Assembly (NCBI GenBank): GCA_963666055.2
Contig: CAXWPH010000015.1
Span: 2,144,001 to 2,208,000, forward strand
From: Acidobacteriota bacterium
GTDB taxonomy: Bacteria; Acidobacteriota; UBA890; WLXD01
Length of the DNA: 64,000 nucleotides
Direction: 5' to 3'
The notes below the pieces were generated by a model. The model was not told the origin of the DNA and did no database searches. It saw only the letters and a list, made by a program, of their open reading frames with translations. Shown in pieces: positions 1 through 64,000 of this stretch (position 1 is its first letter; each line of letters starts with the position of its first letter). The translations under genes were made by a program, and so were the position numbers.

Positions 1-477
1 GTGCTCGACGGATCGCTCGCCTCAGTCTCGCCGTTGTTCCGTGCTGGCAACGTTCTTCTCTCGATGCGCCACCTGAACGCCATCATGATTCTCGACGGCG
101 CCACCCACGATGTGTTGTGGGTCTGGGGCCCGTCGAACCTCTACGCGCAACATCATCCAACCCTCTTACCCAACGGGCGGCTCCTGGTGTTCGACAATGG
201 GGTGTCGCGCTCGCGCGTATTGGAAGTCGATCCGCGGTCCAACGAGATCGGTTGGAGCTATGCGTCCGAGGAGTTCCATACGCCGTTGCGTGGGAGCGCT
301 CAGCGCTTGCCGAACGGCAACACGCTGATCGCGGAGTCGGATGCGGGCCGTGTGTTCGAGGTAACCGAGGGAGGTGACATCGTGTGGGAGTTCGTCAACC
401 CCGATGTTACGGAGGCCGGCGAGCGCCGCGTGATCTGGCGTATGACGCGTGTGTCGAGCGGCAACGGGTCCGACTAG
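1..477 (+). CDS. Arylsulfate sulfotransferase (ASST)-like beta-propeller protein, C-terminal part (5' truncated by window)
   Basis: Motifs QHHPTLLPNGRLLVFDNG and GSAQRLPNGNTLIAESDAGRVFEV...GDIVWEF are typical of the ASST family. Confidence 0.75.
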   Translation: MLDGSLASVSPLFRAGNVLLSMRHLNAIMILDGATHDVLWVWGPSNLYAQHHPTLLPNGRLLVFDNGVSRSRVLEVDPRSNEIGWSYASEEFHTPLRGSAQRLPNGNTLIAESDAGRVFEVTEGGDIVWEFVNPDVTEAGERRVIWRMTRVSSGNGSD

Positions 478-1335
478 ATGGGACGCGCCACAGGCGGATC
501 AGCCGCTGTAGTGGCTCTGGGCCTCGTGGCGATCGGTTGCGCCGGTAACGGCTGGATCCGCGATCAACCGGAGCTCGCTGAACGAGTGCGTCAGCACCCC
601 GGCAGCTTCCTGGAGCCGGCGCTCAAGCTGACGGCACCGCTCGAGAGTCTCGTCGGGTCGTACACCATGCGTTTTTCGAGGGGGATCGGTCGGCGTTCGG
701 TCGACACCTTCGTGTCGGTCCGCCGGCCGGCGGACCTCGATATCCTGGTGCTCGATCCGACTGGCGGCACACAAGCCTATCTACGCGCCAATGCCGTGGA
801 AGTCGGTCTGTTTCTGAGCCAGGAACAGCTCCTCTATCGTGGACCGTCGACGCGTGCGTCCTTCGAGCAAGCGCTTGGTTTCGGGCTGTCCGCCGCAGAC
901 GTAGTGGCGGCCCTGCTGGGATACGCAATCGATCCAGCCGGCCATCCACCCGGTCGGCCGAGTTGGGACGAGAGTGCGCAGCGGGTGCGGATCGACTACG
1001 GCGAGGAGGCCAGCGTGTGGCTATTGCCGCCTACGCTGTGGTTCGATCGGATTGAGCATCGGCGCGCCGACAACACTGTAGCGATCGATGCGCTCGATTC
1101 GATTGCCACCGAGGTCGACGGTCAGACGTTGCTGGTCCCCTCGAGCCTGCAGTTGCGCATCGAACCCGAGGGGTACGGGATCGCGATGCAGCTGCTGGGT
1201 GAGCCGTCGACCAACTTGGAGTTCCCGCCGGCGCATTTCGAGCTCGAAGTCCCGGCGGGGGTATTACAGCTACCGATCTCCGACCTGGGTCGAGAAGGTG
1301 GTTTGTTCAGGCGCGAGGTACCGAAAGAGCAGTAG
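478..1335 (+). CDS. Lipoprotein, LolB/LolA-fold-like hypothetical
   Basis: Signal peptide with lipobox-like VAIGC; C-terminal FPPAHFELEVPAG resembles LolA/LolB-fold ends; sits where lolB usually precedes ispE-tRNA-Gln-prs. Confidence 0.45.
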   Translation: MGRATGGSAAVVALGLVAIGCAGNGWIRDQPELAERVRQHPGSFLEPALKLTAPLESLVGSYTMRFSRGIGRRSVDTFVSVRRPADLDILVLDPTGGTQAYLRANAVEVGLFLSQEQLLYRGPSTRASFEQALGFGLSAADVVAALLGYAIDPAGHPPGRPSWDESAQRVRIDYGEEASVWLLPPTLWFDRIEHRRADNTVAIDALDSIATEVDGQTLLVPSSLQLRIEPEGYGIAMQLLGEPSTNLEFPPAHFELEVPAGVLQLPISDLGREGGLFRREVPKEQ

Positions 1336-1391
1336 ATCGCAAGCGCACCCGAAGCGTCGGCCGAGCTGACGCGAATGCGCCCCGGCATTGT

Positions 1392-1422
1392 TTGATGCAC
1401 GAGAAAGTGCGGCGCCTATAAT
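1392..1422 (+). promoter_or_regulatory. Putative sigma70 promoter for tRNA-Gln/prs operon
   Basis: Perfect TATAAT at 1417-1422; TTGATG at 1392-1397 but spacer is 19 nt. Confidence 0.35.
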
Positions 1423-1506
1423 AGTGCGTGTCTGAAACGCGGCCCTTGTGTGGGTCGCGTCCCGGAGACACTGCTCGGGACCTCTGCGTCCACAGGCAGT
1501 TGGTTT

Positions 1507-1580
1507 TGGGGCGTCGCCAAGTCAGGCAAGGCACCGGTCTTTGGATCCGGCATTCGCAGGTTCGAATCCTGCCGCCCCAG
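1507..1580 (+). tRNA. tRNA-Gln (TTG), CCA not encoded
   Basis: Acceptor stem TGGGGCG/CGCCCCA, anticodon loop CT-TTG-GA at 1539-1545, T-arm GCAGG-TTCGAAT-CCTGC; canonical position before prs. Confidence 0.96.
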
Positions 1581-1658
1581 CTTTAGGCCTGCCAGTCCGT
1601 CGAGGCGAGCATCGCCCCGAGTTTCGGCTCACCGACCGCACCTCAGCCGCACAGCTCG

Positions 1659-2606
1659 ATGTCCAATACCGACCGCAAGATCAAGATTTTCGCCGGCAAT
1701 GCCTGCCCGGGGTTGGCGGAGGCCATCGCGGGGTCGATGGGTTTGTCCCTGAGCGCCATCGACATCGGGCTGTTCGCCGACGGCGAGGTGCGCTGCCAGT
1801 TCGGAGAGAACGTGCGCGGCGTCGAGGTGTTCCTGGTCCAGTCTACATGCCGGCCGGTGAACGACAGCCTCATGGAGTTGCTGGTGATGATCGACGCGGC
1901 CAAACGCGCTTCAGCCCATCACATCACCGCTGTGATCCCGTACTTCGGATACGCGCGGCAGGACAAGAAAGACAGCCCACGGGTCCCTATCTCGGCCAAA
2001 CTCGTCGCTGACTTGTTGACCACCGCTGGAACCTCGCGGGTGCTAGCGATGGATCTGCACGCCGGTCAGATCCAAGGCTACTTCAACATCCCGCTCGACC
2101 ACCTCTTTGCAGCACCAGTCGCGGTGCGTCGGATCGGCGCCATCGACAGCGATCTGGTCATGGTCTCGCCTGACGCCGGTGGCGTGGAGCGCGCTCGTGC
2201 CATCGCCAAGCGGCTCGAAGCCGGCCTGGCAGTGATCGACAAGCGTCGTCGTGTCGCCAACAAGGTCGATGGTATGACCGTCGTCGGCGACGTTCGCGAC
2301 GCGGTGTGCTGCTTTTACGACGACATGGTCGACACCGCCGGCACCCTGACCACCGGGGCCGCGGCGGTGCTCGACGAGGGAGCACGCGAGGTCTACGCGT
2401 TTGCCACTCACGCGGTACTCTCCTCACCGGCCATCGAGCGCATCGAGGCGAGCCCGCTGAAACGAGTCTTTGTGACGGATACGATTCCGCTGCTGCCCGA
2501 AGCCGCCGCCTGCGACAAGATCGAGGTGCTCTCGGTCGCAGGGTTGTTCGGTGAAGCGATACGCAGCATCTACGAGGAAACCAGCATCTCGAGGCTGTTT
2601 ATCTGA
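1659..2606 (+). CDS. prs: Ribose-phosphate pyrophosphokinase
   Basis: FADGE, PYFGYARQDK, DLHAGQIQGYF, VSPDAGGVERA, DDMVDTAGT motifs. Confidence 0.98.
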   Translation: MSNTDRKIKIFAGNACPGLAEAIAGSMGLSLSAIDIGLFADGEVRCQFGENVRGVEVFLVQSTCRPVNDSLMELLVMIDAAKRASAHHITAVIPYFGYARQDKKDSPRVPISAKLVADLLTTAGTSRVLAMDLHAGQIQGYFNIPLDHLFAAPVAVRRIGAIDSDLVMVSPDAGGVERARAIAKRLEAGLAVIDKRRRVANKVDGMTVVGDVRDAVCCFYDDMVDTAGTLTTGAAAVLDEGAREVYAFATHAVLSSPAIERIEASPLKRVFVTDTIPLLPEAAACDKIEVLSVAGLFGEAIRSIYEETSISRLFI

Positions 2607-2640
2607 TCTCGACGGCTGCTTACTCCGAGAGGAAGCAACG

Positions 2641-3312
2641 ATGACGGACTCACAGGTACTCGAAGTCGAGCTCCGCGAGCCGGGTTCGAGCAACAAGGCG
2701 AAGCGGCTGCGCCGCGCCGGCAAGGTTCCTGCTGTGCTGTACGGTGGAGGTCGCGAGACGCGTTCGATCGCCGTGAATCCGCGGTCGCTGATCGAGATTC
2801 TGCGATCCGAGCACGGTCAGAACTCGATTCTCAGCTTGAAAGTCGGAGAAGGAGCCGAGCAGACGGCGCTAATCTACGACTACCAGGTAGATCCGATCTC
2901 TCGCAAGCTTCAGCATGTCGACTTCCGTCGCATCGATCTGGCGACCCAGATCGAGGTGAATGTTCCGGTCGAGATTGTCGGCGAGGCGGTCGGCGTAAGG
3001 GTCGATCGAGGCATCCTCGACATGATCCTTCGAGAGGTACACGTGAAGTGCCTGCCAACCGACATCCCTGACTCCCTCCAGGTCGACGTGACCGAGCTCA
3101 ACATCGGCGACGTGGCACAGGTGTCTGATCTCGAGCTGCCCGACCGCGTCGAGCTGATGGTGGATCTGGATCAGACGGTGCTAACCATCGCCCCGCCGAC
3201 GGTCGCGATTGAGGATGAGGTTGTCGAGGAAGACGAGGATTTGCTAGCGACCCCAGAAGAGCCAGAGCTCATTGGCCACGAGGACGAGGAGGAATCCGAG
3301 GACAACGAGTAG
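2641..3312 (+). CDS. rplY: 50S ribosomal protein L25 / Ctc (long form, acidic tail)
   Basis: LRRAGKVPAVLYG, QHVDF, CLPTDIP motifs; ATG 2641 after GAGAGG; prs-rplY-pth synteny. Confidence 0.95.
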   Translation: MTDSQVLEVELREPGSSNKAKRLRRAGKVPAVLYGGGRETRSIAVNPRSLIEILRSEHGQNSILSLKVGEGAEQTALIYDYQVDPISRKLQHVDFRRIDLATQIEVNVPVEIVGEAVGVRVDRGILDMILREVHVKCLPTDIPDSLQVDVTELNIGDVAQVSDLELPDRVELMVDLDQTVLTIAPPTVAIEDEVVEEDEDLLATPEEPELIGHEDEEESEDNE

Positions 3313-3321
3313 CCACGCCAA

Positions 3322-3924
3322 ATGCGCGCTCTAGCCGGGCTCGGAAACCCCCGGAGCGAGTACGTGTCCACGCGTCACAACGCCGGCTGGATGCTTCTTG
3401 ACCGTCTGAGTGCCGCGGGCAAGGTCGTCGAGACACGACAGAAAGAATCGGTGCAGCTCGAGCGAGTCAAACTGGGACCGGCAGTGCTCTGGTTGATGCG
3501 TCCACTGTCGTTCATGAACAACAGCGGCGTGGGAGTCTCCCACGCTTGTCGGACGTTATCTATCGATCCCGGTGACCTGCTCGTGGCGTACGACGAAATC
3601 GATTTGCCGTTGGGCGCGTTGCGTCTGCGACCGGCGGGCGGCGACGCTGGTCATCGTGGTCTGAGATCCGTGCTGGAGGAGCTCGGGACGCAGCAAGTAC
3701 CACGTCTCCGGCTCGGCGTGCGGGGCCAAGGCCGCGGACGCGACACAGCTGGATACGTCCTCGAGGCGTTCGACAAGACCGAGCTGGCGGCGCTCGACGA
3801 GATGCTCGACCGCGCCGTCGAGGCGGTGCGGATGATCCTCCGGCGCGGTCTGAGCGCCGCGATGAACACGTACAATCAGCCACCGCAGAGCGAGACAGCG
3901 AATCCAAAAGAGACTCCCGATTAA
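3322..3924 (+). CDS. pth: Peptidyl-tRNA hydrolase
   Basis: GLGNP...[33 protein letters not shown]. Confidence 0.95.
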
Positions 3925-3937
3925 CTGGAGCACGAGC

Positions 3938-5989
<2,052 letters not shown>

Positions 5990-6026
5990 GAGGAGTTCCC
6001 TGCAGAACGGGCACTCTGAGCGTGCG

Positions 6027-6067
6027 CTCCTCGCCCCTCCGGGGGCCAATTGTCCGAGAGGAGAACT
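6027..6067 (+). promoter_or_regulatory. S6:S18-binding rpsF leader RNA motif (autoregulatory)
   Basis: CTCCT can pair with the SD AGGAG, enclosing hairpin GCCCC-TCCG-GGGGC and an unpaired CCG just before the SD, the known architecture of rpsF leaders. Confidence 0.65.
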
Positions 6068-6850
6068 ATGCACAACTTGTACGAGATCCTGGTGATCGCG
6101 TCTCCCGACGAGACTGACGAGGGAATCGACGCGATCATCGGCGGGCTACGACAGCAGCTCGCTGCGTCCGGTGGCGAGGTCATCGACGTCAACAGGTGGG
6201 GGCGTCGCAAGCTTGCGTACCCCATCGGCAAGCACACCGAAGGCGTCTACCTGCTGATCTATGCAACGGGACCCGCAACGCTGTCAGGCGAGTTCCGCGC
6301 CTATACCAAGATCCGCGAATCGATCCTTCGGGAGATGCCGGTCCGTCTGAGCGATGCGCAGGAGACAGCTGCGCGGCAGGCGCTCTCTGAGCGGGGCCCT
6401 GTAGATGAGGAGTTGGCCAAGGCGCAGATGGAAGCAGCCGATCAGCGCGCCGCAGCGAAGCGCGCCGAGGCGGAAACGTCGGTGTCGGAGCGCGATGAAG
6501 TGGTGGAGCCTGAGGACGCCGTTACCGTTGCTGACGACGAAACAGCTACGGCTGACGAGGCGGTCGCAGGCGACGATGATGATACGGCTACGGCTGACGA
6601 GCCTGTCGCAATCGACGGCGCTGACACGGGTTCGGCTGACCAGACTGTCGCAATCGACGGCGATGACGAGGCTCCGGCTGACCAGACTGTCGCACCCGGC
6701 GGCGACGACGCGGCTGCGGTTGACGAGGCAGTCGCGGTTGACGACAACTCGACCGCCGATGATTCCGATGACGAGTCGGCAGGCGAAGCTGCGCCGGCTG
6801 ATGATAGCTCCGATGGCGTCGCCGAAGGCGAGCCGCGGAAGGAGGACTGA
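6068..6850 (+). CDS. rpsF: 30S ribosomal protein S6 with long acidic repeat-containing C-terminal extension
   Basis: YEILVI...[18 protein letters not shown]; ATG 6068 after AGGAG; about 160 extra residues, mostly D/E/A-rich. Confidence 0.93.
6549..6745 (+). repeat. Imperfect 42-bp (14-aa) tandem repeat, about 5 units, in the rpsF tail
   Basis: CGG(C/T)TGAC(G/C)AG...GTCGC units start at 6549, 6591, 6633, 6675, 6717. Confidence 0.9.
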
Positions 6851-6853
6851 GCG

Positions 6854-7078
6854 ATGCGCTCCTTTCGTCCCCGACGCAAGAAGGTCAGCAAGCTCACCAA
6901 GTCGAACGCTCAATACGTTGACTACAAAGACGTCGAGCTGCTGAGGCAGTACATCGACCCACGCGGCAAGATCATTCCGCGTCGAACGAACGGTAATTCT
7001 GCGCGCCATCAGCGCATGTTGAGTCGCGCCGTGAAGCGCGCGCGCTACATGGCACTGTTGCCGTACGTCTCTGAGTGA
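6854..7078 (+). CDS. rpsR: 30S ribosomal protein S18 (Cys-free form)
   Basis: VDYKDVELLRQYI..RGKIIPRR..HQR..AVKRARYMALLPY. Confidence 0.97.
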   Translation: MRSFRPRRKKVSKLTKSNAQYVDYKDVELLRQYIDPRGKIIPRRTNGNSARHQRMLSRAVKRARYMALLPYVSE

Positions 7079-7136
7079 GGTTGCCGACATCCGCGCCACA
7101 TGACCGCCGGGTGTCGGACTCATCGAGGACACGACC

Positions 7137-7718
7137 ATGAAGCTGATTTTGAGAGCGAGCGTCACCCACCTGGGCGAGCCAGGTGACCTCGTAGAAGTCA
7201 AGAAAGGTTACGCCCGCAATTACCTTCTACCGCAGCAACTGGCCATCCGCGCTACCGAGGCCAACCTTCGCTCGATCGACCATGAGCTCACGCGACTTCG
7301 CGCCGAGGCTGCCGAGAAGCGTGCCCAAGCCGAGATCGTCGCCAAATCGCTGGCCGGCGTGTCGCTGAGCTTCGGGCGCAAAGTGGCCGACGTTGGTGCG
7401 GGAACGCTCTACGGGTCGGTGAGCGTCGCCGATATCGACGACCGGCTGGCGGAGCGGGGCTTCACGATCCAAAGAGGCGAGATCCATCTCGAGCAGCCGA
7501 TCAAGCACCTCGGCGAGTACGATGTGTCGCTGTCGCTGGCGCACGGCGTTGCAGCAGCGGTGCGTGTGATCGTGTCCAGTGAGGATGACGCGGCCGCCGA
7601 ACCCGCTCCGGGCGACGCCGTCGACGAGGTGGTCGAGCCGGTCGAGCGGGTCGATTCCGCCGCCACCGAGGACAACTTGACCGCCGACGAAACTTCCTCC
7701 GAAAACGAGGACGCCTGA
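7137..7718 (+). CDS. rplI: 50S ribosomal protein L9 (acidic tail)
   Basis: LGEPGDLVEVKKGYARNYLLP, LYGSVS, PIKHLGEY. Confidence 0.97.
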   Translation: MKLILRASVTHLGEPGDLVEVKKGYARNYLLPQQLAIRATEANLRSIDHELTRLRAEAAEKRAQAEIVAKSLAGVSLSFGRKVADVGAGTLYGSVSVADIDDRLAERGFTIQRGEIHLEQPIKHLGEYDVSLSLAHGVAAAVRVIVSSEDDAAAEPAPGDAVDEVVEPVERVDSAATEDNLTADETSSENEDA

Positions 7719-7806
7719 GCGGCGGCGTTAAGCGAAGTGCTCGTAGCAGCGGCTCAGTTGTACCGGCCGCTGATCTCGGCCTAGCGTCTGGGTGAACCGT
7801 GCCGCG

Positions 7807-9626
7807 ATGAACATCCTCGGGATCTCGGCTTTCTACCACGACTCGGCGGCGTGCTTGGTGCGCGACGACACCATCGTGGCGGCGGCCCAGGAAGAACGCT
7901 TCACGCGCAAGAAACACGACTTCCGTTTTCCCGCCCACGCCATCGAGTACTGTCTGAGGGCCGGCGATATCGACGCGTCGGATCTCGACACGGTCGCCTT
8001 CTATGACAAGCCGTGGGCCAAGTTCGAGCGTCTGCTGGAGACCTACCTGGCATTCGCTCCGCAGGGCCTCAACTCGTTTCTGAAGGCCATGCCGCTCTGG
8101 CTCAAGCAGAAGCTCTGGATAGGGGAGCTGATAGCCAGGGAGACGGGTTTCGAAGGCGACATGCTCTACCCGGAGCATCACCAATCACACGCCGCCTCGG
8201 CGTTTTTTCCCTCGCCTTTCGAATCGGCTGCGATCCTCACGATGGATGGGTAGGCGAGTGGGCGACCGCCTCGTGGGGTGCTGGGGTGGACAACAGCATC
8301 GAGCTTGCCGCCGAGCTCAGGTTCCCGCACAGCCTGGGCCTGCTGTACACCGCGTTCACCTACTACACCGGCTTTCGCGTGAACTCCGGTGAGTACAAGG
8401 TCATGGGCCTCGCACCCTACGGCGAGCCCAAGTACGTAGGCCTGATCCTCGATGAGTTGATGGACCTGCGTGAAGACGGTTCCTTCCGGCTCGACATGAA
8501 GTACTTCAACTACTGTCAGGGGCTGACCATGACCTCGGAGGCGTTCCACGAGCTATTCGGCGCCCCTCCCCGGCAGCCCGAGAGTGAGCTTACTCAGCGC
8601 GAGATGGACCTGGCGCGGTCGATCCAGGAGGTTTGCGAGGAGGTGATGCTGCGGATGGCTAGGCACGTCCGCACCCAGACTGGTGAGCGTAATCTGGTTA
8701 TGGCCGGTGGCGTGGCTCTGAACTGCGTCGGTAACGGCAAGATCCTGCGAGCCGGTATCTTCGACGATGTCTGGATCCAGCCTGCGGCAGGCGACGCCGG
8801 CGGCGCCTTGGGCGCGGCGCTCTTCGCAGCCCACCAGGTTCACGCCGTGCCGCGCTACACCGCTGCCAATGGACGCGACCTCCAGAGCGGGTCCTACCTG
8901 GGGCCGTCGTGGAGCGGTGACGAGATCGAACAGTGGCTTCTCGAGCAGCGTTACCCCTACGAGCGTCATACCGAGGAGACCATCCCCGATGTCACCGCCG
9001 ACTTGTTGTCGACGGGAAATGTGGTGGGCTGGTTCAGCGGACGCATGGAGTTCGGTCCGCGGGCGTTGGGCGCGCGAAGCATTATCGGAGACTCACGCGA
9101 TCGACAGATGCAGCGCAAGCTCAACCTGAAGATCAAGTATCGCGAATCGTTTCGACCCTTCGCACCCAGCTGTCTGGTCGAGGACGTGTCGGAGTACTTC
9201 GACCTCGATCGGCCATCGCCCTACATGTTGTTGGTTGCCCCGGTGCGAGAGGAGCGTCGGGTGGCGATGACCGAGGAGCAGACGCAGCTGTTTGGGATCA
9301 GCAAGTTGAACGTACCGCGTTCCGACATTCCGGCGGTAACCCACATCGACTACTCTGCCCGCGTGCAGACGGTCGACGCACGCGATCATGCGCAATACCA
9401 CCGGCTTATCGAAGCGTTCAAGGAGCGCACCGGCTACGGCATTATTGTCAACACGTCGTTCAACGTTCGCGGCGAGCCGATCGTTTGCACGCCCGCGGAT
9501 GCTTATCTCTGTTTCATGCGCACGGAAATGGACGTGCTGGTGCTGCAAGATTGCATTCTGATGAAGTCCGACCAGCCGCCTCTCGGTGACGACGTCGACT
9601 GGCGCGACCTTTACGAGCTGGATTAG
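7807..9626 (+). CDS. O-carbamoyltransferase, NodU/CmcH/SxtI family; frameshifted near 8250
   Basis: ILGISAFYHDSAA, QEERFTRKKHD, EHHQSHAASAF in one frame; GEWAT, NSGEYKVMGLAPYG, GGVALNC, EFGPRALGARS, NTSFNVRGEP in the other; one extra G at ATGGATGGG-TAGGC restores MDGVGEW. Confidence 0.9.
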
Positions 9627-9680
9627 CAGGGCAAGTTCCACCACGGCCTGCTCGCGTCCCGCACGGAGCACCCACGAATC

Positions 9681-10085
9681 GTGGCCTTGAAGAAGCAGCA
9701 AACTGACGCGCAGCGGCTGCCCAAATTCGGAATCGTGATGGCGGTGGCATTTGCGCTGCTGGCGTCGTTGCTGTTGTGGAGAGAGCGGCCGGCGGGCCCG
9801 TATCTGCTCTACGTGAGCGCGGCGTTCCTTGTTGCCGCACTGATCCTGCCGCCGGTTCTGGCACCGATCGAGCGTGTCTGGATGGCGTTGGCGCGCCTTC
9901 TACAGGTTGTCATGACGACGCTGATCTTGACGCTGACGTTCTTCGTTGTGATGACCCCGATGGGCTTCTTGCTGCGGCTGTCAGGAAAGGACCTCCTGGA
10001 CATGCGACGAGATCCCGATGCTGAGAGTTACTGGGTTCCGGTGGATCCGGACGGCCCCGTGTCGCGCCCCGATAAGCCCTATTGA
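9681..10085 (+). CDS. SxtJ-family membrane protein
   Basis: KFG..., WM.LA..L..V.T.LIL...FF.V.TP.G...R..GKD.L...SYW pattern; follows the carbamoyltransferase. Confidence 0.8.
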   Translation: MALKKQQTDAQRLPKFGIVMAVAFALLASLLLWRERPAGPYLLYVSAAFLVAALILPPVLAPIERVWMALARLLQVVMTTLILTLTFFVVMTPMGFLLRLSGKDLLDMRRDPDAESYWVPVDPDGPVSRPDKPY

Positions 10086-10163
10086 GGCCTCACCGCGAAA
10101 GCCGCGGGCGATACTGATATTCTCCGTGACGAGTCGCAGGACGTTGGAGCAGGAGGTGCAGAG

Positions 10164-10313
10164 ATGTCGAGGCTAGGGCTCGTCTGGGGTTTTCTGAGAT
10201 CCCGCAAGAAGTGGTGGCTGACGCCCATCGTGGTGTTCCTCGTGTTGCTCGGCTTGTTGATCGTGCTCTCGGAGGGCTCCGCCGTCGCCCCCTTCATTTA
10301 TGCGCTTTTCTAG
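10164..10313 (+). CDS. SxtK/DUF5989-family small membrane protein (49 aa, not in ORF track)
   Basis: Translates MSRLGLVWGFLRSRKKWWLTPIVVFLVLLGLLIVLSEGSAVAPFIYALF with SD AGGAGG; RKKWWL.P and SA.APFIY.LF are family hallmarks. Confidence 0.9.
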   Translation: MSRLGLVWGFLRSRKKWWLTPIVVFLVLLGLLIVLSEGSAVAPFIYALF

Positions 10314-10368
10314 CGAGTGGCGTAACACAAAACTCGCATTTGTCGTCTCGTAGTGTCGGAGGTCGATC

Positions 10369-11718
10369 TTGCCGCAGGAGCTCAGCACCGAGCGCTCGTT
10401 ACCCCACAACGTGGAGGTAGAGCGCTCCATCCTCGGCGCCGTGCTGCTGGACAATCAGGCGTTTAACGCCGCCGCCCAGACCATCTCTCCTGAGGATTTC
10501 TTCGGTGATGCCAACCGGCTGATCTACGAGGCCATGACCTGGCTATCGGAACGCTCCGAAGCCATCGATACGGTGACCCTGCGCGAGGAACTAGCACGGC
10601 GTGACGTGCTGGAGCGGGCTGGCGGAGCGGCATATATCTCTAGCCTGATCGATGGGTTGCCGGCGGCGGCCAACGTCGATCAGTACGCGCGTATTATCAA
10701 GGACAAGGCGGCGCTCCGGAGTCTCATCGGGGCGTCCAACTCCATCATCCGCATGGCGCTGGAGGGCGCCATCGAGACCGACGATTTGCTCGATCGCGCT
10801 GAGCACTCGATCTTCGCGATCAGCGAGAGCAACATCCGGCGCGGGTTCCTCTCCGTTCGCGACGTCGCTTTCGACGCCATGAAGGAGATCGAGGAGCTGA
10901 TGGAGCGCGGTGACTATGTCACCGGCGTGCCGACGGGTTTCAAGCGACTCGACGCCTTGACCGCCGGTTTGCACCCGGGCGACCTGGTGATCCTGGCGGG
11001 GCGCCCGTCGATGGGCAAGACGTCCTTGGCGCTCAATGTCGCCCAACACGTAGCGCTCGAGGTAGGCGGCACCGTCGGGGTGTTCTCGCTCGAGATGTCC
11101 GTCCAGCAGGTTGTCCGCCGGCTGGTCACCGCCGTCGCCCAGGTGGATGCTCACAAGCTCGCGACCGGGTTCTTGTCGAGCGGCGACAAGGACCGGTTAC
11201 TCGACGGCCTGCACAAGCTGTCCGAGACCAAGATCTTCATCGATGACTCCGCCTCCCTCACGGCGCTCGAGATGCGTGCCAAGGCGCGCCGACTGAAGGC
11301 AGAACACGGCCTCGATTTACTAATCGTCGACTACTTGCAGCTGGTTCGCGGTAGCACCCGTACCGATAACCGCAACCTCGAGCTGGGAGAGATATCACGC
11401 TCGCTCAAGGCGCTCGCCAAGGAGCTGCAGGTGCCCGTGCTGGCACTTTCGCAGCTCTCGCGTGCCACCGAGACACGGTCGGGCCACCGCCCGCAGCTGT
11501 CGGACTTGCGCGAATCCGGCAACCTGGAGCAAGACGCTGACGTGGTGGCGTTTATCTTCCGCCCCGAGGTGTACAACCAGGAGGATCCGGAGCTCGAGGG
11601 TCTCGCCGAGCTGATCATCGCCAAGCAGCGGAACGGTCCGACCGGCAGCGTTCCGCTCGCCTTCCTGAAGCCCTACACGCTCTTCAAGGATCGCGCCGAC
11701 GTCGAGGGTGCCTTCTGA
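10369..11718 (+). CDS. dnaB: Replicative DNA helicase
   Basis: LPHNVEVERSILG, GRPSMGKT, FSLEMS, VDYLQL, LSQLSR, SDLRESGNLEQDAD, KQRNGPTG; no intein. Confidence 0.98.
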   Translation: MPQELSTERSLPHNVEVERSILGAVLLDNQAFNAAAQTISPEDFFGDANRLIYEAMTWLSERSEAIDTVTLREELARRDVLERAGGAAYISSLIDGLPAAANVDQYARIIKDKAALRSLIGASNSIIRMALEGAIETDDLLDRAEHSIFAISESNIRRGFLSVRDVAFDAMKEIEELMERGDYVTGVPTGFKRLDALTAGLHPGDLVILAGRPSMGKTSLALNVAQHVALEVGGTVGVFSLEMSVQQVVRRLVTAVAQVDAHKLATGFLSSGDKDRLLDGLHKLSETKIFIDDSASLTALEMRAKARRLKAEHGLDLLIVDYLQLVRGSTRTDNRNLELGEISRSLKALAKELQVPVLALSQLSRATETRSGHRPQLSDLRESGNLEQDADVVAFIFRPEVYNQEDPELEGLAELIIAKQRNGPTGSVPLAFLKPYTLFKDRADVEGAF

Positions 11719-11775
11719 TCGGTGCGTCGTTGAGCGCGCAGCTAACATAGGCGCATGCGCGAAGCTTCTTCGGCG

Positions 11776-13110
11776 ATGCCAAGCTCCTGCCGACCGACCG
11801 TGGCGGAGATCGATCTCGGCGCCTGTGTGCACAACCTGCGGCGCCTACGTGACAAGGTGGGCGCCATCGATGTCTGGCCTGTGGTCAAGGCCGACGCGTA
11901 CGGACATGGAGCCGTGGCTGTAGCCAAGGCTCTCTGCGCCGAACGCGTAACCGGGTTGTGCGTGGCGACCGCGAGCGAAGGTCGTCAGCTGCGGCAAGCG
12001 GGCATCGAAGTGCCTGTTCTGGTGATGGCCGGGCTCGCCCTTTCAGCAACGGAAGACGCCTTTCGATTGGTCGTGGAGTATGGCCTCGCGGCCGGTATCC
12101 AGGCCGCTACCGTCGGCGCTCGACTGTCGGATACGGCTCGAGAGCTCGGCATCGGGCCGGCCTCGGTCCATCTCAAGGTCGACACCGGTATGGGGCGGCT
12201 CGGCATCGTGCCGGATCAGGTCACCCACCTGGCGCGGGCGCTGGCCGACGAGCCGACGTTGTCGTTCGATGGGCTTTTTTCGAACCTTGCGAGCAGCGAC
12301 AGCTTCGCCGACGATGATCCAGGAACGGACTTCGTGCGTCAGCAGATCGACATCTTCGATCAGGTTTGCGCCGTGCTCGAACAGGACGACATACTGCCGG
12401 TGCATCGCACCCTGGCGAATAGCGCTGGCCTGATGCACCACGCGGAGTCATGGCGTGGTCCGACGTTTACCGGAGTACGACCGGGCCTGGCAATTTACGG
12501 AGCCTCCCTCAACCCGGGAAAGGGCATTGGCGGCCTACGCCCGGCGATGCGGCTGGTAACCGGCATCATGGCGATCCGCGACCTTCCGAAGGGGGTCACG
12601 GTGGGATACGGGATGACCGCGACCACCTATAAAGCCACTCGGGTGGCAGCGTTGCCCCTCGGGTACCATGACGGCCTTCCGCGCGCCCTGGGCAACCGTG
12701 GCTGGGTTTCGATAGGCGGCCGTCGGGCTCCGATCATCGGCAGAGTCAGCATGGACCTCACCCTCGTCGATGTCACCGATGTGCCGGCGGCGCGGGTCGG
12801 CGACGAAGTCGTCGTGTTCGGCAACACCGAGCCCTTGGCGGGCTCCCCCAGCGAGGCCGAGGCCGAATCGACGGGCTATTCCGACACCCTGTCGATCGCA
12901 GTCGCGGCTGCCGATGGGGACGCCGACGAGGGCCCCGTCGAGGCGCAGACTGCCGCCACGGAAACTGCCAGGCAGGCGTGCATCAGCGTCGAGGAAGTTT
13001 CGGAATGGGCGGAGACCATCCCGCACGAGATTCTCAGCCGTATCGGCTCTAGAGTGCCGCGACGCTACTCGACATCTGCCGGCAACGATGCCGCCGAGGT
13101 GCTGCGATGA
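11776..13110 (+). CDS. alr: Alanine racemase (with acidic insertion near the C-terminus)
   Basis: VVKADAYGHG, HLKVDTGMGRLG, ANSAG, VRPG, GYHDG, GRVSMD; start could be 11755. Confidence 0.95.
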   Translation: MPSSCRPTVAEIDLGACVHNLRRLRDKVGAIDVWPVVKADAYGHGAVAVAKALCAERVTGLCVATASEGRQLRQAGIEVPVLVMAGLALSATEDAFRLVVEYGLAAGIQAATVGARLSDTARELGIGPASVHLKVDTGMGRLGIVPDQVTHLARALADEPTLSFDGLFSNLASSDSFADDDPGTDFVRQQIDIFDQVCAVLEQDDILPVHRTLANSAGLMHHAESWRGPTFTGVRPGLAIYGASLNPGKGIGGLRPAMRLVTGIMAIRDLPKGVTVGYGMTATTYKATRVAALPLGYHDGLPRALGNRGWVSIGGRRAPIIGRVSMDLTLVDVTDVPAARVGDEVVVFGNTEPLAGSPSEAEAESTGYSDTLSIAVAAADGDADEGPVEAQTAATETARQACISVEEVSEWAETIPHEILSRIGSRVPRRYSTSAGNDAAEVLR

Positions 13111-13892
13111 GCCGATTGGTGGCCGGCATCGGCCGGTTCGCAATCGGATCCCTCGAATCGGCGGGGGAGGCGTCGCTGCTGCTATGGCGTTCGCTCGCTA
13201 GCCTGACTCGTCGACCGTGGTACCTGCGCAATTGGTTCGAGCAGATGGTCGAGCTCGGCAATCGCTCCTTGCCGGTCATCGTCGTCACTGCGGTGTTCTC
13301 GGGTGCGGTGTTCGCCCTGCAGATCTGGGAAGGCTTCGAGCAGTTCGGTGCTACGACGCTGGTTGCTTTCTCGGTTGCCTTGGCGATGACGCGCGAGCTC
13401 ATCCCGGTGCTGGGCTCATTGATGGTCGCCGGCCGTGCCGGTGCCGCGATGGCGGCGGAGATTGGCACGATGCGCGTCACGGAGCAGATCGACGCGATGG
13501 AAGCTATGGCGACCGACCCGGTGAAGTACCTCGTCGTGCCGCGCGTTGTCGCGGGGGCGGTGATGTTGCCGGTGGTCGTGGTGATCGGCGACCTGTTGGG
13601 CATCTTGGGTGGCTACGTGGTCTCCGTGTATATGAACGACGCGCGGCCGGTCGCCTACTGGGATGCCAGCTTCGCCTTCATGACCGTCGACGATGTCGTC
13701 TCTGGGCTGATCAAAGCGTCGATCTTCGGCGTCATGATCGCCATTTTTTCCTGCATGCGCGGCTTCGGCGCCAGCGGCGGAGCCAAGGGTGTCGGCAAGG
13801 CTACCACCAGCGCCGTCGTGACCAGCAGTATGGCGATCTTGATCTCCGACTTCTTTCTCACCAAAGCGCTGCTCGTTCTGTGGGACATGTGA
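13107..13892 (+). CDS. mlaE: MlaE-family lipid ABC transporter permease
   Basis: RELIPVL..LMVAGRAGAAMAAEIGTMRVTEQIDAME, GAKGVGKATTSAVV. Confidence 0.93.
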   Translation: MSRLVAGIGRFAIGSLESAGEASLLLWRSLASLTRRPWYLRNWFEQMVELGNRSLPVIVVTAVFSGAVFALQIWEGFEQFGATTLVAFSVALAMTRELIPVLGSLMVAGRAGAAMAAEIGTMRVTEQIDAMEAMATDPVKYLVVPRVVAGAVMLPVVVVIGDLLGILGGYVVSVYMNDARPVAYWDASFAFMTVDDVVSGLIKASIFGVMIAIFSCMRGFGASGGAKGVGKATTSAVVTSSMAILISDFFLTKALLVLWDM

Positions 13893-14650
13893 CCGAACAG
13901 TCATTCATCCGTATCAGCGATCTGCATAAGAGCTTCGGCGACCTGCACGTATTGCGCGGTGTCGATCTCGACGTTGCCCGCGGCGAATCGCTGGTGATTA
14001 TCGGCAGCTCGGGTACGGGCAAGAGCGTGCTGATCAAGCACGTGATCGGTTTGCTGACACCCGATCAGGGCGACTTGGTGGTCGATGGGTCGTCGGTTCC
14101 CGGGCTCGGGCGTGATGCTCTCTCCAGGCTCCGCCGACGCATGGGCATGCTCTTTCAGTACGCCGCACTGTTTGACTCCATGAACGTCGGCGACAACGTT
14201 GCCTTCGCGCTACGTCAACAACGCGACTGGCCCGAAGCGCGCGTCCAGGAGCGGGTGCGCGAGGTGCTCCGCTGGGTGGGCCTAAGGGGCATCGAGGACA
14301 AGGTGCCCGCCGAGCTTTCCGGCGGCATGAAGAAGCGCGTCGGGCTGGCTCGGGCCATCGCGCTCGAGCCGGAGATCATTCTCTACGATGAGCCCACGAG
14401 CGGGCTCGACCCGATTCTTGCCGACCAGATCAACGATCTGATTCTCGATCTCAACACGCGTCTCAACGCGACTTCGCTGACCATCACGCACGACATGGTG
14501 TCGGCATACAAGATCGCCGATCGAATCGCGATGCTTTATGAGGGCAAGATCGAGGAAGCCGGCACTCCGCAGCAGATCCAGGCCAGCGACAACCCGGTCA
14601 TCCAACAGTTCATCAACGGGCGCGCCGACGGGCCCATCAAGATGATGTAG
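13889..14650 (+). CDS. mlaF: MlaF-family ABC ATPase
   Basis: GSSGTGKS, FQYAALFDSM, LSGGMKKRVGLARA, YDEPTSGLDP; GTG overlaps the mlaE stop. Confidence 0.93.
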   Translation: MTEQSFIRISDLHKSFGDLHVLRGVDLDVARGESLVIIGSSGTGKSVLIKHVIGLLTPDQGDLVVDGSSVPGLGRDALSRLRRRMGMLFQYAALFDSMNVGDNVAFALRQQRDWPEARVQERVREVLRWVGLRGIEDKVPAELSGGMKKRVGLARAIALEPEIILYDEPTSGLDPILADQINDLILDLNTRLNATSLTITHDMVSAYKIADRIAMLYEGKIEEAGTPQQIQASDNPVIQQFINGRADGPIKMM

Positions 14651-14680
14651 ACGTTGGGAAGCTGCCTACCCTCCGCGCGA

Positions 14681-15253
14681 TCACAGCTTTCCGCGATAGT
14701 CGAAGTTCAGGCGGGCGGACGACAGTGGTGGCAGCTCCAGATCCTTGTCCGACAGGATCACGTCGTCGCGTGGGAACGGCCACTGAAGTCCCAGCGCCGG
14801 ATCGAAGGCGTTCACTCCGGCTTCCGATTCGGGGGCATACTCGGCTGTCTGCACGTAGAGGAAGTGGGTGTCGTCCTCGAGCGCGCAGAATCCGTGTGCG
14901 AACCCCGGCGGGATCCATAGCAGGCTTCGGTTTTCGGCGCTGAGCTCGATCGCGACGTGCTGGCCAAACCAGGGCGAACCGCGACGCACATCGAGGGCAA
15001 CGTCGAACACGGCGCCGCGCAACACTCGCACCAGTTTCCCCTGCCCTTTCGGCTCTAGCTGATAGTGCAGCCCGCGCAGCACCTTGGCCTCCGAGATGGA
15101 CTCGTTCACCTGTGCGACGCGAACGTCGGCTCCCCGCGCGGCAAGCGCGGAGTGCCTGAAAGTCTCCAGGAAGCCACCACGGTCATCGCGTAGCAGCTCC
15201 GACCGGATCAAGAGCACATCGGGAATGTCGGTCGCGGCGATTTCTAGGGGCAT
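14681..15253 (-). CDS. rfbC: dTDP-4-dehydrorhamnose 3,5-epimerase
   Basis: DDRGGFLETF, VLRGLHYQ, QGKLVRV..GAVFDVALDVRRGSPWFG, IPPGFAHGF, LSDKD. Confidence 0.95.
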   Translation of the reverse strand: MPLEIAATDIPDVLLIRSELLRDDRGGFLETFRHSALAARGADVRVAQVNESISEAKVLRGLHYQLEPKGQGKLVRVLRGAVFDVALDVRRGSPWFGQHVAIELSAENRSLLWIPPGFAHGFCALEDDTHFLYVQTAEYAPESEAGVNAFDPALGLQWPFPRDDVILSDKDLELPPLSSARLNFDYRGKL

Positions 15254-15433
15254 GAAACTCGCTGCTCCGGGATGGTCACGCGGTGAACTGGTATCGACCG
15301 TGAACCTGGGAGCTGCGCAATCTAACATGGTGCAAAGGCGGGGAAACGCGCAACGCTACCGGGCAGCCGCTATTCTTAGTCTTGCAAGCTCGCTTGAAGA
15401 ACGGACACCCGGCGACCTTGCGGAGGCAAGCGC

Positions 15434-16900
15434 ATGCGTACGGAAATCAAGGTCGGCTCGTTGGTTCTGGTGGCGATCGTCGTGCTGGCGTATTTCGTCA
15501 TCAAGGTCGAGGACATCGGTAGCTTCCGGAGCGCGGACAGCTATGTGATCAATGTCCGATTCGAGAATGCTGCCGGCCTTGGCGTAGACGACCCCGCTAT
15601 GCTTGCGGGGGTACGTGTCGGCAGGGTGTCGGCGGTGCGGCTGAACATGCGCGAGGGCGTTGCGGAGGTCGAGCTTCAACTATTGCGCTCCGTGGAGGTG
15701 CACGATGACGCGGTCGCGATCGTCGGATCCACCGGGATGCTCGGAGACCGTATGCTCGATCTGCGGCCGGGCTCACCCGAGCGTCCGCTCGTGCCGGAAG
15801 GAGGATGGATCCGCGGCGGGGATCCAGTTTCGGTCGACCAGCTGGTCGGTGTCATGTCGAGCATCGGGCGCAACCTCGAACTAACGACACGCACCTTGTC
15901 GTCGGTGCTCGGCACGGCAGAGGGTGAAGCGTCGCTACGTGAGATTCTCATCAGTGTTCAGAGTGTCACGGGACGCTTCGATGAGATCTTGTCGGCGAAT
16001 CGCGCCACCATCGACTCCGGCTTTGGCAACATGGACGCGGCGTTCGGCAACATCAACGAGCTGTCGGCAACCCTCAAGGACAGCCTGCCCCAGTTGGTCG
16101 ACGAGATGCGCAGCCTGTCGGCCAACGTGTCCGAAGTCATGGGGCGCAGCGGCGACGGACTCGGCAGCGCCGGCGCCAACCTACGCGAAGTCACCGAGCG
16201 ACTGAAACGCTCCGCGGCCGATCTGGAGGAGATCCTCGCCAAGGCGAACCGCGGCGAAGGGACGGTAGGAAGATTGGTCAACGAGTCGGACACCGTAGAT
16301 CGACTCAACCGGGCTCTCGACTCGGTCGATGACAGCCTGGCCGCCGCCGACACGTTCTTTCGTCGCGTTGGCGAGGCACAGTTCAGCTTCGAGTGGCGCT
16401 CGGAGTTCTATCAGCGCCTCGAGTCCAGCAAGAACTACTTCGGGATTCGCATGGAGCTCGGCGATCAGCGATCGGGCCGCGGGTTCGAGTTTCATCTCGT
16501 CGACGACAACATCGGGGGCATCACCGAGACCAATATCACGACGCAGACATTCGACCCATTCAACGGTGACCTGCTCACTACGACGCTCGAGCGCAAGCTT
16601 GTCCGCAGCGAAGGGTTTCGGATCAGCGCCGTGATGACGCAACGCTTCGGTCGGGTACAGGTGCGCGGCGGCATTCTCGAGTCGCAGGCGGGGTTCGGGA
16701 TCGACTACTTCGCGGTGGAGGATCGGTTGCGGTTCATCGGCGAGGTTTGGGATCTTGGCCGCGACCCCGATCCGCACGTCAAGCTGCGGTTTCAGTGGAA
16801 CCTGGGCGGCCGCTTCTTCTTGACCGGCGGATGGGACGACGCGCTGCGCTCGGGGCTGCGTAGCTACTATCTCGGAGGTGGATATAGCTTCACTCGATAG
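15434..16900 (+). CDS. mlaD: Elongated MlaD/MCE protein (TM - MCE - helical stalk - beta-rich C-terminus)
   Basis: EIKVG TM anchor, FENAAGL...AGVRVGRV...GMLGDR MCE domain, GEGTVGRLVN, beta-strand-like tail ending YYLGGGYSFTR. Confidence 0.85.
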   Translation: MRTEIKVGSLVLVAIVVLAYFVIKVEDIGSFRSADSYVINVRFENAAGLGVDDPAMLAGVRVGRVSAVRLNMREGVAEVELQLLRSVEVHDDAVAIVGSTGMLGDRMLDLRPGSPERPLVPEGGWIRGGDPVSVDQLVGVMSSIGRNLELTTRTLSSVLGTAEGEASLREILISVQSVTGRFDEILSANRATIDSGFGNMDAAFGNINELSATLKDSLPQLVDEMRSLSANVSEVMGRSGDGLGSAGANLREVTERLKRSAADLEEILAKANRGEGTVGRLVNESDTVDRLNRALDSVDDSLAAADTFFRRVGEAQFSFEWRSEFYQRLESSKNYFGIRMELGDQRSGRGFEFHLVDDNIGGITETNITTQTFDPFNGDLLTTTLERKLVRSEGFRISAVMTQRFGRVQVRGGILESQAGFGIDYFAVEDRLRFIGEVWDLGRDPDPHVKLRFQWNLGGRFFLTGGWDDALRSGLRSYYLGGGYSFTR

Positions 16901-17783
16901 GGTCCTCGTCTTCGGCGGCTACGGCCAGGTAGGGGAGGCGCTTGCCGCCACCGCTGAGGTCGCCGGGCGTGATCCGGCGCGTATCGTGCAGCTCGGTCGT
17001 GGCGATGCCGATATCACCGACCAGACACGCGTCGAGGAGCTGCTTCAGGAGCATCGCGCCGGCACCGCCATTAACTGCGCTGTTTTCCACCCCGTCGACC
17101 TGTGTGAGACCGAGCCTAGGCAGGCCTTCCGCGTGAATGCGGTGGCGGCCGGCACGCTGGCTCGCGCCTGCAAGCGAGCGGCGACGCGACTGGTTCACCT
17201 GTCGACCGACTACGTGTTCGGTGGCCCGCGTCGCGTGCCGTTCCGCGAGACCGACCTGCCGGCGCCTCAGAATGTCTATGCAGCCTCCAAGCTGGCCGGC
17301 GAGCACCTCGTGCTGGCGGCTTCGGAGATACACACCGTGGTGCGTACCTCGGCGGTATACGGGAGAGCTCGCTCGGGACACGGTGCCCCGCCGTTCATCG
17401 AGCGTATGCTCGAGCGCGCCCGGCAGGGAACAGAGACGCGAGTAGTGAACGATCAGGTCGTCAGTCCCACGTACGCGCTCGACCTGGCGTCGGCCATCTG
17501 GGGGCTGCTGGACTGCGGCGCTTGCGGTCTGTTCCACGTTGCCAACAAGGGAGAAGCCACCTGGTTCGAGATCGCAGAGATTGCTTTCGAGGCGGTCGGC
17601 GCGCGGCGCCGGCTGGGGCCGACGACAGCCGCCGAGTTTGGTGCGCCCGCCAAACGCTCCGACTACACCGCTCTGGATAACGCCGCGCTGCGCCACCTGG
17701 GGTTGCCGGATCTGCCGCACTGGCGGGATGCGATGCGGCGGTATTTCGCCGCCAATCACCCGGGCCTGAAGTCGTCCCGCTGA
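16878..17783 (+). CDS. rfbD: dTDP-4-dehydrorhamnose reductase
   Basis: GGYGQVG, VDLCE, HLSTDYVF, YAASKLAGE, VNDQVVSPT. Confidence 0.92.
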   Translation: MDIASLDRVLVFGGYGQVGEALAATAEVAGRDPARIVQLGRGDADITDQTRVEELLQEHRAGTAINCAVFHPVDLCETEPRQAFRVNAVAAGTLARACKRAATRLVHLSTDYVFGGPRRVPFRETDLPAPQNVYAASKLAGEHLVLAASEIHTVVRTSAVYGRARSGHGAPPFIERMLERARQGTETRVVNDQVVSPTYALDLASAIWGLLDCGACGLFHVANKGEATWFEIAEIAFEAVGARRRLGPTTAAEFGAPAKRSDYTALDNAALRHLGLPDLPHWRDAMRRYFAANHPGLKSSR

Positions 17784-17900
17784 GCGCCGACCACCGAAGC
17801 GTTCCTGCCCACGGCGACAACTCCTTGTTTCCCAGTGTCTTACACGCCGGGCCGCCCAGTGTCTCGCTCCATGTCTATTAATCTTAGTACTAATAGTAAT

Positions 17901-17934
17901 AAAACTTGACTGTAATACAATCAGGTTTTATGAT
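17901..17934 (+). promoter_or_regulatory. Sigma70 promoter of hsp20 overlapped by a HAIR-like (HspR) inverted repeat
   Basis: TTGACT(17906)-17 nt-TATGAT(17929); AAAACTTGACT-N7-AATCAGGTTTT resembles CTTGAGT-N7-ACTCAAG. Confidence 0.7.
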
Positions 17935-18066
17935 ACCGACAGCTGGGAACGAACGACGGGGACCGCTCAACAGGTTCGAGGTCCCCGTCGGCGTGACTCA
18001 GCTCCGGTGAATTGCTCGCCGGTGGCTCTTGCCAATCAGCTTTCAACTCCTGAAGGAGGACTACAA

Positions 18067-18516
18067 ATGCTGGTCCGTCGCACCAACACATTCCCCCACC
18101 TAACACTGCTGCAGCGCCGCTTCGGCACCATGACCGCCGGCAACTGGGGTGGCCTCTTCGAGAGCCCCGCACCCGCCGCTACGGGAAGGTGGGCGCCGGC
18201 CATGGACGTCATCGAGCAGGAGGACCAGATCCTGCTGCGTGCTGAGCTCCCCGGTCTTACCGAGGAGGACGTCGAGATCACCTTGGAGGACAACAAGCTC
18301 ACCCTCAAGGGTGAGAAGACGTTCCAGCACGACGCCTCAGATGGCCACTACCGCCGCATCGAGAGCGGCTACGGGAGCTTCCGACGCGTCTTCACCCTGC
18401 CAACCGCGGTAGATCAGGAGCACATCGACGCGCAGTTTCGCAACGGTGTGTTGGTGATCAGCCTGCCAAAGGCCGAGCAGGCCAAGCCGAAGAAGATCGA
18501 GGTGACCGTCAACTAG
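18067..18516 (+). CDS. Hsp20/alpha-crystallin small heat-shock protein
   Basis: WAPAMDVIE..AELPG..LTLKGEK..YRRIESGYGSFRRVFTLP..A.FRNGVL.ISLPK; SD GAAGGAGG. Confidence 0.95.
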   Translation: MLVRRTNTFPHLTLLQRRFGTMTAGNWGGLFESPAPAATGRWAPAMDVIEQEDQILLRAELPGLTEEDVEITLEDNKLTLKGEKTFQHDASDGHYRRIESGYGSFRRVFTLPTAVDQEHIDAQFRNGVLVISLPKAEQAKPKKIEVTVN

Positions 18517-18545
18517 CTGTCACCGGCGGATGCATCGGTTCCGCG

Positions 18546-18580
18546 GCCCGGGAGCGCACGCGCTCCCGGGCTTTTCCTTT
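18546..18580 (+). terminator. Intrinsic terminator after hsp20
   Basis: GCCCGGGAGCG/CGCTCCCGGGC stem followed by TTTTCCTTT. Confidence 0.85.
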
Positions 18581-18671
18581 GCCTTACGGGCCGCTAGCCT
18601 AAACTCGTCTCCACAGTGCTCTTCCTGGTCGAACCGAGCGCCGGCCCGAAGTCTCCCAACGAGCGTTGTCC

Positions 18672-19748
18672 GTGAACAAGCGGTATCTGCAGCTGGCGGC
18701 CGGAATTGCGGTGAGCGCGTTGTTCTTGTGGGTGGTCACCCGTGACGTCTTGATGGCGGAGGTATGGCAGGCCATGCGCAGCGCGAAACCCGGGTGGTTG
18801 GTGCTGGTTGCCGGCGTCTCGGTGTTGTCGGTCTACGCTCGGGCTCAACGCTGGAAGATGCTGTTCGCGCATCTGCGGCCGGTGGCGACACGAACGCTGT
18901 TCGCCTCGCAGGCGCTAGGGTATGCCGCCAACGCCGTGTTGCCGCTGCGCGCCGGCGAGGCCGTCAAGGCATACTCGATCGCGCGCAAAGAGAAGCTGCC
19001 GCTCTCGACTGCGTTCGCCACCGTTGTGTTGGAGCGCGTGTTCGACTTGGTGACCGTCGGCGCGTTGCTGGCTATCGCCATCATATTGGTGCCGATCCCG
19101 GAAAGCGCCGGCCCGCAGGTGACCGGTGCGGTGCGGTTGCTCGGCGCGGTTGCCGGCCTGGTGACGGCGCTGATCCTGGCTCTGATCCTGTTTCAGGACG
19201 TGTCACTTCGGTGGCTCGACCGGTTCATCGACCGGTTCCCGAAAAGGATCGGCGCGCCCGTTGGTGCGACTGTCCACTCCTTTGTCGATGGCCTGCATGC
19301 ATTGACGGACTTGCGCCAACTGCTGACGCTGCTGTTGACCAGCGCCTATGTCTGGGCGACGCTCGCCGCGCCGTTCGCGCTCGTGGCGGTGGCGATGGGC
19401 ATGGACGTTGGCTATGACGTTCCCGTCCTCAGGCTTGCCATCGTCGCCACGGCGTTGGTCGCTGTGTTTGTCATGATCCCGGCGGCGCCCGGCTTCGTCG
19501 GCACCTTTCAGGCCGGCTGCATCGTTGCACTGAGCATCTTCGGGGTGCCCAAGAGCGAGGCGTTAGGCTACGCGCTCCTGGTTCACGCGCTGACGCTCGT
19601 TCCGCCGACGTTGCTCGGATTCGGGTTTCTTGCCGCCGAGGGCGTACGGCTGCGCGACGTGACATCTGCGCCGGCGCATGCAACGTCTGCGGGTTCGCCG
19701 TCTGCGGACACCGTGGAGGAGGGCCCCGAGCCGCCCGACGTGATATAG
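18672..19748 (+). CDS. Lysylphosphatidylglycerol synthase TM-domain (UPF0104, flippase-like) membrane protein
   Basis: RAQRW, GYAANAVLPLRAGE..KAY, ATVVLERVFD, PAAPGFVGTF motifs; multi-TM. Confidence 0.85.
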   Translation: MNKRYLQLAAGIAVSALFLWVVTRDVLMAEVWQAMRSAKPGWLVLVAGVSVLSVYARAQRWKMLFAHLRPVATRTLFASQALGYAANAVLPLRAGEAVKAYSIARKEKLPLSTAFATVVLERVFDLVTVGALLAIAIILVPIPESAGPQVTGAVRLLGAVAGLVTALILALILFQDVSLRWLDRFIDRFPKRIGAPVGATVHSFVDGLHALTDLRQLLTLLLTSAYVWATLAAPFALVAVAMGMDVGYDVPVLRLAIVATALVAVFVMIPAAPGFVGTFQAGCIVALSIFGVPKSEALGYALLVHALTLVPPTLLGFGFLAAEGVRLRDVTSAPAHATSAGSPSADTVEEGPEPPDVI

Positions 19749-19783
19749 AACTCGGGGGCAAAGGCTCTTTTGGGGGAGAGCCG

Positions 19784-20500
19784 ATGAAGAAAATTATCGT
19801 CACCGGGGGGTCCTCCGGCATCGGGCTGGCAATTGTGCGTCGCCTGGTGGCTGAGGGTCATGCTGTGGATGTCATCGGCCGGCGCGAGCCGGCAGTGTGG
19901 GCTGAAGGCTCGAGCGAGCTCGCCGCCAAGGTCGGCTATCACCAGGCTGACATCCAGGATCTCGACGCTGCGGCTCGCCTGCTCGAGTCGATCGTCGCCG
20001 ACCGCGCCGGCCTCGACGTGCTGATCAACAACGCCGGGGTGATGCATTTTCAGAATGCTCATGACGCTGATGCCGCGACGATCGGTAAGCAACTGCAAAC
20101 CAATCTGGCGGCGCCCGTTCGCCTCAGCGCCGCGGCTTTGAAGGTCATGAAGGCGCGCCAGACCGCGGGACTGATCGTCAACATTGCCTCGGTCGCCGGC
20201 ATCAAGGCATCGCCGAAGCTATCGGTGTACGCGGCGTCCAAGGCCGGCTTGATCCACTACACACGGAGCATCGCCGCCGAATATGCGGCGGCGGGGATTC
20301 GGGCTGTTGCGGTGGCGCCCGGCGCAGTGAAGACCAATCTCACCAGTCGAGCCATGTTCGCGATGATCGAAAAGGCCGTACCGCTCGGGAAACTACAAGA
20401 CGTCGAGGAAGTGGCCAGCCTGGTGAGCTGGTTGGTCTCAGACGACGCCGTCGGTGTCACTGGAACCGTGTTTTCTGTTGATGGCGGCATGGCCCTCTGA
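19784..20500 (+). CDS. Short-chain dehydrogenase/reductase (FabG-like)
   Basis: TGGSSGIG, NNAG, YAASK, VTG...VDGG. Confidence 0.92.
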   Translation: MKKIIVTGGSSGIGLAIVRRLVAEGHAVDVIGRREPAVWAEGSSELAAKVGYHQADIQDLDAAARLLESIVADRAGLDVLINNAGVMHFQNAHDADAATIGKQLQTNLAAPVRLSAAALKVMKARQTAGLIVNIASVAGIKASPKLSVYAASKAGLIHYTRSIAAEYAAAGIRAVAVAPGAVKTNLTSRAMFAMIEKAVPLGKLQDVEEVASLVSWLVSDDAVGVTGTVFSVDGGMAL

Positions 20501-20778
20501 TGTCGGGATCGCCTGCCGACTCACCACCTGTGGAAGACAGCATGGCCCTGGTTGATCAACTGGCAGCGGTATTCGAGGAGACTTTCGGTCACGATCCCGC
20601 CCGCTTCCAGCCGGATACCATCCCCGACGACGTCAGGAAATGGGATTCAATCGGACACATGAATCTGGTGGCAGCGATGGAAGATGCCTTCGGGGTCGAG
20701 TTCGAGGTCGACGAGATCATGGAGATGGTCGACGTTCGGAAGATCCTCGAGATCTTGGCGAACAAGGGAATCGGGTGA
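20500..20778 (+). CDS. Acyl carrier protein
   Basis: Small acidic protein with WDSIGHMNLV (phosphopantetheine Ser) and E..FGVEF; start may be the internal ATG at 20542. Confidence 0.9.
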   Translation: MSGSPADSPPVEDSMALVDQLAAVFEETFGHDPARFQPDTIPDDVRKWDSIGHMNLVAAMEDAFGVEFEVDEIMEMVDVRKILEILANKGIG

Positions 20779-22352
20779 TCAGCGGCGCGGCTGCCGACCC
20801 CTGCGGTCATGCCCCGCAGAGAGTGCACGGCAACGTCGCTTCAGAGCTGCTCGCGGCCGGGGTGGGGTCCGATCTAGCGCTGTCGGTCGGTGCTGAAAAC
20901 GTTACCTACGGACAGCTTCGCGGCCGCGTCGACCGGGCGGCGGCGCATCTACGCGCCCGACGCCTCGCACCCGGCTCACGTGTTGGTCTGGTGGCCGAGA
21001 ACGGCGTTTTCTTCGTTGTTGCCTACCTGGCGACGATACGCGCCGGGCTATGCGTTGTGCCCTTGCCGACGATGCTACGAGTCGAGCGACTTCGTCGCAT
21101 CGCGATCGATACCAGCATGCAGTTAATGCTCGCATCGTCTCGGATGGCGCCGGATGCGGACCTAATCGGGGCCATGGCCGCCGCTGAGGTGGAGCTATGG
21201 TCCGAGGACGGGCTCGATCTCCCCCTGGAGGATGGCGCGTTCGTCGCCGAGGCCGAATCGTCGAGCACGTTCGATCCATCGAGCGCTCTCGCGGCCCTCT
21301 TTTTTACCGCCGGCTCCACCGGAGTGCCGAAGGGTGTCATGGTCACGCATCGCAACATCGCCACCAACACGCGGGACATCGTCGAGTACATGGGGCTCGC
21401 GCCTACCGACCGCGCGATGTTGGTGCTGCCACTGCACTATTGCTACGGCCTGTCGGTGCTGCATGCACATCTGTCGGCGGGCGCATCGGTGGTGATCAAC
21501 AACGCCTTCATGTTCCCGGAGAAGGTACTCGACGATATGGAGGCCAAGGCGTGTACGGGGATCGCCGGTGTGCCGTCGACCTATCAGATCCTGCTGCGCC
21601 GAAGCCATTTCAAGGAGCGCGACTTCCCGGCGCTCCGCTGGTTCCAGCAAGCAGGCGGAAGGCTGCCGGAACCATTCATACGCGAAATGCAGGAGGCCTT
21701 TCCCGAGGTACACTTGTATGTGATGTACGGTCAGACGGAGGCCACCGCGAGGCTTTCTTATCTTCCGCCGGAGCGGCTTGACGACAAGCTCGGCTCCATC
21801 GGCCGCGGCTTGCCGTCGACCGCCTTGGAGGTGCTGAAAGAGGATGGTTCGCCGGTGCGCCCCGGCTCTGCGGAAATCGGCGAGATCGTCGCCATGGGCG
21901 ACAACATCAGCCCTGGGTATTGGAACGATGTCGCCGGGACGCGGAAGTACTTCGGCGAGGGCAGGCTGCGAACGGGCGACCTGGCGCGCGTCGACGCGGA
22001 AGGATTCATCTTTATCGTCGACCGCGCCCGTGACTTCATCAAGTCGATGGGGATCCGCGTCAGCCCGAAAGAGATCGAGGAGGTCATCGCGGCGCTGCCA
22101 GGGGTGGTCGAAGTGGCCGTCATCGGTGTTCCCGATGAGATCTGGGGCGAAGCGATCAAGGCGGTTGTGGTGCCCGTACGCGAAGGGGAGCTCAGCGGTC
22201 GATCGATCGTGCGTCACTGCAACGACCATCTGCCCAACCACATGATCCCGACGACCGTCGAGCTCACCGATCACCTTCCAAAGAACGCCGCCGGTAAGGT
22301 CTTGAAGGCGCACCTGCGAGAAGCGGCAAGTGATTGCGGATCTGGAGCATGA
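20775..22352 (+). CDS. AMP-binding (adenylate-forming) acyl-CoA/acyl-ACP ligase
   Basis: FTAGSTGVPKGV, YGQTEA, RTGDLA, PKNAAGKV; GTG overlaps the ACP stop. Confidence 0.92.
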   Translation: MISGAAADPCGHAPQRVHGNVASELLAAGVGSDLALSVGAENVTYGQLRGRVDRAAAHLRARRLAPGSRVGLVAENGVFFVVAYLATIRAGLCVVPLPTMLRVERLRRIAIDTSMQLMLASSRMAPDADLIGAMAAAEVELWSEDGLDLPLEDGAFVAEAESSSTFDPSSALAALFFTAGSTGVPKGVMVTHRNIATNTRDIVEYMGLAPTDRAMLVLPLHYCYGLSVLHAHLSAGASVVINNAFMFPEKVLDDMEAKACTGIAGVPSTYQILLRRSHFKERDFPALRWFQQAGGRLPEPFIREMQEAFPEVHLYVMYGQTEATARLSYLPPERLDDKLGSIGRGLPSTALEVLKEDGSPVRPGSAEIGEIVAMGDNISPGYWNDVAGTRKYFGEGRLRTGDLARVDAEGFIFIVDRARDFIKSMGIRVSPKEIEEVIAALPGVVEVAVIGVPDEIWGEAIKAVVVPVREGELSGRSIVRHCNDHLPNHMIPTTVELTDHLPKNAAGKVLKAHLREAASDCGSGA

Positions 22353-23562
22353 GTACCGCGGGGCTGTCCGATGCGCGCCGCACCGAGGTCGACACAGCGA
22401 TCACCGAGTTGATCGCCGGGGATCAGTTCTCGTCGAAGCAGGCCGACAAGGATCACGACCTTCTGGCGATCCTACGGCCCCTGTGCGAGCAGATGGCAGA
22501 AGCCTGCCCACCGTATGCGCGCTTCCTCGCTCGCCTTGGAGGGAGCCCAGCGGTCTGGACGCGGGTCGCCGATGTGCCGCCCTTGCCGGTTACCATGTTC
22601 AAGCGCTTCGCACTTTCGGCCGTCGCGCCGGAACGGGTGGTTCGAGAGTTGCACTCGTCGTCGACCACCGGCCAGTCGCCCAGCCGTATCTTCATCGACA
22701 AGACCACCGCCTTCCGACAGTCGAGGGCGCTGGTATCGATTCTCAAGGACGCGTTGGGCGGCAAGCGCCGACCGTATCTCGTGGTCGACGCTGAGGAGGC
22801 TGCCGCCGCTGGCGATGTGCTGACAGCTCGCGGCGCGGCGATCCGCGGAATCGGTAGCTTCGCGAACTCCACCACCTACGCGTTGCGATCGCGAGACCAC
22901 GGTGACCTCATGCCTGATTGGGACGCAATCGAGGCATTTTTCGAACGACACGGCGACGAGCCGATACTCATCTTCGGGTTCACGTTCATCGTTTGGTCCC
23001 GGTTCGTCCGCGCGGCGGAGGCGCGCGGCGCGCGCTTCGATGCTCCCGAAGCATCGTTTGGTCCCGGTTCGTCCGCGCGGCGGAGGCGCGCGGCGCGCGC
23101 TTCGATGCTCCCGAAGCCGTGCTACTGCACTCTGGGGGCTGGAAGAAGCTCGAGGCCGACGCGGTATCGAAGGCTGTCTTCAACGAGCGCGTCAGCGACG
23201 TGTTGGGAATGGATTCCGGCGCGGTGCTTGATTTCTACGGCATGGTTGAGCAGGTAGGCACGGTCTTCGTTGACTGCGTGGCTGGTAACAAGCACGCTCC
23301 GGCCTTCGCGGACGTCGTGATCCGCAGGCCTCATACGCTCGAGCCGGTGGCGCCGGGGGAGACCGGGATCATCGAGGTGGTGAGCGTGCTGCCGACGAGC
23401 TATCCGGGCCATGCGCTCCTCACTGAGGATCAGGGAACGCTGGTCGGCGTAGACGACTGCCCGTGCGGGCGGTCCGGACAGTACTTTCGCTTCACCAGCC
23501 GTGTCGAGCGCGTTGAGGTGCGTGGTTGTGGCGACACCTTCGCAGTCAAGCAACTCAAATGA
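22349..23562 (+). pseudogene. LuxE-family acyl-protein synthetase, frameshifted by a 65-bp tandem duplication
   Basis: LPVTMFK, SSSTTGQSPSRI, FGFTFIVW in one frame; HSGGWKKL, FYGMVEQ, LPTSYPGH.LLTED.G, EVRGCGD in the other. Confidence 0.85.
22987..23116. repeat. Perfect 65-bp tandem duplication
   Basis: CATCGTTTGGTCCC...GATGCTCCCGAAG present at 22987-23051 and again at 23052-23116. Confidence 0.97.
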
Positions 23563-24827
23563 GCGGTATCTACTTCCGTCCCGACAAGCCCCCCTTATCG
23601 TTCACCGATCTGGGGGCGATCACCGCTGCTCTGCAACAGCGGCGTGCCTCGATGGCAGCGATGCCCACCGCGTCGTTGCTTGATCTCCTGGCCGCTTTCG
23701 GCTCGCGCCTGCTTGAGGACCCTCATACGCGCGGGCTCGAGGGCGTGACGTTTCTGTCCGCTTGGCTCAAGCGTTCAAATCTCGAGAAGATGCTGGCGCT
23801 GAACCTCGGTGGTCATGTAGCGGCGCTCGATGGCTTCGTCGACGTGCACGATCGGCAGCTGGCGGTGAAGCCACACGGCCTGGTGTCGATGTGGATGGCA
23901 GGCAATGTGCCCACGCTGCCGGTCTTCGCGCTGGTACCGGCGTTGTTGGCCAGGAACGTCTGTCTCGTGAAGCTAGCCGACCCTCAGCCCGGCGGCATCG
24001 ACGCGATGATCGACGTGCTGGCCGGGTGCTCGGTGGGTGGCCTCTCGGGCGCCGATCTGTGCGCTTGCTTTGCCGTGGTCTGGTACAGCTCCAGCGAAAG
24101 CGACTTGGGTACGGCGATGTCGCTGGCGGCCGACGCCAAGGTGACCTGGGGCGGACAGGCGGCTATCGAGGCGATACGTAGATTGCCGCAGAAGCCGCAT
24201 TGCGTGAATGTCGAGTTCGGTCCGAAATACTCGATCGGCCTGATCGGTAGTGCCCTTCTCGAACAGCCCGCGGCGCTCGACCGGGTGGTTGCCGCATTCG
24301 TGCGAGATATTGCCATCTTCGATCAACGTGCCTGTTCTTCGCCACAGACGATCTTCGTCGAAGCAACGAACGGTGCCCTGGCCGATGTCGGCGCGCGCTT
24401 CGCGGCGGCTCTTGAGCGCCTGCCACCGAAGCCGGCCCTCGATGCGTACACAACCGTACAGATCGCCAATACTCGAGCCGAGTGGGCGCTGGATGAGCAG
24501 CGCGACGTCATCGCCTCGCGCGATGGCGCCAACTGGACCGTGTGCATGGACGCCGACGTGTCGTTCAAGGAAGCTATCCAGTCGCGCACGGTGTTTCTCA
24601 CGGCGGTGGATTCGTGGCGTTTGGTGGTACCGCTGATCGATGCCCGGGTGCAGACGGTCGGCATAGCCTTCGGCGACGACGGCGAGGCACGCGACTTCGC
24701 CGAGGCCGCGACCCTCGCGGGAGCCGCCCGGTGCGTGCGTCCGGGGTTGATGAACGTGCAGGAGTCTCCCTGGGACGGGAAGCTGCTGATCAACGAGCTG
24801 GTGCGCTGGGTGACGTTGAAGGTATAG
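23559..24827 (+). CDS. LuxC-family acyl-CoA/acyl-protein reductase
   Basis: PHGLV..W.AGNVP, WGG..AI, FGPKYS, FDQRACSSPQ (catalytic Cys), PWDG; ATG overlaps the luxE-like stop. Confidence 0.88.
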   Translation: MSGIYFRPDKPPLSFTDLGAITAALQQRRASMAAMPTASLLDLLAAFGSRLLEDPHTRGLEGVTFLSAWLKRSNLEKMLALNLGGHVAALDGFVDVHDRQLAVKPHGLVSMWMAGNVPTLPVFALVPALLARNVCLVKLADPQPGGIDAMIDVLAGCSVGGLSGADLCACFAVVWYSSSESDLGTAMSLAADAKVTWGGQAAIEAIRRLPQKPHCVNVEFGPKYSIGLIGSALLEQPAALDRVVAAFVRDIAIFDQRACSSPQTIFVEATNGALADVGARFAAALERLPPKPALDAYTTVQIANTRAEWALDEQRDVIASRDGANWTVCMDADVSFKEAIQSRTVFLTAVDSWRLVVPLIDARVQTVGIAFGDDGEARDFAEAATLAGAARCVRPGLMNVQESPWDGKLLINELVRWVTLKV

Positions 24828-24885
24828 CAGGCTGTAGTGAACAGGTGGAGTCTGTCTGCGGCGCTGGACAGGGGGGAGAGTTGGA

Positions 24886-25749
24886 ATGATTGCCGGCTTC
24901 GGGTTGAGAGCGGCACCGGGTCCCGATGTGGCGCTCGGTACCGGGTGCACCTTCGACGACTCGGTTCGCTGGGGCAGCGGGGTGACGCTTGGTAACAACG
25001 TTCACGTGGGCCCCGGGGTCGTTCTGTACGATCGTGTCGCCATCGGGGACAACGTATGGGTGGGCCCGGATTGCAGTCTCGGCGAGCCGACCTACGGGTT
25101 CTTTCGTGACCGCGCCAGCTACGTTGCCGGTCGGACGCGCGTCGGCAGTGGCTCGATTCTCCGCCGTGGCACCATCATCAACGCCGGCACCGAGGTCGGG
25201 GAGAACTTCCAGACTGGTCCGTACGTCGCCATGCGCGAAGACACCCGCGTCGGAAACAACTGCTCGATCGGTAACAACTGCGACATCCAGCCGAACGTCG
25301 AGATCGGCGACTATGTACGGTTGCGATCCTATGTGACGGTCGGCTCCGGCACACGCATCGGCCCATTCGTCTGGGTTCATCCGTTCGTGGTTTTCACCAA
25401 TGACCGAGCGTTCCCGGTGTTCGCGGTGGAAGAGGCGCCGCAGGTGGCGCCGTTCTGCGCCATCGCAGTGCACGCTACGATTCTCCCGGGGACTCGACTC
25501 GGCGTGCATGCCATCGTCGGGGCGAACTCCAAGGTGGGAGGCGAGGTGCCAGCGTACGCTTTCATGGACGGATCGCCAGCCGAGAATCGCATTGATTGCC
25601 GCCGCATCATGCATAAGGTCGGCGATCAGGTGCACCAGCCCTACCCATGGATTCGTTGCGTTGACCGCGACTATCCGTGGGCCCAAATATCGCCCGACGA
25701 ACGACGGGTTGAGGACTGGGTACCAGAGGAATGGAGCGACTTTCTTTGA
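24886..25749 (+). CDS. Left-handed beta-helix (hexapeptide) N-acyltransferase, WbpD/FdtC-like
   Basis: Many [LIV]G hexapeptide repeats, VFTND motif, ATILPG..LG..AIVGA.S.V. Confidence 0.85.
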   Translation: MIAGFGLRAAPGPDVALGTGCTFDDSVRWGSGVTLGNNVHVGPGVVLYDRVAIGDNVWVGPDCSLGEPTYGFFRDRASYVAGRTRVGSGSILRRGTIINAGTEVGENFQTGPYVAMREDTRVGNNCSIGNNCDIQPNVEIGDYVRLRSYVTVGSGTRIGPFVWVHPFVVFTNDRAFPVFAVEEAPQVAPFCAIAVHATILPGTRLGVHAIVGANSKVGGEVPAYAFMDGSPAENRIDCRRIMHKVGDQVHQPYPWIRCVDRDYPWAQISPDERRVEDWVPEEWSDFL

Positions 25750-26489
25750 AGGTGCTCGGTTTTTCACCGGTCTTCAACCAGCTACACGACCTCCCCCTAC
25801 TGCTGGAGGAGCTGAGCGTAACGGGGCCGGCTTGCGACGAGTTCTTGCTGGTCAACAACGGCTCCAACGACGGCTCGGAGCACATTATTCGCTCGTCAGG
25901 CTGGCCCTGCATCGAAGTGGAGCGCAATCGAGGCGTCGGCTGGGCGATCATCGCCGCGACCGAATGGGCTCGGGAGCACGGCTACGACGTGCTCGTGGGT
26001 CTGGCCTCGAACAGGAAGATGCTACCAGCGGAAATGGAGCGTGTCGTAGGGCCGATTCGCCGCGGCGAGGCCGATTATGTCACCGGCAGTCGCTATCTGG
26101 AGGGGGGTATGTCGCCCAACCTGTCGGCCTTTCGCCGTTTGGCCATCCCGATCGTCAATCTGGCCGTGCACCTGGCCACCGGCTCACGCATCACCGATGC
26201 GACCTGCGGCTATCGTGCTTTTCGTGTCGATATCTTCGACCGTGCCCGGTTCGATTGGCGTGCCGAGTGGCTGTGGACCTACGCGTTCGAGCCCTATCTC
26301 TATGGCAAGGTGCTGATTGCTGGAGCTGCGGTCCGCTGGCTCGAGGTTCCCATCACGATGCGCTATCCGAGCCGTGGTCACGGCTACACGAAGATCCGTC
26401 CCGGCCTCGACTGGTGGCGCATGGTCTACCCCTTCTTCTGGGCGCGGATAGAGCGCGGGCGGTTTGTGGAGTCCGGCACGACAGTCTGA
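25731..26489 (+). CDS. GT2 glycosyltransferase, polyprenol-phosphate/DPM1-like, atypical (no DxD)
   Basis: PVFN, VNNGSNDGS, NRGVG.AI, DYVTGSRY, ITDATCGYRA, EVPI. Confidence 0.85.
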   Translation: MERLSLKVLGFSPVFNQLHDLPLLLEELSVTGPACDEFLLVNNGSNDGSEHIIRSSGWPCIEVERNRGVGWAIIAATEWAREHGYDVLVGLASNRKMLPAEMERVVGPIRRGEADYVTGSRYLEGGMSPNLSAFRRLAIPIVNLAVHLATGSRITDATCGYRAFRVDIFDRARFDWRAEWLWTYAFEPYLYGKVLIAGAAVRWLEVPITMRYPSRGHGYTKIRPGLDWWRMVYPFFWARIERGRFVESGTTV

Positions 26490-26591
26490 GCGCCGCGTGC
26501 CGACAACCACCCAGCGCTATAATCCAGCCTTCATCCTTCATACCCCCCCTTTCATACGCGGGCGCCCACGGGTGCCCGGAGGTCATACGCA

Positions 26592-27614
26592 ATGAGCATC
26601 ATCCGTGTGCTCTTTATCCTGGCCTGCGCGGCGATCGGGTTTCTCGGAATCCCGGGTGGTGTGGGCGGCCTGGCCGTCGGGCTACTGTTCGCAGTCGTGG
26701 TCGTCCTGCTGGAGGTCAAGCTCCACAGGCTTCACCCGAACGTCCTCATGGGCGGCGTCGTGGGCACGTTCATGGGGCTGGTGCTGGCGATGGCGCTCGG
26801 AGTCGTCGGCAGGCAGCTTGACCTGAGCACCACTGCCGAGGCCGTGATCCAGGGAGTCGCCGTCCTGACCCTGGCCTACTTGGGCATGGTCATCGGGTCG
26901 CTCAAGGGTCAATCTGGCGAATGGTGGATCCCCTGGAGGCCGTTCCTCGAGGATCAGCGCGTTGGCGTCACCGACAAGATCCTAGACACGTCGGTGATCA
27001 TCGATGGTCGGATTGCCGAGATCGCCGCCGCCGGGTTCGTCGATGGCACCTTGCTCGTACCGCAGTTCGTGCTCAACGAGCTACAGCAGGTCGCTGATTC
27101 CAGTGATGCACTCAAGCGTGCGCGAGGCCGCCGCGGTCTCGATATCCTCCGAGATCTGCAGCGCAGCGCCGATCTCGACGTTCAGATCGATGCGACCGAC
27201 TTTCCGGGTATTGCCGAGGTCGACTCAAAGCTCATCGAGCTGGCGATCCAGCGTGGCGGTGTGGTGCTCACGAACGACTTCAATCTCGCCAAGGTGGCAC
27301 AGGTGCGTGGTGTTCGGGTGCTCAACGTCAACGACCTTGCCAACGCGGTCAAACCGGCGTTCCTTCCGGGTGAGCCGATGTCGGTGTTCGTCGTCAAGGA
27401 GGGTAAGGAGGCGGGGCAGGGCGTCGGCTACCTCGACGACGGAACTATGGTGGTCGTCGACGGCGGCAGCGCGCATCGCGGGTCGACAGTCGATCTGGTT
27501 GTTACGTCGGTTCTGCAAACGAGCGCCGGGAAGATGATCTTCGGCCGGAGGACGGAGAGCTCGCGGCGGAGCGCGCCGGAGCTGGCGGAGCCTGTCTCGA
27601 TCTCCAATCCGTAG
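26592..27614 (+). CDS. Membrane PIN/TRAM-domain protein (YacL-like)
   Basis: N-terminal TMs, KILDTSVIIDGRI, RGRRGLDIL, TNDFNL.KVA, GVGYLDDGTMVVV, VTSVLQTSAGKMIF. Confidence 0.95.
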   Translation: MSIIRVLFILACAAIGFLGIPGGVGGLAVGLLFAVVVVLLEVKLHRLHPNVLMGGVVGTFMGLVLAMALGVVGRQLDLSTTAEAVIQGVAVLTLAYLGMVIGSLKGQSGEWWIPWRPFLEDQRVGVTDKILDTSVIIDGRIAEIAAAGFVDGTLLVPQFVLNELQQVADSSDALKRARGRRGLDILRDLQRSADLDVQIDATDFPGIAEVDSKLIELAIQRGGVVLTNDFNLAKVAQVRGVRVLNVNDLANAVKPAFLPGEPMSVFVVKEGKEAGQGVGYLDDGTMVVVDGGSAHRGSTVDLVVTSVLQTSAGKMIFGRRTESSRRSAPELAEPVSISNP

Positions 27615-27626
27615 CGGTGCGGCGTG

Positions 27627-28295
27627 ATGTCCGATGCGCTCACTAGGCCGTCCGATGCCAACCTGGTACGTGCTGCCGGGCGCGGCGACACAGATGCGTT
27701 CCGGCAACTGTACGAGCGCAAACATCGTCGCGTGCGGCGTATTGCCTACCAGATGTTGGGCGATCGCGGTGCTGCGGAGGATGTCGCCCAGGAGGCATTT
27801 CTGGCGCTTTGGCGACACTGCCCACGTTATCGCCCCAGGTTTTCGGTGGATGCTTGGCTCGCACGAATCGTCACTAACAAGGCGATCGATCGCTGGCGCA
27901 ACGAGCGACGTCACCCGGCGCCGCTGGGCGAGCGGCCGCCGGTGGCAGGGGCTGCACGCGGACCCGCAGCGCATTCGCTGACCCTCGGGGTGACGACTGA
28001 GACTGCGGCCCAGCGCCTGCCGGCGGACGATTCGGCCGACCCGAGCCTGGCGATGCGCTGGGAGGAAGTACAGCGCATCTGGAACGAGCTCGCCGCCGAG
28101 CTTCCGGAACGACAGCGGGCTGCGTTCGTTCTGCGGGAGATCGAAGACCTTCCGGCGCGTGATGTTGCGCGCGCGTTGGGCTGCAGCACCTCGACGGTGC
28201 GCACCCACGTGGCGCTGGCGAGGCGAGAGCTGCGCCGCGGAATTCGCCAACGCTACCCCGAGTATGCGACCGTTCCTACAGAAAGTCTCGACTAG
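27627..28295 (+). CDS. ECF sigma-70 factor
   Basis: GDTDAFRQLY, AEDVAQEAF, WLARIVTNKAID, LPERQRAAFVLR..E....VA..LG....TVRTH...AR. Confidence 0.92.
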   Translation: MSDALTRPSDANLVRAAGRGDTDAFRQLYERKHRRVRRIAYQMLGDRGAAEDVAQEAFLALWRHCPRYRPRFSVDAWLARIVTNKAIDRWRNERRHPAPLGERPPVAGAARGPAAHSLTLGVTTETAAQRLPADDSADPSLAMRWEEVQRIWNELAAELPERQRAAFVLREIEDLPARDVARALGCSTSTVRTHVALARRELRRGIRQRYPEYATVPTESLD

Positions 28296-28446
28296 CGCGG
28301 CGGCCAACGCGTCTGTTTCGGGTATCATCTGTTAGAGGCCACTAGCGTTGGGGGGCGCTGACGGCGCACGACGCGCGTAACACCGGTCGAAGCAGGACGA
28401 CACTGGCCGGTAAGGCGCCGCGCTCGTGACGCTCTTCGGGGGAGCG

Positions 28447-29466
28447 GTGATACGAGTCGCGGTGGTGGGCGCCGGTCACTGGGGTCCAAACGTCATCAAC
28501 AATCTCTACACGCATACCGACGCATGGGTTTCGTGGGTGGCCGACACCAACCCCGATCGCCTCGCCACGGTAGCAAGCCGCTTCCCCGGGGTGCAGACGA
28601 CGAGCGATGCGCTCGCCGCGATCCGCGCCGACGACGTCGATGCGGTTATCGTGGCTACTCCTACCAGCACCCACCACGAGTTTGCCACCGTTGCTCTTGA
28701 AGCCGGCAAGCATGTGCTGGTGGAAAAACCGCTCGCCGACAGCACCGAGCATGCCGAATTGCTCTGTGAGCTAGCGCAGCGCACCGATCTGGTGCTCATG
28801 GTAGGTCACATCTTCGTCTACAACGCTGCGGCTCGCCGGGCGAAGGAGTACATCGGCGAAGGGGAGCTCGGACGCGTCTATTACATCTCCATGGAACGTA
28901 CGAACCTGGGACCGATCCGGGCCGATGTCAACGCTGCCTGGGATTTGGCCGCCCATGACGTGTCGCTCGCTAACTACTGGCTCAACAGCAACCCGGTGAC
29001 CGCCTCGGCAGTGGGCGGGGCATGGATCAATCCGGGAATCGAGGACGCGGTCTTTGCGACCCTGCGGTATCCCGCCGATGTCCTCGTCCACCTGCATGCT
29101 TCGTGGCTGAACCCGCGCAAGTCACGTGCCATCACCGTTGTGGGCGAGCGTCGCATGCTAACTTTTGATGACGGAAACCTGTCGGAGCCGCTACGCATCT
29201 ACGACAAGAAAGTACGCAACGAGCGCATCGACGTACCGTTCGTGGATACCTTCGCCAGCTTCCGGATGAGCGTTCGCGAGGGCGACATCGTGATCCCACG
29301 GGTACAGATGACCGAACCGCTCAAGGTCGAAGTGAATCATTTTCTGGAGTGCGTCCGGCAGGGGAATCGCCCGCTGTCTGCCGGGGCGGAAGGGCTTGCC
29401 GTAGTGCGTACCCTGGAAGCTATCGGTCGGTCGCTCGCCGGCCGCGGCGCGGAGATGCAGGTGTGA
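28447..29466 (+). CDS. Gfo/Idh/MocA oxidoreductase (nucleotide-sugar dehydrogenase, WbpB-like context)
   Basis: VVGAGHWG, GKHVLVEKP, WDLAAHD, ASWLNPRK.R; adjacent to DegT gene. Confidence 0.9.
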   Translation: MIRVAVVGAGHWGPNVINNLYTHTDAWVSWVADTNPDRLATVASRFPGVQTTSDALAAIRADDVDAVIVATPTSTHHEFATVALEAGKHVLVEKPLADSTEHAELLCELAQRTDLVLMVGHIFVYNAAARRAKEYIGEGELGRVYYISMERTNLGPIRADVNAAWDLAAHDVSLANYWLNSNPVTASAVGGAWINPGIEDAVFATLRYPADVLVHLHASWLNPRKSRAITVVGERRMLTFDDGNLSEPLRIYDKKVRNERIDVPFVDTFASFRMSVREGDIVIPRVQMTEPLKVEVNHFLECVRQGNRPLSAGAEGLAVVRTLEAIGRSLAGRGAEMQV

Positions 29467-29467
29467 C

Positions 29468-30598
29468 ATGAGGGTCCCGCTCGTTGACCTGAAGCTGCAG
29501 CACGCCTTGATCGCCGATGAAGTTTCTGCGGGGCTGAGTCAGGTGATGGCCGACACCGCCTTCATCCTCGGACCCCAGGTCGGGGAGTTTGAGGCCGAGT
29601 TCGCCCGATTTCAGGAGGCGCCCCACTGTGTGGGGGTCGGCAGTGGCACGGACGCGCTGGAGATGGCCCTGCGCGCCCTCGGCGTGGGCGCGGGTGACGA
29701 GGTGATCCTGCCGGCAAATACGTTCATCGCCACCGCGCTCGCGGTTACCCGATCCGGCGCAATCCCGTTGCTGGTGGACTGTGACCCCGAGCATCATCTG
29801 ATCGACGTCGAGAGAGCAGAGGAAGCCGTGGGGTCGCGAACACGCGCGATCATCCCGGTCCACCTGTACGGTCAGCTTGCGCCAATGGAACAGCTGCTAG
29901 AGTTCGCTGCCCGCCACGATCTCGTCGTGGTCGAGGACGCCGCGCAGGCGCATGGCGCCCGACGCCACGGGCAAACGGCAGGTAGCTTCGGGCAGGCAGC
30001 GGGGTTCAGCTTCTATCCGGGCAAGAACCTCGGGGCGTCCGGCGACGCGGGCGCAGTGATCACCCACGACGCCGATGTGTACGACGCCGTCCGGAGACTG
30101 CGGAACTGGGGGAGCGATCGCAAGTATCATCACCCCGCGATGGGGTTCAACTCCCGCCTCGACACCCTACAGTCAGTCGTGTTGCTGGCCAAGCTCCGGC
30201 ACCTGGCGGCGGGGAATCAACATCGTCGCGAGGCCGCAGAGCTCTACGACGAGCTCCTCGTCGACATGCCCACGGTGTCGCGACCGAGCGTCCTCGACGG
30301 CAACGAGCCTGTCTGGCATCTGTACGTCGTGCGGGTGGCCGAACGGGACCGGGTGCTGCAGTACCTCAACGAGAGGGGGATCGGTGCCGGGATTCACTAT
30401 CCGATTCCAATCCATCTACAGGGTGCCTATGCCGACCTAGGGAACGGGCCGGGGTCGTTCCCCGTCGCCGAGCAGGCCGCCAACGAGGTCCTGTCGTTGC
30501 CGATGTTCGCAGGAATCACCGAGGCGCAGCAGCGACACACGATCGAGATCCTCGAACAGGCGCTGGCCGGCATGAGTCGCCGGGTCGCGGCAGGCTGA
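29468..30598 (+). CDS. DegT/DnrJ/EryC1/StrS sugar aminotransferase
   Basis: SGTDAL, PVHLYGQ, EDAAQAHG, SFYPGKNLGA (PLP Lys), GFNSRLD, VWHLYVV. Confidence 0.95.
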   Translation: MRVPLVDLKLQHALIADEVSAGLSQVMADTAFILGPQVGEFEAEFARFQEAPHCVGVGSGTDALEMALRALGVGAGDEVILPANTFIATALAVTRSGAIPLLVDCDPEHHLIDVERAEEAVGSRTRAIIPVHLYGQLAPMEQLLEFAARHDLVVVEDAAQAHGARRHGQTAGSFGQAAGFSFYPGKNLGASGDAGAVITHDADVYDAVRRLRNWGSDRKYHHPAMGFNSRLDTLQSVVLLAKLRHLAAGNQHRREAAELYDELLVDMPTVSRPSVLDGNEPVWHLYVVRVAERDRVLQYLNERGIGAGIHYPIPIHLQGAYADLGNGPGSFPVAEQAANEVLSLPMFAGITEAQQRHTIEILEQALAGMSRRVAAG

Positions 30599-30610
30599 CC
30601 GCGCGGGATA

Positions 30611-31375
30611 CTAGTCGCTCTCCGGGCGCCAGCCGGTGCCGACCCACAGGTCAAGGATTCCGGCCAGCTCATGCAGGACCTTCTGACCGTCGTCGGTGTT
30701 TGTCCACCATCGATCCGGATCGAATGGATCGGCGCGCGCCCAGCGCAACGCACCTTCGATCGAGGCGTCGTCCGCCTCGCTCCAGAGCAGCCTGACGCGG
30801 CGCGAATGGGCCTTCGAGGTGACCAGGATCACGCTCGTGCGGCCCAGCAACTGCATCTCAGAGCGCAGGGCATCGATCTCGTCGCGTGTAGTCAAGACCG
30901 GCGCGTCCAGCAGCCGGATCGCGCCGGCCGGTACACCCATGCGTTGCAGTACTTGACGTTGCCAGTAGTGCGGCCCGGGAATGCGAACGCCGATGCGCTC
31001 CAGGGTACGGCTTCGCTTGGTCGGGACTAGCGAGGCGATCCAGACCTCGGGCGCGCGACCTTGGCCGTAGAGCTCTGCGGCTTCCATCGCCCGGTAAGGC
31101 ACATCGCCACCGTGAACGAAGATCACGTCGGCCTGACCGATCTCGTCCTCGACGACCAGCCAACCTCCGAGCGAACCCAGCAGCCATGGCCCGGCTTGGA
31201 ACAGGACGAAGAGCACGGTGGCAATCAGCATTGGCCATCGCCGCCAGCTCTGCGCCGGCCGCCTCTCGCCGGTGCGGGCTTCCGGGTCGACGGGCGGATG
31301 GCCGTCCGTCGAGTACGGAGCGGGGACCGCTGTTGCTGAGGATTCGGGTGGGCGATCGGTCTGTTCGGACTGCAT
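30611..31375 (-). CDS. YdcF/DUF218 (ElyC/SanA-like) envelope protein
   Basis: TM then ADVIFVHGG..R, GVP..AI, TTRDE, ILVTS..HSRR, HE; start uncertain. Confidence 0.8.
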   Translation of the reverse strand: MQSEQTDRPPESSATAVPAPYSTDGHPPVDPEARTGERRPAQSWRRWPMLIATVLFVLFQAGPWLLGSLGGWLVVEDEIGQADVIFVHGGDVPYRAMEAAELYGQGRAPEVWIASLVPTKRSRTLERIGVRIPGPHYWQRQVLQRMGVPAGAIRLLDAPVLTTRDEIDALRSEMQLLGRTSVILVTSKAHSRRVRLLWSEADDASIEGALRWARADPFDPDRWWTNTDDGQKVLHELAGILDLWVGTGWRPESD

Positions 31376-31459
31376 CCCCCGCAGCATAGACCACGCCAGC
31401 ACCGGTCGTCTTGGACGCTCTGACCGAAAGCAACGTATATATGCCAGGAGGGGAGTTTC

Positions 31460-32224
31460 ATGACCGACGAACATCGTCCCGAAAAGATTTTCCGTGTTCT
31501 GCGACGCAGTCGTGCGGCGGAGGCGAACTCCGAGGCGTTATGGCGTCGCATCGAGGCACGTCTGGAGCCACCGTCGCCGACGATGGCTAGCCGACTCTTG
31601 AGAGCACTGACGGCTGCAACTCGACGCCCCGGGCTGCGCTTTGCCGGTGCGGTTACGGCGATCACTGCAGTGGCGGTGGCGATTTGGTGGCAGCCGGCCC
31701 GGGTCGGCGAGATTCTTCCGCAGATCGCCATGCCGGCGCCCACTGCTGATGCCCCGGTATCGATGTGGGAGCTCGACGTTCGGTTGATTCGCGGATTTGA
31801 CGGTGCGCCGCCCGCCGACGTGCGCACGGAGGTTGTCGACGGCGCCGGCGGGGCCAGTCGGTTGGCGGATCTGCGCGCCGACTTCGCAGCGCTCGTGCGT
31901 TTCGAAGACTTCGGCCTGGTGGGCGAGTGGACCGGACAGGTACAGGTGGCAGGTGGCGACATGCCACTGTCCGCCAGTCGGGCCCTGGTGTTCGAGGTGG
32001 TGGGCGCCGACGCCGACAATGGTGCCCTGCAGCTGCGCAACGTCTGGCTCGAGGGCGAAGAGCGCTTGAAGGTCGCTTCCGAGATGACATTGACCCCAGG
32101 CGATCCGCACGTAATCAGCGTGCAGCCGGGCGCCGAAGTCGAGACTGGAGACTTGTTCCTGGTCATCGGCGTACGCGTCCGTCCGGCGCCGGCGACCCAA
32201 CCTGCGGACGGCCCGCAGCAATAA
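31460..32224 (+). CDS. Single-pass membrane protein, putative anti-sigma factor
   Basis: SD AGGAGG; LW.RI.ARL motif, one TM (FAGAVTAITAVAVAIWW), beta-rich periplasmic part. Confidence 0.4.
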   Translation: MTDEHRPEKIFRVLRRSRAAEANSEALWRRIEARLEPPSPTMASRLLRALTAATRRPGLRFAGAVTAITAVAVAIWWQPARVGEILPQIAMPAPTADAPVSMWELDVRLIRGFDGAPPADVRTEVVDGAGGASRLADLRADFAALVRFEDFGLVGEWTGQVQVAGGDMPLSASRALVFEVVGADADNGALQLRNVWLEGEERLKVASEMTLTPGDPHVISVQPGAEVETGDLFLVIGVRVRPAPATQPADGPQQ

Positions 32225-32240
32225 GTGAGAGCTCCGCGCG

Positions 32241-33518
32241 ATGCCTGAGTTTTGCTGCCGGGTCGGCGCGCCAAATGGCGCCATCGCCGAACGCTACGTC
32301 TCTGCGGTTTCGGCGGCGTCCGCACGCGAGCAGCTGGCCGCGGACGGCCTCGAGATATTCGACGTCGTCGAGGGCCGCGCCTACACTGCCCTGCCGACCT
32401 GGCGTAGGCTCGCGTCCATTCAGCTGGGTGGGGCATCCGCGGACTCGGGCCGACGGCTTTTCAGGCGTCGACGGACACACTTGGTACCGGCGGAGCTCTT
32501 GCTGTTGAACCAGGAGCTCGCGGCGCTGGTGAACGCCGGCCTACCGCTGCTTCGATGTGTCGACATCCTCCGCACGCGTCGCGCCGGCTCGGTGGTTGGC
32601 AGCATGCTCGATCGGGTTCGAGGGCTGCTTGCCGGCGGTGAGGGTATCTCCGGCGCGTTTCGACCCGAGATCGATCGGGTTCGGTTGCCCGAGCTATTTG
32701 TCACGTCGCTACAAGTCGGGGAGGCGAGCGGCGACCTGGCAACCGCGATCCGGCGTTACACGGCACACCTCGACAAGTCGTTGAAGCTTCGCGGGCGGGT
32801 TCGCGCTGCGATGATGTATCCGATGGTGCTGGCTGCCGTATCGCTGGTCGTCGTGCTCATCTTGCTGGTGATGGTCATCCCGCAGTTCGCCGAGTTTTAT
32901 GCCTCGTCGGGAGCCGAGCTGCCGTTCACGACGCGCGCCTTGCTGGGGATCGCGGGGGTCGTCTCGCGCTACGGCCTGTTGCTAGCGGGTTTCGCTGCGG
33001 TCGGATTCTTGGCGGTGCGCCGCTGGGCGCGAACGCCGGCCGGGAGAGAGTCGCTCGACGACATGAAACTGCGTGTCCCGGTGATCGGCACGCTGCAGTG
33101 CCGGTATTTCGGCCTCGAGACCGCGCGCACGCTATCCACGCTGCTGGGCGGCGGTGCCCCACTTGTGGCGGCGCTGCGCGTGACCGCCGAGGGTACCAGC
33201 AATCGCGCCTTCCGCCGCCGGCTCGTGCAGGTGTCCGAGCTGGTGACACAGGGCACGAGCCTGCATGTGGCCTTCGAGACCCACGCCCTTTTCGAGCCTC
33301 TCGGTCTCGAGATGGTGCAGGTCGGCGAATCAACCGGTGCACTCGAAGAGATGCTCGACCATATCGCGACGATGTACGACGACGTTCTCGATCGGCAGGT
33401 GACAACCGCTGTGAGTCTCATGGAGCCAGCGATGCTCGTTGGCATGGGCCTGCTCGTCGCCGGCATCCTGATGTCGCTCTACCTGCCATTGTTCCAAACG
33501 GTGCAGGTAGTAGGATGA
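32241..33518 (+). CDS. Type II secretion/T4P inner-membrane platform protein (GspF/PilC family)
   Basis: QELAALVNAGLPL, GEASGDL, AMMYP, GESTGAL.EML, EP. Confidence 0.92.
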   Translation: MPEFCCRVGAPNGAIAERYVSAVSAASAREQLAADGLEIFDVVEGRAYTALPTWRRLASIQLGGASADSGRRLFRRRRTHLVPAELLLLNQELAALVNAGLPLLRCVDILRTRRAGSVVGSMLDRVRGLLAGGEGISGAFRPEIDRVRLPELFVTSLQVGEASGDLATAIRRYTAHLDKSLKLRGRVRAAMMYPMVLAAVSLVVVLILLVMVIPQFAEFYASSGAELPFTTRALLGIAGVVSRYGLLLAGFAAVGFLAVRRWARTPAGRESLDDMKLRVPVIGTLQCRYFGLETARTLSTLLGGGAPLVAALRVTAEGTSNRAFRRRLVQVSELVTQGTSLHVAFETHALFEPLGLEMVQVGESTGALEEMLDHIATMYDDVLDRQVTTAVSLMEPAMLVGMGLLVAGILMSLYLPLFQTVQVVG

Positions 33519-35152
33519 GCGCGCCGATGGGTCCGCATGAGCACCGGGATCCCCTCGCCGGGGAGGGCGGCGCGAAGCTGCTATCAGCGCACGAACGGCG
33601 CGCCAGCGAGCTCGGTATTCCCTACGTTGACCTCGATGAGGTGCAGCTGGATCGTGCCCTCTTGGCACAAGTTCCGATTGAGCTGATGGTGCGGCACGCC
33701 TTCGTACCGCTATTCCGTACCGACGACGACTCGCTAGCGATCGCGATGTCCGAGCCCGCGGACGTAGCCGCGCTGAATGCGCTCGAGGGTCTTCTCGACA
33801 CGGCAGTCGCCGTACGCGCCGCCGCGCCCGATGCGGTCGAGCGCGCGCTTCGCCGCGCCGGTGCTGGCGAGCGCATCCTGGCTTCCGTCCAGCAGACCTT
33901 CGAGCCTGGCGGCGTCGCCGACGTCGAGGAGGAGGGCAGCCTGACGCTCGCGGGCCTCGCTACAGATGCCGGGCATCCGATCGTGCGGTTGGTCGATACG
34001 ACGCTGTTGAATGCTATTGAGCGCCGTGCCTCGGACATTCATGTCGAGACGCGCGACGACGCGGTATGGATCAAGTATCGCGTCGACGGAGTTCTGTACC
34101 CGGCCATGGACCCCATCGAGCTGCGCCACCACGATGCGATCCTGTCGCGCGTGAAGGTCATGTCGGATCTCGATATCGCCGAGAAACGCGTTCCTCAGGA
34201 CGGTCGATTCAAGCTCAACCTGCAAGGTCGGAAGGTTGACTTCCGGGTCTCGATCATGCCCTCGATCCACGGCGAGGACGCCGTCATCCGCATCCTCGAC
34301 AAGCAGTACCTGGCGGAGGAATTCTCTGAGCTTCGCCTCGACACGCTCGGCTTCACCGACGCCGACATGCTCAAGATCCGCAAGTACAGCCGGGAGCCAT
34401 ACGGCATGTTCCTGGTGACCGGCCCAACCGGTTCCGGCAAGACCACGACGCTGTACGCGGCGCTGTCGGAGATCCGCACCGAGGAGCAGAAGCTCATTAC
34501 GATCGAGGACCCGGTCGAGTACCAGCTTCCGGGCATCACCCAGATTCCGGTCAACGAGAAGAAGGGGCTGACGTTTGCGCGCGGCCTCCGGTCGGTGCTA
34601 CGGCACGATCCCGACATCATCATGGTCGGTGAGATTCGTGACCCGGAGACCGCCAACATCGCCGTGCAGTCGGCGTTGACGGGTCATCTCGTCTTTACCA
34701 CCGTCCACGCGAACAACGCGATCGACGTCATCGGCCGCCTGATGAACATGGAGGTCGAGGAATACCAGTTCGTGTCGGCACTCAACTGCGTTCTGGCGCA
34801 GCGACTGGTCAGACTGATCTGCAAACACTGCAAGCGCACCGTAGAGCCGAGTGCCACGCTGCTGCGGGACTCGGGGCTGAGCGCTGGTGATCTCGAGGAC
34901 GGGCCGTTGTACGAAGGTGCGGGCTGTGTCGAGTGCCGGAGTACGGGCTATTACGGTCGCACGGTGATTGCCGAGCTTCTGGATCTGTCAGACACGGTGC
35001 GGGAGATGATCCTGGCACGCCGTCCGACCTCCGAGATCAGGCGCCAAGCAGCCAGCGAGGGGATCAAGTTCCTGCGCGACTCGGCGCTCGAGAAGGTGAG
35101 AGCTGGTCTCACCACGCTGCAAGAAATCAACAAGGTGACGTTCGTCGACTGA
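33515..35152 (+). CDS. GspE/PilB-family assembly ATPase
   Basis: ASDIHVE, PQDGRF, GPTGSGKTT, RHDPDIIMVGEIRD, TGHLVFTTVH, CxxC pairs; ATG overlaps gspF stop. Confidence 0.95.
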   Translation: MSAPMGPHEHRDPLAGEGGAKLLSAHERRASELGIPYVDLDEVQLDRALLAQVPIELMVRHAFVPLFRTDDDSLAIAMSEPADVAALNALEGLLDTAVAVRAAAPDAVERALRRAGAGERILASVQQTFEPGGVADVEEEGSLTLAGLATDAGHPIVRLVDTTLLNAIERRASDIHVETRDDAVWIKYRVDGVLYPAMDPIELRHHDAILSRVKVMSDLDIAEKRVPQDGRFKLNLQGRKVDFRVSIMPSIHGEDAVIRILDKQYLAEEFSELRLDTLGFTDADMLKIRKYSREPYGMFLVTGPTGSGKTTTLYAALSEIRTEEQKLITIEDPVEYQLPGITQIPVNEKKGLTFARGLRSVLRHDPDIIMVGEIRDPETANIAVQSALTGHLVFTTVHANNAIDVIGRLMNMEVEEYQFVSALNCVLAQRLVRLICKHCKRTVEPSATLLRDSGLSAGDLEDGPLYEGAGCVECRSTGYYGRTVIAELLDLSDTVREMILARRPTSEIRRQAASEGIKFLRDSALEKVRAGLTTLQEINKVTFVD

Positions 35153-35161
35153 GGCGATGGC

Positions 35162-36073
35162 ATGGCGTACTGGGGGAGCAAAGAACGGGTGGCAATCGGT
35201 CTCGGGAAGGACCGACTACGCTTGCTGGTAGCGCGCGGAAACGGCTCCGTGCGTGTTGCCCACAGCGATTCGCGTGCGTTGCCACATGGCGCGCTGCGCA
35301 GTGGGCTGCGGGCCCCCGTCTCTGCCGACCGACAGGTGATTGCGGCGGCCCTGAATGAGCTGTTGGACGACGCGCGCGCCGCCGGTTTGTTGCGCCGCCG
35401 GCCCGACCTCGTCGCACTGGTGATTACCGATGGCTCGGTCAAGGTCGCAGCGGCACCGATCGAGGGCAAGATACCCGGAGCTGCCGAGGGTAGCCGCATG
35501 GCCCGTTGGGTGCTGCGCGAGTTGCTGCCTGCGGAGGCCGACACGGCACGCGTAGATTGGGCGATCATGGCCACGCCGGGAGCTGCCGCTGCCGAGCCCG
35601 ACCGCTGGATGCTGAGCGTTGGGGGCGATGCAGAATTACTGCGGGAGTACGAGGCCCTCGTTGATCCTTTCGGGTGGACGGTGGGACGTATCGTGCCCTG
35701 GACGCTTGCCGCCGCCTCGGTCGATTACGGCGACACGACGCAGGCGGAGAGCGACTCGGCGGACGCCGACGAGTCGCCTCGGCGGCTCATCTTGTGCGAG
35801 GCCGACGGCACGCTTGCCTGCTTGTTCGAGGCCGGCGGCGTGCCGCGATTCCACCGTGCGTGGCGCGCCCGGGTCGACGGTGATTGCGTTGCTGAGGAGC
35901 TGCCATCGCTGCGACGTTACGTAAACGACCACCTCGAAATGACCATCGGGCACGTGTGCTTGTGTGGCACAGTCGATTGGTCGACAGCGGTTGCGGCGGC
36001 TTGCGATGCGGTCGACCTGGAGGTGCGGCGCGTGAAACCCGAGGAAGCACTGGCCGGAGCGCTGCGCGGATGA
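35162..36073 (+). CDS. PilM/GspL-like cytoplasmic alignment protein
   Basis: Position after the ATPase; weak actin-like PilM pattern (EYE.L....G). Confidence 0.55.
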   Translation: MAYWGSKERVAIGLGKDRLRLLVARGNGSVRVAHSDSRALPHGALRSGLRAPVSADRQVIAAALNELLDDARAAGLLRRRPDLVALVITDGSVKVAAAPIEGKIPGAAEGSRMARWVLRELLPAEADTARVDWAIMATPGAAAAEPDRWMLSVGGDAELLREYEALVDPFGWTVGRIVPWTLAAASVDYGDTTQAESDSADADESPRRLILCEADGTLACLFEAGGVPRFHRAWRARVDGDCVAEELPSLRRYVNDHLEMTIGHVCLCGTVDWSTAVAAACDAVDLEVRRVKPEEALAGALRG

Positions 36074-36729
36074 GTCGCTTTCCGGTCAACCTGGCCGCGC
36101 AGCCGATCGAGAAGGTGCGCGCGGCGCGGCGGGCAGTAGCGTACGCGGCGGCGGCGACGCTGCTCGTGAGCCTGGCCCACCTGGCGTTTCTGGGGTGGGC
36201 AACGGGCGCAAGAGGCGTGCCGCAAGCGACGTCGCAGGCCTCCATCGACACATCAACGTTGGCACAGTGGCAGGCGGAGGTGGATCGCTTGGCCGCGGTT
36301 GCCGATGTGGAGCGCGCTCGTGCGGCTGGCGAGGCTGTCGCAAGCGGAAACCAGCTCATCGCCTGGAGAACAATCCCTTGGCGCTCGATCTTCGCGGACC
36401 TGGAGCAGGTGCTGCCGCAGCGTGCGCGCCTCGAGGTGGTGGCGCCTGGAATCGATGGCGACGGGGCAGTGCGGATCCAGATGACGGCCGCCGCGACTGA
36501 CCCGGGCCCCTTGCAGGACCTGTTGCTGGAACTCGAGTTGCACCCGGCCTTTGAGCAGGCCTGGCCAGACCGTGAAGAGACGCTTCCGGACGGATCGTCG
36601 CGGATGACGTTGCGGGCGCTTTACGTACGTCGCGGCGAGCCCGAGGCGGACGCGGATACGGGGCCCACCGAGGCACCCCCTCCGACTACCCGGCAGGCAT
36701 CCTCCGGAATCGACCAGGACGAGCAATGA
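36070..36729 (+). CDS. PilN-like protein
   Basis: N-terminal VNLA motif, one TM, W..IF.DLEQVLP..RL; ATGA coupling. Confidence 0.7.
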   Translation: MSRFPVNLAAQPIEKVRAARRAVAYAAAATLLVSLAHLAFLGWATGARGVPQATSQASIDTSTLAQWQAEVDRLAAVADVERARAAGEAVASGNQLIAWRTIPWRSIFADLEQVLPQRARLEVVAPGIDGDGAVRIQMTAAATDPGPLQDLLLELELHPAFEQAWPDREETLPDGSSRMTLRALYVRRGEPEADADTGPTEAPPPTTRQASSGIDQDEQ

Positions 36730-37847
36730 TCGACTCCCGCAGATCACGTTGGTTGCGCTCGAGCTCCGAGGTCGGATCGTTGTCGATCGATCTAGGCCCG
36801 GGGTGGAACCTCGTCCGACCACAGCTCTTCGGGGTCATTCTGTTGCTGGCTGCCAACCTGGCGGTTTTCTTGGGAGTTACGTGGCCGCGCTGGAGCTCGA
36901 GCGCCGCAGTCGATACGGCGTCGCGCCAAGGCGTTGCCGCGCAGGCAGCGCTGGGGCCGTCACTGGAGCGTGCACGCCGCATCTACGGCCGCGTGCTGAA
37001 TGCCGAGTCAGGAGTCACGGAGCTTCGCGAACGTATCGGTGGCGGCGCGGTGTCGGAAGTCGTGTCGACGTTGCGAGCGGCAGTGGACGCTGCCGGCCTC
37101 GGCGCAGTCCGTATCGGTTATGCGGTGCAGCCGGTGCCAGAGCTCGGGCTGATGCAACTGCAGATCGACCTGCCGCTACGCGGCAGCTACCGGCAGCTAC
37201 GTCGGTTTCTCGACGAGGTGTTGGCCGGCCCGATGTTCGTGGTGCTCGAGCGCATCGGCGCGTCAACGCCCTCGCTAAACGATCCAACTGGGCAGCTCTT
37301 ACTGTCGACGACAGCCTCGGTATTTGTGCGAGCCGCCGACGATAGTGCGGAACCGTCGGTCGTCACCGCCTCGCCGATCGAGATAGATGATCCGCTGGCG
37401 CTGGCGAGCTCGCTGGCAGCGCGTCTGCAGGCCTTACCGACCATCCCGGTGTCGGCAGAGGAGCTCGAGCTGCGATTGGAGCAACTAGATACGCCGTTGC
37501 CCGCCAAGACCCAGACGCGCCGGAACCTCTTCGCGTTTCCGCTACAGGTGACGGTGGCCGAGCTCGGTCCGGAGGAAGCCCTCGCGGCGCTCGCCGAACA
37601 GTTCATTCCTGATCCGGTGACCCCGTATCAGCTCATCGGCGTCACGCGTACCCGCGATGGGTTGCTGGCAACGCTCACCGGTGACGATCGGGTGTTGCTG
37701 GTGCGCCACGGCGAGCTGCTGCCGGATGGCTATCGCGTCGCCCACGTCGATCTTACCAGCGTGGAGCTGGAAGCAGGCAATGAAACCACGCGGCTGTCGC
37801 TGCGAAGAGACGAGAACCCCGGAGAGTTAACGGAGCGAGACCGATGA
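36726..37847 (+). CDS. PilO-like domain fused to a PilP/GspC-like domain
   Basis: TM plus LPLRGSYRQLRRFL (PilO); C-terminal RRNLF...YQLIGV...V..GE....YRV..V (PilP/GspC HR-like). Confidence 0.6.
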   Translation: MIDSRRSRWLRSSSEVGSLSIDLGPGWNLVRPQLFGVILLLAANLAVFLGVTWPRWSSSAAVDTASRQGVAAQAALGPSLERARRIYGRVLNAESGVTELRERIGGGAVSEVVSTLRAAVDAAGLGAVRIGYAVQPVPELGLMQLQIDLPLRGSYRQLRRFLDEVLAGPMFVVLERIGASTPSLNDPTGQLLLSTTASVFVRAADDSAEPSVVTASPIEIDDPLALASSLAARLQALPTIPVSAEELELRLEQLDTPLPAKTQTRRNLFAFPLQVTVAELGPEEALAALAEQFIPDPVTPYQLIGVTRTRDGLLATLTGDDRVLLVRHGELLPDGYRVAHVDLTSVELEAGNETTRLSLRRDENPGELTERDR

Positions 37848-40036
37848 GCTTGAAAGAACACGTGGTCATACCCAGGGATCGGCGGCACCATCTGGCGGCG
37901 ATTATCTGCGTCCTCGTCCTCCTGGTAGGGGCGACAGCATGCGCCAGTGGAAGCAGCCCGCTGAACCGAGCCGACGCGCACGCCCGCATCGGCGAGTGGG
38001 ACACGGCCATCGTCTACTACCAGCGGGTGCTCAAGAACGATCCCGGTAACCGCACGGCACGTTCGAAGCTGCTGCTGGCGCAGACCAATGCCTCGCAGTT
38101 CCATCGCGTTCAAGGGAAGGCGCTGGCCGAGGGCGGAGATCTGCAGCGCGCACAGCTCGAGCTCGAGCTTGCCGTGCGGCTGGATCGCACCAATCAAGCT
38201 GCGGTTGTCGAGCTGCGCAAGGTGAGCGAGGCGGTGGAAGCAGAGCGGCTCAGTCGCGACGAGCAACGGACGGCCATCGAACGGGCGGTCGACGCATCGA
38301 TGGATGCCCCTGCGCCATTACCCGAGCTCGAGCACCACGCCATCGGCCGAATGTCATTCGACTATCGCCGCGCCAGGATCAAAGACATCTACCGTGCTAT
38401 GGGCCGTCTGGGCGGTATCAACATGCTGTTCGACAGAGACGTCGACAACCCCAACACATCGTTCTTTCTCGCCGACGTCACGTACGAGCGCGCGCTCGAG
38501 ATTCTGACCGCGGCGCACGGCCACTTCTACCGGGTGATGGCGGCCAATACGATCCTTATCGCCGAAGATACGCAGCAGAAGCGGCGGCAGTACGAGCCAC
38601 AGGTGATGCGAACGTTCTATCTCTCAAATGGCGACGCGGAACAGATCGCCAGCACGTTGCAGACCATTCTCGGAGCGCGCCAGGTCATGCCCACGCCGAC
38701 GCTCAACGCCGTCACGATCCGAGACTCCGCGGAGTTGGTCGAGGTCGCCGAGCGGTTGATCAAGTCGCTTGACAAAGCTGGCGGCGAAGTGCTGCTCAAC
38801 GTGGAGATTTTCGAGGTCAACCGGTCGGTGATGGACGACTATGGCCTGTCGCTGCAGCCGGACTATTCAACCACCGCGTCGATTGGCCAGACGGAAGCCG
38901 GCATCTCGTTGGCCGATCTGGGGAGCCTCACCACTCAGAACGCCTTTCTCACGATCCCGTCGTTGCGCTATCAGTTCATGAAGCAGGACTCGTCGTTCCG
39001 GCTCATCGCGCAACCGCAGCTGCGAGCCTCCGACGGCCAGATATCGTCGCTGCTGGTCGGCGAGCAACGGCCGATTATCAGCACCACGTTCAACCCCACG
39101 AGTACCGTAGGCGGCAATGTGGTTCCGATCTCCTCCACGGAGTACCGCGATGTCGGCATCGTTATCGATGCCACGCCGCGCGTCCATCATGACGGCACGA
39201 TCACGCTGCAGCTCGTGCTCCAGGTGACGGCGGTGCAGGAGGGGAGCGGCGCCCTGGAACAGCCCGTGTTCACTGCGCGCACGTTGACGACGACGTTGCG
39301 CCTGATGGAGGGCGAGACCAACCTGTTGGCCGGGCTGCTCCGCGACGACGAGCGCACTGTGTACACAGGCCTGCCGATCCTGTCCGAGATTCCGGTGCTC
39401 AAGCATCTCTTTGGCAGCACCTCGAAGACTGTTCTGCAGACCGACATCGTGATGTCGATCACGCCGTATATCGTGCGCATGGCCGATATCACCGAGGCCG
39501 ACCTCGCAGCGGTTTACGTCGGCACCGAGGATGCGATCAGCGGCGGCGGAGGCCGACGCGGCGGCCGAAGTCGGTCAGGTCAAGACGAAGACAGTGATTT
39601 CGAGGCCGGCGATGCCGATCCGATTCTCGTCAGCCTGATGCCCGCTGATCAGAACGCCCAGGTGGGCCAGACGCTGAGCGTCGATGTCATGACGGACGGC
39701 GACGCCGATATCAACAACGTCGGGCTGCGGGTGAACTGGAACCCACAGGTGCTGCAATTTGTGGAAGCCAGGGAGGGTAACCTCCTGAGCTCCGACGGCT
39801 CGGAGACCACCTTCTCGAGCAGCGCGGCCACTCAGGGCACGGTGGCGATCGGGATTGGACGCGTCGGGCAAGTGGGTGGAATACGGGCTCGCGGCGTGCT
39901 TGCGACCCTCAATTTCCGCGTTGTCGGCGCGGGTCAGACGCCGGTACAGATCATCTCGGCGGCGCTACGCGACTCTGAGGGGCGTCCGCTGCCCGTGGCG
40001 TTCCGGGCCGCTGCGGTCGAGGTGCAGGAGGATTGA
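37844..40036 (+). CDS. Secretin (GspD/PilQ family) with N-terminal TPR and C-terminal cohesin-like domain
   Basis: Lipoprotein-like signal (GATAC), TPR helices, RTFYLSN, PQLRASDG, YRDVG..ATPRVH, GETNLLAGL, GLPILSEIPVLKHLF; beta-sandwich tail G.LA.L.F. Confidence 0.9.
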   Translation: MSLKEHVVIPRDRRHHLAAIICVLVLLVGATACASGSSPLNRADAHARIGEWDTAIVYYQRVLKNDPGNRTARSKLLLAQTNASQFHRVQGKALAEGGDLQRAQLELELAVRLDRTNQAAVVELRKVSEAVEAERLSRDEQRTAIERAVDASMDAPAPLPELEHHAIGRMSFDYRRARIKDIYRAMGRLGGINMLFDRDVDNPNTSFFLADVTYERALEILTAAHGHFYRVMAANTILIAEDTQQKRRQYEPQVMRTFYLSNGDAEQIASTLQTILGARQVMPTPTLNAVTIRDSAELVEVAERLIKSLDKAGGEVLLNVEIFEVNRSVMDDYGLSLQPDYSTTASIGQTEAGISLADLGSLTTQNAFLTIPSLRYQFMKQDSSFRLIAQPQLRASDGQISSLLVGEQRPIISTTFNPTSTVGGNVVPISSTEYRDVGIVIDATPRVHHDGTITLQLVLQVTAVQEGSGALEQPVFTARTLTTTLRLMEGETNLLAGLLRDDERTVYTGLPILSEIPVLKHLFGSTSKTVLQTDIVMSITPYIVRMADITEADLAAVYVGTEDAISGGGGRRGGRSRSGQDEDSDFEAGDADPILVSLMPADQNAQVGQTLSVDVMTDGDADINNVGLRVNWNPQVLQFVEAREGNLLSSDGSETTFSSSAATQGTVAIGIGRVGQVGGIRARGVLATLNFRVVGAGQTPVQIISAALRDSEGRPLPVAFRAAAVEVQED

Positions 40037-40040
40037 CGTG

Positions 40041-40991
40041 ATGTGCCGCCACCCTCGAGTGCGGGCGAGTGCAATCGGCGGGTTTACGCTCATCGAGATG
40101 GTGATCGTGGTAGCCATCGTCGGCATTCTTGCGTCGGCGGCGCTGCCGCTCGCACGCTGGACCGTGAAACGCAATCGGGAGTTCGAGCTGCAACAGAGCC
40201 TGCGCATCCTGCGCAACGCCATCGACCAGTATCGTGATGCGGCGGCCGCCGGCCTCATTCAGGTGGACGAGGGGAACACCGGCTATCCGCCGAGTCTGGA
40301 CCAGTTGCTCGAAGGCGTGCCGCTGCTCGGTCAGATGCCTCCGCTGGCGCCGGCGGTCTCCGATGCGTATACCGCTACCGGCCCCGGCCTGACCGGCGGC
40401 ATCCAGGGGCAGCTGGACAACTCGCAGGGCCAGGGCGCCAGCCAGGGCCTGCCCGGATCGCAGGGTCAATCGACTGGTTTTGGCACTATCCAGCCACAGC
40501 AGCAGTCCAGTGGCGGGTTCGGCTCGTTGAGTCGTCCCGGCAACCAGCGACCGGCCACCGGACCGGGGCGCGGGCCGTTCGGCCAACCACAGACAGCTGG
40601 CGGGTCGGGGCTGCAGCTCGGGGGTCGGGCCCCGGCGTCGACAGGCGGGCTGGTGATGCAGGGTCAGCGACCGGGGTCGACGGCGTTCGTACCGGGCGGC
40701 AACCCGTTTGGAGGTCAACAGGCAGGGGGAGGCCGGTCCGGTCTGCTCGGTGGGGTGGGCCAAACGCAGGCCGCTCAGCAGCAATCGCTGCTCGGGCCCG
40801 ATGGCCAGCCGGTCAAGCTGGTCTTCCTACGACGGCTGCCGGTGGACCCGTTCACCGGTACGGCGGAGTGGGCCTTGCGTTGCTACGGTGAGCCGCCCGA
40901 CGACCGCCTGTGGTGCGGCAAGGACGTGTTCGATGTTTACTCCAAGAGCCTCGCGCAGGCGATCGATGGCACCCGGTACCGCGACTGGTGA
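40041..40991 (+). CDS. Pseudopilin (GspG-like) with large Gly/Gln-rich insertion
   Basis: GFTLIEM class III signal, RE.EL...LR.AID.Y, GYPPSLD.L.EGV, FLRRLPVDP, DVFDVYSKS...DGT.Y.DW. Confidence 0.88.
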   Translation: MCRHPRVRASAIGGFTLIEMVIVVAIVGILASAALPLARWTVKRNREFELQQSLRILRNAIDQYRDAAAAGLIQVDEGNTGYPPSLDQLLEGVPLLGQMPPLAPAVSDAYTATGPGLTGGIQGQLDNSQGQGASQGLPGSQGQSTGFGTIQPQQQSSGGFGSLSRPGNQRPATGPGRGPFGQPQTAGGSGLQLGGRAPASTGGLVMQGQRPGSTAFVPGGNPFGGQQAGGGRSGLLGGVGQTQAAQQQSLLGPDGQPVKLVFLRRLPVDPFTGTAEWALRCYGEPPDDRLWCGKDVFDVYSKSLAQAIDGTRYRDW

Positions 40992-41025
40992 CCGGCGATC
41001 TGCGCCCATCGGTGGTGAACCAACG

Positions 41026-42084
41026 ATGCGACCAACCGTAGAGACCAACGTTGTCCAGATAGTCGGACCACGCCAGGTCCGGATCGAGAGCGACACACTG
41101 ATCCTCGAGGGCATGGGGCAGCGTGAAGTAGCTGCCGAGACCCTCTACACGGCGATCTCGCCCGGCACCGAGCTTGCTGCGTACGAGGGCCTGCAGCCGC
41201 TGCGACCCGATCGCAAGTTCACCAAGGTGGTTGGCTACTGCAACCTGGCGCGGGTGATTGCCGTCGGTGATTGGGTAACGCGTTTCCGCGTGGGTGATCT
41301 GATCTTGACCTTGCAGTCGCACCGAAGCCACTTTGTCTGCGATGACGACGAGATCCTGCTGCGCCTGCCGTATCGCGACTACGACGAGCAACAGCTGGCT
41401 GAGGCGGCGACGACGTATCTGTTCCATCAGGGATACAGCGCGCTGCTGCGCGGAGACCTGAAGCCGGGCCAGTACGTCGCCGTCGTTGGACTAGGTACTC
41501 TCGGCTTGGCGACCGTCGCCGTAGCAAGTCGATTTGGTGCCCGCGTGTTCGCCTTCAGCGACCTTCCATCGGCGGGAATCGCACTCGACGTCGGTGCTCG
41601 AATCCTGTTCGGCAAGTCGCACGATGACGACACCAAGGGGCGCATCGCCTCCAGCACCGCCAACACCGGCATCGACATAGTGGTCCTCACGAGCAGCAGC
41701 TGGGACGACCTGCGACTGGCAATCGAGCTCGTCCGGCCCGGGGGACGCATTTGCTTGTTGGGCTTCCCGGGGCGGCGCCATCCGACGCCGCCATTCAACC
41801 CGCTGGATCCGCAGTGGTTCTATCGCAAGCAGCTGAGCTTGATCTCGTGTGGTTACACGCCCGATGTCGAGATCGACCCGCGCGATATTCGCTTCACCAT
41901 ACGCCGCAATGCGGCGTACCTTCTGGAGCTGATTCTCGACGGTAGCCTGCCGGCGCACGAGCTCGTCTCGACGGTGGCGCCGTGGCATCGAATCGGCGAG
42001 ATCTATGAGCGCATCGCGGCGCGCGAGGAGGGCCTACGCACTGCCGTGCTGAAATGGTTCGGCGAGGACGCTGTCGATGGGTGA
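41026..42084 (+). CDS. MDR-family (zinc-binding dehydrogenase fold) oxidoreductase lacking canonical Zn ligands
   Basis: ISPGTE and VGYC replace the usual C..D/GHE; GLGTLG Rossmann motif. Confidence 0.8.
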   Translation: MRPTVETNVVQIVGPRQVRIESDTLILEGMGQREVAAETLYTAISPGTELAAYEGLQPLRPDRKFTKVVGYCNLARVIAVGDWVTRFRVGDLILTLQSHRSHFVCDDDEILLRLPYRDYDEQQLAEAATTYLFHQGYSALLRGDLKPGQYVAVVGLGTLGLATVAVASRFGARVFAFSDLPSAGIALDVGARILFGKSHDDDTKGRIASSTANTGIDIVVLTSSSWDDLRLAIELVRPGGRICLLGFPGRRHPTPPFNPLDPQWFYRKQLSLISCGYTPDVEIDPRDIRFTIRRNAAYLLELILDGSLPAHELVSTVAPWHRIGEIYERIAAREEGLRTAVLKWFGEDAVDG

Positions 42085-42508
42085 GTTGCGTACGCTTTTC
42101 GGACGGTGCCGCGATCGCAGGCGAGGCGCACCCGGCTTCTCGTTGCTCGAGCTCATCGTCGTGATGGCAGTGCTCGGTATTCTGGTCGTGTATGCCCTCC
42201 CGGCCTACCAAGACGCGGTGTTGCGCGCCCGCGAGGCTGTGCTCAAGGAGGATCTTCAACGCTTGCGCGACAGCGTCGAACAGTACCTCACCGACAAGGG
42301 TGCGTATCCGGAGGCGCTGGATGACCTGGTGCGCGACGGTTACCTACGTAGCCTGCCCGTGGATCCGCTCACCGGCTCGGACGACACCTGGGAAACCGAG
42401 GTCGCCCCGTGGATGATGATCGATCAGGGGCAGCCTGCCGGAATCTGGAACGTCTTTTCGGGCGCCGACGGGGATGGTCTCAACGGCGTTCCATACAGGG
42501 AGTGGTAG
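42077..42508 (+). CDS. Pseudopilin (GspG-like)
   Basis: GFSLLEL, REAVLKEDL..LR...QY..DKG.YP..LDDLV..GYLR.LPVDP. Confidence 0.9.
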   Translation: MGELRTLFGRCRDRRRGAPGFSLLELIVVMAVLGILVVYALPAYQDAVLRAREAVLKEDLQRLRDSVEQYLTDKGAYPEALDDLVRDGYLRSLPVDPLTGSDDTWETEVAPWMMIDQGQPAGIWNVFSGADGDGLNGVPYREW

Positions 42509-42511
42509 CTG

Positions 42512-43183
42512 ATGCAGCAACCTGACGGTGGCGGCGAATCCGGCTACACGCTCGTTGGCTTGATGGTGGTGGTGGCGGTGATCAACGTGTCGCTCGCCGT
42601 CGCGGTGACGTCGACGCGTACCCTCGGGCGCCGGGCACGCGAGGCCGAGCTCATATGGCGCGGCGAGCAGATCGCACGGGCTGTCGGGTGCTATGAGCAA
42701 GCCAGCACCGGACAGCCGTTGACCAGGTTCGAACAATTGGTGGAAGCGGATTGTCTGCGGCGGTTGTACCGCGACCCGATGGTGAGCGACGGTCAGTGGC
42801 GCATCCTCCGCCAACAGGATGTTGCTGACGGGACGATCGCGGCGCTACTCGGCGCCGTGGTGGACGACGCCGGCGTCGCACCGAGCCTCGCTTCGAGTGC
42901 GGCGACGATAGGACAGGGGTCGACCGTGGGTCCGGGCGCGGGCACTTCGCGGTTTCCGCGGCGGTCCACTTCGCGGTTGGCCGGCGCTGGGGCCGGAGGC
43001 GAGAACACAATCGTCGGCGTCGTCTCGCGCTCCGTAGAGACATCGCTGCGCGTCTACGGCGACAAGACGAAGTATAGCCAGTGGGTGTTTCTCGGCGGCC
43101 AGGCGATCGCGGCCGGCGCTCGTGCACCCCGCGGCGGTGGCGTGCAAGCCGCTTCCGGTCAGGGCCTGACTCCCCGACGCTAG
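42512..43183 (+). CDS. Pseudopilin-like T2SS protein (non-E5)
   Basis: GYTLVGL prepilin site, REAELIWRG, LRRLYRDP, IVGVVS.S, YSQWVF. Confidence 0.8.
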   Translation: MQQPDGGGESGYTLVGLMVVVAVINVSLAVAVTSTRTLGRRAREAELIWRGEQIARAVGCYEQASTGQPLTRFEQLVEADCLRRLYRDPMVSDGQWRILRQQDVADGTIAALLGAVVDDAGVAPSLASSAATIGQGSTVGPGAGTSRFPRRSTSRLAGAGAGGENTIVGVVSRSVETSLRVYGDKTKYSQWVFLGGQAIAAGARAPRGGGVQAASGQGLTPRR

Positions 43184-43241
43184 CGCACGGCGCATTCTAC
43201 TGTCAGCCAAGCGAGGGCCCTGCAACCGAGCCCTGGGCGAC

Positions 43242-43270
43242 TTGAAACGGCCAAGGGGGGCACTTACTAT
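43242..43270 (+). promoter_or_regulatory. Putative sigma70 promoter for pilB
   Basis: TTGAAA-17 nt-TACTAT at the start of an AT-rich intergenic patch. Confidence 0.6.
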
Positions 43271-43465
43271 CTTTCTTTATCTTTTAGTGATCATCTTTAT
43301 GCTTTGATTCGCATAGTAATCCTGAGTAGTCTCATTATGACGTTTTCAAGTTTCTAGCGATTCGTACGGGAACGCCCGCCGGCCGTCTATCAAGTGGCAG
43401 GGGTCATTCCCTTCAGAGCCGTTTCTGGAGTCAACTTGGCGGCAAAGAAGCAGCGCACGTTGGAC

Positions 43466-45226
43466 ATGGGCAGCAGAGCGACCGCGGGTCGCAAGGCGGC
43501 CAGTGCGACCATTCGACTTGGCCGCATCGTCGTCGAGTCGGGGTTGGTTTCGGAAGCCGACCTCGAGCGCGCCCTACAGATGCAGACGGAGACCGGCGAG
43601 CGACTCGGCAACATCCTCGTAGTGCTGGAGCTGCTGAGCGAGGAAGATCTCATCGATCTGCTGTCGCGACAGTTCGGCGTTCCTGCCGCCGACCTCCAGA
43701 ACCTGGACGTATCGAGCACCGTTTTGAGCCTCGTGCCACTGGAGATGGCGAAACGCTATCTCGCAGTTCCAGTAGCAGCCGACTCACGGAACCTTAGTCT
43801 GGCGATGGTTGATCCCACTGACGTGGTGGCGATCGATGACATCGAGTTCGCGACTGGCCTGCGGGTCCAGCCGATGGTCGCCTCCGATCACGCCGTGAGC
43901 GACGCCATAGGCGCTCTCTACGGCGATCATGCCGACGCCAGGATGCGTCAGATGATGACGGACCTCGAGGAAGAGATCCGCAACCCCGGCGACTTGGAGA
44001 TCGTCGAGGAAGAGGACGAGATCGATCTTGCGGCGCTCTCGAAGGCGAGCGGCGACGCACCAGTCATCAAGCTCGTTAACCTACTGCTCACTGACGCGCT
44101 GCGCCGCGAGGCGTCCGACGTCCACATCGAGCCATACGAAAAGCGGCTGCGCGTCCGCTACCGGATCGATGGCTTGCTCTACGAGATCATGGAGCCTCCC
44201 AAGCACATGCAACTGGCGATCGCCTCGCGCATCAAGATCATGTCTGAGCTCGACATCTCCGAGCGTCGCCGACCGCAGGACGGGCGCATCAAGATCCGCG
44301 TCAAGCTTGATGACCGCCTGCGGGAGCTCGACCTGCGGGTATCGACGCTTCCGACGATCTGGGGCGAGAAGATCGTCATGCGCTTGCTCGACCCCGAGGC
44401 ACTGAAGCTCGACCTCGCCGATCTCGGCTTCGAGAAGGCATCGTTGGAGCGCTTCGAGCAATCGATACGACTTCCGTTCGGCATCGTGCTGGTTACCGGG
44501 CCAACCGGCTCAGGCAAGACCAACACGTTGTACTCGGCGCTCTCGACCGTCAACAACACTGACACCAACATCATGACCGCAGAGGATCCGGTCGAGTTCA
44601 ACCTCGAGGGGATCAACCAGGTGCAAATAAACGAGGCGGTGGGACTGACGTTCCCCATGGCGCTGAAGGCGTTCCTACGCCAGGATCCCAACACGATCCT
44701 GGTGGGTGAGATTCGCGACGCCGAGACTGCGAATATTGCCATCAAGGCTGCGCTGACCGGACATCTCGTGCTCTCGACCCTGCATACCAACGATGCTCCT
44801 TCGACGATCAACCGGATGGTCGACATGGGCGTGGAGCGTTTTCTGGTGTCGTCGTCGGTGCAACTGGTGGTGGCGCAGCGGTTGATCCGTCGGTTGTGCA
44901 AGAAGTGCCGGGAGGTGTCCACTCCGGATCCTGAGGCGCTGGTCGAGATCGGCCTGTCGCCGGAGGAAGCGATGGCCGTAACCGTCTTCCACCCGGTTGG
45001 CTGCGACCTCTGCCTCGGAACAGGCTACAAGGGTCGCATCGCCCTGTTCGAGGTGATGCGGATCAGCGCCAGGCTGCGTGAGATGATTGTCAACGGCGCG
45101 ACCAACGAGGAGATCAGAGCCGAGGCGCGAAGCGCCGGGATGATCACGTTGCGCGAGAGTGGATTGGTGAAGATCTGGCAGGGTATAACTTCGATCGAAG
45201 AAGTGTTGAGGGAGACAACGCTGTGA
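43466..45226 (+). CDS. pilB: Type IV pilus assembly ATPase
   Basis: RLG.I.V N-terminal domain, APVIKLVN, ASDVHIEP, GPTGSGKT, RQDP..ILVGEIRD, TGHLVLSTLHTNDAP, CxxC pairs; start uncertain (43394-43466). Confidence 0.93.
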   Translation: MGSRATAGRKAASATIRLGRIVVESGLVSEADLERALQMQTETGERLGNILVVLELLSEEDLIDLLSRQFGVPAADLQNLDVSSTVLSLVPLEMAKRYLAVPVAADSRNLSLAMVDPTDVVAIDDIEFATGLRVQPMVASDHAVSDAIGALYGDHADARMRQMMTDLEEEIRNPGDLEIVEEEDEIDLAALSKASGDAPVIKLVNLLLTDALRREASDVHIEPYEKRLRVRYRIDGLLYEIMEPPKHMQLAIASRIKIMSELDISERRRPQDGRIKIRVKLDDRLRELDLRVSTLPTIWGEKIVMRLLDPEALKLDLADLGFEKASLERFEQSIRLPFGIVLVTGPTGSGKTNTLYSALSTVNNTDTNIMTAEDPVEFNLEGINQVQINEAVGLTFPMALKAFLRQDPNTILVGEIRDAETANIAIKAALTGHLVLSTLHTNDAPSTINRMVDMGVERFLVSSSVQLVVAQRLIRRLCKKCREVSTPDPEALVEIGLSPEEAMAVTVFHPVGCDLCLGTGYKGRIALFEVMRISARLREMIVNGATNEEIRAEARSAGMITLRESGLVKIWQGITSIEEVLRETTL

Positions 45227-46233
45227 AGTACGTAGTGACCGGTGGCGCCGGCTTCATCGGATCGCATCTGACCGAGGCTTTGCTGCGGCGTGGCCACGAC
45301 GTTGTCGTCATCGACAATTTGTTCTCCGGGACTCGCGACAACCTTGACGAGGCGCGTGACTCGGCCGGCGAGCATGCCGGCAATCTGACTCTACTGACCG
45401 CCGATATCCTCGACGAGACAGCCATCCATATGGCGCTCGACGGCGCCGAGGCAGTTTTCCACCAGGCTGCGATCGCTTCCGTGCCGCGTTCGTTCGACGA
45501 TCCGGCGTCGACGCTTCGAGTCAATATCGAGGGCACCGCAATGTTGCTCGAGGCGTGCCGGAAGCTAGCGGTGGGCCAGGTCGTAATGGCCAGCTCATCG
45601 TCGGTGTACGGCGACTCGTTGGCCCTGCCGAAGCACGAGGACATGCCCTTGGCGCCGCTCTCTCCTTATGCTTTAAGCAAGGCGGTCGGGGAGGAGTTGC
45701 TGGCGATCTGGGCGCGGCGATACGGTACCCGCACGGTGGCTCTGCGCTACTTCAATATTTTCGGGCCACGTCAGGACTCAGCCTCCGATTACGCTGCCGT
45801 CGTCCCCAAGTTCATCCTGCGCATGCTCGACGGCTTGTCGCCCATCATCTACGGCGACGGTCGCCAGTCGCGCGACTTCACCTTCGTGGAGAACGCGGTA
45901 GACGCCAATTTGTTGGCGGCCGGCATCGATCATGCTGACCACAGCGAGCCCGCTGCAAGCGGTCGCAATACCGTGGTCAACATCGGGGTGGGCGAGCGCT
46001 ATTCTCTGCTGGAGCTCGTCGAGGCTCTCAATGCGATCCTCGGCACCTCGCTGGAGCCCGAGTTCGCGCCTGCTCGCGTGGGCGAAGTGCGCGATTCGCA
46101 GGCAACCATCGAGCACGCCCAGCATGCCATCGGTTATGTGCCCCGAGTCGGCTTTGGCGTTGGCCTCGAGCGCACGGTGACCTGGTATCTGGAGCGCTTC
46201 CAGGTTCGCGCCCCGGTCACACGGGCCGGCTGA
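45223..46233 (+). CDS. NAD-dependent nucleotide-sugar epimerase (WbpP-like UDP-GlcNAc C4-epimerase)
   Basis: TGGAGFIGSH, HQAAIASVPRS, SSSSVYG, SPYALSK, LRYFNIFGPRQD, YAAVVPKF, GDGRQSRDF. Confidence 0.9.
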   Translation: MKYVVTGGAGFIGSHLTEALLRRGHDVVVIDNLFSGTRDNLDEARDSAGEHAGNLTLLTADILDETAIHMALDGAEAVFHQAAIASVPRSFDDPASTLRVNIEGTAMLLEACRKLAVGQVVMASSSSVYGDSLALPKHEDMPLAPLSPYALSKAVGEELLAIWARRYGTRTVALRYFNIFGPRQDSASDYAAVVPKFILRMLDGLSPIIYGDGRQSRDFTFVENAVDANLLAAGIDHADHSEPAASGRNTVVNIGVGERYSLLELVEALNAILGTSLEPEFAPARVGEVRDSQATIEHAQHAIGYVPRVGFGVGLERTVTWYLERFQVRAPVTRAG

Positions 46234-46353
46234 ACCCCTCGCCGCATCGCCTATCGACGCGGTGGGTAGGTTCGGCTGACGCGGCCGTCTCAAGTACTTG
46301 GTAAACAGGCGACGGGCGCCCACGGCCGGCCATGGGACGATTTTCATTAGTTG

Positions 46354-46412
46354 TAATGACTTATAGTGATTTTTAATGACTAAAAGTGAATTTAATACTT
46401 CAAAAGGGATTT
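46354..46412 (+). promoter_or_regulatory. About 20-bp direct repeats in the AT-rich pilT upstream region
   Basis: TAATGACTTATAGTGATTTT / TAATGACTAAAAGTGAATTT / degenerate AATACTTCAAAAGGGATTT. Confidence 0.5.
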
Positions 46413-46485
46413 ACAAGAACTTTAACAATGCATTATATTCCGTTGCAGAGAACTCAACGTTATAGAATACTTTTGAGGGCGTTCA

Positions 46486-47769
46486 ATGGATCTTTCCGAC
46501 TCCTCCTATGCAGACGCCTCGTTGCCTGCCGAAGCCACGCCAAAGCTGGAAGCGGTGTCGGGCGCCGCGCCGCTGCCGAGCACCGAGAGGGCGGTAGATC
46601 TGGCTGAGCTCTTGCGCCAGGTTCTGGAGCTCGAGGCGTCCGACCTTCACATAACGCCAGGTGTGCCACCACAGGTGCGCGTCGACGGCGAGCTGCGCCC
46701 AATGGAATACGCACCGCTCGAGCGACACGAGACGCAGGAACTGCTGTACTCGGTGATGACCGAGGAGCAGAGAGCGAAGCTCGAAGAGACCCTCGAGGTG
46801 GACTTCTCGTTCGGTCTCAAGGACATGGCGCGCTTCCGCGCCAACGTTTTCATCCAGCGCGGCTCGATCGCTGGAGCACTACGCCTCATCCCGTGGTGCA
46901 TTCCGACGTTCGAGGAACTCGGCCTGCCGCCGGTCATCGCCGACATCTGCCAGAAGCCGCGTGGCCTGGTGCTGGTGACCGGTCCAACGGGCTCGGGTAA
47001 GAGCACCACGCTCGCTGCCATGATCGATCTGATCAACCGTGAGAAACCGCACCATATCATCACCATCGAGGATCCGATCGAGTACCTCCACACGCACCAA
47101 CGCTCGATCGTCAACCAGCGCGAGCTCGGCGCAGACACGCTCTCGTTCCCTGCCGCCATGCGTTCGGTCTTGCGTCAGGATCCGGATTGCGTGCTCATCG
47201 GTGAGATGCGCGACCTGGAGTCCACTGAGCTGGCGCTGAAGCTCGCCGAGACCGGCCACCTGACCTTTGCCACGCTACACACCAACTCGGCGGTGCAGAC
47301 GATCAACCGCATCATCGACATTTTCCCGACTGGGCGGCAGGCGCAGATTCGCACGCAGCTGTCATTCACGCTGGTCGCAGCCATCTCGCAGACGTTGTTG
47401 CGTCACTCATCGGGAAAGGGCCGCGTGCTCGCGCAAGAGATCCTGATTCCTAACCTGGCGATCCGGAACCTCATCAGGGAGGCCAAGATCCATCAGGTCT
47501 ATTCGGCGATGCAATCCGGTCAGGCCGAGCACGGCATGAAGACGCTTACCCAAGACCTGGCGCGCCTGGTGATGAAACAGAAGATTACTTCTGAGACGGC
47601 GCTCGGTGCCTCGAGCGACGAGAAAGAACTCAGCGCCATGCTCGAGCGTCGCGAGGATGCATCAAAGGGACGTACGCGATTGGACCGTGGGGCTACGGAG
47701 CCTGTAGATCTGAACAAGGGTAGCGAGCCGTCGAGATTGCGGGCGCGACGGATTGGTCGCAGGAGGTAA
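46486..47769 (+). CDS. pilT: Type IV pilus retraction ATPase
   Basis: ASDLH, RFRANVF, GPTGSGKSTT, RQDPD..LIGEMRD, AETGHL.FATLHTNS, AIRNLIRE motif. Confidence 0.96.
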   Translation: MDLSDSSYADASLPAEATPKLEAVSGAAPLPSTERAVDLAELLRQVLELEASDLHITPGVPPQVRVDGELRPMEYAPLERHETQELLYSVMTEEQRAKLEETLEVDFSFGLKDMARFRANVFIQRGSIAGALRLIPWCIPTFEELGLPPVIADICQKPRGLVLVTGPTGSGKSTTLAAMIDLINREKPHHIITIEDPIEYLHTHQRSIVNQRELGADTLSFPAAMRSVLRQDPDCVLIGEMRDLESTELALKLAETGHLTFATLHTNSAVQTINRIIDIFPTGRQAQIRTQLSFTLVAAISQTLLRHSSGKGRVLAQEILIPNLAIRNLIREAKIHQVYSAMQSGQAEHGMKTLTQDLARLVMKQKITSETALGASSDEKELSAMLERREDASKGRTRLDRGATEPVDLNKGSEPSRLRARRIGRRR

Positions 47770-47771
47770 CG

Positions 47772-48986
47772 GTGGGGCAATATCAATACAAAGGCGTCGG
47801 AAGAGATGGCAAATCCACCAGTGGCATTGTGGCAGCCCGTTCCGCGGATGAGGTAGCGCGCTTGCTGCGCCGCCAACGTATCCGTGTGACCGCGGTCGAG
47901 CCCGTGGGACAGCGACGTACGTTCAAGCTGCCATTCGGGATCGGTAATCGGACCAAGGTGGCGCAGGAGGAAGTCGCCATATTCACGCGGCAGTTCTCGG
48001 TGATGATCGACGCCGGCCTACCGTTGGTTCAGTGCCTCGATATTCTCTCGAAGCAAGCCGACAACAAGGCGTTCGGCGACGTGCTCGCGCAGATACGAAA
48101 TGAGATGGAGGGCGGCGCCAACCTCGCGGCCGCCATGGCGCAGCACGAGAAGGTCTTCACCCCCCTGTATTGCAACATGATCTCCGCCGGCGAGGCGGGG
48201 GGCATCCTGGACATCATTTTGCAGCGCCTGGCCAACTACATCGAAAAGTCAGTCAAGCTCAAGCGCGCGGTGAAGTCGGCCTCGATCTATCCCGCCGTGA
48301 TCATCACGGTGGCGTGCGTAGTCGTGGTGATCATCCTCTGGAAGGTGATTCCGACCTTTGCCACCATGTTTGCTGGGTTGGGCGCGCAGTTGCCGTTGCC
48401 CACCCGAATCGTAGTCATGGCGTCGAACTTCGTGGGCGCCTACATGCCGTTTCTGATCGTCGGCATCATGGTCGCCGTTTTCGCGGGCCGTAAGTGGTAT
48501 CGGACCGACACCGGCGAGCTCATCATCGACTCGATCGTGCTCAAGCTACCGGTCTTCGGGATGCTGACGCGCAAGATCGCGGTGGCGCGCTTCTGCCGTA
48601 CCCTCGGCACCCTGGTCTCGTCCGGCGTCCCGATCCTCGAGGCGCTGAACATAACGGCCAAGACGGCGGGCAATCGCGTTGTCAAGGACGCCATCATGGC
48701 AACGCGCAAGAGCATTGAGGCGGGTAAGTCACTCGCCAAGCCGCTGGCGAGCTCTGGAGCCTTCCCGCCGATGGTCACTCAGATGATCGCGGTCGGGGAG
48801 GAGACCGGCGCGCTCGACACGATGCTGAGCAAGATCGCGGAGTTCTATGAAGAACAGGTCGATACCGCGGTCGAGAGCCTGACCGCGCTACTCGAGCCGG
48901 TGATGATCGTCTTCCTCGGTGTGGTCATCGGCGGGATCGTCATCTCGATGTATCTGCCGATGTTCGACCTGGTCAACAAGATCTGA
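47772..48986 (+). CDS. pilC: Type IV pilus platform protein
   Basis: FTRQFSVMIDAGLPLVQCL, GEAGGILD, FPPMVTQMIAVGEETGALD, MYLPMF. Confidence 0.95.
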   Translation: MGQYQYKGVGRDGKSTSGIVAARSADEVARLLRRQRIRVTAVEPVGQRRTFKLPFGIGNRTKVAQEEVAIFTRQFSVMIDAGLPLVQCLDILSKQADNKAFGDVLAQIRNEMEGGANLAAAMAQHEKVFTPLYCNMISAGEAGGILDIILQRLANYIEKSVKLKRAVKSASIYPAVIITVACVVVVIILWKVIPTFATMFAGLGAQLPLPTRIVVMASNFVGAYMPFLIVGIMVAVFAGRKWYRTDTGELIIDSIVLKLPVFGMLTRKIAVARFCRTLGTLVSSGVPILEALNITAKTAGNRVVKDAIMATRKSIEAGKSLAKPLASSGAFPPMVTQMIAVGEETGALDTMLSKIAEFYEEQVDTAVESLTALLEPVMIVFLGVVIGGIVISMYLPMFDLVNKI

Positions 48987-49049
48987 GGATTGGCTGATGT
49001 TCGCGGTGGCTTGACGCGCCGCCCTACAACGCGGAGAACGCTGCAGCAA

Positions 49050-49250
49050 CAAGGGAGGCAGCATGCCGGGGGCTGGTCGTGAGAGGGGGACGCTCACGGC
49101 CAGCCGTCGGAACCGCACACACCTTCCGGAGGCCGCCGAGTGACTCGACGGTCAGACGTGCAGGACAGGGTCTGTCGAAAACCAGGGGATCGTAGCGGGG
49201 CGAGAGCTACGAGAAGGGGGTTGCGGCTGGACCGTAGCCCCCTCTTTTTT
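49050..49250 (+). ncRNA. Candidate structured sRNA with GGA-containing loops
   Basis: Hairpins 49071-49105, 49153-49174, 49190-49212 and a terminal terminator; several GGA motifs; 5' end is a guess. Confidence 0.35.
49215..49250 (+). terminator. Intrinsic terminator between pilC and pilS
   Basis: AGGGGGTTGCGG-CTGGA-CCGTAGCCCCCT stem followed by CTTTTTT. Confidence 0.8.
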
Positions 49251-49325
49251 CGCCATCCGCTTCTACTCCGAGGCGATCGGATGTTGCCCACAACCTGCTA
49301 GAATCCAATGTCGGGGGCGTAAGGG

Positions 49326-51188
49326 GTGGACCGGATGACCGCCGATCGGGCCAGGCGCGAACACGAAAACAACCTGCGGCGTCTGCTGCTGTTCCACGTC
49401 GTCACGGCGACGGCGCTATTGCTCCCGGCGCTGTACTCGCAGTTCCTGGTCGGCACCCAGCGCTCCCTTGCTCCCGTACACGCGAGCATCGCCGTGATCT
49501 ATGGCGTTTGCTTGCTGTACGTCTTGGCGCAGTGGGCCGGTATGTCGGCGCGCTGCCTGTTGTCGCTGCAGTTGACGGTCGATGTCGCACTGGTGACCTT
49601 GCTGGTACATGTGACCGGTGGAGCCCGCTCGCCGCTGGTGCTTCTGTATCTGGTCCTCGCCATCGGCGCGGGGGTGATGAGTGGACGCCAGACGGCGTTG
49701 GCGATCGCCTGTTTGACGGCGGTCAGCTATGGGCTGCTCGTCCATCTCCGGGCCGTGGGTTGGCTGCCGGCCCGCGAGCTTGGGCTCGGGCAGGCGGGAC
49801 CACCGGTAACGCCGCCCGAGATGTATCTCAGGATCCTGATGTTGTTGTTCGCGGCGTGCATAATCGTCGCTTTGGCGAGCTCCTACACGGAGCGGCTACG
49901 GGGAGCGCGCGCGGCGCTGCGCAAGGAGCGCTCGGAACTCGAGGCTCTGCAGCAAGTCAACCACCAGCTCTTGGCAGGGATGAGCAGCGGCCTGATCGCG
50001 GCGGACCCCGAGGGTAGGGTGATCGCATGCAACCGCGCCGCCGAACGCGTTACCGAGCGGTCTGAACGGGAGTTGATCGGTCTGCGTGCCGCGCAAGTCC
50101 TGGGTCTCGGAGACGATGTCATGAGTGACCTCGACCTGCGTCTCAACGAGCGGCAGATCTACCGCACCGAGCGCCAGATCCAGGTGCCGTCCGGGGAGTA
50201 TCGCACCATCGGGATGAGCATCACTCGGGTGGTCGAGCCCGCCGGCGCGGTGGACGAGGGTCCGGGGCCGAACGAGACAGAGGTCTCCACATACTTTCCC
50301 GCCGGCCCCTGGGCGATCGAGTCCGATGGCCCGATGGCGGGCGGCTACATCTTCATGTTCCAGGATCTCTCTGATATCAAGCGCATGGAGCGAATGTTCT
50401 GGATGCGTGAGCGCATGGCGGTGCTCGGTGAGATGGCGGGATCGCTGGCACACGAGATTCGCAACCCCCTGGCCTCGATCTCGGGGTCGCTCCAGGTGCT
50501 GCGTGCAGGCAGTGTGGGCACCGATACGCCCCGGGCCAAGCGCCTGATGGACATCGTTACCAAGGAGTCCGAGCGGCTCTCGAAGATCATCGAGGACTTC
50601 CTCGATTACGCCCGCCCCGAGACTCTCGAGGCGGCTAACACTAACCTGGTGGCGCTGGCACGCGACACGGTTGATCTGCTGGAGAACTCGCCGGAAGTGG
50701 GGCACTGCCACTCATTGACGGTAGATTCGGACGCCCCGCAGGTGTACGCCTTGGTCGACCCCGAAAGGGTGAAGCAAGTGTTCTGGAACCTGGCACGCAA
50801 CGCTATTCAAGCGATGCCGGACGGGGGGCACCTGCGGGTGCTCATTCGACGTCGCCGCGGGGGCGCCACGGTAGTGTTCGAGGACGAGGGCATAGGAATG
50901 GCCGCGGATCGCATCGATCGCATCTTTCGCCCGTTCGTGTCCGAGAAGCAGGCCGACTCCGTGGAGACCGGCACGGGCCTCGGCCTGGCGATGGTGTATC
51001 GCATCATGGAACAGCACGGGGCCCGCATCGAGGTTGAGTCGGAGCCCGGGAAGGGCTCACGGTTCGTACTGATATTCGAAGACGAGGCGGCATTCGCCAG
51101 CGAGCCAACGGTCGTGGTGGCAGATCGGTCCGAGCGCGAGACACGACTGTTCGGCGAGTTGAGCCGAGCGGTGCGTTCCGACGGATGA
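49326..51188 (+). CDS. pilS: PilS-like sensor histidine kinase (TMs, PAS, HisKA, HATPase)
   Basis: VTGG..SP TM region, LAHEIRNPLASISG, WNL..NA.QAM, D.G.G, GTGLGL; between pilC and pilR. Confidence 0.85.
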   Translation: MDRMTADRARREHENNLRRLLLFHVVTATALLLPALYSQFLVGTQRSLAPVHASIAVIYGVCLLYVLAQWAGMSARCLLSLQLTVDVALVTLLVHVTGGARSPLVLLYLVLAIGAGVMSGRQTALAIACLTAVSYGLLVHLRAVGWLPARELGLGQAGPPVTPPEMYLRILMLLFAACIIVALASSYTERLRGARAALRKERSELEALQQVNHQLLAGMSSGLIAADPEGRVIACNRAAERVTERSERELIGLRAAQVLGLGDDVMSDLDLRLNERQIYRTERQIQVPSGEYRTIGMSITRVVEPAGAVDEGPGPNETEVSTYFPAGPWAIESDGPMAGGYIFMFQDLSDIKRMERMFWMRERMAVLGEMAGSLAHEIRNPLASISGSLQVLRAGSVGTDTPRAKRLMDIVTKESERLSKIIEDFLDYARPETLEAANTNLVALARDTVDLLENSPEVGHCHSLTVDSDAPQVYALVDPERVKQVFWNLARNAIQAMPDGGHLRVLIRRRRGGATVVFEDEGIGMAADRIDRIFRPFVSEKQADSVETGTGLGLAMVYRIMEQHGARIEVESEPGKGSRFVLIFEDEAAFASEPTVVVADRSERETRLFGELSRAVRSDG

Positions 51189-51340
51189 AGGCGCTTGGTG
51201 CTGAGTCGCAACGCAGGCCGCCTTCCGTATTGGCCAGTCCTGCGACCGTCTACGTATATGTTGATGGGGCTTGTCGGAACCTGGGCTACAGCCACGGGAT
51301 CTGAGCGCCCCCGTCCATCATTCTCCGGAGGACCGTTGAA

Positions 51341-52757
51341 TTGGACCGGGTGCTGATTGTCGACGACGAATCGAGCATGCGCGAGATGCTCTCGATCGCC
51401 TTGGACGATGAAGGCTGGGAGGTGCAGGCGGCGCGGGACGGCGAGGAAGCTCTCGCCATGTTGGGCAAGCAACCTGTTGATGTGGTGATCTCGGATATCC
51501 GCATGCCGGGTGTCGATGGTGTGGAGCTGCTGCGCCAGGTGCGGAAGCAGTCGCCGAATACCGAGGTCATCTTGATCACCGCGCATGCGAGCACTGATTC
51601 GGCCGTCGAGGCTGTTCGACTGGGTGCCTATGACTACGTGACCAAGCCCTTCGATGTCGAGGAGCTCAAGGTTACGCGTCGACACGCGCTCGAGCAGCAA
51701 GCGCTGCAGCGCGAAAATGTCATGTTGCGCGGCGAGCTCAGCGCGCGGCACGGATTCGGAAACCTGGTCGGCGATTCCACCGCGATGCACCGGGTCTTCG
51801 ATCTCATCCGGCGCGTGAAGGATTCGACTTCCACGGTTCTGATTACCGGCGAGAGTGGCACCGGCAAGGAGTTGGTGGCGCGCGCAATCCACTACAACGG
51901 CGAGCGCAGCGCAGCGCCGTTCGTCGCCGTGAACTGTGCGGCGTTGCCGGGGCAGCTCTTGGAGAGCGAGTTGTTTGGCCACGTGAAGGGAGCGTTTACT
52001 GGCGCCGACCGGAACAAAGAGGGGCTATTCGAGGCCGCGGATGGCGGCACGATCCTGCTCGACGAGATCGGCGATATGCCGCTCGAGATGCAGCCGAAGC
52101 TTCTGCGCGTCCTGGAAGACCACATGGTCCGGCAGGTGGGATCAACGCGCGACACGTCGGTTGATGTCCGGGTTCTTGCGGCGACAAACCAAGATCTTCG
52201 TGCCGCGTTCGCCGACGGCCGGTTTCGGGAGGATCTGTACTACCGGCTGAACGTGATCCAGATCGATCTGCCGCCGCTGCGCCAGCGTCCCGACGACATA
52301 TTGCTGCTGGCCGACCACTACTTCGAACAGCTTGCGTCGGAGATCGGGCGACAGATGAATGGGATGACGCCTGAGGCGAGGCAAGCGCTGCGTGAGTACA
52401 GCTGGCCGGGCAACGTACGAGAGTTGGTGAACGCCGTGCGCCACGCGATGACCATGGAGCCGACCGAGAGGATTCAGTTGTCGAGCTTGCCGCCAACGGT
52501 CGCGGGCGTCAGCAAGGTGGAGGTGGACCACCGTTCTCGAATCGCAGCCGGACGACTCCACCGTGACCCATGGCATTCCGGGGGAGGGAATAGACCTGGA
52601 GGCTCACCTCGATCAGATCAAGCGCGATTACATGCGAACGGCGCTCAGTCAGAGCGACGGTGTGCGGACTCGTGCCGCGAAGCTCCTGGGAATGTCGTTT
52701 CGCTCGTTCCGGTACTACGCCAAGAAGTTCGCCCTCGACGAGCCGACGCTCAAGTGA
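51341..52757 (+). CDS. pilR: PilR-like sigma54-dependent response regulator; frameshift near 52525 separates the HTH
   Basis: REC (VDDE, SDIRMP), GESGTGKE, ESELFGH.KGAFTGA, FREDLYYRL, WPGNVREL; Fis HTH (AAKLLGMSFRSFRY) lies in the +1 frame 52563-52757. Confidence 0.88.
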
Positions 52758-52792
52758 CACGAATCGTCACTTTGGGGTGCCAATTTTCGACA
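52752..52792. promoter_or_regulatory. Putative PilR enhancer (two TGnC-N7-GnCA boxes)
   Basis: Perfect AAGTGAC-N7-GTCACTT at 52752-52772 and TGCC-N7-GACA at 52778-52792, 23 bp apart. Confidence 0.55.
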
Positions 52793-52912
52793 TCTCGACA
52801 TTATCTGCCACAATATTGCTGCAAAAATCTTTATAAATCGGTATTTACTCTATAAACATAGAAAAGAATATCATTAGCTATTAAAGGTCATTCTAAGTTA
52901 TAAATACATTGA

Positions 52913-52925
52913 AATCAACAACTTA
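52913..52925 (+). promoter_or_regulatory. IHF binding site
   Basis: AATCAACAACTTA matches WATCAANNNNTTR, in an AT-rich tract between enhancer and sigma54 promoter. Confidence 0.6.
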
Positions 52926-52997
52926 TGACATGCGCATAACTATATTTTACAATATTATAACATGTTTTCACACTGAATTAAGACTTTCGATAAGTTA

Positions 52998-53013
52998 TGG
53001 CATGTTCGTTGCT
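52998..53013 (+). promoter_or_regulatory. Sigma54 (-24/-12) promoter of the pilin gene
   Basis: TGGCATGTTCGTTGCT with exact GG-N10-GC spacing, downstream of a sigma54 activator gene. Confidence 0.85.
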
Positions 53014-53110
53014 TAATCATCGACCACAGATGATTGGCAGGGTTTGCTGGGGTTGGCGGATGTCGACCTTTGGGGCCCGCAACGGGGTCGCCGCCCCAGG
53101 GAGGAACACC

Positions 53111-53539
53111 ATGAACTTCAAACGCAACGAAAGCGGCTTTTCGCTGATCGAGTTGCTGATCGTTGTCGCGATCATCGGCATCATCGCGACGATCGCCGTT
53201 CCGCAGTTGCTCGACGCGATCGACCGCGGCCGCCAGCGCCGCACGATGGCCGACATGCGCAACCTCGCTACCGCCAACGGGACCTATCGTGTGGACCAGA
53301 GCGTGTATGCCTCGGCGCTTGCTGACCTGCAACCCACCTATATGCAGGTTGTGCCGGCGAACGACGCTTGGGCGAACGCTTTCCAGTACAGCACGTCGAG
53401 CGGTTCGTACACCCTCGAGTCGTATGCTTCCGACGGCGCAAACGGCCCGTCTCCGCCGACCCCGTGGATCAACGATCTCTACGATATCGACCTGGAGCTC
53501 ACCAACGGCCAGTTCACTCAGGCCCCGACCGGTCAATAA
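53111..53539 (+). CDS. pilA: Probable major pilin (PilA position; GspG-like head)
   Basis: SD GGGAGG, G/FSLIELLIVVAIIGIIA.IA.P prepilin; DAW..F.Y GspG-like motif; own sigma54 promoter and terminator. Confidence 0.8.
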   Translation: MNFKRNESGFSLIELLIVVAIIGIIATIAVPQLLDAIDRGRQRRTMADMRNLATANGTYRVDQSVYASALADLQPTYMQVVPANDAWANAFQYSTSSGSYTLESYASDGANGPSPPTPWINDLYDIDLELTNGQFTQAPTGQ

Positions 53540-53564
53540 TCGCTGACCAAGTTAGGCGCAGGCC

Positions 53565-53609
53565 AACCGGGCCCCTCGTCGGATCGCCGTCGGGGGCTCG
53601 GTTTTTTTT
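53565..53609 (+). terminator. Intrinsic terminator after the pilin gene
   Basis: AACCGGGCCCC...GGGGGCTCGGTT stem with T8 tail. Confidence 0.85.
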
Positions 53610-53730
53610 CTGTTGGTTGATAGTCTTTAGGTGGGCGAAGGTGGCTGCGGGTCACGGGGCGGTACTACGGGTGTGTTCGCAGCGCCACGGCTAGCGGCGT
53701 GCCCCGTGCTGACGTAATGGGGTGATTTCA

Positions 53731-54784
53731 ATGCCGATCCTTCGGTTCGACGGTGTGGCCAAGTCACTGCCATATGGGTTCTGGTTGCGCCACAAGCCCG
53801 TGCTTCACGACGTTTCCTTGAGTGTGGAGCCCGGCGAGATCTACGGTTTCCTGGGGCCAAACGGCGCTGGAAAGACCACTTCCATGAAGTGCTTGCTCGG
53901 GCTGCTGACCCCCGATCGGGGCACCATCGAGATCTTTGGGCGCAACGGGTCCGAGCCCGCGGCGCGCCAGAAGCTCGGATACTTGCCAGAGCAGCCCTAC
54001 TTTTACCCTCACCTTACCGGCCGCGAGTTGGTCGACTACTTCGGCCGACTCTTCGGTGTGCCCCGTGCAACACGACTCCAGCGGACGGCGGTGTTGCTCG
54101 AGCGGGTGGGCATGGCCGCCAGCGCCGACCTGCCGATCAAGCAATATTCCAAAGGAATGCTGCAGCGCATCGGCCTGGCGCAGGCGCTGATCAACGACCC
54201 CGAGTTGGTCATTCTGGATGAGCCGATGTCGGGGCTCGATCCCATTGGGCGGCGGGAGATCAAGGACATCATCCTCGAGCTCAAGGAAAAGGGGACCACC
54301 GTCTTCTTCTCCAGCCACATCCTCGGCGATGCCGAGGTCTTGTGCGACCGAGTCGGCCTGCTGTTCGAGGGCCGAATCCTCACCGAAAGCTCGGTGCAAG
54401 GTCTTCTCGAGGAGCGTGTCCAGTACTGGGATGCGGCCTGTGAGGGCGTTCCCGACAATGCTCTGAACGGGTTCGTGCACCGTACGCAGCAGGGTGGTTG
54501 TCTGCACTTTCGCTTCGACGACGTGGCGCAGCTCGATCGCTGGGTCGATGCTGTCCGTGAAGTGGGTGGGCGGATCGTTCAGGTTGCCCCGCACCGCGTC
54601 ACCCTCGAGGAACATTTTCGTTGCAACAGTGCGGGGTCGGCAGCCCGCCGCGGCGCTTCACTCTTCGTCGAAACGCCAGCCCCGCTCAGAGCAAACCGGC
54701 GCCGACCTGCCGATAGATCCCGACGCTTGCCAAAACGACATGAACGCTGAGCCGCGACGAGCGGTGGCCGGCGGTGCGCGATGA
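53731..54784 (+). CDS. ABC transporter ATP-binding protein (pilin-associated, Myxococcus PilH-like); probable frameshift at 54615-54618
   Basis: GPNGAGKTT, YSKGMLQRIGLAQA, LDEPMSGLDP, FSSH; as read ends at 54750, removing one T gives TLEEHFVAT... ending in ATGA overlap at 54784. Confidence 0.88.
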
Positions 54785-55551
54785 TCGATCGTGTCACGGC
54801 CATCGCCGTGAATACGTTCCGCGAGGCCATTCGCGATCGCATCCTGGTGTTGTTCATGGCCTTCGCGTTGCTGATGATGGCATCGTCGACGATCCTTTCG
54901 CTCCTCACGGTGGGCAGCGAGCTGAAGATCGTCACGGACCTGGGCCTCGCCGCGCTGGCGTTGTTCGGCACCGTCATCGCTATCTTCATCGGCATCATCC
55001 TCGTGCACAAAGAAGTAGAGAAGCGCACCATCTACGCTGTCCTCGCCAAGCCGGTTCCGCGATGGCAGTTCCTGGTCGGGAAGTACTTCGGTCTGATGAT
55101 GACGCTCGCCGTGGTAGTCGGGCTGATGGCGCTCTTCTACCTCGCGCTCGTGTGGTGGAAGAGCGGCAGCTTCCCGTCGCACCTACTGCCGGCGGTGATG
55201 CTCAGCTACGTGGAGCTATCGATCATTACCTCCGTTGCCTTGGTCTTCTCGAGCTTCACCACACCGATGCTGGCGGCGCTGTTTACCGTAGCTGTGTATG
55301 TCGTCGGCCACCTCTCATGGGCTTTCAGCACACTTCTCGATTTCGTTCCGGGTACCGTGGCGCGGATACTGGTCGGTACGCTGTATTACACGCTCCCCGA
55401 CCTGGAGACGTTCAACGTTCGTAGCAGGGTGGTTCACGAGCTCCCAGTCAGCGGTGGCTATCTGCTCGACGCTCTCGGTTATGCCGCTGCCTACACCATC
55501 GGCATGCTCGTCTTGGCGGCACTCCTCTTCCGCCGTCGGGATCTGACATGA
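54781..55551 (+). CDS. ABC-2 type permease (pilin-associated, PilI-like)
   Basis: IA.NTFREAIRDR, KEVEKRTIY.VLAKP..R.QF..GKY.G, F.RRD. Confidence 0.88.
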   Translation: MIDRVTAIAVNTFREAIRDRILVLFMAFALLMMASSTILSLLTVGSELKIVTDLGLAALALFGTVIAIFIGIILVHKEVEKRTIYAVLAKPVPRWQFLVGKYFGLMMTLAVVVGLMALFYLALVWWKSGSFPSHLLPAVMLSYVELSIITSVALVFSSFTTPMLAALFTVAVYVVGHLSWAFSTLLDFVPGTVARILVGTLYYTLPDLETFNVRSRVVHELPVSGGYLLDALGYAAAYTIGMLVLAALLFRRRDLT

Positions 55552-56420
55552 GCCGGAAGGAATCCTGGCGCACTGTCGGCCTGTGGTTTCTGCTGCTCGT
55601 GTGTCTTGGCGGTTGGGTCATGCCGCAGGTGTCGATCGATTACCGACGAGCTCGATGGTCGCAGCCCGAGGCGCTGTTGTTACTTCCGACTGGGCAGTAT
55701 CTCGATGTCGCCAGCCTCGGTTTCCAGACGGCGCTTGCCGACACCCTTTACCTCTGGAGCATTCAGTACTACGGCCATCATCGGAGCCAGGAGGGCCGAC
55801 GCCATCTGTGGCGCATCTTCGATGTGATCACCGACCTCGATCCGCGATACCAGGACGCATACCTCACGGGCGCGTTGATCATGGCGGTCGACATGGGCGA
55901 CGCTGAGATGGCTATCCGCCTGCTCGACAAAGGTGCGGAGGAGAATCCCACCGACTGGATCTACCTCATGGAAGCGGGACACTATGCCTGGATCGCTCTC
56001 GACGACTATCGCCGCGCCGCAGACTACTTCGATCGCGCCCTGCAGCTCCCCGGCACCCCGCGGCTGCTGCGTCGCGTCCGTGCCGGTATGGCGGAGCTCT
56101 CGGGCGACCGCCAGGCCGCCCTGGCGCTGTGGGTGGATGTGCATGGTCAAGCGGTGGCCAACGGTGACGAGCAGATAGAAGCGGCTGCATGGCAGCACGT
56201 GTACGACCTGAAGATCGAGCTCGACCTCGAGGACCTGCACGCAGCGATTGAGCGTTTCCGGCGCGACCGCGCAAGGCCCCCGCGAGTTCTCGACGCGCTA
56301 CGAAGCCAGGGGTACTTGGTGTCTTTGCCATCGTCGCCTACAGGCGAGCCATATACGTATGACCAGGTGACGGGAACCGTTCGCGATCCGCGAGAGGGCT
56401 CGTCGCGCGCCAGCCGCTAG
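55548..56420 (+). CDS. Membrane-anchored TPR protein, pilin-associated (PilG/XapA-like)
   Basis: GF...AD..Y...IQYYG, ITDLDP.Y..AY, LL.KG...P..W; C-terminal GspG-like L...GYL..LP..P.G..Y.YD. Confidence 0.65.
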   Translation: MSRKESWRTVGLWFLLLVCLGGWVMPQVSIDYRRARWSQPEALLLLPTGQYLDVASLGFQTALADTLYLWSIQYYGHHRSQEGRRHLWRIFDVITDLDPRYQDAYLTGALIMAVDMGDAEMAIRLLDKGAEENPTDWIYLMEAGHYAWIALDDYRRAADYFDRALQLPGTPRLLRRVRAGMAELSGDRQAALALWVDVHGQAVANGDEQIEAAAWQHVYDLKIELDLEDLHAAIERFRRDRARPPRVLDALRSQGYLVSLPSSPTGEPYTYDQVTGTVRDPREGSSRASR

Positions 56421-56454
56421 CATAGCCGCGCGACACTCGGAGAGAGGGTTGGAG

Positions 56455-57237
56455 ATGCGACCAGAGGTTTTCGAGACCGTCGTTGCCTTTACCCTGGGTC
56501 TCGCCTTCGGATCGTTCCTCAACGCGTTCGTGTATCGGGTACCACTCGGCATCGACCTCTCTCGCCGGTCGTTTTGCCCGGAATGCGACGCACCTATCTA
56601 CTGGTACCAGAACTTGCCGCTGTTGTCGTATGTTGCTCTGCGCGGCCGGTGCTCGACATGCCGCAAGCCGATCCCATGGCGTTACCCGATGGTCGAGTTG
56701 CTCGGGGGCGTCATCCTCGTCAGCTCAATCTGGTACTGGGGCCTCACTGCCAGCGCCGCCTCGACCGCGTTGTTCGCCTACGTCATGCTGGCACTGGCGT
56801 TGATCGATGTGGATCATCGAATCCTGCCGAACAGGATCACCATTCCGGGCGCCGTGGCCGGTTTCCTGCTGTCATTCTTCGACCCGCGCGTCGCCTGGTA
56901 CGACTCGTTGATTGGTGCCTTCGCGGGTGCCGGGCTCCTCTACCTGGTCGCCTTCGTGTACCTGAAGGCGCGCGGCCGTGAGGGTATGGGCATGGGCGAC
57001 GTCAAGATGATGCTCCTGGTCGGGGCCTTCCTCGGCTGGCAGGGCGCGCTAATGACGATCTTCATCGGCTCGTTGCTCGGCAGCGTTGTCGGGGCGCTGT
57101 TCATCATGTCTTCGCGCAAGGGCTGGGAGTACGCGCTCCCGTTCGGGACGTTCCTGGCCGCCGCCGCCGTGCTGGTGAGCTACCGGGGCGCCGAGATCTT
57201 CGCCTGGTACTGGCGAACCTTCGGCGTGGCGCCGTAG
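56455..57237 (+). CDS. pilD: Prepilin peptidase
   Basis: GSFLN..YR.P, S.CP.C, RGRC..C, YP.VE, ID..H.ILP, GMGMGDVK, PFG.FL. Confidence 0.95.
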   Translation: MRPEVFETVVAFTLGLAFGSFLNAFVYRVPLGIDLSRRSFCPECDAPIYWYQNLPLLSYVALRGRCSTCRKPIPWRYPMVELLGGVILVSSIWYWGLTASAASTALFAYVMLALALIDVDHRILPNRITIPGAVAGFLLSFFDPRVAWYDSLIGAFAGAGLLYLVAFVYLKARGREGMGMGDVKMMLLVGAFLGWQGALMTIFIGSLLGSVVGALFIMSSRKGWEYALPFGTFLAAAAVLVSYRGAEIFAWYWRTFGVAP

Positions 57238-57801
57238 CAGGCCGTGGTAGAAGTGTGGCGGGCCTGGCGACAGGGTCTTGCGAGGTGGAGGCAAGGAGAG
57301 ATGAGGAGACGATGGTTACGCCATCGTTGACGAGGAACGACGCAGGATACGCGCGCCACCCCCTGTCGCCCGAAGGGTTACGACGATTTGGGGCCATCTG
57401 CGGCGTTGGCCTTCCTCGACGATGGCTCGGGCATCGCCTGTGTCAGGCCGCCGTGCATCTGGCCCCAACTCGCCGCAACCAGGCCCGCCACACTTCCAGC
57501 ACGGCCTGCTAGAGAACAAGCCTTCCGTCCATCGCTGAGCCGGCACGCCCAGATTGAAGCGTGGCCGCCCCTGGCCAACTGTGTCGCAGGACGACCTGGC
57601 GAGGGCGGCGGAAGCCGCACCAGACCTGTCGCTGCCGCGCCTGTTTCGCTCCTGACCGGGGACATCCCCACGCGGCCGCGAACGGGCTGCTGGGTCAGGG
57701 GATCGCATCCCTAGACTGCCCCTATCAGGAGCAGATCCGACCACCGGAGATCCGGAGGAGCCGGGCTTCGAGTCGATTCTCCAGGAAGGGCGACGAGCGA
57801 G

Positions 57802-58321
57802 GTGTATACGACGAGCAGGGCGCCGGGGGCGGCGCGACGAACGCGGCTTTTCGTTGATCGAGGTCACCGTGACGATAGCGGTGATCGGGCTCATGGCAAT
57901 GATCGGCCTGCCGACCATGCAGGAGTGGCTGGAGCGTTATCGAGTGCGCACAGCGGCACAGGAGGTCGCTGCGGCGATGCAGCTTCAGCGCATGCGTGCA
58001 GTTAGCCAGAACACCGACTTCTCGATCGGCTTCGACGTTGGCGCCGGCACCTATGCGCTTTACCAGGGCGCGCCCGGCTCGGGGACCCTCCTCGATCCAC
58101 TGCCGCGTGTTCTACCGATGGGAGTGGCTTATTCCGGCAACGGCGATCCGGTCGACACGCCCAACGACGAGCTCATATTCCACGCGGACGGCAGCCTCAA
58201 CGACAGCACCGCGAGTGACGACCAGATATCCCTGGGTAACTCACTCGGAGATGTTTTCACCGTCACAGTTAACCGAGCCACCGGCAGAGTACAGGTAGCG
58301 CACGAAAGCTACGCCTACTAG
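57802..58321 (+). CDS. FimT/FimU/GspH-like minor pilin; frameshift in the leader (G5 at 57825-57829)
   Basis: GFSLIEV...P...W.ERYRVRTAA...RMRAV..N, IFHADG, TGRV; the mature frame has no upstream start unless one G is removed (MYTTSRAPGRRDERG/FSLIE). Confidence 0.8.
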
Positions 58322-58576
58322 TGCATTAGGGGGTCGTGGAGCCCGACGGCGGCGCACCCTCCTGCCGCCGTCGGGTCCACGGGCCCACTGTCCCTAGCTT
58401 GCTATTTTCCCCTTGGCGCGCTCCTCCTGCGCGCATCCCTTCGGGCCGACGGGGCGGTGAACCGTTCCCAATCCTCCCTGCCCCTCGCCATCGGTGTGCC
58501 GCGTAGGCTAGGTCTCGGCGACGCGGAATGGTTGTCTGATCGGAAACCTCCATCTGCGCGTCCGTCTCACCCGGGC

Positions 58577-58996
58577 ATGAGTGGGCAGGTTCAGCGAGGC
58601 GGGTTCAGCCTGGTCGAGGTCATGGTCGCCCTCTTGATGCTGGCGATCACCATGTTGGGTATGGTGCGCGTCCTCGGCGCTGCAGTCGACCTGACCGGTG
58701 CCGCGGAGAATCATCGCAGGGCCCTCGACGCCGTTGGCGCTGTGGCGCAGACGGCGGCGCCCGGAATCGACTATCCAGGCGGCCGTCGCCCGGTGTCGTC
58801 GCCCGGACTGGATGGACTTCCGGGCACCGCGGATGACCCGTCACCCTCGGCGCCGGGTTGCCAACGACAGGTCGATGCACTCGCAAGCGCCTCACCACAG
58901 TGGCTCTGGGTCCGTGCCTGGTGTGGGGTGGCGGCGGGCTCCGATGCCGAAGGATCGGGGTCGCCGGCGAGCGCGAGGTTGCTGGTGGCTCGGTGA
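58577..58996 (+). CDS. PilV-like minor pilin
   Basis: GFSLVEVMVALLML prepilin motif; GLDG.PGT.DD. Confidence 0.7.
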   Translation: MSGQVQRGGFSLVEVMVALLMLAITMLGMVRVLGAAVDLTGAAENHRRALDAVGAVAQTAAPGIDYPGGRRPVSSPGLDGLPGTADDPSPSAPGCQRQVDALASASPQWLWVRAWCGVAAGSDAEGSGSPASARLLVAR

Positions 58997-59803
58997 GAAG
59001 GGATGGGGGGCACGTGCTCGTCGAGCTGCTGGTGGCCTCATCCTGTACCGGGCTGCTGGCGGCAGGAGTGCTCGGCCTGATGGTGAACACTGCCGGCACC
59101 GTCCACGATCGGTTGACGCGACTCGATGCCACGATGCGCGCCGCGCGCTGTGCCGAGGAACTGTCCCGGGACCTCCGCCGCTCGGCACGAGGGCTGGAGT
59201 CGCGCCTACCCCTGATCACCTCCGCCGGCATCGTCGGTGTTGTCGAGCCGGACGCGGCAGGCGCGAACGTGGCGTTGGCGCTACCGATGGCGGCCCCCGT
59301 GGAAGTGGACGAACTGGTGGACGGTAGGTATCGAGTCGCCACGCCCGGGGCGCTAGCGGTCGGCATGCAGGTAGCTGTGGTCGGCTTGGCCGATGCTGCC
59401 CCTGCTGTGCCTGTGGCCGCCGTGGTGAGGGCAGGGCGGGTCTCCTCCGAGGGGCTCGTCGAGGTGGCGTGGAACGCTAGCCAGCTCCGCATTCTTCGCG
59501 AACACGGGCCGGTGAGAGCGCTGGTTCCTCTGACGCTGCGGACCTATCAGATCCGGCCTGCCAGGACGGGTGCGGAGCTGATACGTCGTGACGACGGCGG
59601 AAGATGGCAGCCGGTGGTGGACGGTCTCGCAGGCGTCGAAATCGACTATGGTCTGGTGGGGGATCCCGGCACTCAGCAGCTCAGGGCCCCGGCGTCGCTG
59701 TCGCTGCCAGCAGCGATCGTGGTGGCGCGAGTCGACTGTGCGGGCGCGCGCCGCCGGCACGCTCGTACATGCAGTCCAGTGGGCGGGGATCGGGCGACGA
59801 TGA
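58993..59803 (+). CDS. PilW-like minor pilin (divergent; probable frameshift near 59745 fuses it to the next gene)
   Basis: GHVLVELLVA prepilin-like, L.RDLR.. motif, QPVVDG...EIDYG; alternative-frame stop at 59803 makes an ATGA overlap. Confidence 0.55.
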
Positions 59804-60336
59804 GCCGCTTTGCAGATGGTGGCGCCGCGTTGCTCTTGGTTATCGGCGCGACGTCGGTGTTGGCCATGCTCAGCGGGTTGATGCTGGTTGCGGCCTTGGC
59901 CTCATACGAAGCGCGGTCGTACCGCGCCGACCTCGTTCAGGCGCGTGCCCTGGCCGATGCCGTAGTGCTGCAGGCAATGGTTGCCCTCGGTGACGGTAGC
60001 CTGCCCTGGCCGACACCATCGCGGCCGGTAAGCGTGCGCAACGGAGTTCTGGAGGCGTCGAGGTCGGCTGTCCCAGTGGCCGTCTTTCCGACGCCGCCGT
60101 GGACCGATTGGCCACCGGCGGTGCATTCGGCGTCGCTCCCTGGCGCGTCGGTTCTGGGCCTTGGCGCCACCGCCACCCTGTCACGCGTCGTCGGGCCAGG
60201 AGGCGACCTACGGACGGTTGGCGACCCCGCAGCACACTTGGTCGAACTTGACGTCGTTGCCTGGTTTCGTCGTGCGCGCGTCGAACATCGCGCCCGTCTT
60301 TGGATTGCTGTGGGCGCCGCCGGCCGGATCGATTGA
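59800..60336 (+). CDS. PilX-like minor pilin
   Basis: G/AALLLVI hydrophobic helix without E5, QARALAD motif. Confidence 0.55.
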   Translation: MSRFADGGAALLLVIGATSVLAMLSGLMLVAALASYEARSYRADLVQARALADAVVLQAMVALGDGSLPWPTPSRPVSVRNGVLEASRSAVPVAVFPTPPWTDWPPAVHSASLPGASVLGLGATATLSRVVGPGGDLRTVGDPAAHLVELDVVAWFRRARVEHRARLWIAVGAAGRID

Positions 60337-60464
60337 CGCGCTGCAGTGGGCGTCCGAGAATTCGCCATCTACTTCTACCACGGCCTGCTAGTGTCCGGCA
60401 ACGAACCTCTGTTACCGAACACTAACTGACGTCACCCAATCGCGGCCAAGGAGCGCTGATCCCT

Positions 60465-61802
60465 GTGGAGGCGAAGTCTCGCCGAACTATATTCGACAAC
60501 CGCTTGACGCTACTGACAGAACGGATCCCAACGGTCCGGTCAGCTTCGATCGGCATCTGGGTCAAAAGGGGCTCGCGCGACGAGCAGCCGCAGCACCATG
60601 GCGTGGCCCACTTCGTCGAACATATGCTGTTCAAAGGTACGTCGACACGCAGCGCCCGCGATATAGCCGTCGAGATCGATGCCATGGGGGGACATCTCGA
60701 TGCCTTCACGTCACATGAGCTGGCCGGTTACTACGCGCAAGTACTCGATGAGCGGCTGTCCGATGCCTTTGATCTGTTGGCGGATCTGGTCTGCAATCCG
60801 AGCTTCGAGGCCAAGGAGATGGAGCGCGAGCGCGGCGTCATTCTCGAGGAGATAGCTTCGGCCCAGGACGATCCCGAAGACGTACTCTTCGAGTCGTTCC
60901 TGTGCCGCTTCTGGGAGGACCATCCGATGGGTCGGCCGATTCTCGGCACGCCAGAAACCGTTGGCCGGTTGCAGACAGGTGACCTACGCGACTTCGTCAA
61001 CACCATCGGCGCTGCTGACATCGTCGTGACGGCCGCTGGCAACCTCGACCACGAGCACATGCAGCAACTCATCGGCGAGCGGCTGTCGGGAATGAATCCC
61101 GGTACGGGTGCAACTGGGCGAAGCCGACCCCACGCTCACGCGCACGTGCACGTGCTAGAGCGCCAACAGCTCGAACAGGTGCAGTTATACATCGCCTGCG
61201 AGGCGCCCTCGGGCCGCGACGACGATCGCTTTGCGGTGCAGGTGCTCAACGCGCTCCTCGGTGGAACGGTCTCTTCGCGGCTCTTCCAGTCGATCCGCGA
61301 AGAGCGTGGGCTCGCCTACAGCGTGTATTCGACGCAGGCGGCATATTCCGACACCGGCTATTTGTTGGTTTCGGCCGGGACTCGACCTCCGCACGTCGAA
61401 CAGGTCGTGAGCCTGATCCTCGAGGAGTTTCGTCGTCTGCAAGAGTCACATGTCACCGACGAAGAGCTGGCGCGCGTGAAGGCCCATCTCAAGGGCAGCC
61501 TCGTGCTGTCGCTCGAAGGCACCTCGGGTCGCATGGCTGCGCTGGCGCGCGCCGAGATCAACTTCGGTCGTGTGTTCGACCTCGAGCGTGTGTTGGCAGG
61601 CATCGACGCGGTCGTTTTGGAGGACGTCCGACGAATCGCTGGCAAGCTCTTCGGTGATGAGTTATCGGCTGGCTTCATCGCCCGCCGCGATGCCGCCGAG
61701 AAGCTGCGCGGCGTGTTCGAAGTCGGCGGGCCTCTGCTGGCCAGGCAGACGCAAGCCGAGGACTCGTCGGGTCGCCGCTCGGATACCGACACGGCAACAT
61801 GA
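60465..61802 (+). CDS. M16 (pitrilysin-family) zinc peptidase
   Basis: GSRDE, HFVEHMLFKGT (HxxEH), AFTSHE, ERGVILEEI, SSRLFQSIREERGLAYSV. Confidence 0.95.
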   Translation: MEAKSRRTIFDNRLTLLTERIPTVRSASIGIWVKRGSRDEQPQHHGVAHFVEHMLFKGTSTRSARDIAVEIDAMGGHLDAFTSHELAGYYAQVLDERLSDAFDLLADLVCNPSFEAKEMERERGVILEEIASAQDDPEDVLFESFLCRFWEDHPMGRPILGTPETVGRLQTGDLRDFVNTIGAADIVVTAAGNLDHEHMQQLIGERLSGMNPGTGATGRSRPHAHAHVHVLERQQLEQVQLYIACEAPSGRDDDRFAVQVLNALLGGTVSSRLFQSIREERGLAYSVYSTQAAYSDTGYLLVSAGTRPPHVEQVVSLILEEFRRLQESHVTDEELARVKAHLKGSLVLSLEGTSGRMAALARAEINFGRVFDLERVLAGIDAVVLEDVRRIAGKLFGDELSAGFIARRDAAEKLRGVFEVGGPLLARQTQAEDSSGRRSDTDTAT

Positions 61803-62051
61803 GGCGCGCGGCTACGCTGGTCATGGAGAGATTGGGCTCGTTGTTGCCGCCGGTCGACGGGTCTTGTTGCGGCGCTAGGAATCGCCAGGTGCGCCCCCTT
61901 TGCCTTGCGAGGGTGCACTCTGTAGGTCATCGGGGTGCTGCCGCGGGGCCGACGAGGGACATTCCGGCAACCTGCTAAAATATCGACGCCCCACCCAACC
62001 TGGCCGCCTGCCGTCTTCCTGGAACTGGCCCTCGAAGGGCCTGGCGGATCG

Positions 62052-63404
62052 ATGATTTCCCGGTACTCTCGACCCGAGATGGGGCGTCTCTGGGACGATG
62101 CGGCCGTTTACGCGAGCTGGCTCGAGGTCGAGCTGGCGGCGGCCGAATCGATGGCATGCCGTGGCGTTGTCCCCGCTGCTGTAATGGAACAACTGCGGCG
62201 CATCGAGCCGCCCGATCCCGACCGCGTCAGTAAGATCGAGCGCCGCACCCATCACGACGTGATCGCGTTCCTGGAAGCTATCGAGGAACAGGTCGGTCCG
62301 GCTGTTCGCTACTTGCACCTCGGAATGACGTCGTCGGATGTACTCGACACAGCTCTTGCCCTGCGTTGCGTGCGTGCGCTTGACCTGATTCTCGAAGGCT
62401 GGGCAGCGTTGTCGGAGCTGGTAGAGCGTCGGGCGCTGGAATTCAAGGACTTGCCCTGTATCGGACGCAGCCACGGAGTTCATGCCGAGCCAATGACCTT
62501 CGGGCTCAAGATCTTGAGCTGGCAACAGGAGCTGGTGCGCGGAAGCTCACGATTGCGTCGGGCGCGCGATGTCATCGGCTTCGGCCAGATCTCCGGCGCT
62601 GTCGGAACGTACAACACCGTTGATCCTGAAGTGGAGCGCCAAGCTGTCGAAGCGCTCGGCCTGAAGGTCGAGCCGGTGTCCACCCAGGTTGTGCCACGCG
62701 ACCGTCACGCGGAGCTGTTGGGTCATCTGGCCGTGGTTGCCGCGACGATCGAGCGGATCGCCGTCGAGATTCGGAGCCTGCAGCGCACCGAGCTCCGCGA
62801 AGTGGAAGAGCCGTTCGGATCCACGCAGAAGGGTTCCTCGGTCATGCCCCACAAGCGCAACCCGATCAAGTGCGAGAACTTGGTCGGATTGGCCCGGCTG
62901 GTGCGCGCCTACGCCGGAACCGGGCTGGAGAACGTCGCGCTCTGGCACGAGCGCGACATCTCGCATTCCTCGGCCGAGCGCGTGGCGCTGGCTGACGCAT
63001 GTACCTTGGTCGACTTCATGACCCATCGGATGCGCGGGGTGATCGAAGGCATGCAAGTCTATCCTGAGAACATGTTGCGCAATGTGGAACTCACTAACGG
63101 GCTGGTTTTTTCGAGCCGGGTGCTCGAGCGTCTGATCTTGGCGGGCGTCGTGCGGTCGCAGGCGTACGCGATCATCCAACGCAACGCGATGCTCTGCTGG
63201 GATACCGGTGAGTCCTTCCAGGCGGTGCTCGCCGCCGATGAGGAGCTCACCACCCAACTCGACACCGGGCAGATCGCCGAGTGCTTCGACCTTCGCCACG
63301 TGTTGCGCCATGTCGACTTGATTTTCAAGCGTGTCCTCGGCGAAGCCGCTGGCACCGAACAGGATGTCGGCGCGGGAGTCGACGAGGAGAGGGTGGTGAC
63401 ATGA
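62052..63404 (+). CDS. purB: Adenylosuccinate lyase
   Basis: MISRYSRPEM, HLGMTSSD, GRSHGVHAEP, GSSVMPHKRNP, LWHERDISHSS.ER. Confidence 0.97.
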   Translation: MISRYSRPEMGRLWDDAAVYASWLEVELAAAESMACRGVVPAAVMEQLRRIEPPDPDRVSKIERRTHHDVIAFLEAIEEQVGPAVRYLHLGMTSSDVLDTALALRCVRALDLILEGWAALSELVERRALEFKDLPCIGRSHGVHAEPMTFGLKILSWQQELVRGSSRLRRARDVIGFGQISGAVGTYNTVDPEVERQAVEALGLKVEPVSTQVVPRDRHAELLGHLAVVAATIERIAVEIRSLQRTELREVEEPFGSTQKGSSVMPHKRNPIKCENLVGLARLVRAYAGTGLENVALWHERDISHSSAERVALADACTLVDFMTHRMRGVIEGMQVYPENMLRNVELTNGLVFSSRVLERLILAGVVRSQAYAIIQRNAMLCWDTGESFQAVLAADEELTTQLDTGQIAECFDLRHVLRHVDLIFKRVLGEAAGTEQDVGAGVDEERVVT

Positions 63405-63649
63405 AGGGGCAGGTGGTGGTGCGTCTGCGAGAAGAGGTGCTCGATCCCCAGGGGGTTACGATCGGCAAGGCGCTGGCCAACCTCGGATACGACAACGTGG
63501 CATCGTTGCGACAAGGGAAGATCTTCGATGTCGAGTTGGCCACCGACGACCCGCAGGAAGCGGAGCGCCAGCTCACCGCGATGGCCAAACAGCTGCTCGC
63601 CAATCCGGTAATCGAGACGTTCGAAGTGCACGTGGGATCGAAGGTGTAA
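63401..63649 (+). CDS. purS: Phosphoribosylformylglycinamidine synthase subunit PurS
   Basis: VLDPQG, RQGK, LLANPVIE. Confidence 0.95.
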   Translation: MKGQVVVRLREEVLDPQGVTIGKALANLGYDNVASLRQGKIFDVELATDDPQEAERQLTAMAKQLLANPVIETFEVHVGSKV

Positions 63650-64000
63650 TGCGCGTCGGCGTGGTCTACTTTCCAGGCAGCAACTGCGAGCAGGACGCTG
63701 TATATGCCTGTCGCCAGGTGGGACTGGAGGCCGAGTACGTCTGGCACAAGCAATCTCTGATTGAGGGTTTCGGTGCCCTCATCCTGGCGGGTGGATTTTC
63801 CTACGGCGATCATCTCCGCTGCGGTGCGATTGCCTGCTCGTCGCCGATCATGCCCGCGGTCGAGCGATTTGCCGCCGATGGCGGCCTGGTGCTGGGGATT
63901 TGCAACGGCTTTCAGATTCTCGCCGAGATGGACATGATCCCCGGCACTCTGTTGGCGAACAACGGACTCAAGTTTCGTTGCCAAGACACCCTCATGCGTG
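63649..64000 (+). CDS. purQ: Phosphoribosylformylglycinamidine synthase subunit PurQ (3' truncated)
   Basis: MRVGVVYFPGSNC, GGFSYGDHLRCGAI, LGICNGFQIL. Confidence 0.93.
   Translation, partial: MRVGVVYFPGSNCEQDAVYACRQVGLEAEYVWHKQSLIEGFGALILAGGFSYGDHLRCGAIACSSPIMPAVERFAADGGLVLGICNGFQILAEMDMIPGTLLANNGLKFRCQDTLMR

Follow-up and report, generated by a model that had tools for sequence, protein, structure and literature searches.

How did genes for sugar-precursor and glycan-tailoring enzymes come to lie, singly or in small groups, between the ribosomal, Mla, secretion and pilus genes of an uncultured Acidobacteriota bacterium? The original prediction was that one surface-glycan pathway had been dispersed and domesticated into envelope and pilus operons, which might tie glycan synthesis to the biogenesis of pili and the outer membrane. 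We compared the locus with that of related genomes. The window, meaning the whole stretch analysed, comprised 64,000 nt (GCA_963666055.2, CAXWPH010000015.1 positions 2,144,001-2,208,000, forward strand).

Passenger genes in a conserved block

The backbone was a same-strand block of 44 genes, from prs to purB, that is conserved order-wide. At least six slots holding passenger genes were spread along this single ribosome-Mla-secretion-pilus block of ~60 kb. The block itself also encodes type IV pilus genes. All genes named in the prediction were located where it had placed them (Pfam, NCBIfam); its list of inserts missed the largest, eight genes at 18672-26489. The features are as follows (window coordinates; age layers are described below).

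7137..7718, +, rplI, backbone, upstream of slot 1 (Pfam L9 N/C)
7807-9626, 9681-10085 and 10164-10313, +, carbamoyltransferase, SxtJ-like gene and DUF5989 gene, slot 1 between rplI and dnaB (Pfam), layer 3
10369..14650, +, dnaB-alr-mlaE-mlaF, backbone (Pfam, synteny)
14681..15253, −, rmlC, slot 2 between mlaF and mlaD, antisense, above the TIGR01221 cut-off, layer 3
15434..16900, +, mlaD, backbone (Pfam MlaD)
16878..17783, +, rmlD, above the TIGR01214 cut-off, its ORF overlapping the mlaD stop, layer 1
17906..18572, +, hsp20, with a promoter-like site (17906-17934) and a terminator-like hairpin (18545-18572), both consensus matches only
18672..26489, +, flippase-like gene, SDR, ACP, acyl-CoA ligase, LuxE, LuxC, hexapeptide acyltransferase and GT2, slot 3, layer 4
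26592..28295, +, PIN-domain membrane gene and ECF sigma, a backbone pair now splitting the cassette
28426..30598, +, Gfo oxidoreductase and DegT aminotransferase, the aminosugar half, slot 4, layer 4
30611..31231, −, DUF218 gene, antisense, between the ECF sigma and a 254-aa gene
31460..40991, +, putative anti-sigma, then gspF, gspE, pilM/N/O-like genes, secretin and pseudopilin 1, backbone
41026..42084, +, MDR oxidoreductase, slot 5, overlapping the next pseudopilin, layer 2
42077..45226, +, pseudopilin 2, a pseudopilin-like gene and pilB, backbone, with a promoter-like site at 43242-43270
45223..46233, +, NDP-sugar epimerase, located between pilB and pilT and overlapping the pilB stop by 4 bp, layer 1
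46410..46439, +, promoter-like site (TTTACA-N18-TA..T) before pilT, kept in 10/11 genomes with the spacer
46486..48986, +, pilT-pilC, backbone (Pfam)

Assembly chimerism was ruled out as the source of this gene order, which was bridged by contigs from four runs (single contigs of run X2 spanned 7001-42162 and 42139-47000) and was identical throughout in two genomes of the same genus, G003 and G004. The order in G002 departed from that of the genus only by a rearrangement.

The interrupted junctions were closed in relatives. rplI and dnaB were directly adjacent in 10/11 genomes of the sister family (f2) with upstream sequence, the lone exception (G019) carrying a GT2 between them, and also in G005. 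The mlaF-mlaD, hsp20-PIN, ECF-partner and gspG1-gspG2 junctions were uninterrupted in G011 and G012, where hsp20-PIN-ECF-partner formed one adjacent run, and pilB-pilT was uninterrupted in all six genomes of other families. The passenger genes are thus true insertions into conserved adjacencies. The two pseudopilins flanking the MDR gene both had the N-methyl motif. The neighbour proposed as the likely partner of the ECF sigma, a 254-aa product, was indeed adjacent; it had no Pfam match, so its putative anti-sigma role comes from adjacency only.

A split acyl-aminosugar cassette

Both the acyl half (slot 3) and Gfo/DegT (slot 4) occurred in genera g1 and g3 only. A contiguous counterpart is known from one other Acidobacteriota record, L203, in which nine genes run Gfo-DegT-SDR-ACP-ligase-luxE-luxC-hexapeptide-GT2. 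The window order is a cyclic, orientation-preserving permutation of this order around PIN-ECF, with 54-63% identity to L203 for the acyl-half genes and 54% and 60% for Gfo and DegT, respectively. Judged from gene order, a nine-gene cassette is split in two here. A 65-bp duplication within luxE in the assembly was skipped by all four runs. Homologues of the cassette genes were also present in glycan clusters from Planctomycetota and other groups.

In SNAP, a segment is duplicated and genes are then lost reciprocally from the two copies (Brandis and Hughes 2020, PMC7055797; Cao et al. 2022, PMC9016547). As SNAP predicts, the arrangement acyl half-PIN-ECF-Gfo/DegT was permuted relative to L203 on the same strand and lacked IS scars; remnants of lost duplicate genes, a further mark of SNAP, were not found, as protein or DNA, in the 20 spacers checked. 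The split predates the g1/g3 divergence and decay of such remnants is therefore expected. SNAP would cover at most one slot, and cut-and-paste would yield an identical order.

For the Gfo/DegT pair, the top NCBIfam match was UDP-GlcNAc 3-dehydrogenase, below the cut-off (171 bits vs 450), and the 287-aa hexapeptide acyltransferase had only 22 matches at E<=1e-50. WbpB/WbpE form a comparable adjacent Gfo and DegT pair. GnnA/GnnB, a UDP-GlcNAc 3-oxidase and transaminase, also resemble the neighbouring Gfo and DegT, and their variable location relative to lpx genes (PMC5644692) is a precedent for sugar-precursor genes away from their pathway. In contrast to that pair, the genes here scored below the curated cut-off, lay outside the lpx region, were confined to two genera and were linked to an acyl cassette. 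Sets of ACP, LuxE, LuxC, acyl-CoA ligase and FabG are described in enterobacterial flagellin glycosylation islands (PMC4875605), and the same five enzyme families form one block here, beside an aminotransferase and an acyltransferase. Unlike the islands as described there, the present cassette was not next to flagellin, was split in two, and was joined to Gfo/DegT, a hexapeptide acyltransferase, a GT2 and a flippase-like gene.

Ages and domestication of the passengers

A species tree of 11 backbone proteins resolved as (((g1,G006)93,G007)100,G005)100,f2, and the presence patterns of the passengers nested with it in four layers. Layer 1 is order-wide and includes rmlD, found after mlaD in G005, G006, G007, G011 and G012 with family f1 apart from f2 in its gene tree, and the epimerase, found in f1 plus G011, G022 and G023 (top NCBIfam match TviC, below cut-off). 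Layer 2, at family level, is the MDR gene (9/10 f1 vs 0/15 f2). Layer 3 spans three genera: the carbamoyltransferase trio lay between rplI and dnaB in 8/9 family genomes with upstream sequence, and rmlC occupied its slot in g1, g3 and g4, with no match above 42% in G005 and none in G011 or G012. The cassette halves make up layer 4 (two genera). DUF218 was also found at the ECF/partner slot in G005 and G006, not G007.

These passengers belong to different pathways, namely dTDP-rhamnose, a WbpP/TviC-like epimerase, the 3-aminosugar acyl cassette and carbamoylation. rmlA, rmlB, rmlC and rmlD all exceeded curated cut-offs, with rmlA and rmlB ~95-100 kb upstream of the rmlC and rmlD in the window; rmlA passed in G000, G006 and G007, exactly the three genomes with rmlC at the slot, and not in G005 or G011. 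The idea that the genes of a single pathway, all from one donor, were scattered individually into the operons holds for the nine-gene cassette, whose halves share a distribution and a contiguous relative. For the locus as a whole it is extremely improbable: the remaining passengers differ in age, rmlD being older than rmlC, and four nested ages point to the unrelated origins that the prediction had itself named as counting against it. Moreover, distant MDR homologues had non-glycan surroundings in 3/3 loci examined, and the genome retains ordinary glycan clusters elsewhere, with 24/24 GT4 and 18/19 GT2 matches outside the window.

Within the order, the trio occupied four unrelated positions. 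Besides slot 1 it was found as an orthologue (80% identical) elsewhere in the G005 genome, in the pilB|pilT slot of G020 and in a glycan cluster of G011. In the strain studied the carbamoyltransferase was frameshifted near 8250, also in contigs from all four runs, and it was intact in relatives. The trio resembles sxtI-sxtJ-sxtK (PMC2684587), where an SxtJ-family gene and a small membrane gene likewise come after the carbamoyltransferase. Unlike in the sxt cluster, no further genes of that cluster adjoined the trio, the carbamoyltransferase was frameshifted, and in G011 the trio genes lay inside a glycan cluster.

Domestication, as predicted, was supported. dN/dS was 0.17 for passengers vs 0.15 for the backbone and dS 0.24 vs 0.23 (the genus being compared as species, not strains), and GC3 and codon adaptation matched the backbone. 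The 4-bp pilB/epimerase overlap was present in 8/8 f1 genomes, vs a 51-86 bp gap in 3/3 f2 genomes, and the MDR/pseudopilin 2 overlap in 7/8 f1 genomes. By now the passengers are fixed, under purifying selection and ameliorated, and some of them are stop-start coupled. No turnover of the slots was observed within the genus and, their content being fixed with dS as in the backbone, they look fossil. The mlaF|mlaD, ECF|partner and pseudopilin-pair slots lay within operons rather than at their ends; pilT and hsp20 were each preceded by a promoter-like site of their own (consensus matches), and rmlD was the last gene ahead of that of hsp20.

One possibility is selected coupling, in which the co-oriented passengers were kept in place for the sugar donors that their co-expression with the pilus, secretion and Mla genes would provide to the glycosylation of pilins or the outer membrane. 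The overlaps are consistent with this and suggest co-transcription for the epimerase and MDR genes. Further points in its favour are the glycan-type gene at pilB|pilT in every order member examined, including a different one in G020, the placement of rmlC one gene from the older rmlD, and the flagellin-island precedent for the acyl enzymes. However, any compacted operon produces overlaps, rmlC and DUF218 are antisense and so share no operon mRNA, and the trio is positionally labile and frameshifted. No GT4, Wzx, Wzy, initiating transferase or oligosaccharyltransferase was found in the window. We regard selected coupling as rather unlikely.

Variable junctions and their origin

O-antigen and capsule loci sit between fixed housekeeping genes. 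Across genera, the junctions of this block likewise held different sugar genes or 39-142 kb islands. G005 carried a sulfotransferase at alr|mlaE and DegT with PglF at ECF|partner, and G011 a glycan cluster before pilB that ended in different Gfo/DegT genes. In G006 the hsp20|flippase junction held a capsule cluster of 38.6 kb, and in G007 the mlaF|rmlC junction held 142 kb that included glycan genes as well as transposases (~90 kb of 142 examined). These two islands might have been inserted later rather than represent the ancestral state.

Variable glycan slots occupied 6/43 junctions vs 4/222 in five control superoperons (P = 0.002), or 4/43 vs 1/222 for G005/G006/G011 passengers only (P = 0.003), P values that overstate the contrast because the window was picked after the pattern was seen, classes were labelled by hand and the genomes are related. 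The overall insertion rate was not clearly higher (5/43 vs 10/222, P = 0.08), the proportion of inserts that were glycan genes did not differ significantly (4/5 vs 3/10, P = 0.12), and glycan genes also lay next to the dcw, atp, nuo and lpxB blocks. The insertion rate leaves room for neutral shuffling, whereby all gene classes are scrambled and the glycan bias is a selection artefact; G011 and G000 shared almost no synteny over 400 kb, and control blocks had inserts of their own (guaA, an Mrp cluster, DAO, DoxX and unknowns). It is nevertheless very unlikely, as independent lineages repeatedly added glycan genes to this backbone and the S10-spc-alpha, rpoBC, infB-rplS and mraZ-ftsZ cores had no glycan inserts.

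Delivery by a CTAG-targeting IS/MITE family, carrying cargo into junctions at TAG stops before the elements decayed, was also considered. The prediction had noticed no transposase or repeat scars. This held for the passengers, which had no flanking IS ends or target duplications in the window bar a recent MITE piece inside the trio; it overlooked a MITE at 57235-57511 and short end-like pieces at 9636-9663 and 60371-60398, all recent. In G000, 79 of the 89 near-full MITE copies were at CTAG, mlaF|rmlC held a full MITE in G002 and an end-piece in G003, and DUF772/DDE transposases occurred in the ispE slot and the G007 island. Against this, the genes upstream of seven slots ended in TAG (4/7) or CTAG (2/7) at no more than genome rates (P = 0.23 and 0.30), and the glycan bias is left unaccounted for, making IS delivery improbable.

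We favour, with a probability of roughly 0.6, the reading that the block is a fossil hotspot, with insertion at several slots followed by erosion, in which sugar-precursor genes were gained in four nested waves and are likely remnants of larger glycan islands. Surface-glycan islands would have landed repeatedly between core genes, for the most part at the ends of transcripts, where insertion is non-polar. Deletion would then have stripped most island genes, sparing the precursor or tailoring enzymes on which glycan clusters in other parts of the genome depend. Tandem duplication and subsequent reciprocal loss would be the probable route by which the cassette became cyclically permuted around PIN-ECF. 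No direct trace of insertion or duplication events was seen, including in the 20 spacers checked. The predicted dTDP-rhamnose, epimerised UDP-HexNAc(A) and lipid-carried N-acylated 3-aminosugar would feed different glycans, and placement in the block would supply steady expression and not a dedicated pilus-glycan module.

Core-flanked HGT hotspots without mobile elements are reported by Oliveira et al. 2017 (PMC5635113). Like these and O-antigen or capsule loci, the block has variable, often surface-glycan content with no integrase nearby. Of the features by which a hotspot is recognised, variable content between conserved core flanks was present and rapid turnover among close relatives was absent among the species compared. 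Unlike those hotspots and O-antigen or capsule loci, six or more slots lie along ~60 kb, not one locus. A bolder possibility, which we hold to be doubtful, is that the superoperon is a selected landing strip. Lineages would install their own precursor genes at fixed slots, foremost pilB|pilT, so that building of the pilus and envelope switches on matching sugar chemistry; part of this chemistry would be an N-acylated 3-aminosugar pathway, so far undescribed, with a cassette that was split by duplication and loss.

The locus offers a dated, tree-ordered example of accessory glycan genes becoming fixed parts of core operons, with living relatives displaying empty, single-gene and whole-island states at the same junction, and a single candidate for a cassette divided in nature through duplication and loss. 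Glycan prediction that relies on gene clusters overlooks pathways in this group, as rmlA and rmlB lie ~100 kb from rmlC and rmlD. If selection for pilus glycosylation did determine the placement, surface chemistry would be linked to appendage expression in a new way.

Gene order and integrity of the block

The window derives from a genome of 5.7 Mb and 64% GC (G000) and is almost wholly one same-strand block, here termed the backbone (prs to purB). Its gene order was assigned with Pfam, names of genes lacking a Pfam match being inferred from position:

First part, block strand: lolB-like, prs, rplY, pth, H+-PPase, rpsF-rpsR-rplI, dnaB, alr, mlaE/F/D, hsp20, PIN, ECF sigma
Second part, block strand: secretion/pilus cluster, pilB/T/C/S/R, pilin, ABC genes, prepilin peptidase, M16 peptidase, purB

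All the genes that the original prediction had placed within junctions of this backbone (passengers) were present (Pfam, NCBIfam), and a further eight-gene block at 18672-26489 had been overlooked. rmlC and DUF218 lie antisense to the block. An assembly chimera was ruled out, as the gene order was both shared by relatives and spanned by contigs of four public runs (at most three samples from two studies, one possibly the window's own source). The carbamoyltransferase gene (7807-9626), intact in relatives, had a frameshift near 8250 both in the window and in the contigs of all four runs; this may reflect strain-level loss or phase variation. Because the contigs of all four runs skip it, a 65-bp tandem duplication at 22987-23051 that breaks luxE is probably an assembly artefact of the window.

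Three further differences among genomes were observed. pilR (51341-52855) appeared frameshifted after about residue 389 relative to two genomes of the same genus, G003 and G004. dnaB carried in-frame insertions, probably inteins, of ~133 aa in G007 and ~420 aa in G012 (L051, L059). At window 1336-1506, no ispE was found between the lolB-like gene and tRNA-Gln in any genome read from the window's family (f1); this concerns that junction only. ispE occupied this place in G011 and G012, of the sister family (f2), and a transposase did so in G007, of f1.

Nested ages of the insertions

The region was read in eight well-assembled relatives, together with small loci from ~30 further genomes. Synteny comparison established the passengers as true insertions, since relatives show the junctions uninterrupted. 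In G011 and G012, rplI-dnaB, mlaF-mlaD, hsp20-PIN, ECF-partner (a 254-aa gene) and the two pseudopilins were all adjacent; rplI adjoined dnaB in 10/11 f2 genomes with upstream sequence, and pilB adjoined pilT in all six genomes from other families. Many f2 genomes are incomplete, and absence here means not found in the genomes searched.

A species tree of 11 backbone proteins gave (((g1,G006),G007),G005),f2 with support of 93-100, where g1 is the genus of G000. On this tree the passengers fell into four nested layers:

Layer 1, order-wide: rmlD behind mlaD; epimerase between pilB and pilT
Layer 2, family-wide: oxidoreductase gene (MDR) between the two pseudopilins, in 9/10 f1 versus 0/15 f2 genomes
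Layer 3, three genera: carbamoyltransferase, SxtJ-like and DUF5989 genes (trio) between rplI and dnaB; rmlC between mlaF and mlaD
Layer 4, two genera: Gfo/DegT and the acyl block

The proposal that a single pathway had been dispersed is contradicted by these layers. The pattern is real and lineage-specific, yet it is an accumulation rather than one dispersed pathway; among the passengers, a nine-gene cassette alone agrees with the proposal. rmlA, ~100 kb away in G000, exceeded its cut-off in exactly the three of five tested genomes that carry the layer-3 rmlC. As a resident mini-cassette, the trio changes its location: an orthologue with 80% identity lies beside cyclophilin and menaquinone genes in G005, and the trio is found between pilB and pilT in G020 and in a glycan cluster in G011.

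Gene content between the conserved flanks was variable, with different passengers or islands at the same junctions across genera. G005 carried a sulfotransferase between alr and mlaE; between the ECF sigma and its partner it had PglF together with a DegT that is unrelated (32%). A 38.6-kb capsule cluster followed hsp20 in G006. G007 had a 2OG oxygenase between mlaE and mlaF, and 142 kb separating mlaF from rmlC, of which ~90 kb were read, both ends being rich in glycan genes and transposases. In G011, pilB was preceded by a glycan cluster whose last genes were different Gfo/DegT genes; Gfo followed dnaB in G015 and a GT2 gene preceded dnaB in G019. The same junction can thus be empty, hold one gene or hold a whole island in different relatives, and on this basis glycan islands were probably inserted at backbone junctions and then eroded.

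Alternatively, a CTAG-targeting IS or MITE could have carried the passengers into these slots. Such a MITE is abundant in G000 (~89-90 near-full copies, 79 at CTAG), and one copy lies between mlaF and rmlC in G002, of the same genus. The window holds a full copy with terminal inverted repeats at 57235-57511, directly after the prepilin peptidase TAG stop, and short MITE end-like pieces at 9636-9663 and 60371-60398. However, stops upstream of slots were not TAG-enriched over background, and TAG-stop targeting was rejected.

Recent foreign origin by composition was likewise rejected, since passengers did not differ from the backbone in GC3 (0.775 vs 0.79, p=0.47) or in codon adaptation (0.646 vs 0.645, p=0.92); as compositions match, donors cannot be named from them. 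Against G002, 16 passengers and 31 backbone genes had median dN/dS of 0.17 and 0.15 and median dS of 0.24 and 0.23, respectively. pilB and the epimerase overlapped by 4 bp in 8/8 f1 genomes and were separated by 51-86 bp in 3/3 f2 genomes, and MDR overlapped the next pseudopilin in 7/8 f1 genomes. By these measures the passengers are domesticated. A promoter-like site (TTTACA-N18-TA..T) preceded pilT in 10/11 genomes, and hsp20 had its own promoter-like and terminator-like sites; the scan count was at chance level (3 in 40 kb) and the conservation check covers the pilT site only. Given these sites, the epimerase and rmlD are probably the last genes of their transcripts, harmless to downstream genes.

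The split cassette and MDR

The cassette comprises an acyl half (SDR to GT2) and a Gfo/DegT half, and in the window the acyl half is followed by PIN-ECF and then Gfo-DegT. A single Holophagales record (L203) holds Gfo-DegT-SDR-ACP-ligase-luxE-luxC-hexapeptide-GT2 contiguously, at 54-63% identity to the window genes. Judged by its enzyme families and sub-threshold profile matches, the predicted product would be an N-acylated 3-aminosugar loaded on a polyprenyl carrier (GT2 plus a flippase-like gene). Of 23 luxC loci drawn from GTDB, most of those outside the family lay within glycan clusters (Planctomycetota and other groups), usually downstream of a distant DegT. The 287-aa hexapeptide acyltransferase (24886-25749) is rare (of 3192 candidates, only 22 proteins reached E<=1e-50), and a search for further intact cassettes found it in none of 392 non-family genomes sampled. 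Acyl gene sets like the window's occur in flagellin glycosylation islands (PMC4875605).

The window order is that predicted by tandem duplication of PIN-ECF-cassette and complementary loss of halves, and in this respect resembles the SNAP mechanism (PMC7055797, PMC9016547). Duplication and loss is the probable route by which the halves separated, but no duplicate-gene remnants were detected in 20 spacers, and local cut-and-paste may instead have moved one half. In G002 (G002:C6; L032, L079), a rearrangement splits the block between DegT and DUF218, leaving parts ~155 kb apart. A lone nucleotide-sugar dehydrogenase (L182:5569-6870; G000:C15:2129569-2130873), 13 kb upstream of the window between a deoxynucleoside kinase gene and smpB, might act together with the epimerase or with Gfo/DegT.

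The window contained 0/24 GT4 and 1/19 GT2 genes of the G000 set, and glycan assembly and export genes of G000 lie in ordinary clusters. MDR, originally counted among the glycan genes, gained no glycan support from the homologue survey or distant loci. Its 427 homologues bore generic names only among the 120 matches listed, no match was found among plasmids, homologues at 35-38% occurred in 9/392 non-family genomes, and 0/3 such loci read were glycan clusters. MDR may still have a glycan role, as one Gfo-MDR fusion was among the homologues listed and the G007 island carries a 29% MDR homologue.

Glycan inserts relative to control blocks

Outside conserved blocks, G000 and G011 were scrambled (400 kb without usable synteny). 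Controls were five superoperons (dcw, S10/rpoBC, atp/parAB, infB/rplS, nuo/tonB) with 222 junctions shared with G011. Junction counts omitted ORFs <70 aa, frameshift fragments (C14_134, C14_137), a tuf paralogue, and rpmD and murG, which had been lost at the edges of calls or loci; a 184-aa hexapeptide gene at hisS|birA of G011 was not scored as glycan. G000 had five insertion events (four glycan-type) in 43 window junctions versus 10 (three glycan-type, lptD|htpX slot excluded) in 222 control junctions. By hand labels, this gave p=0.015 for glycan inserts, p=0.08 for all inserts and p=0.12 for the glycan share of inserts. Variable glycan slots over four genomes numbered 6/43 versus 4/222 (p=0.002), and those filled in G005, G006 or G011 alone 4/43 versus 1/222 (p=0.003). 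As class labels were manual, the window was picked post hoc and related genomes are non-independent, the glycan excess is suggestive.

Control blocks were also bordered by glycan genes, ahead of mraZ and behind uvrA, atpE and lpxB. A second variable glycan slot lies between lptD and htpX-mraZ (G000:C6:161680-164307; L112, L133, L168), its content differing by genus (nucleotidyltransferase, GDP-sugar dehydratase-like genes, GT2, PMT). A Mrp-antiporter-like cluster sits between atp genes and bactofilin-parB (G000:C15:1949689-1957130) and is elsewhere in G005.

No description of the pattern was found in the openly available literature searched. The block behaves as a set of core-flanked HGT hotspots, now fixed. 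It is like those in PMC5635113, but its slots are without the rapid turnover expected of an active hotspot. Its value lies in being a clear-cut example of gene-order evolution and in its uncharacterised cassette.
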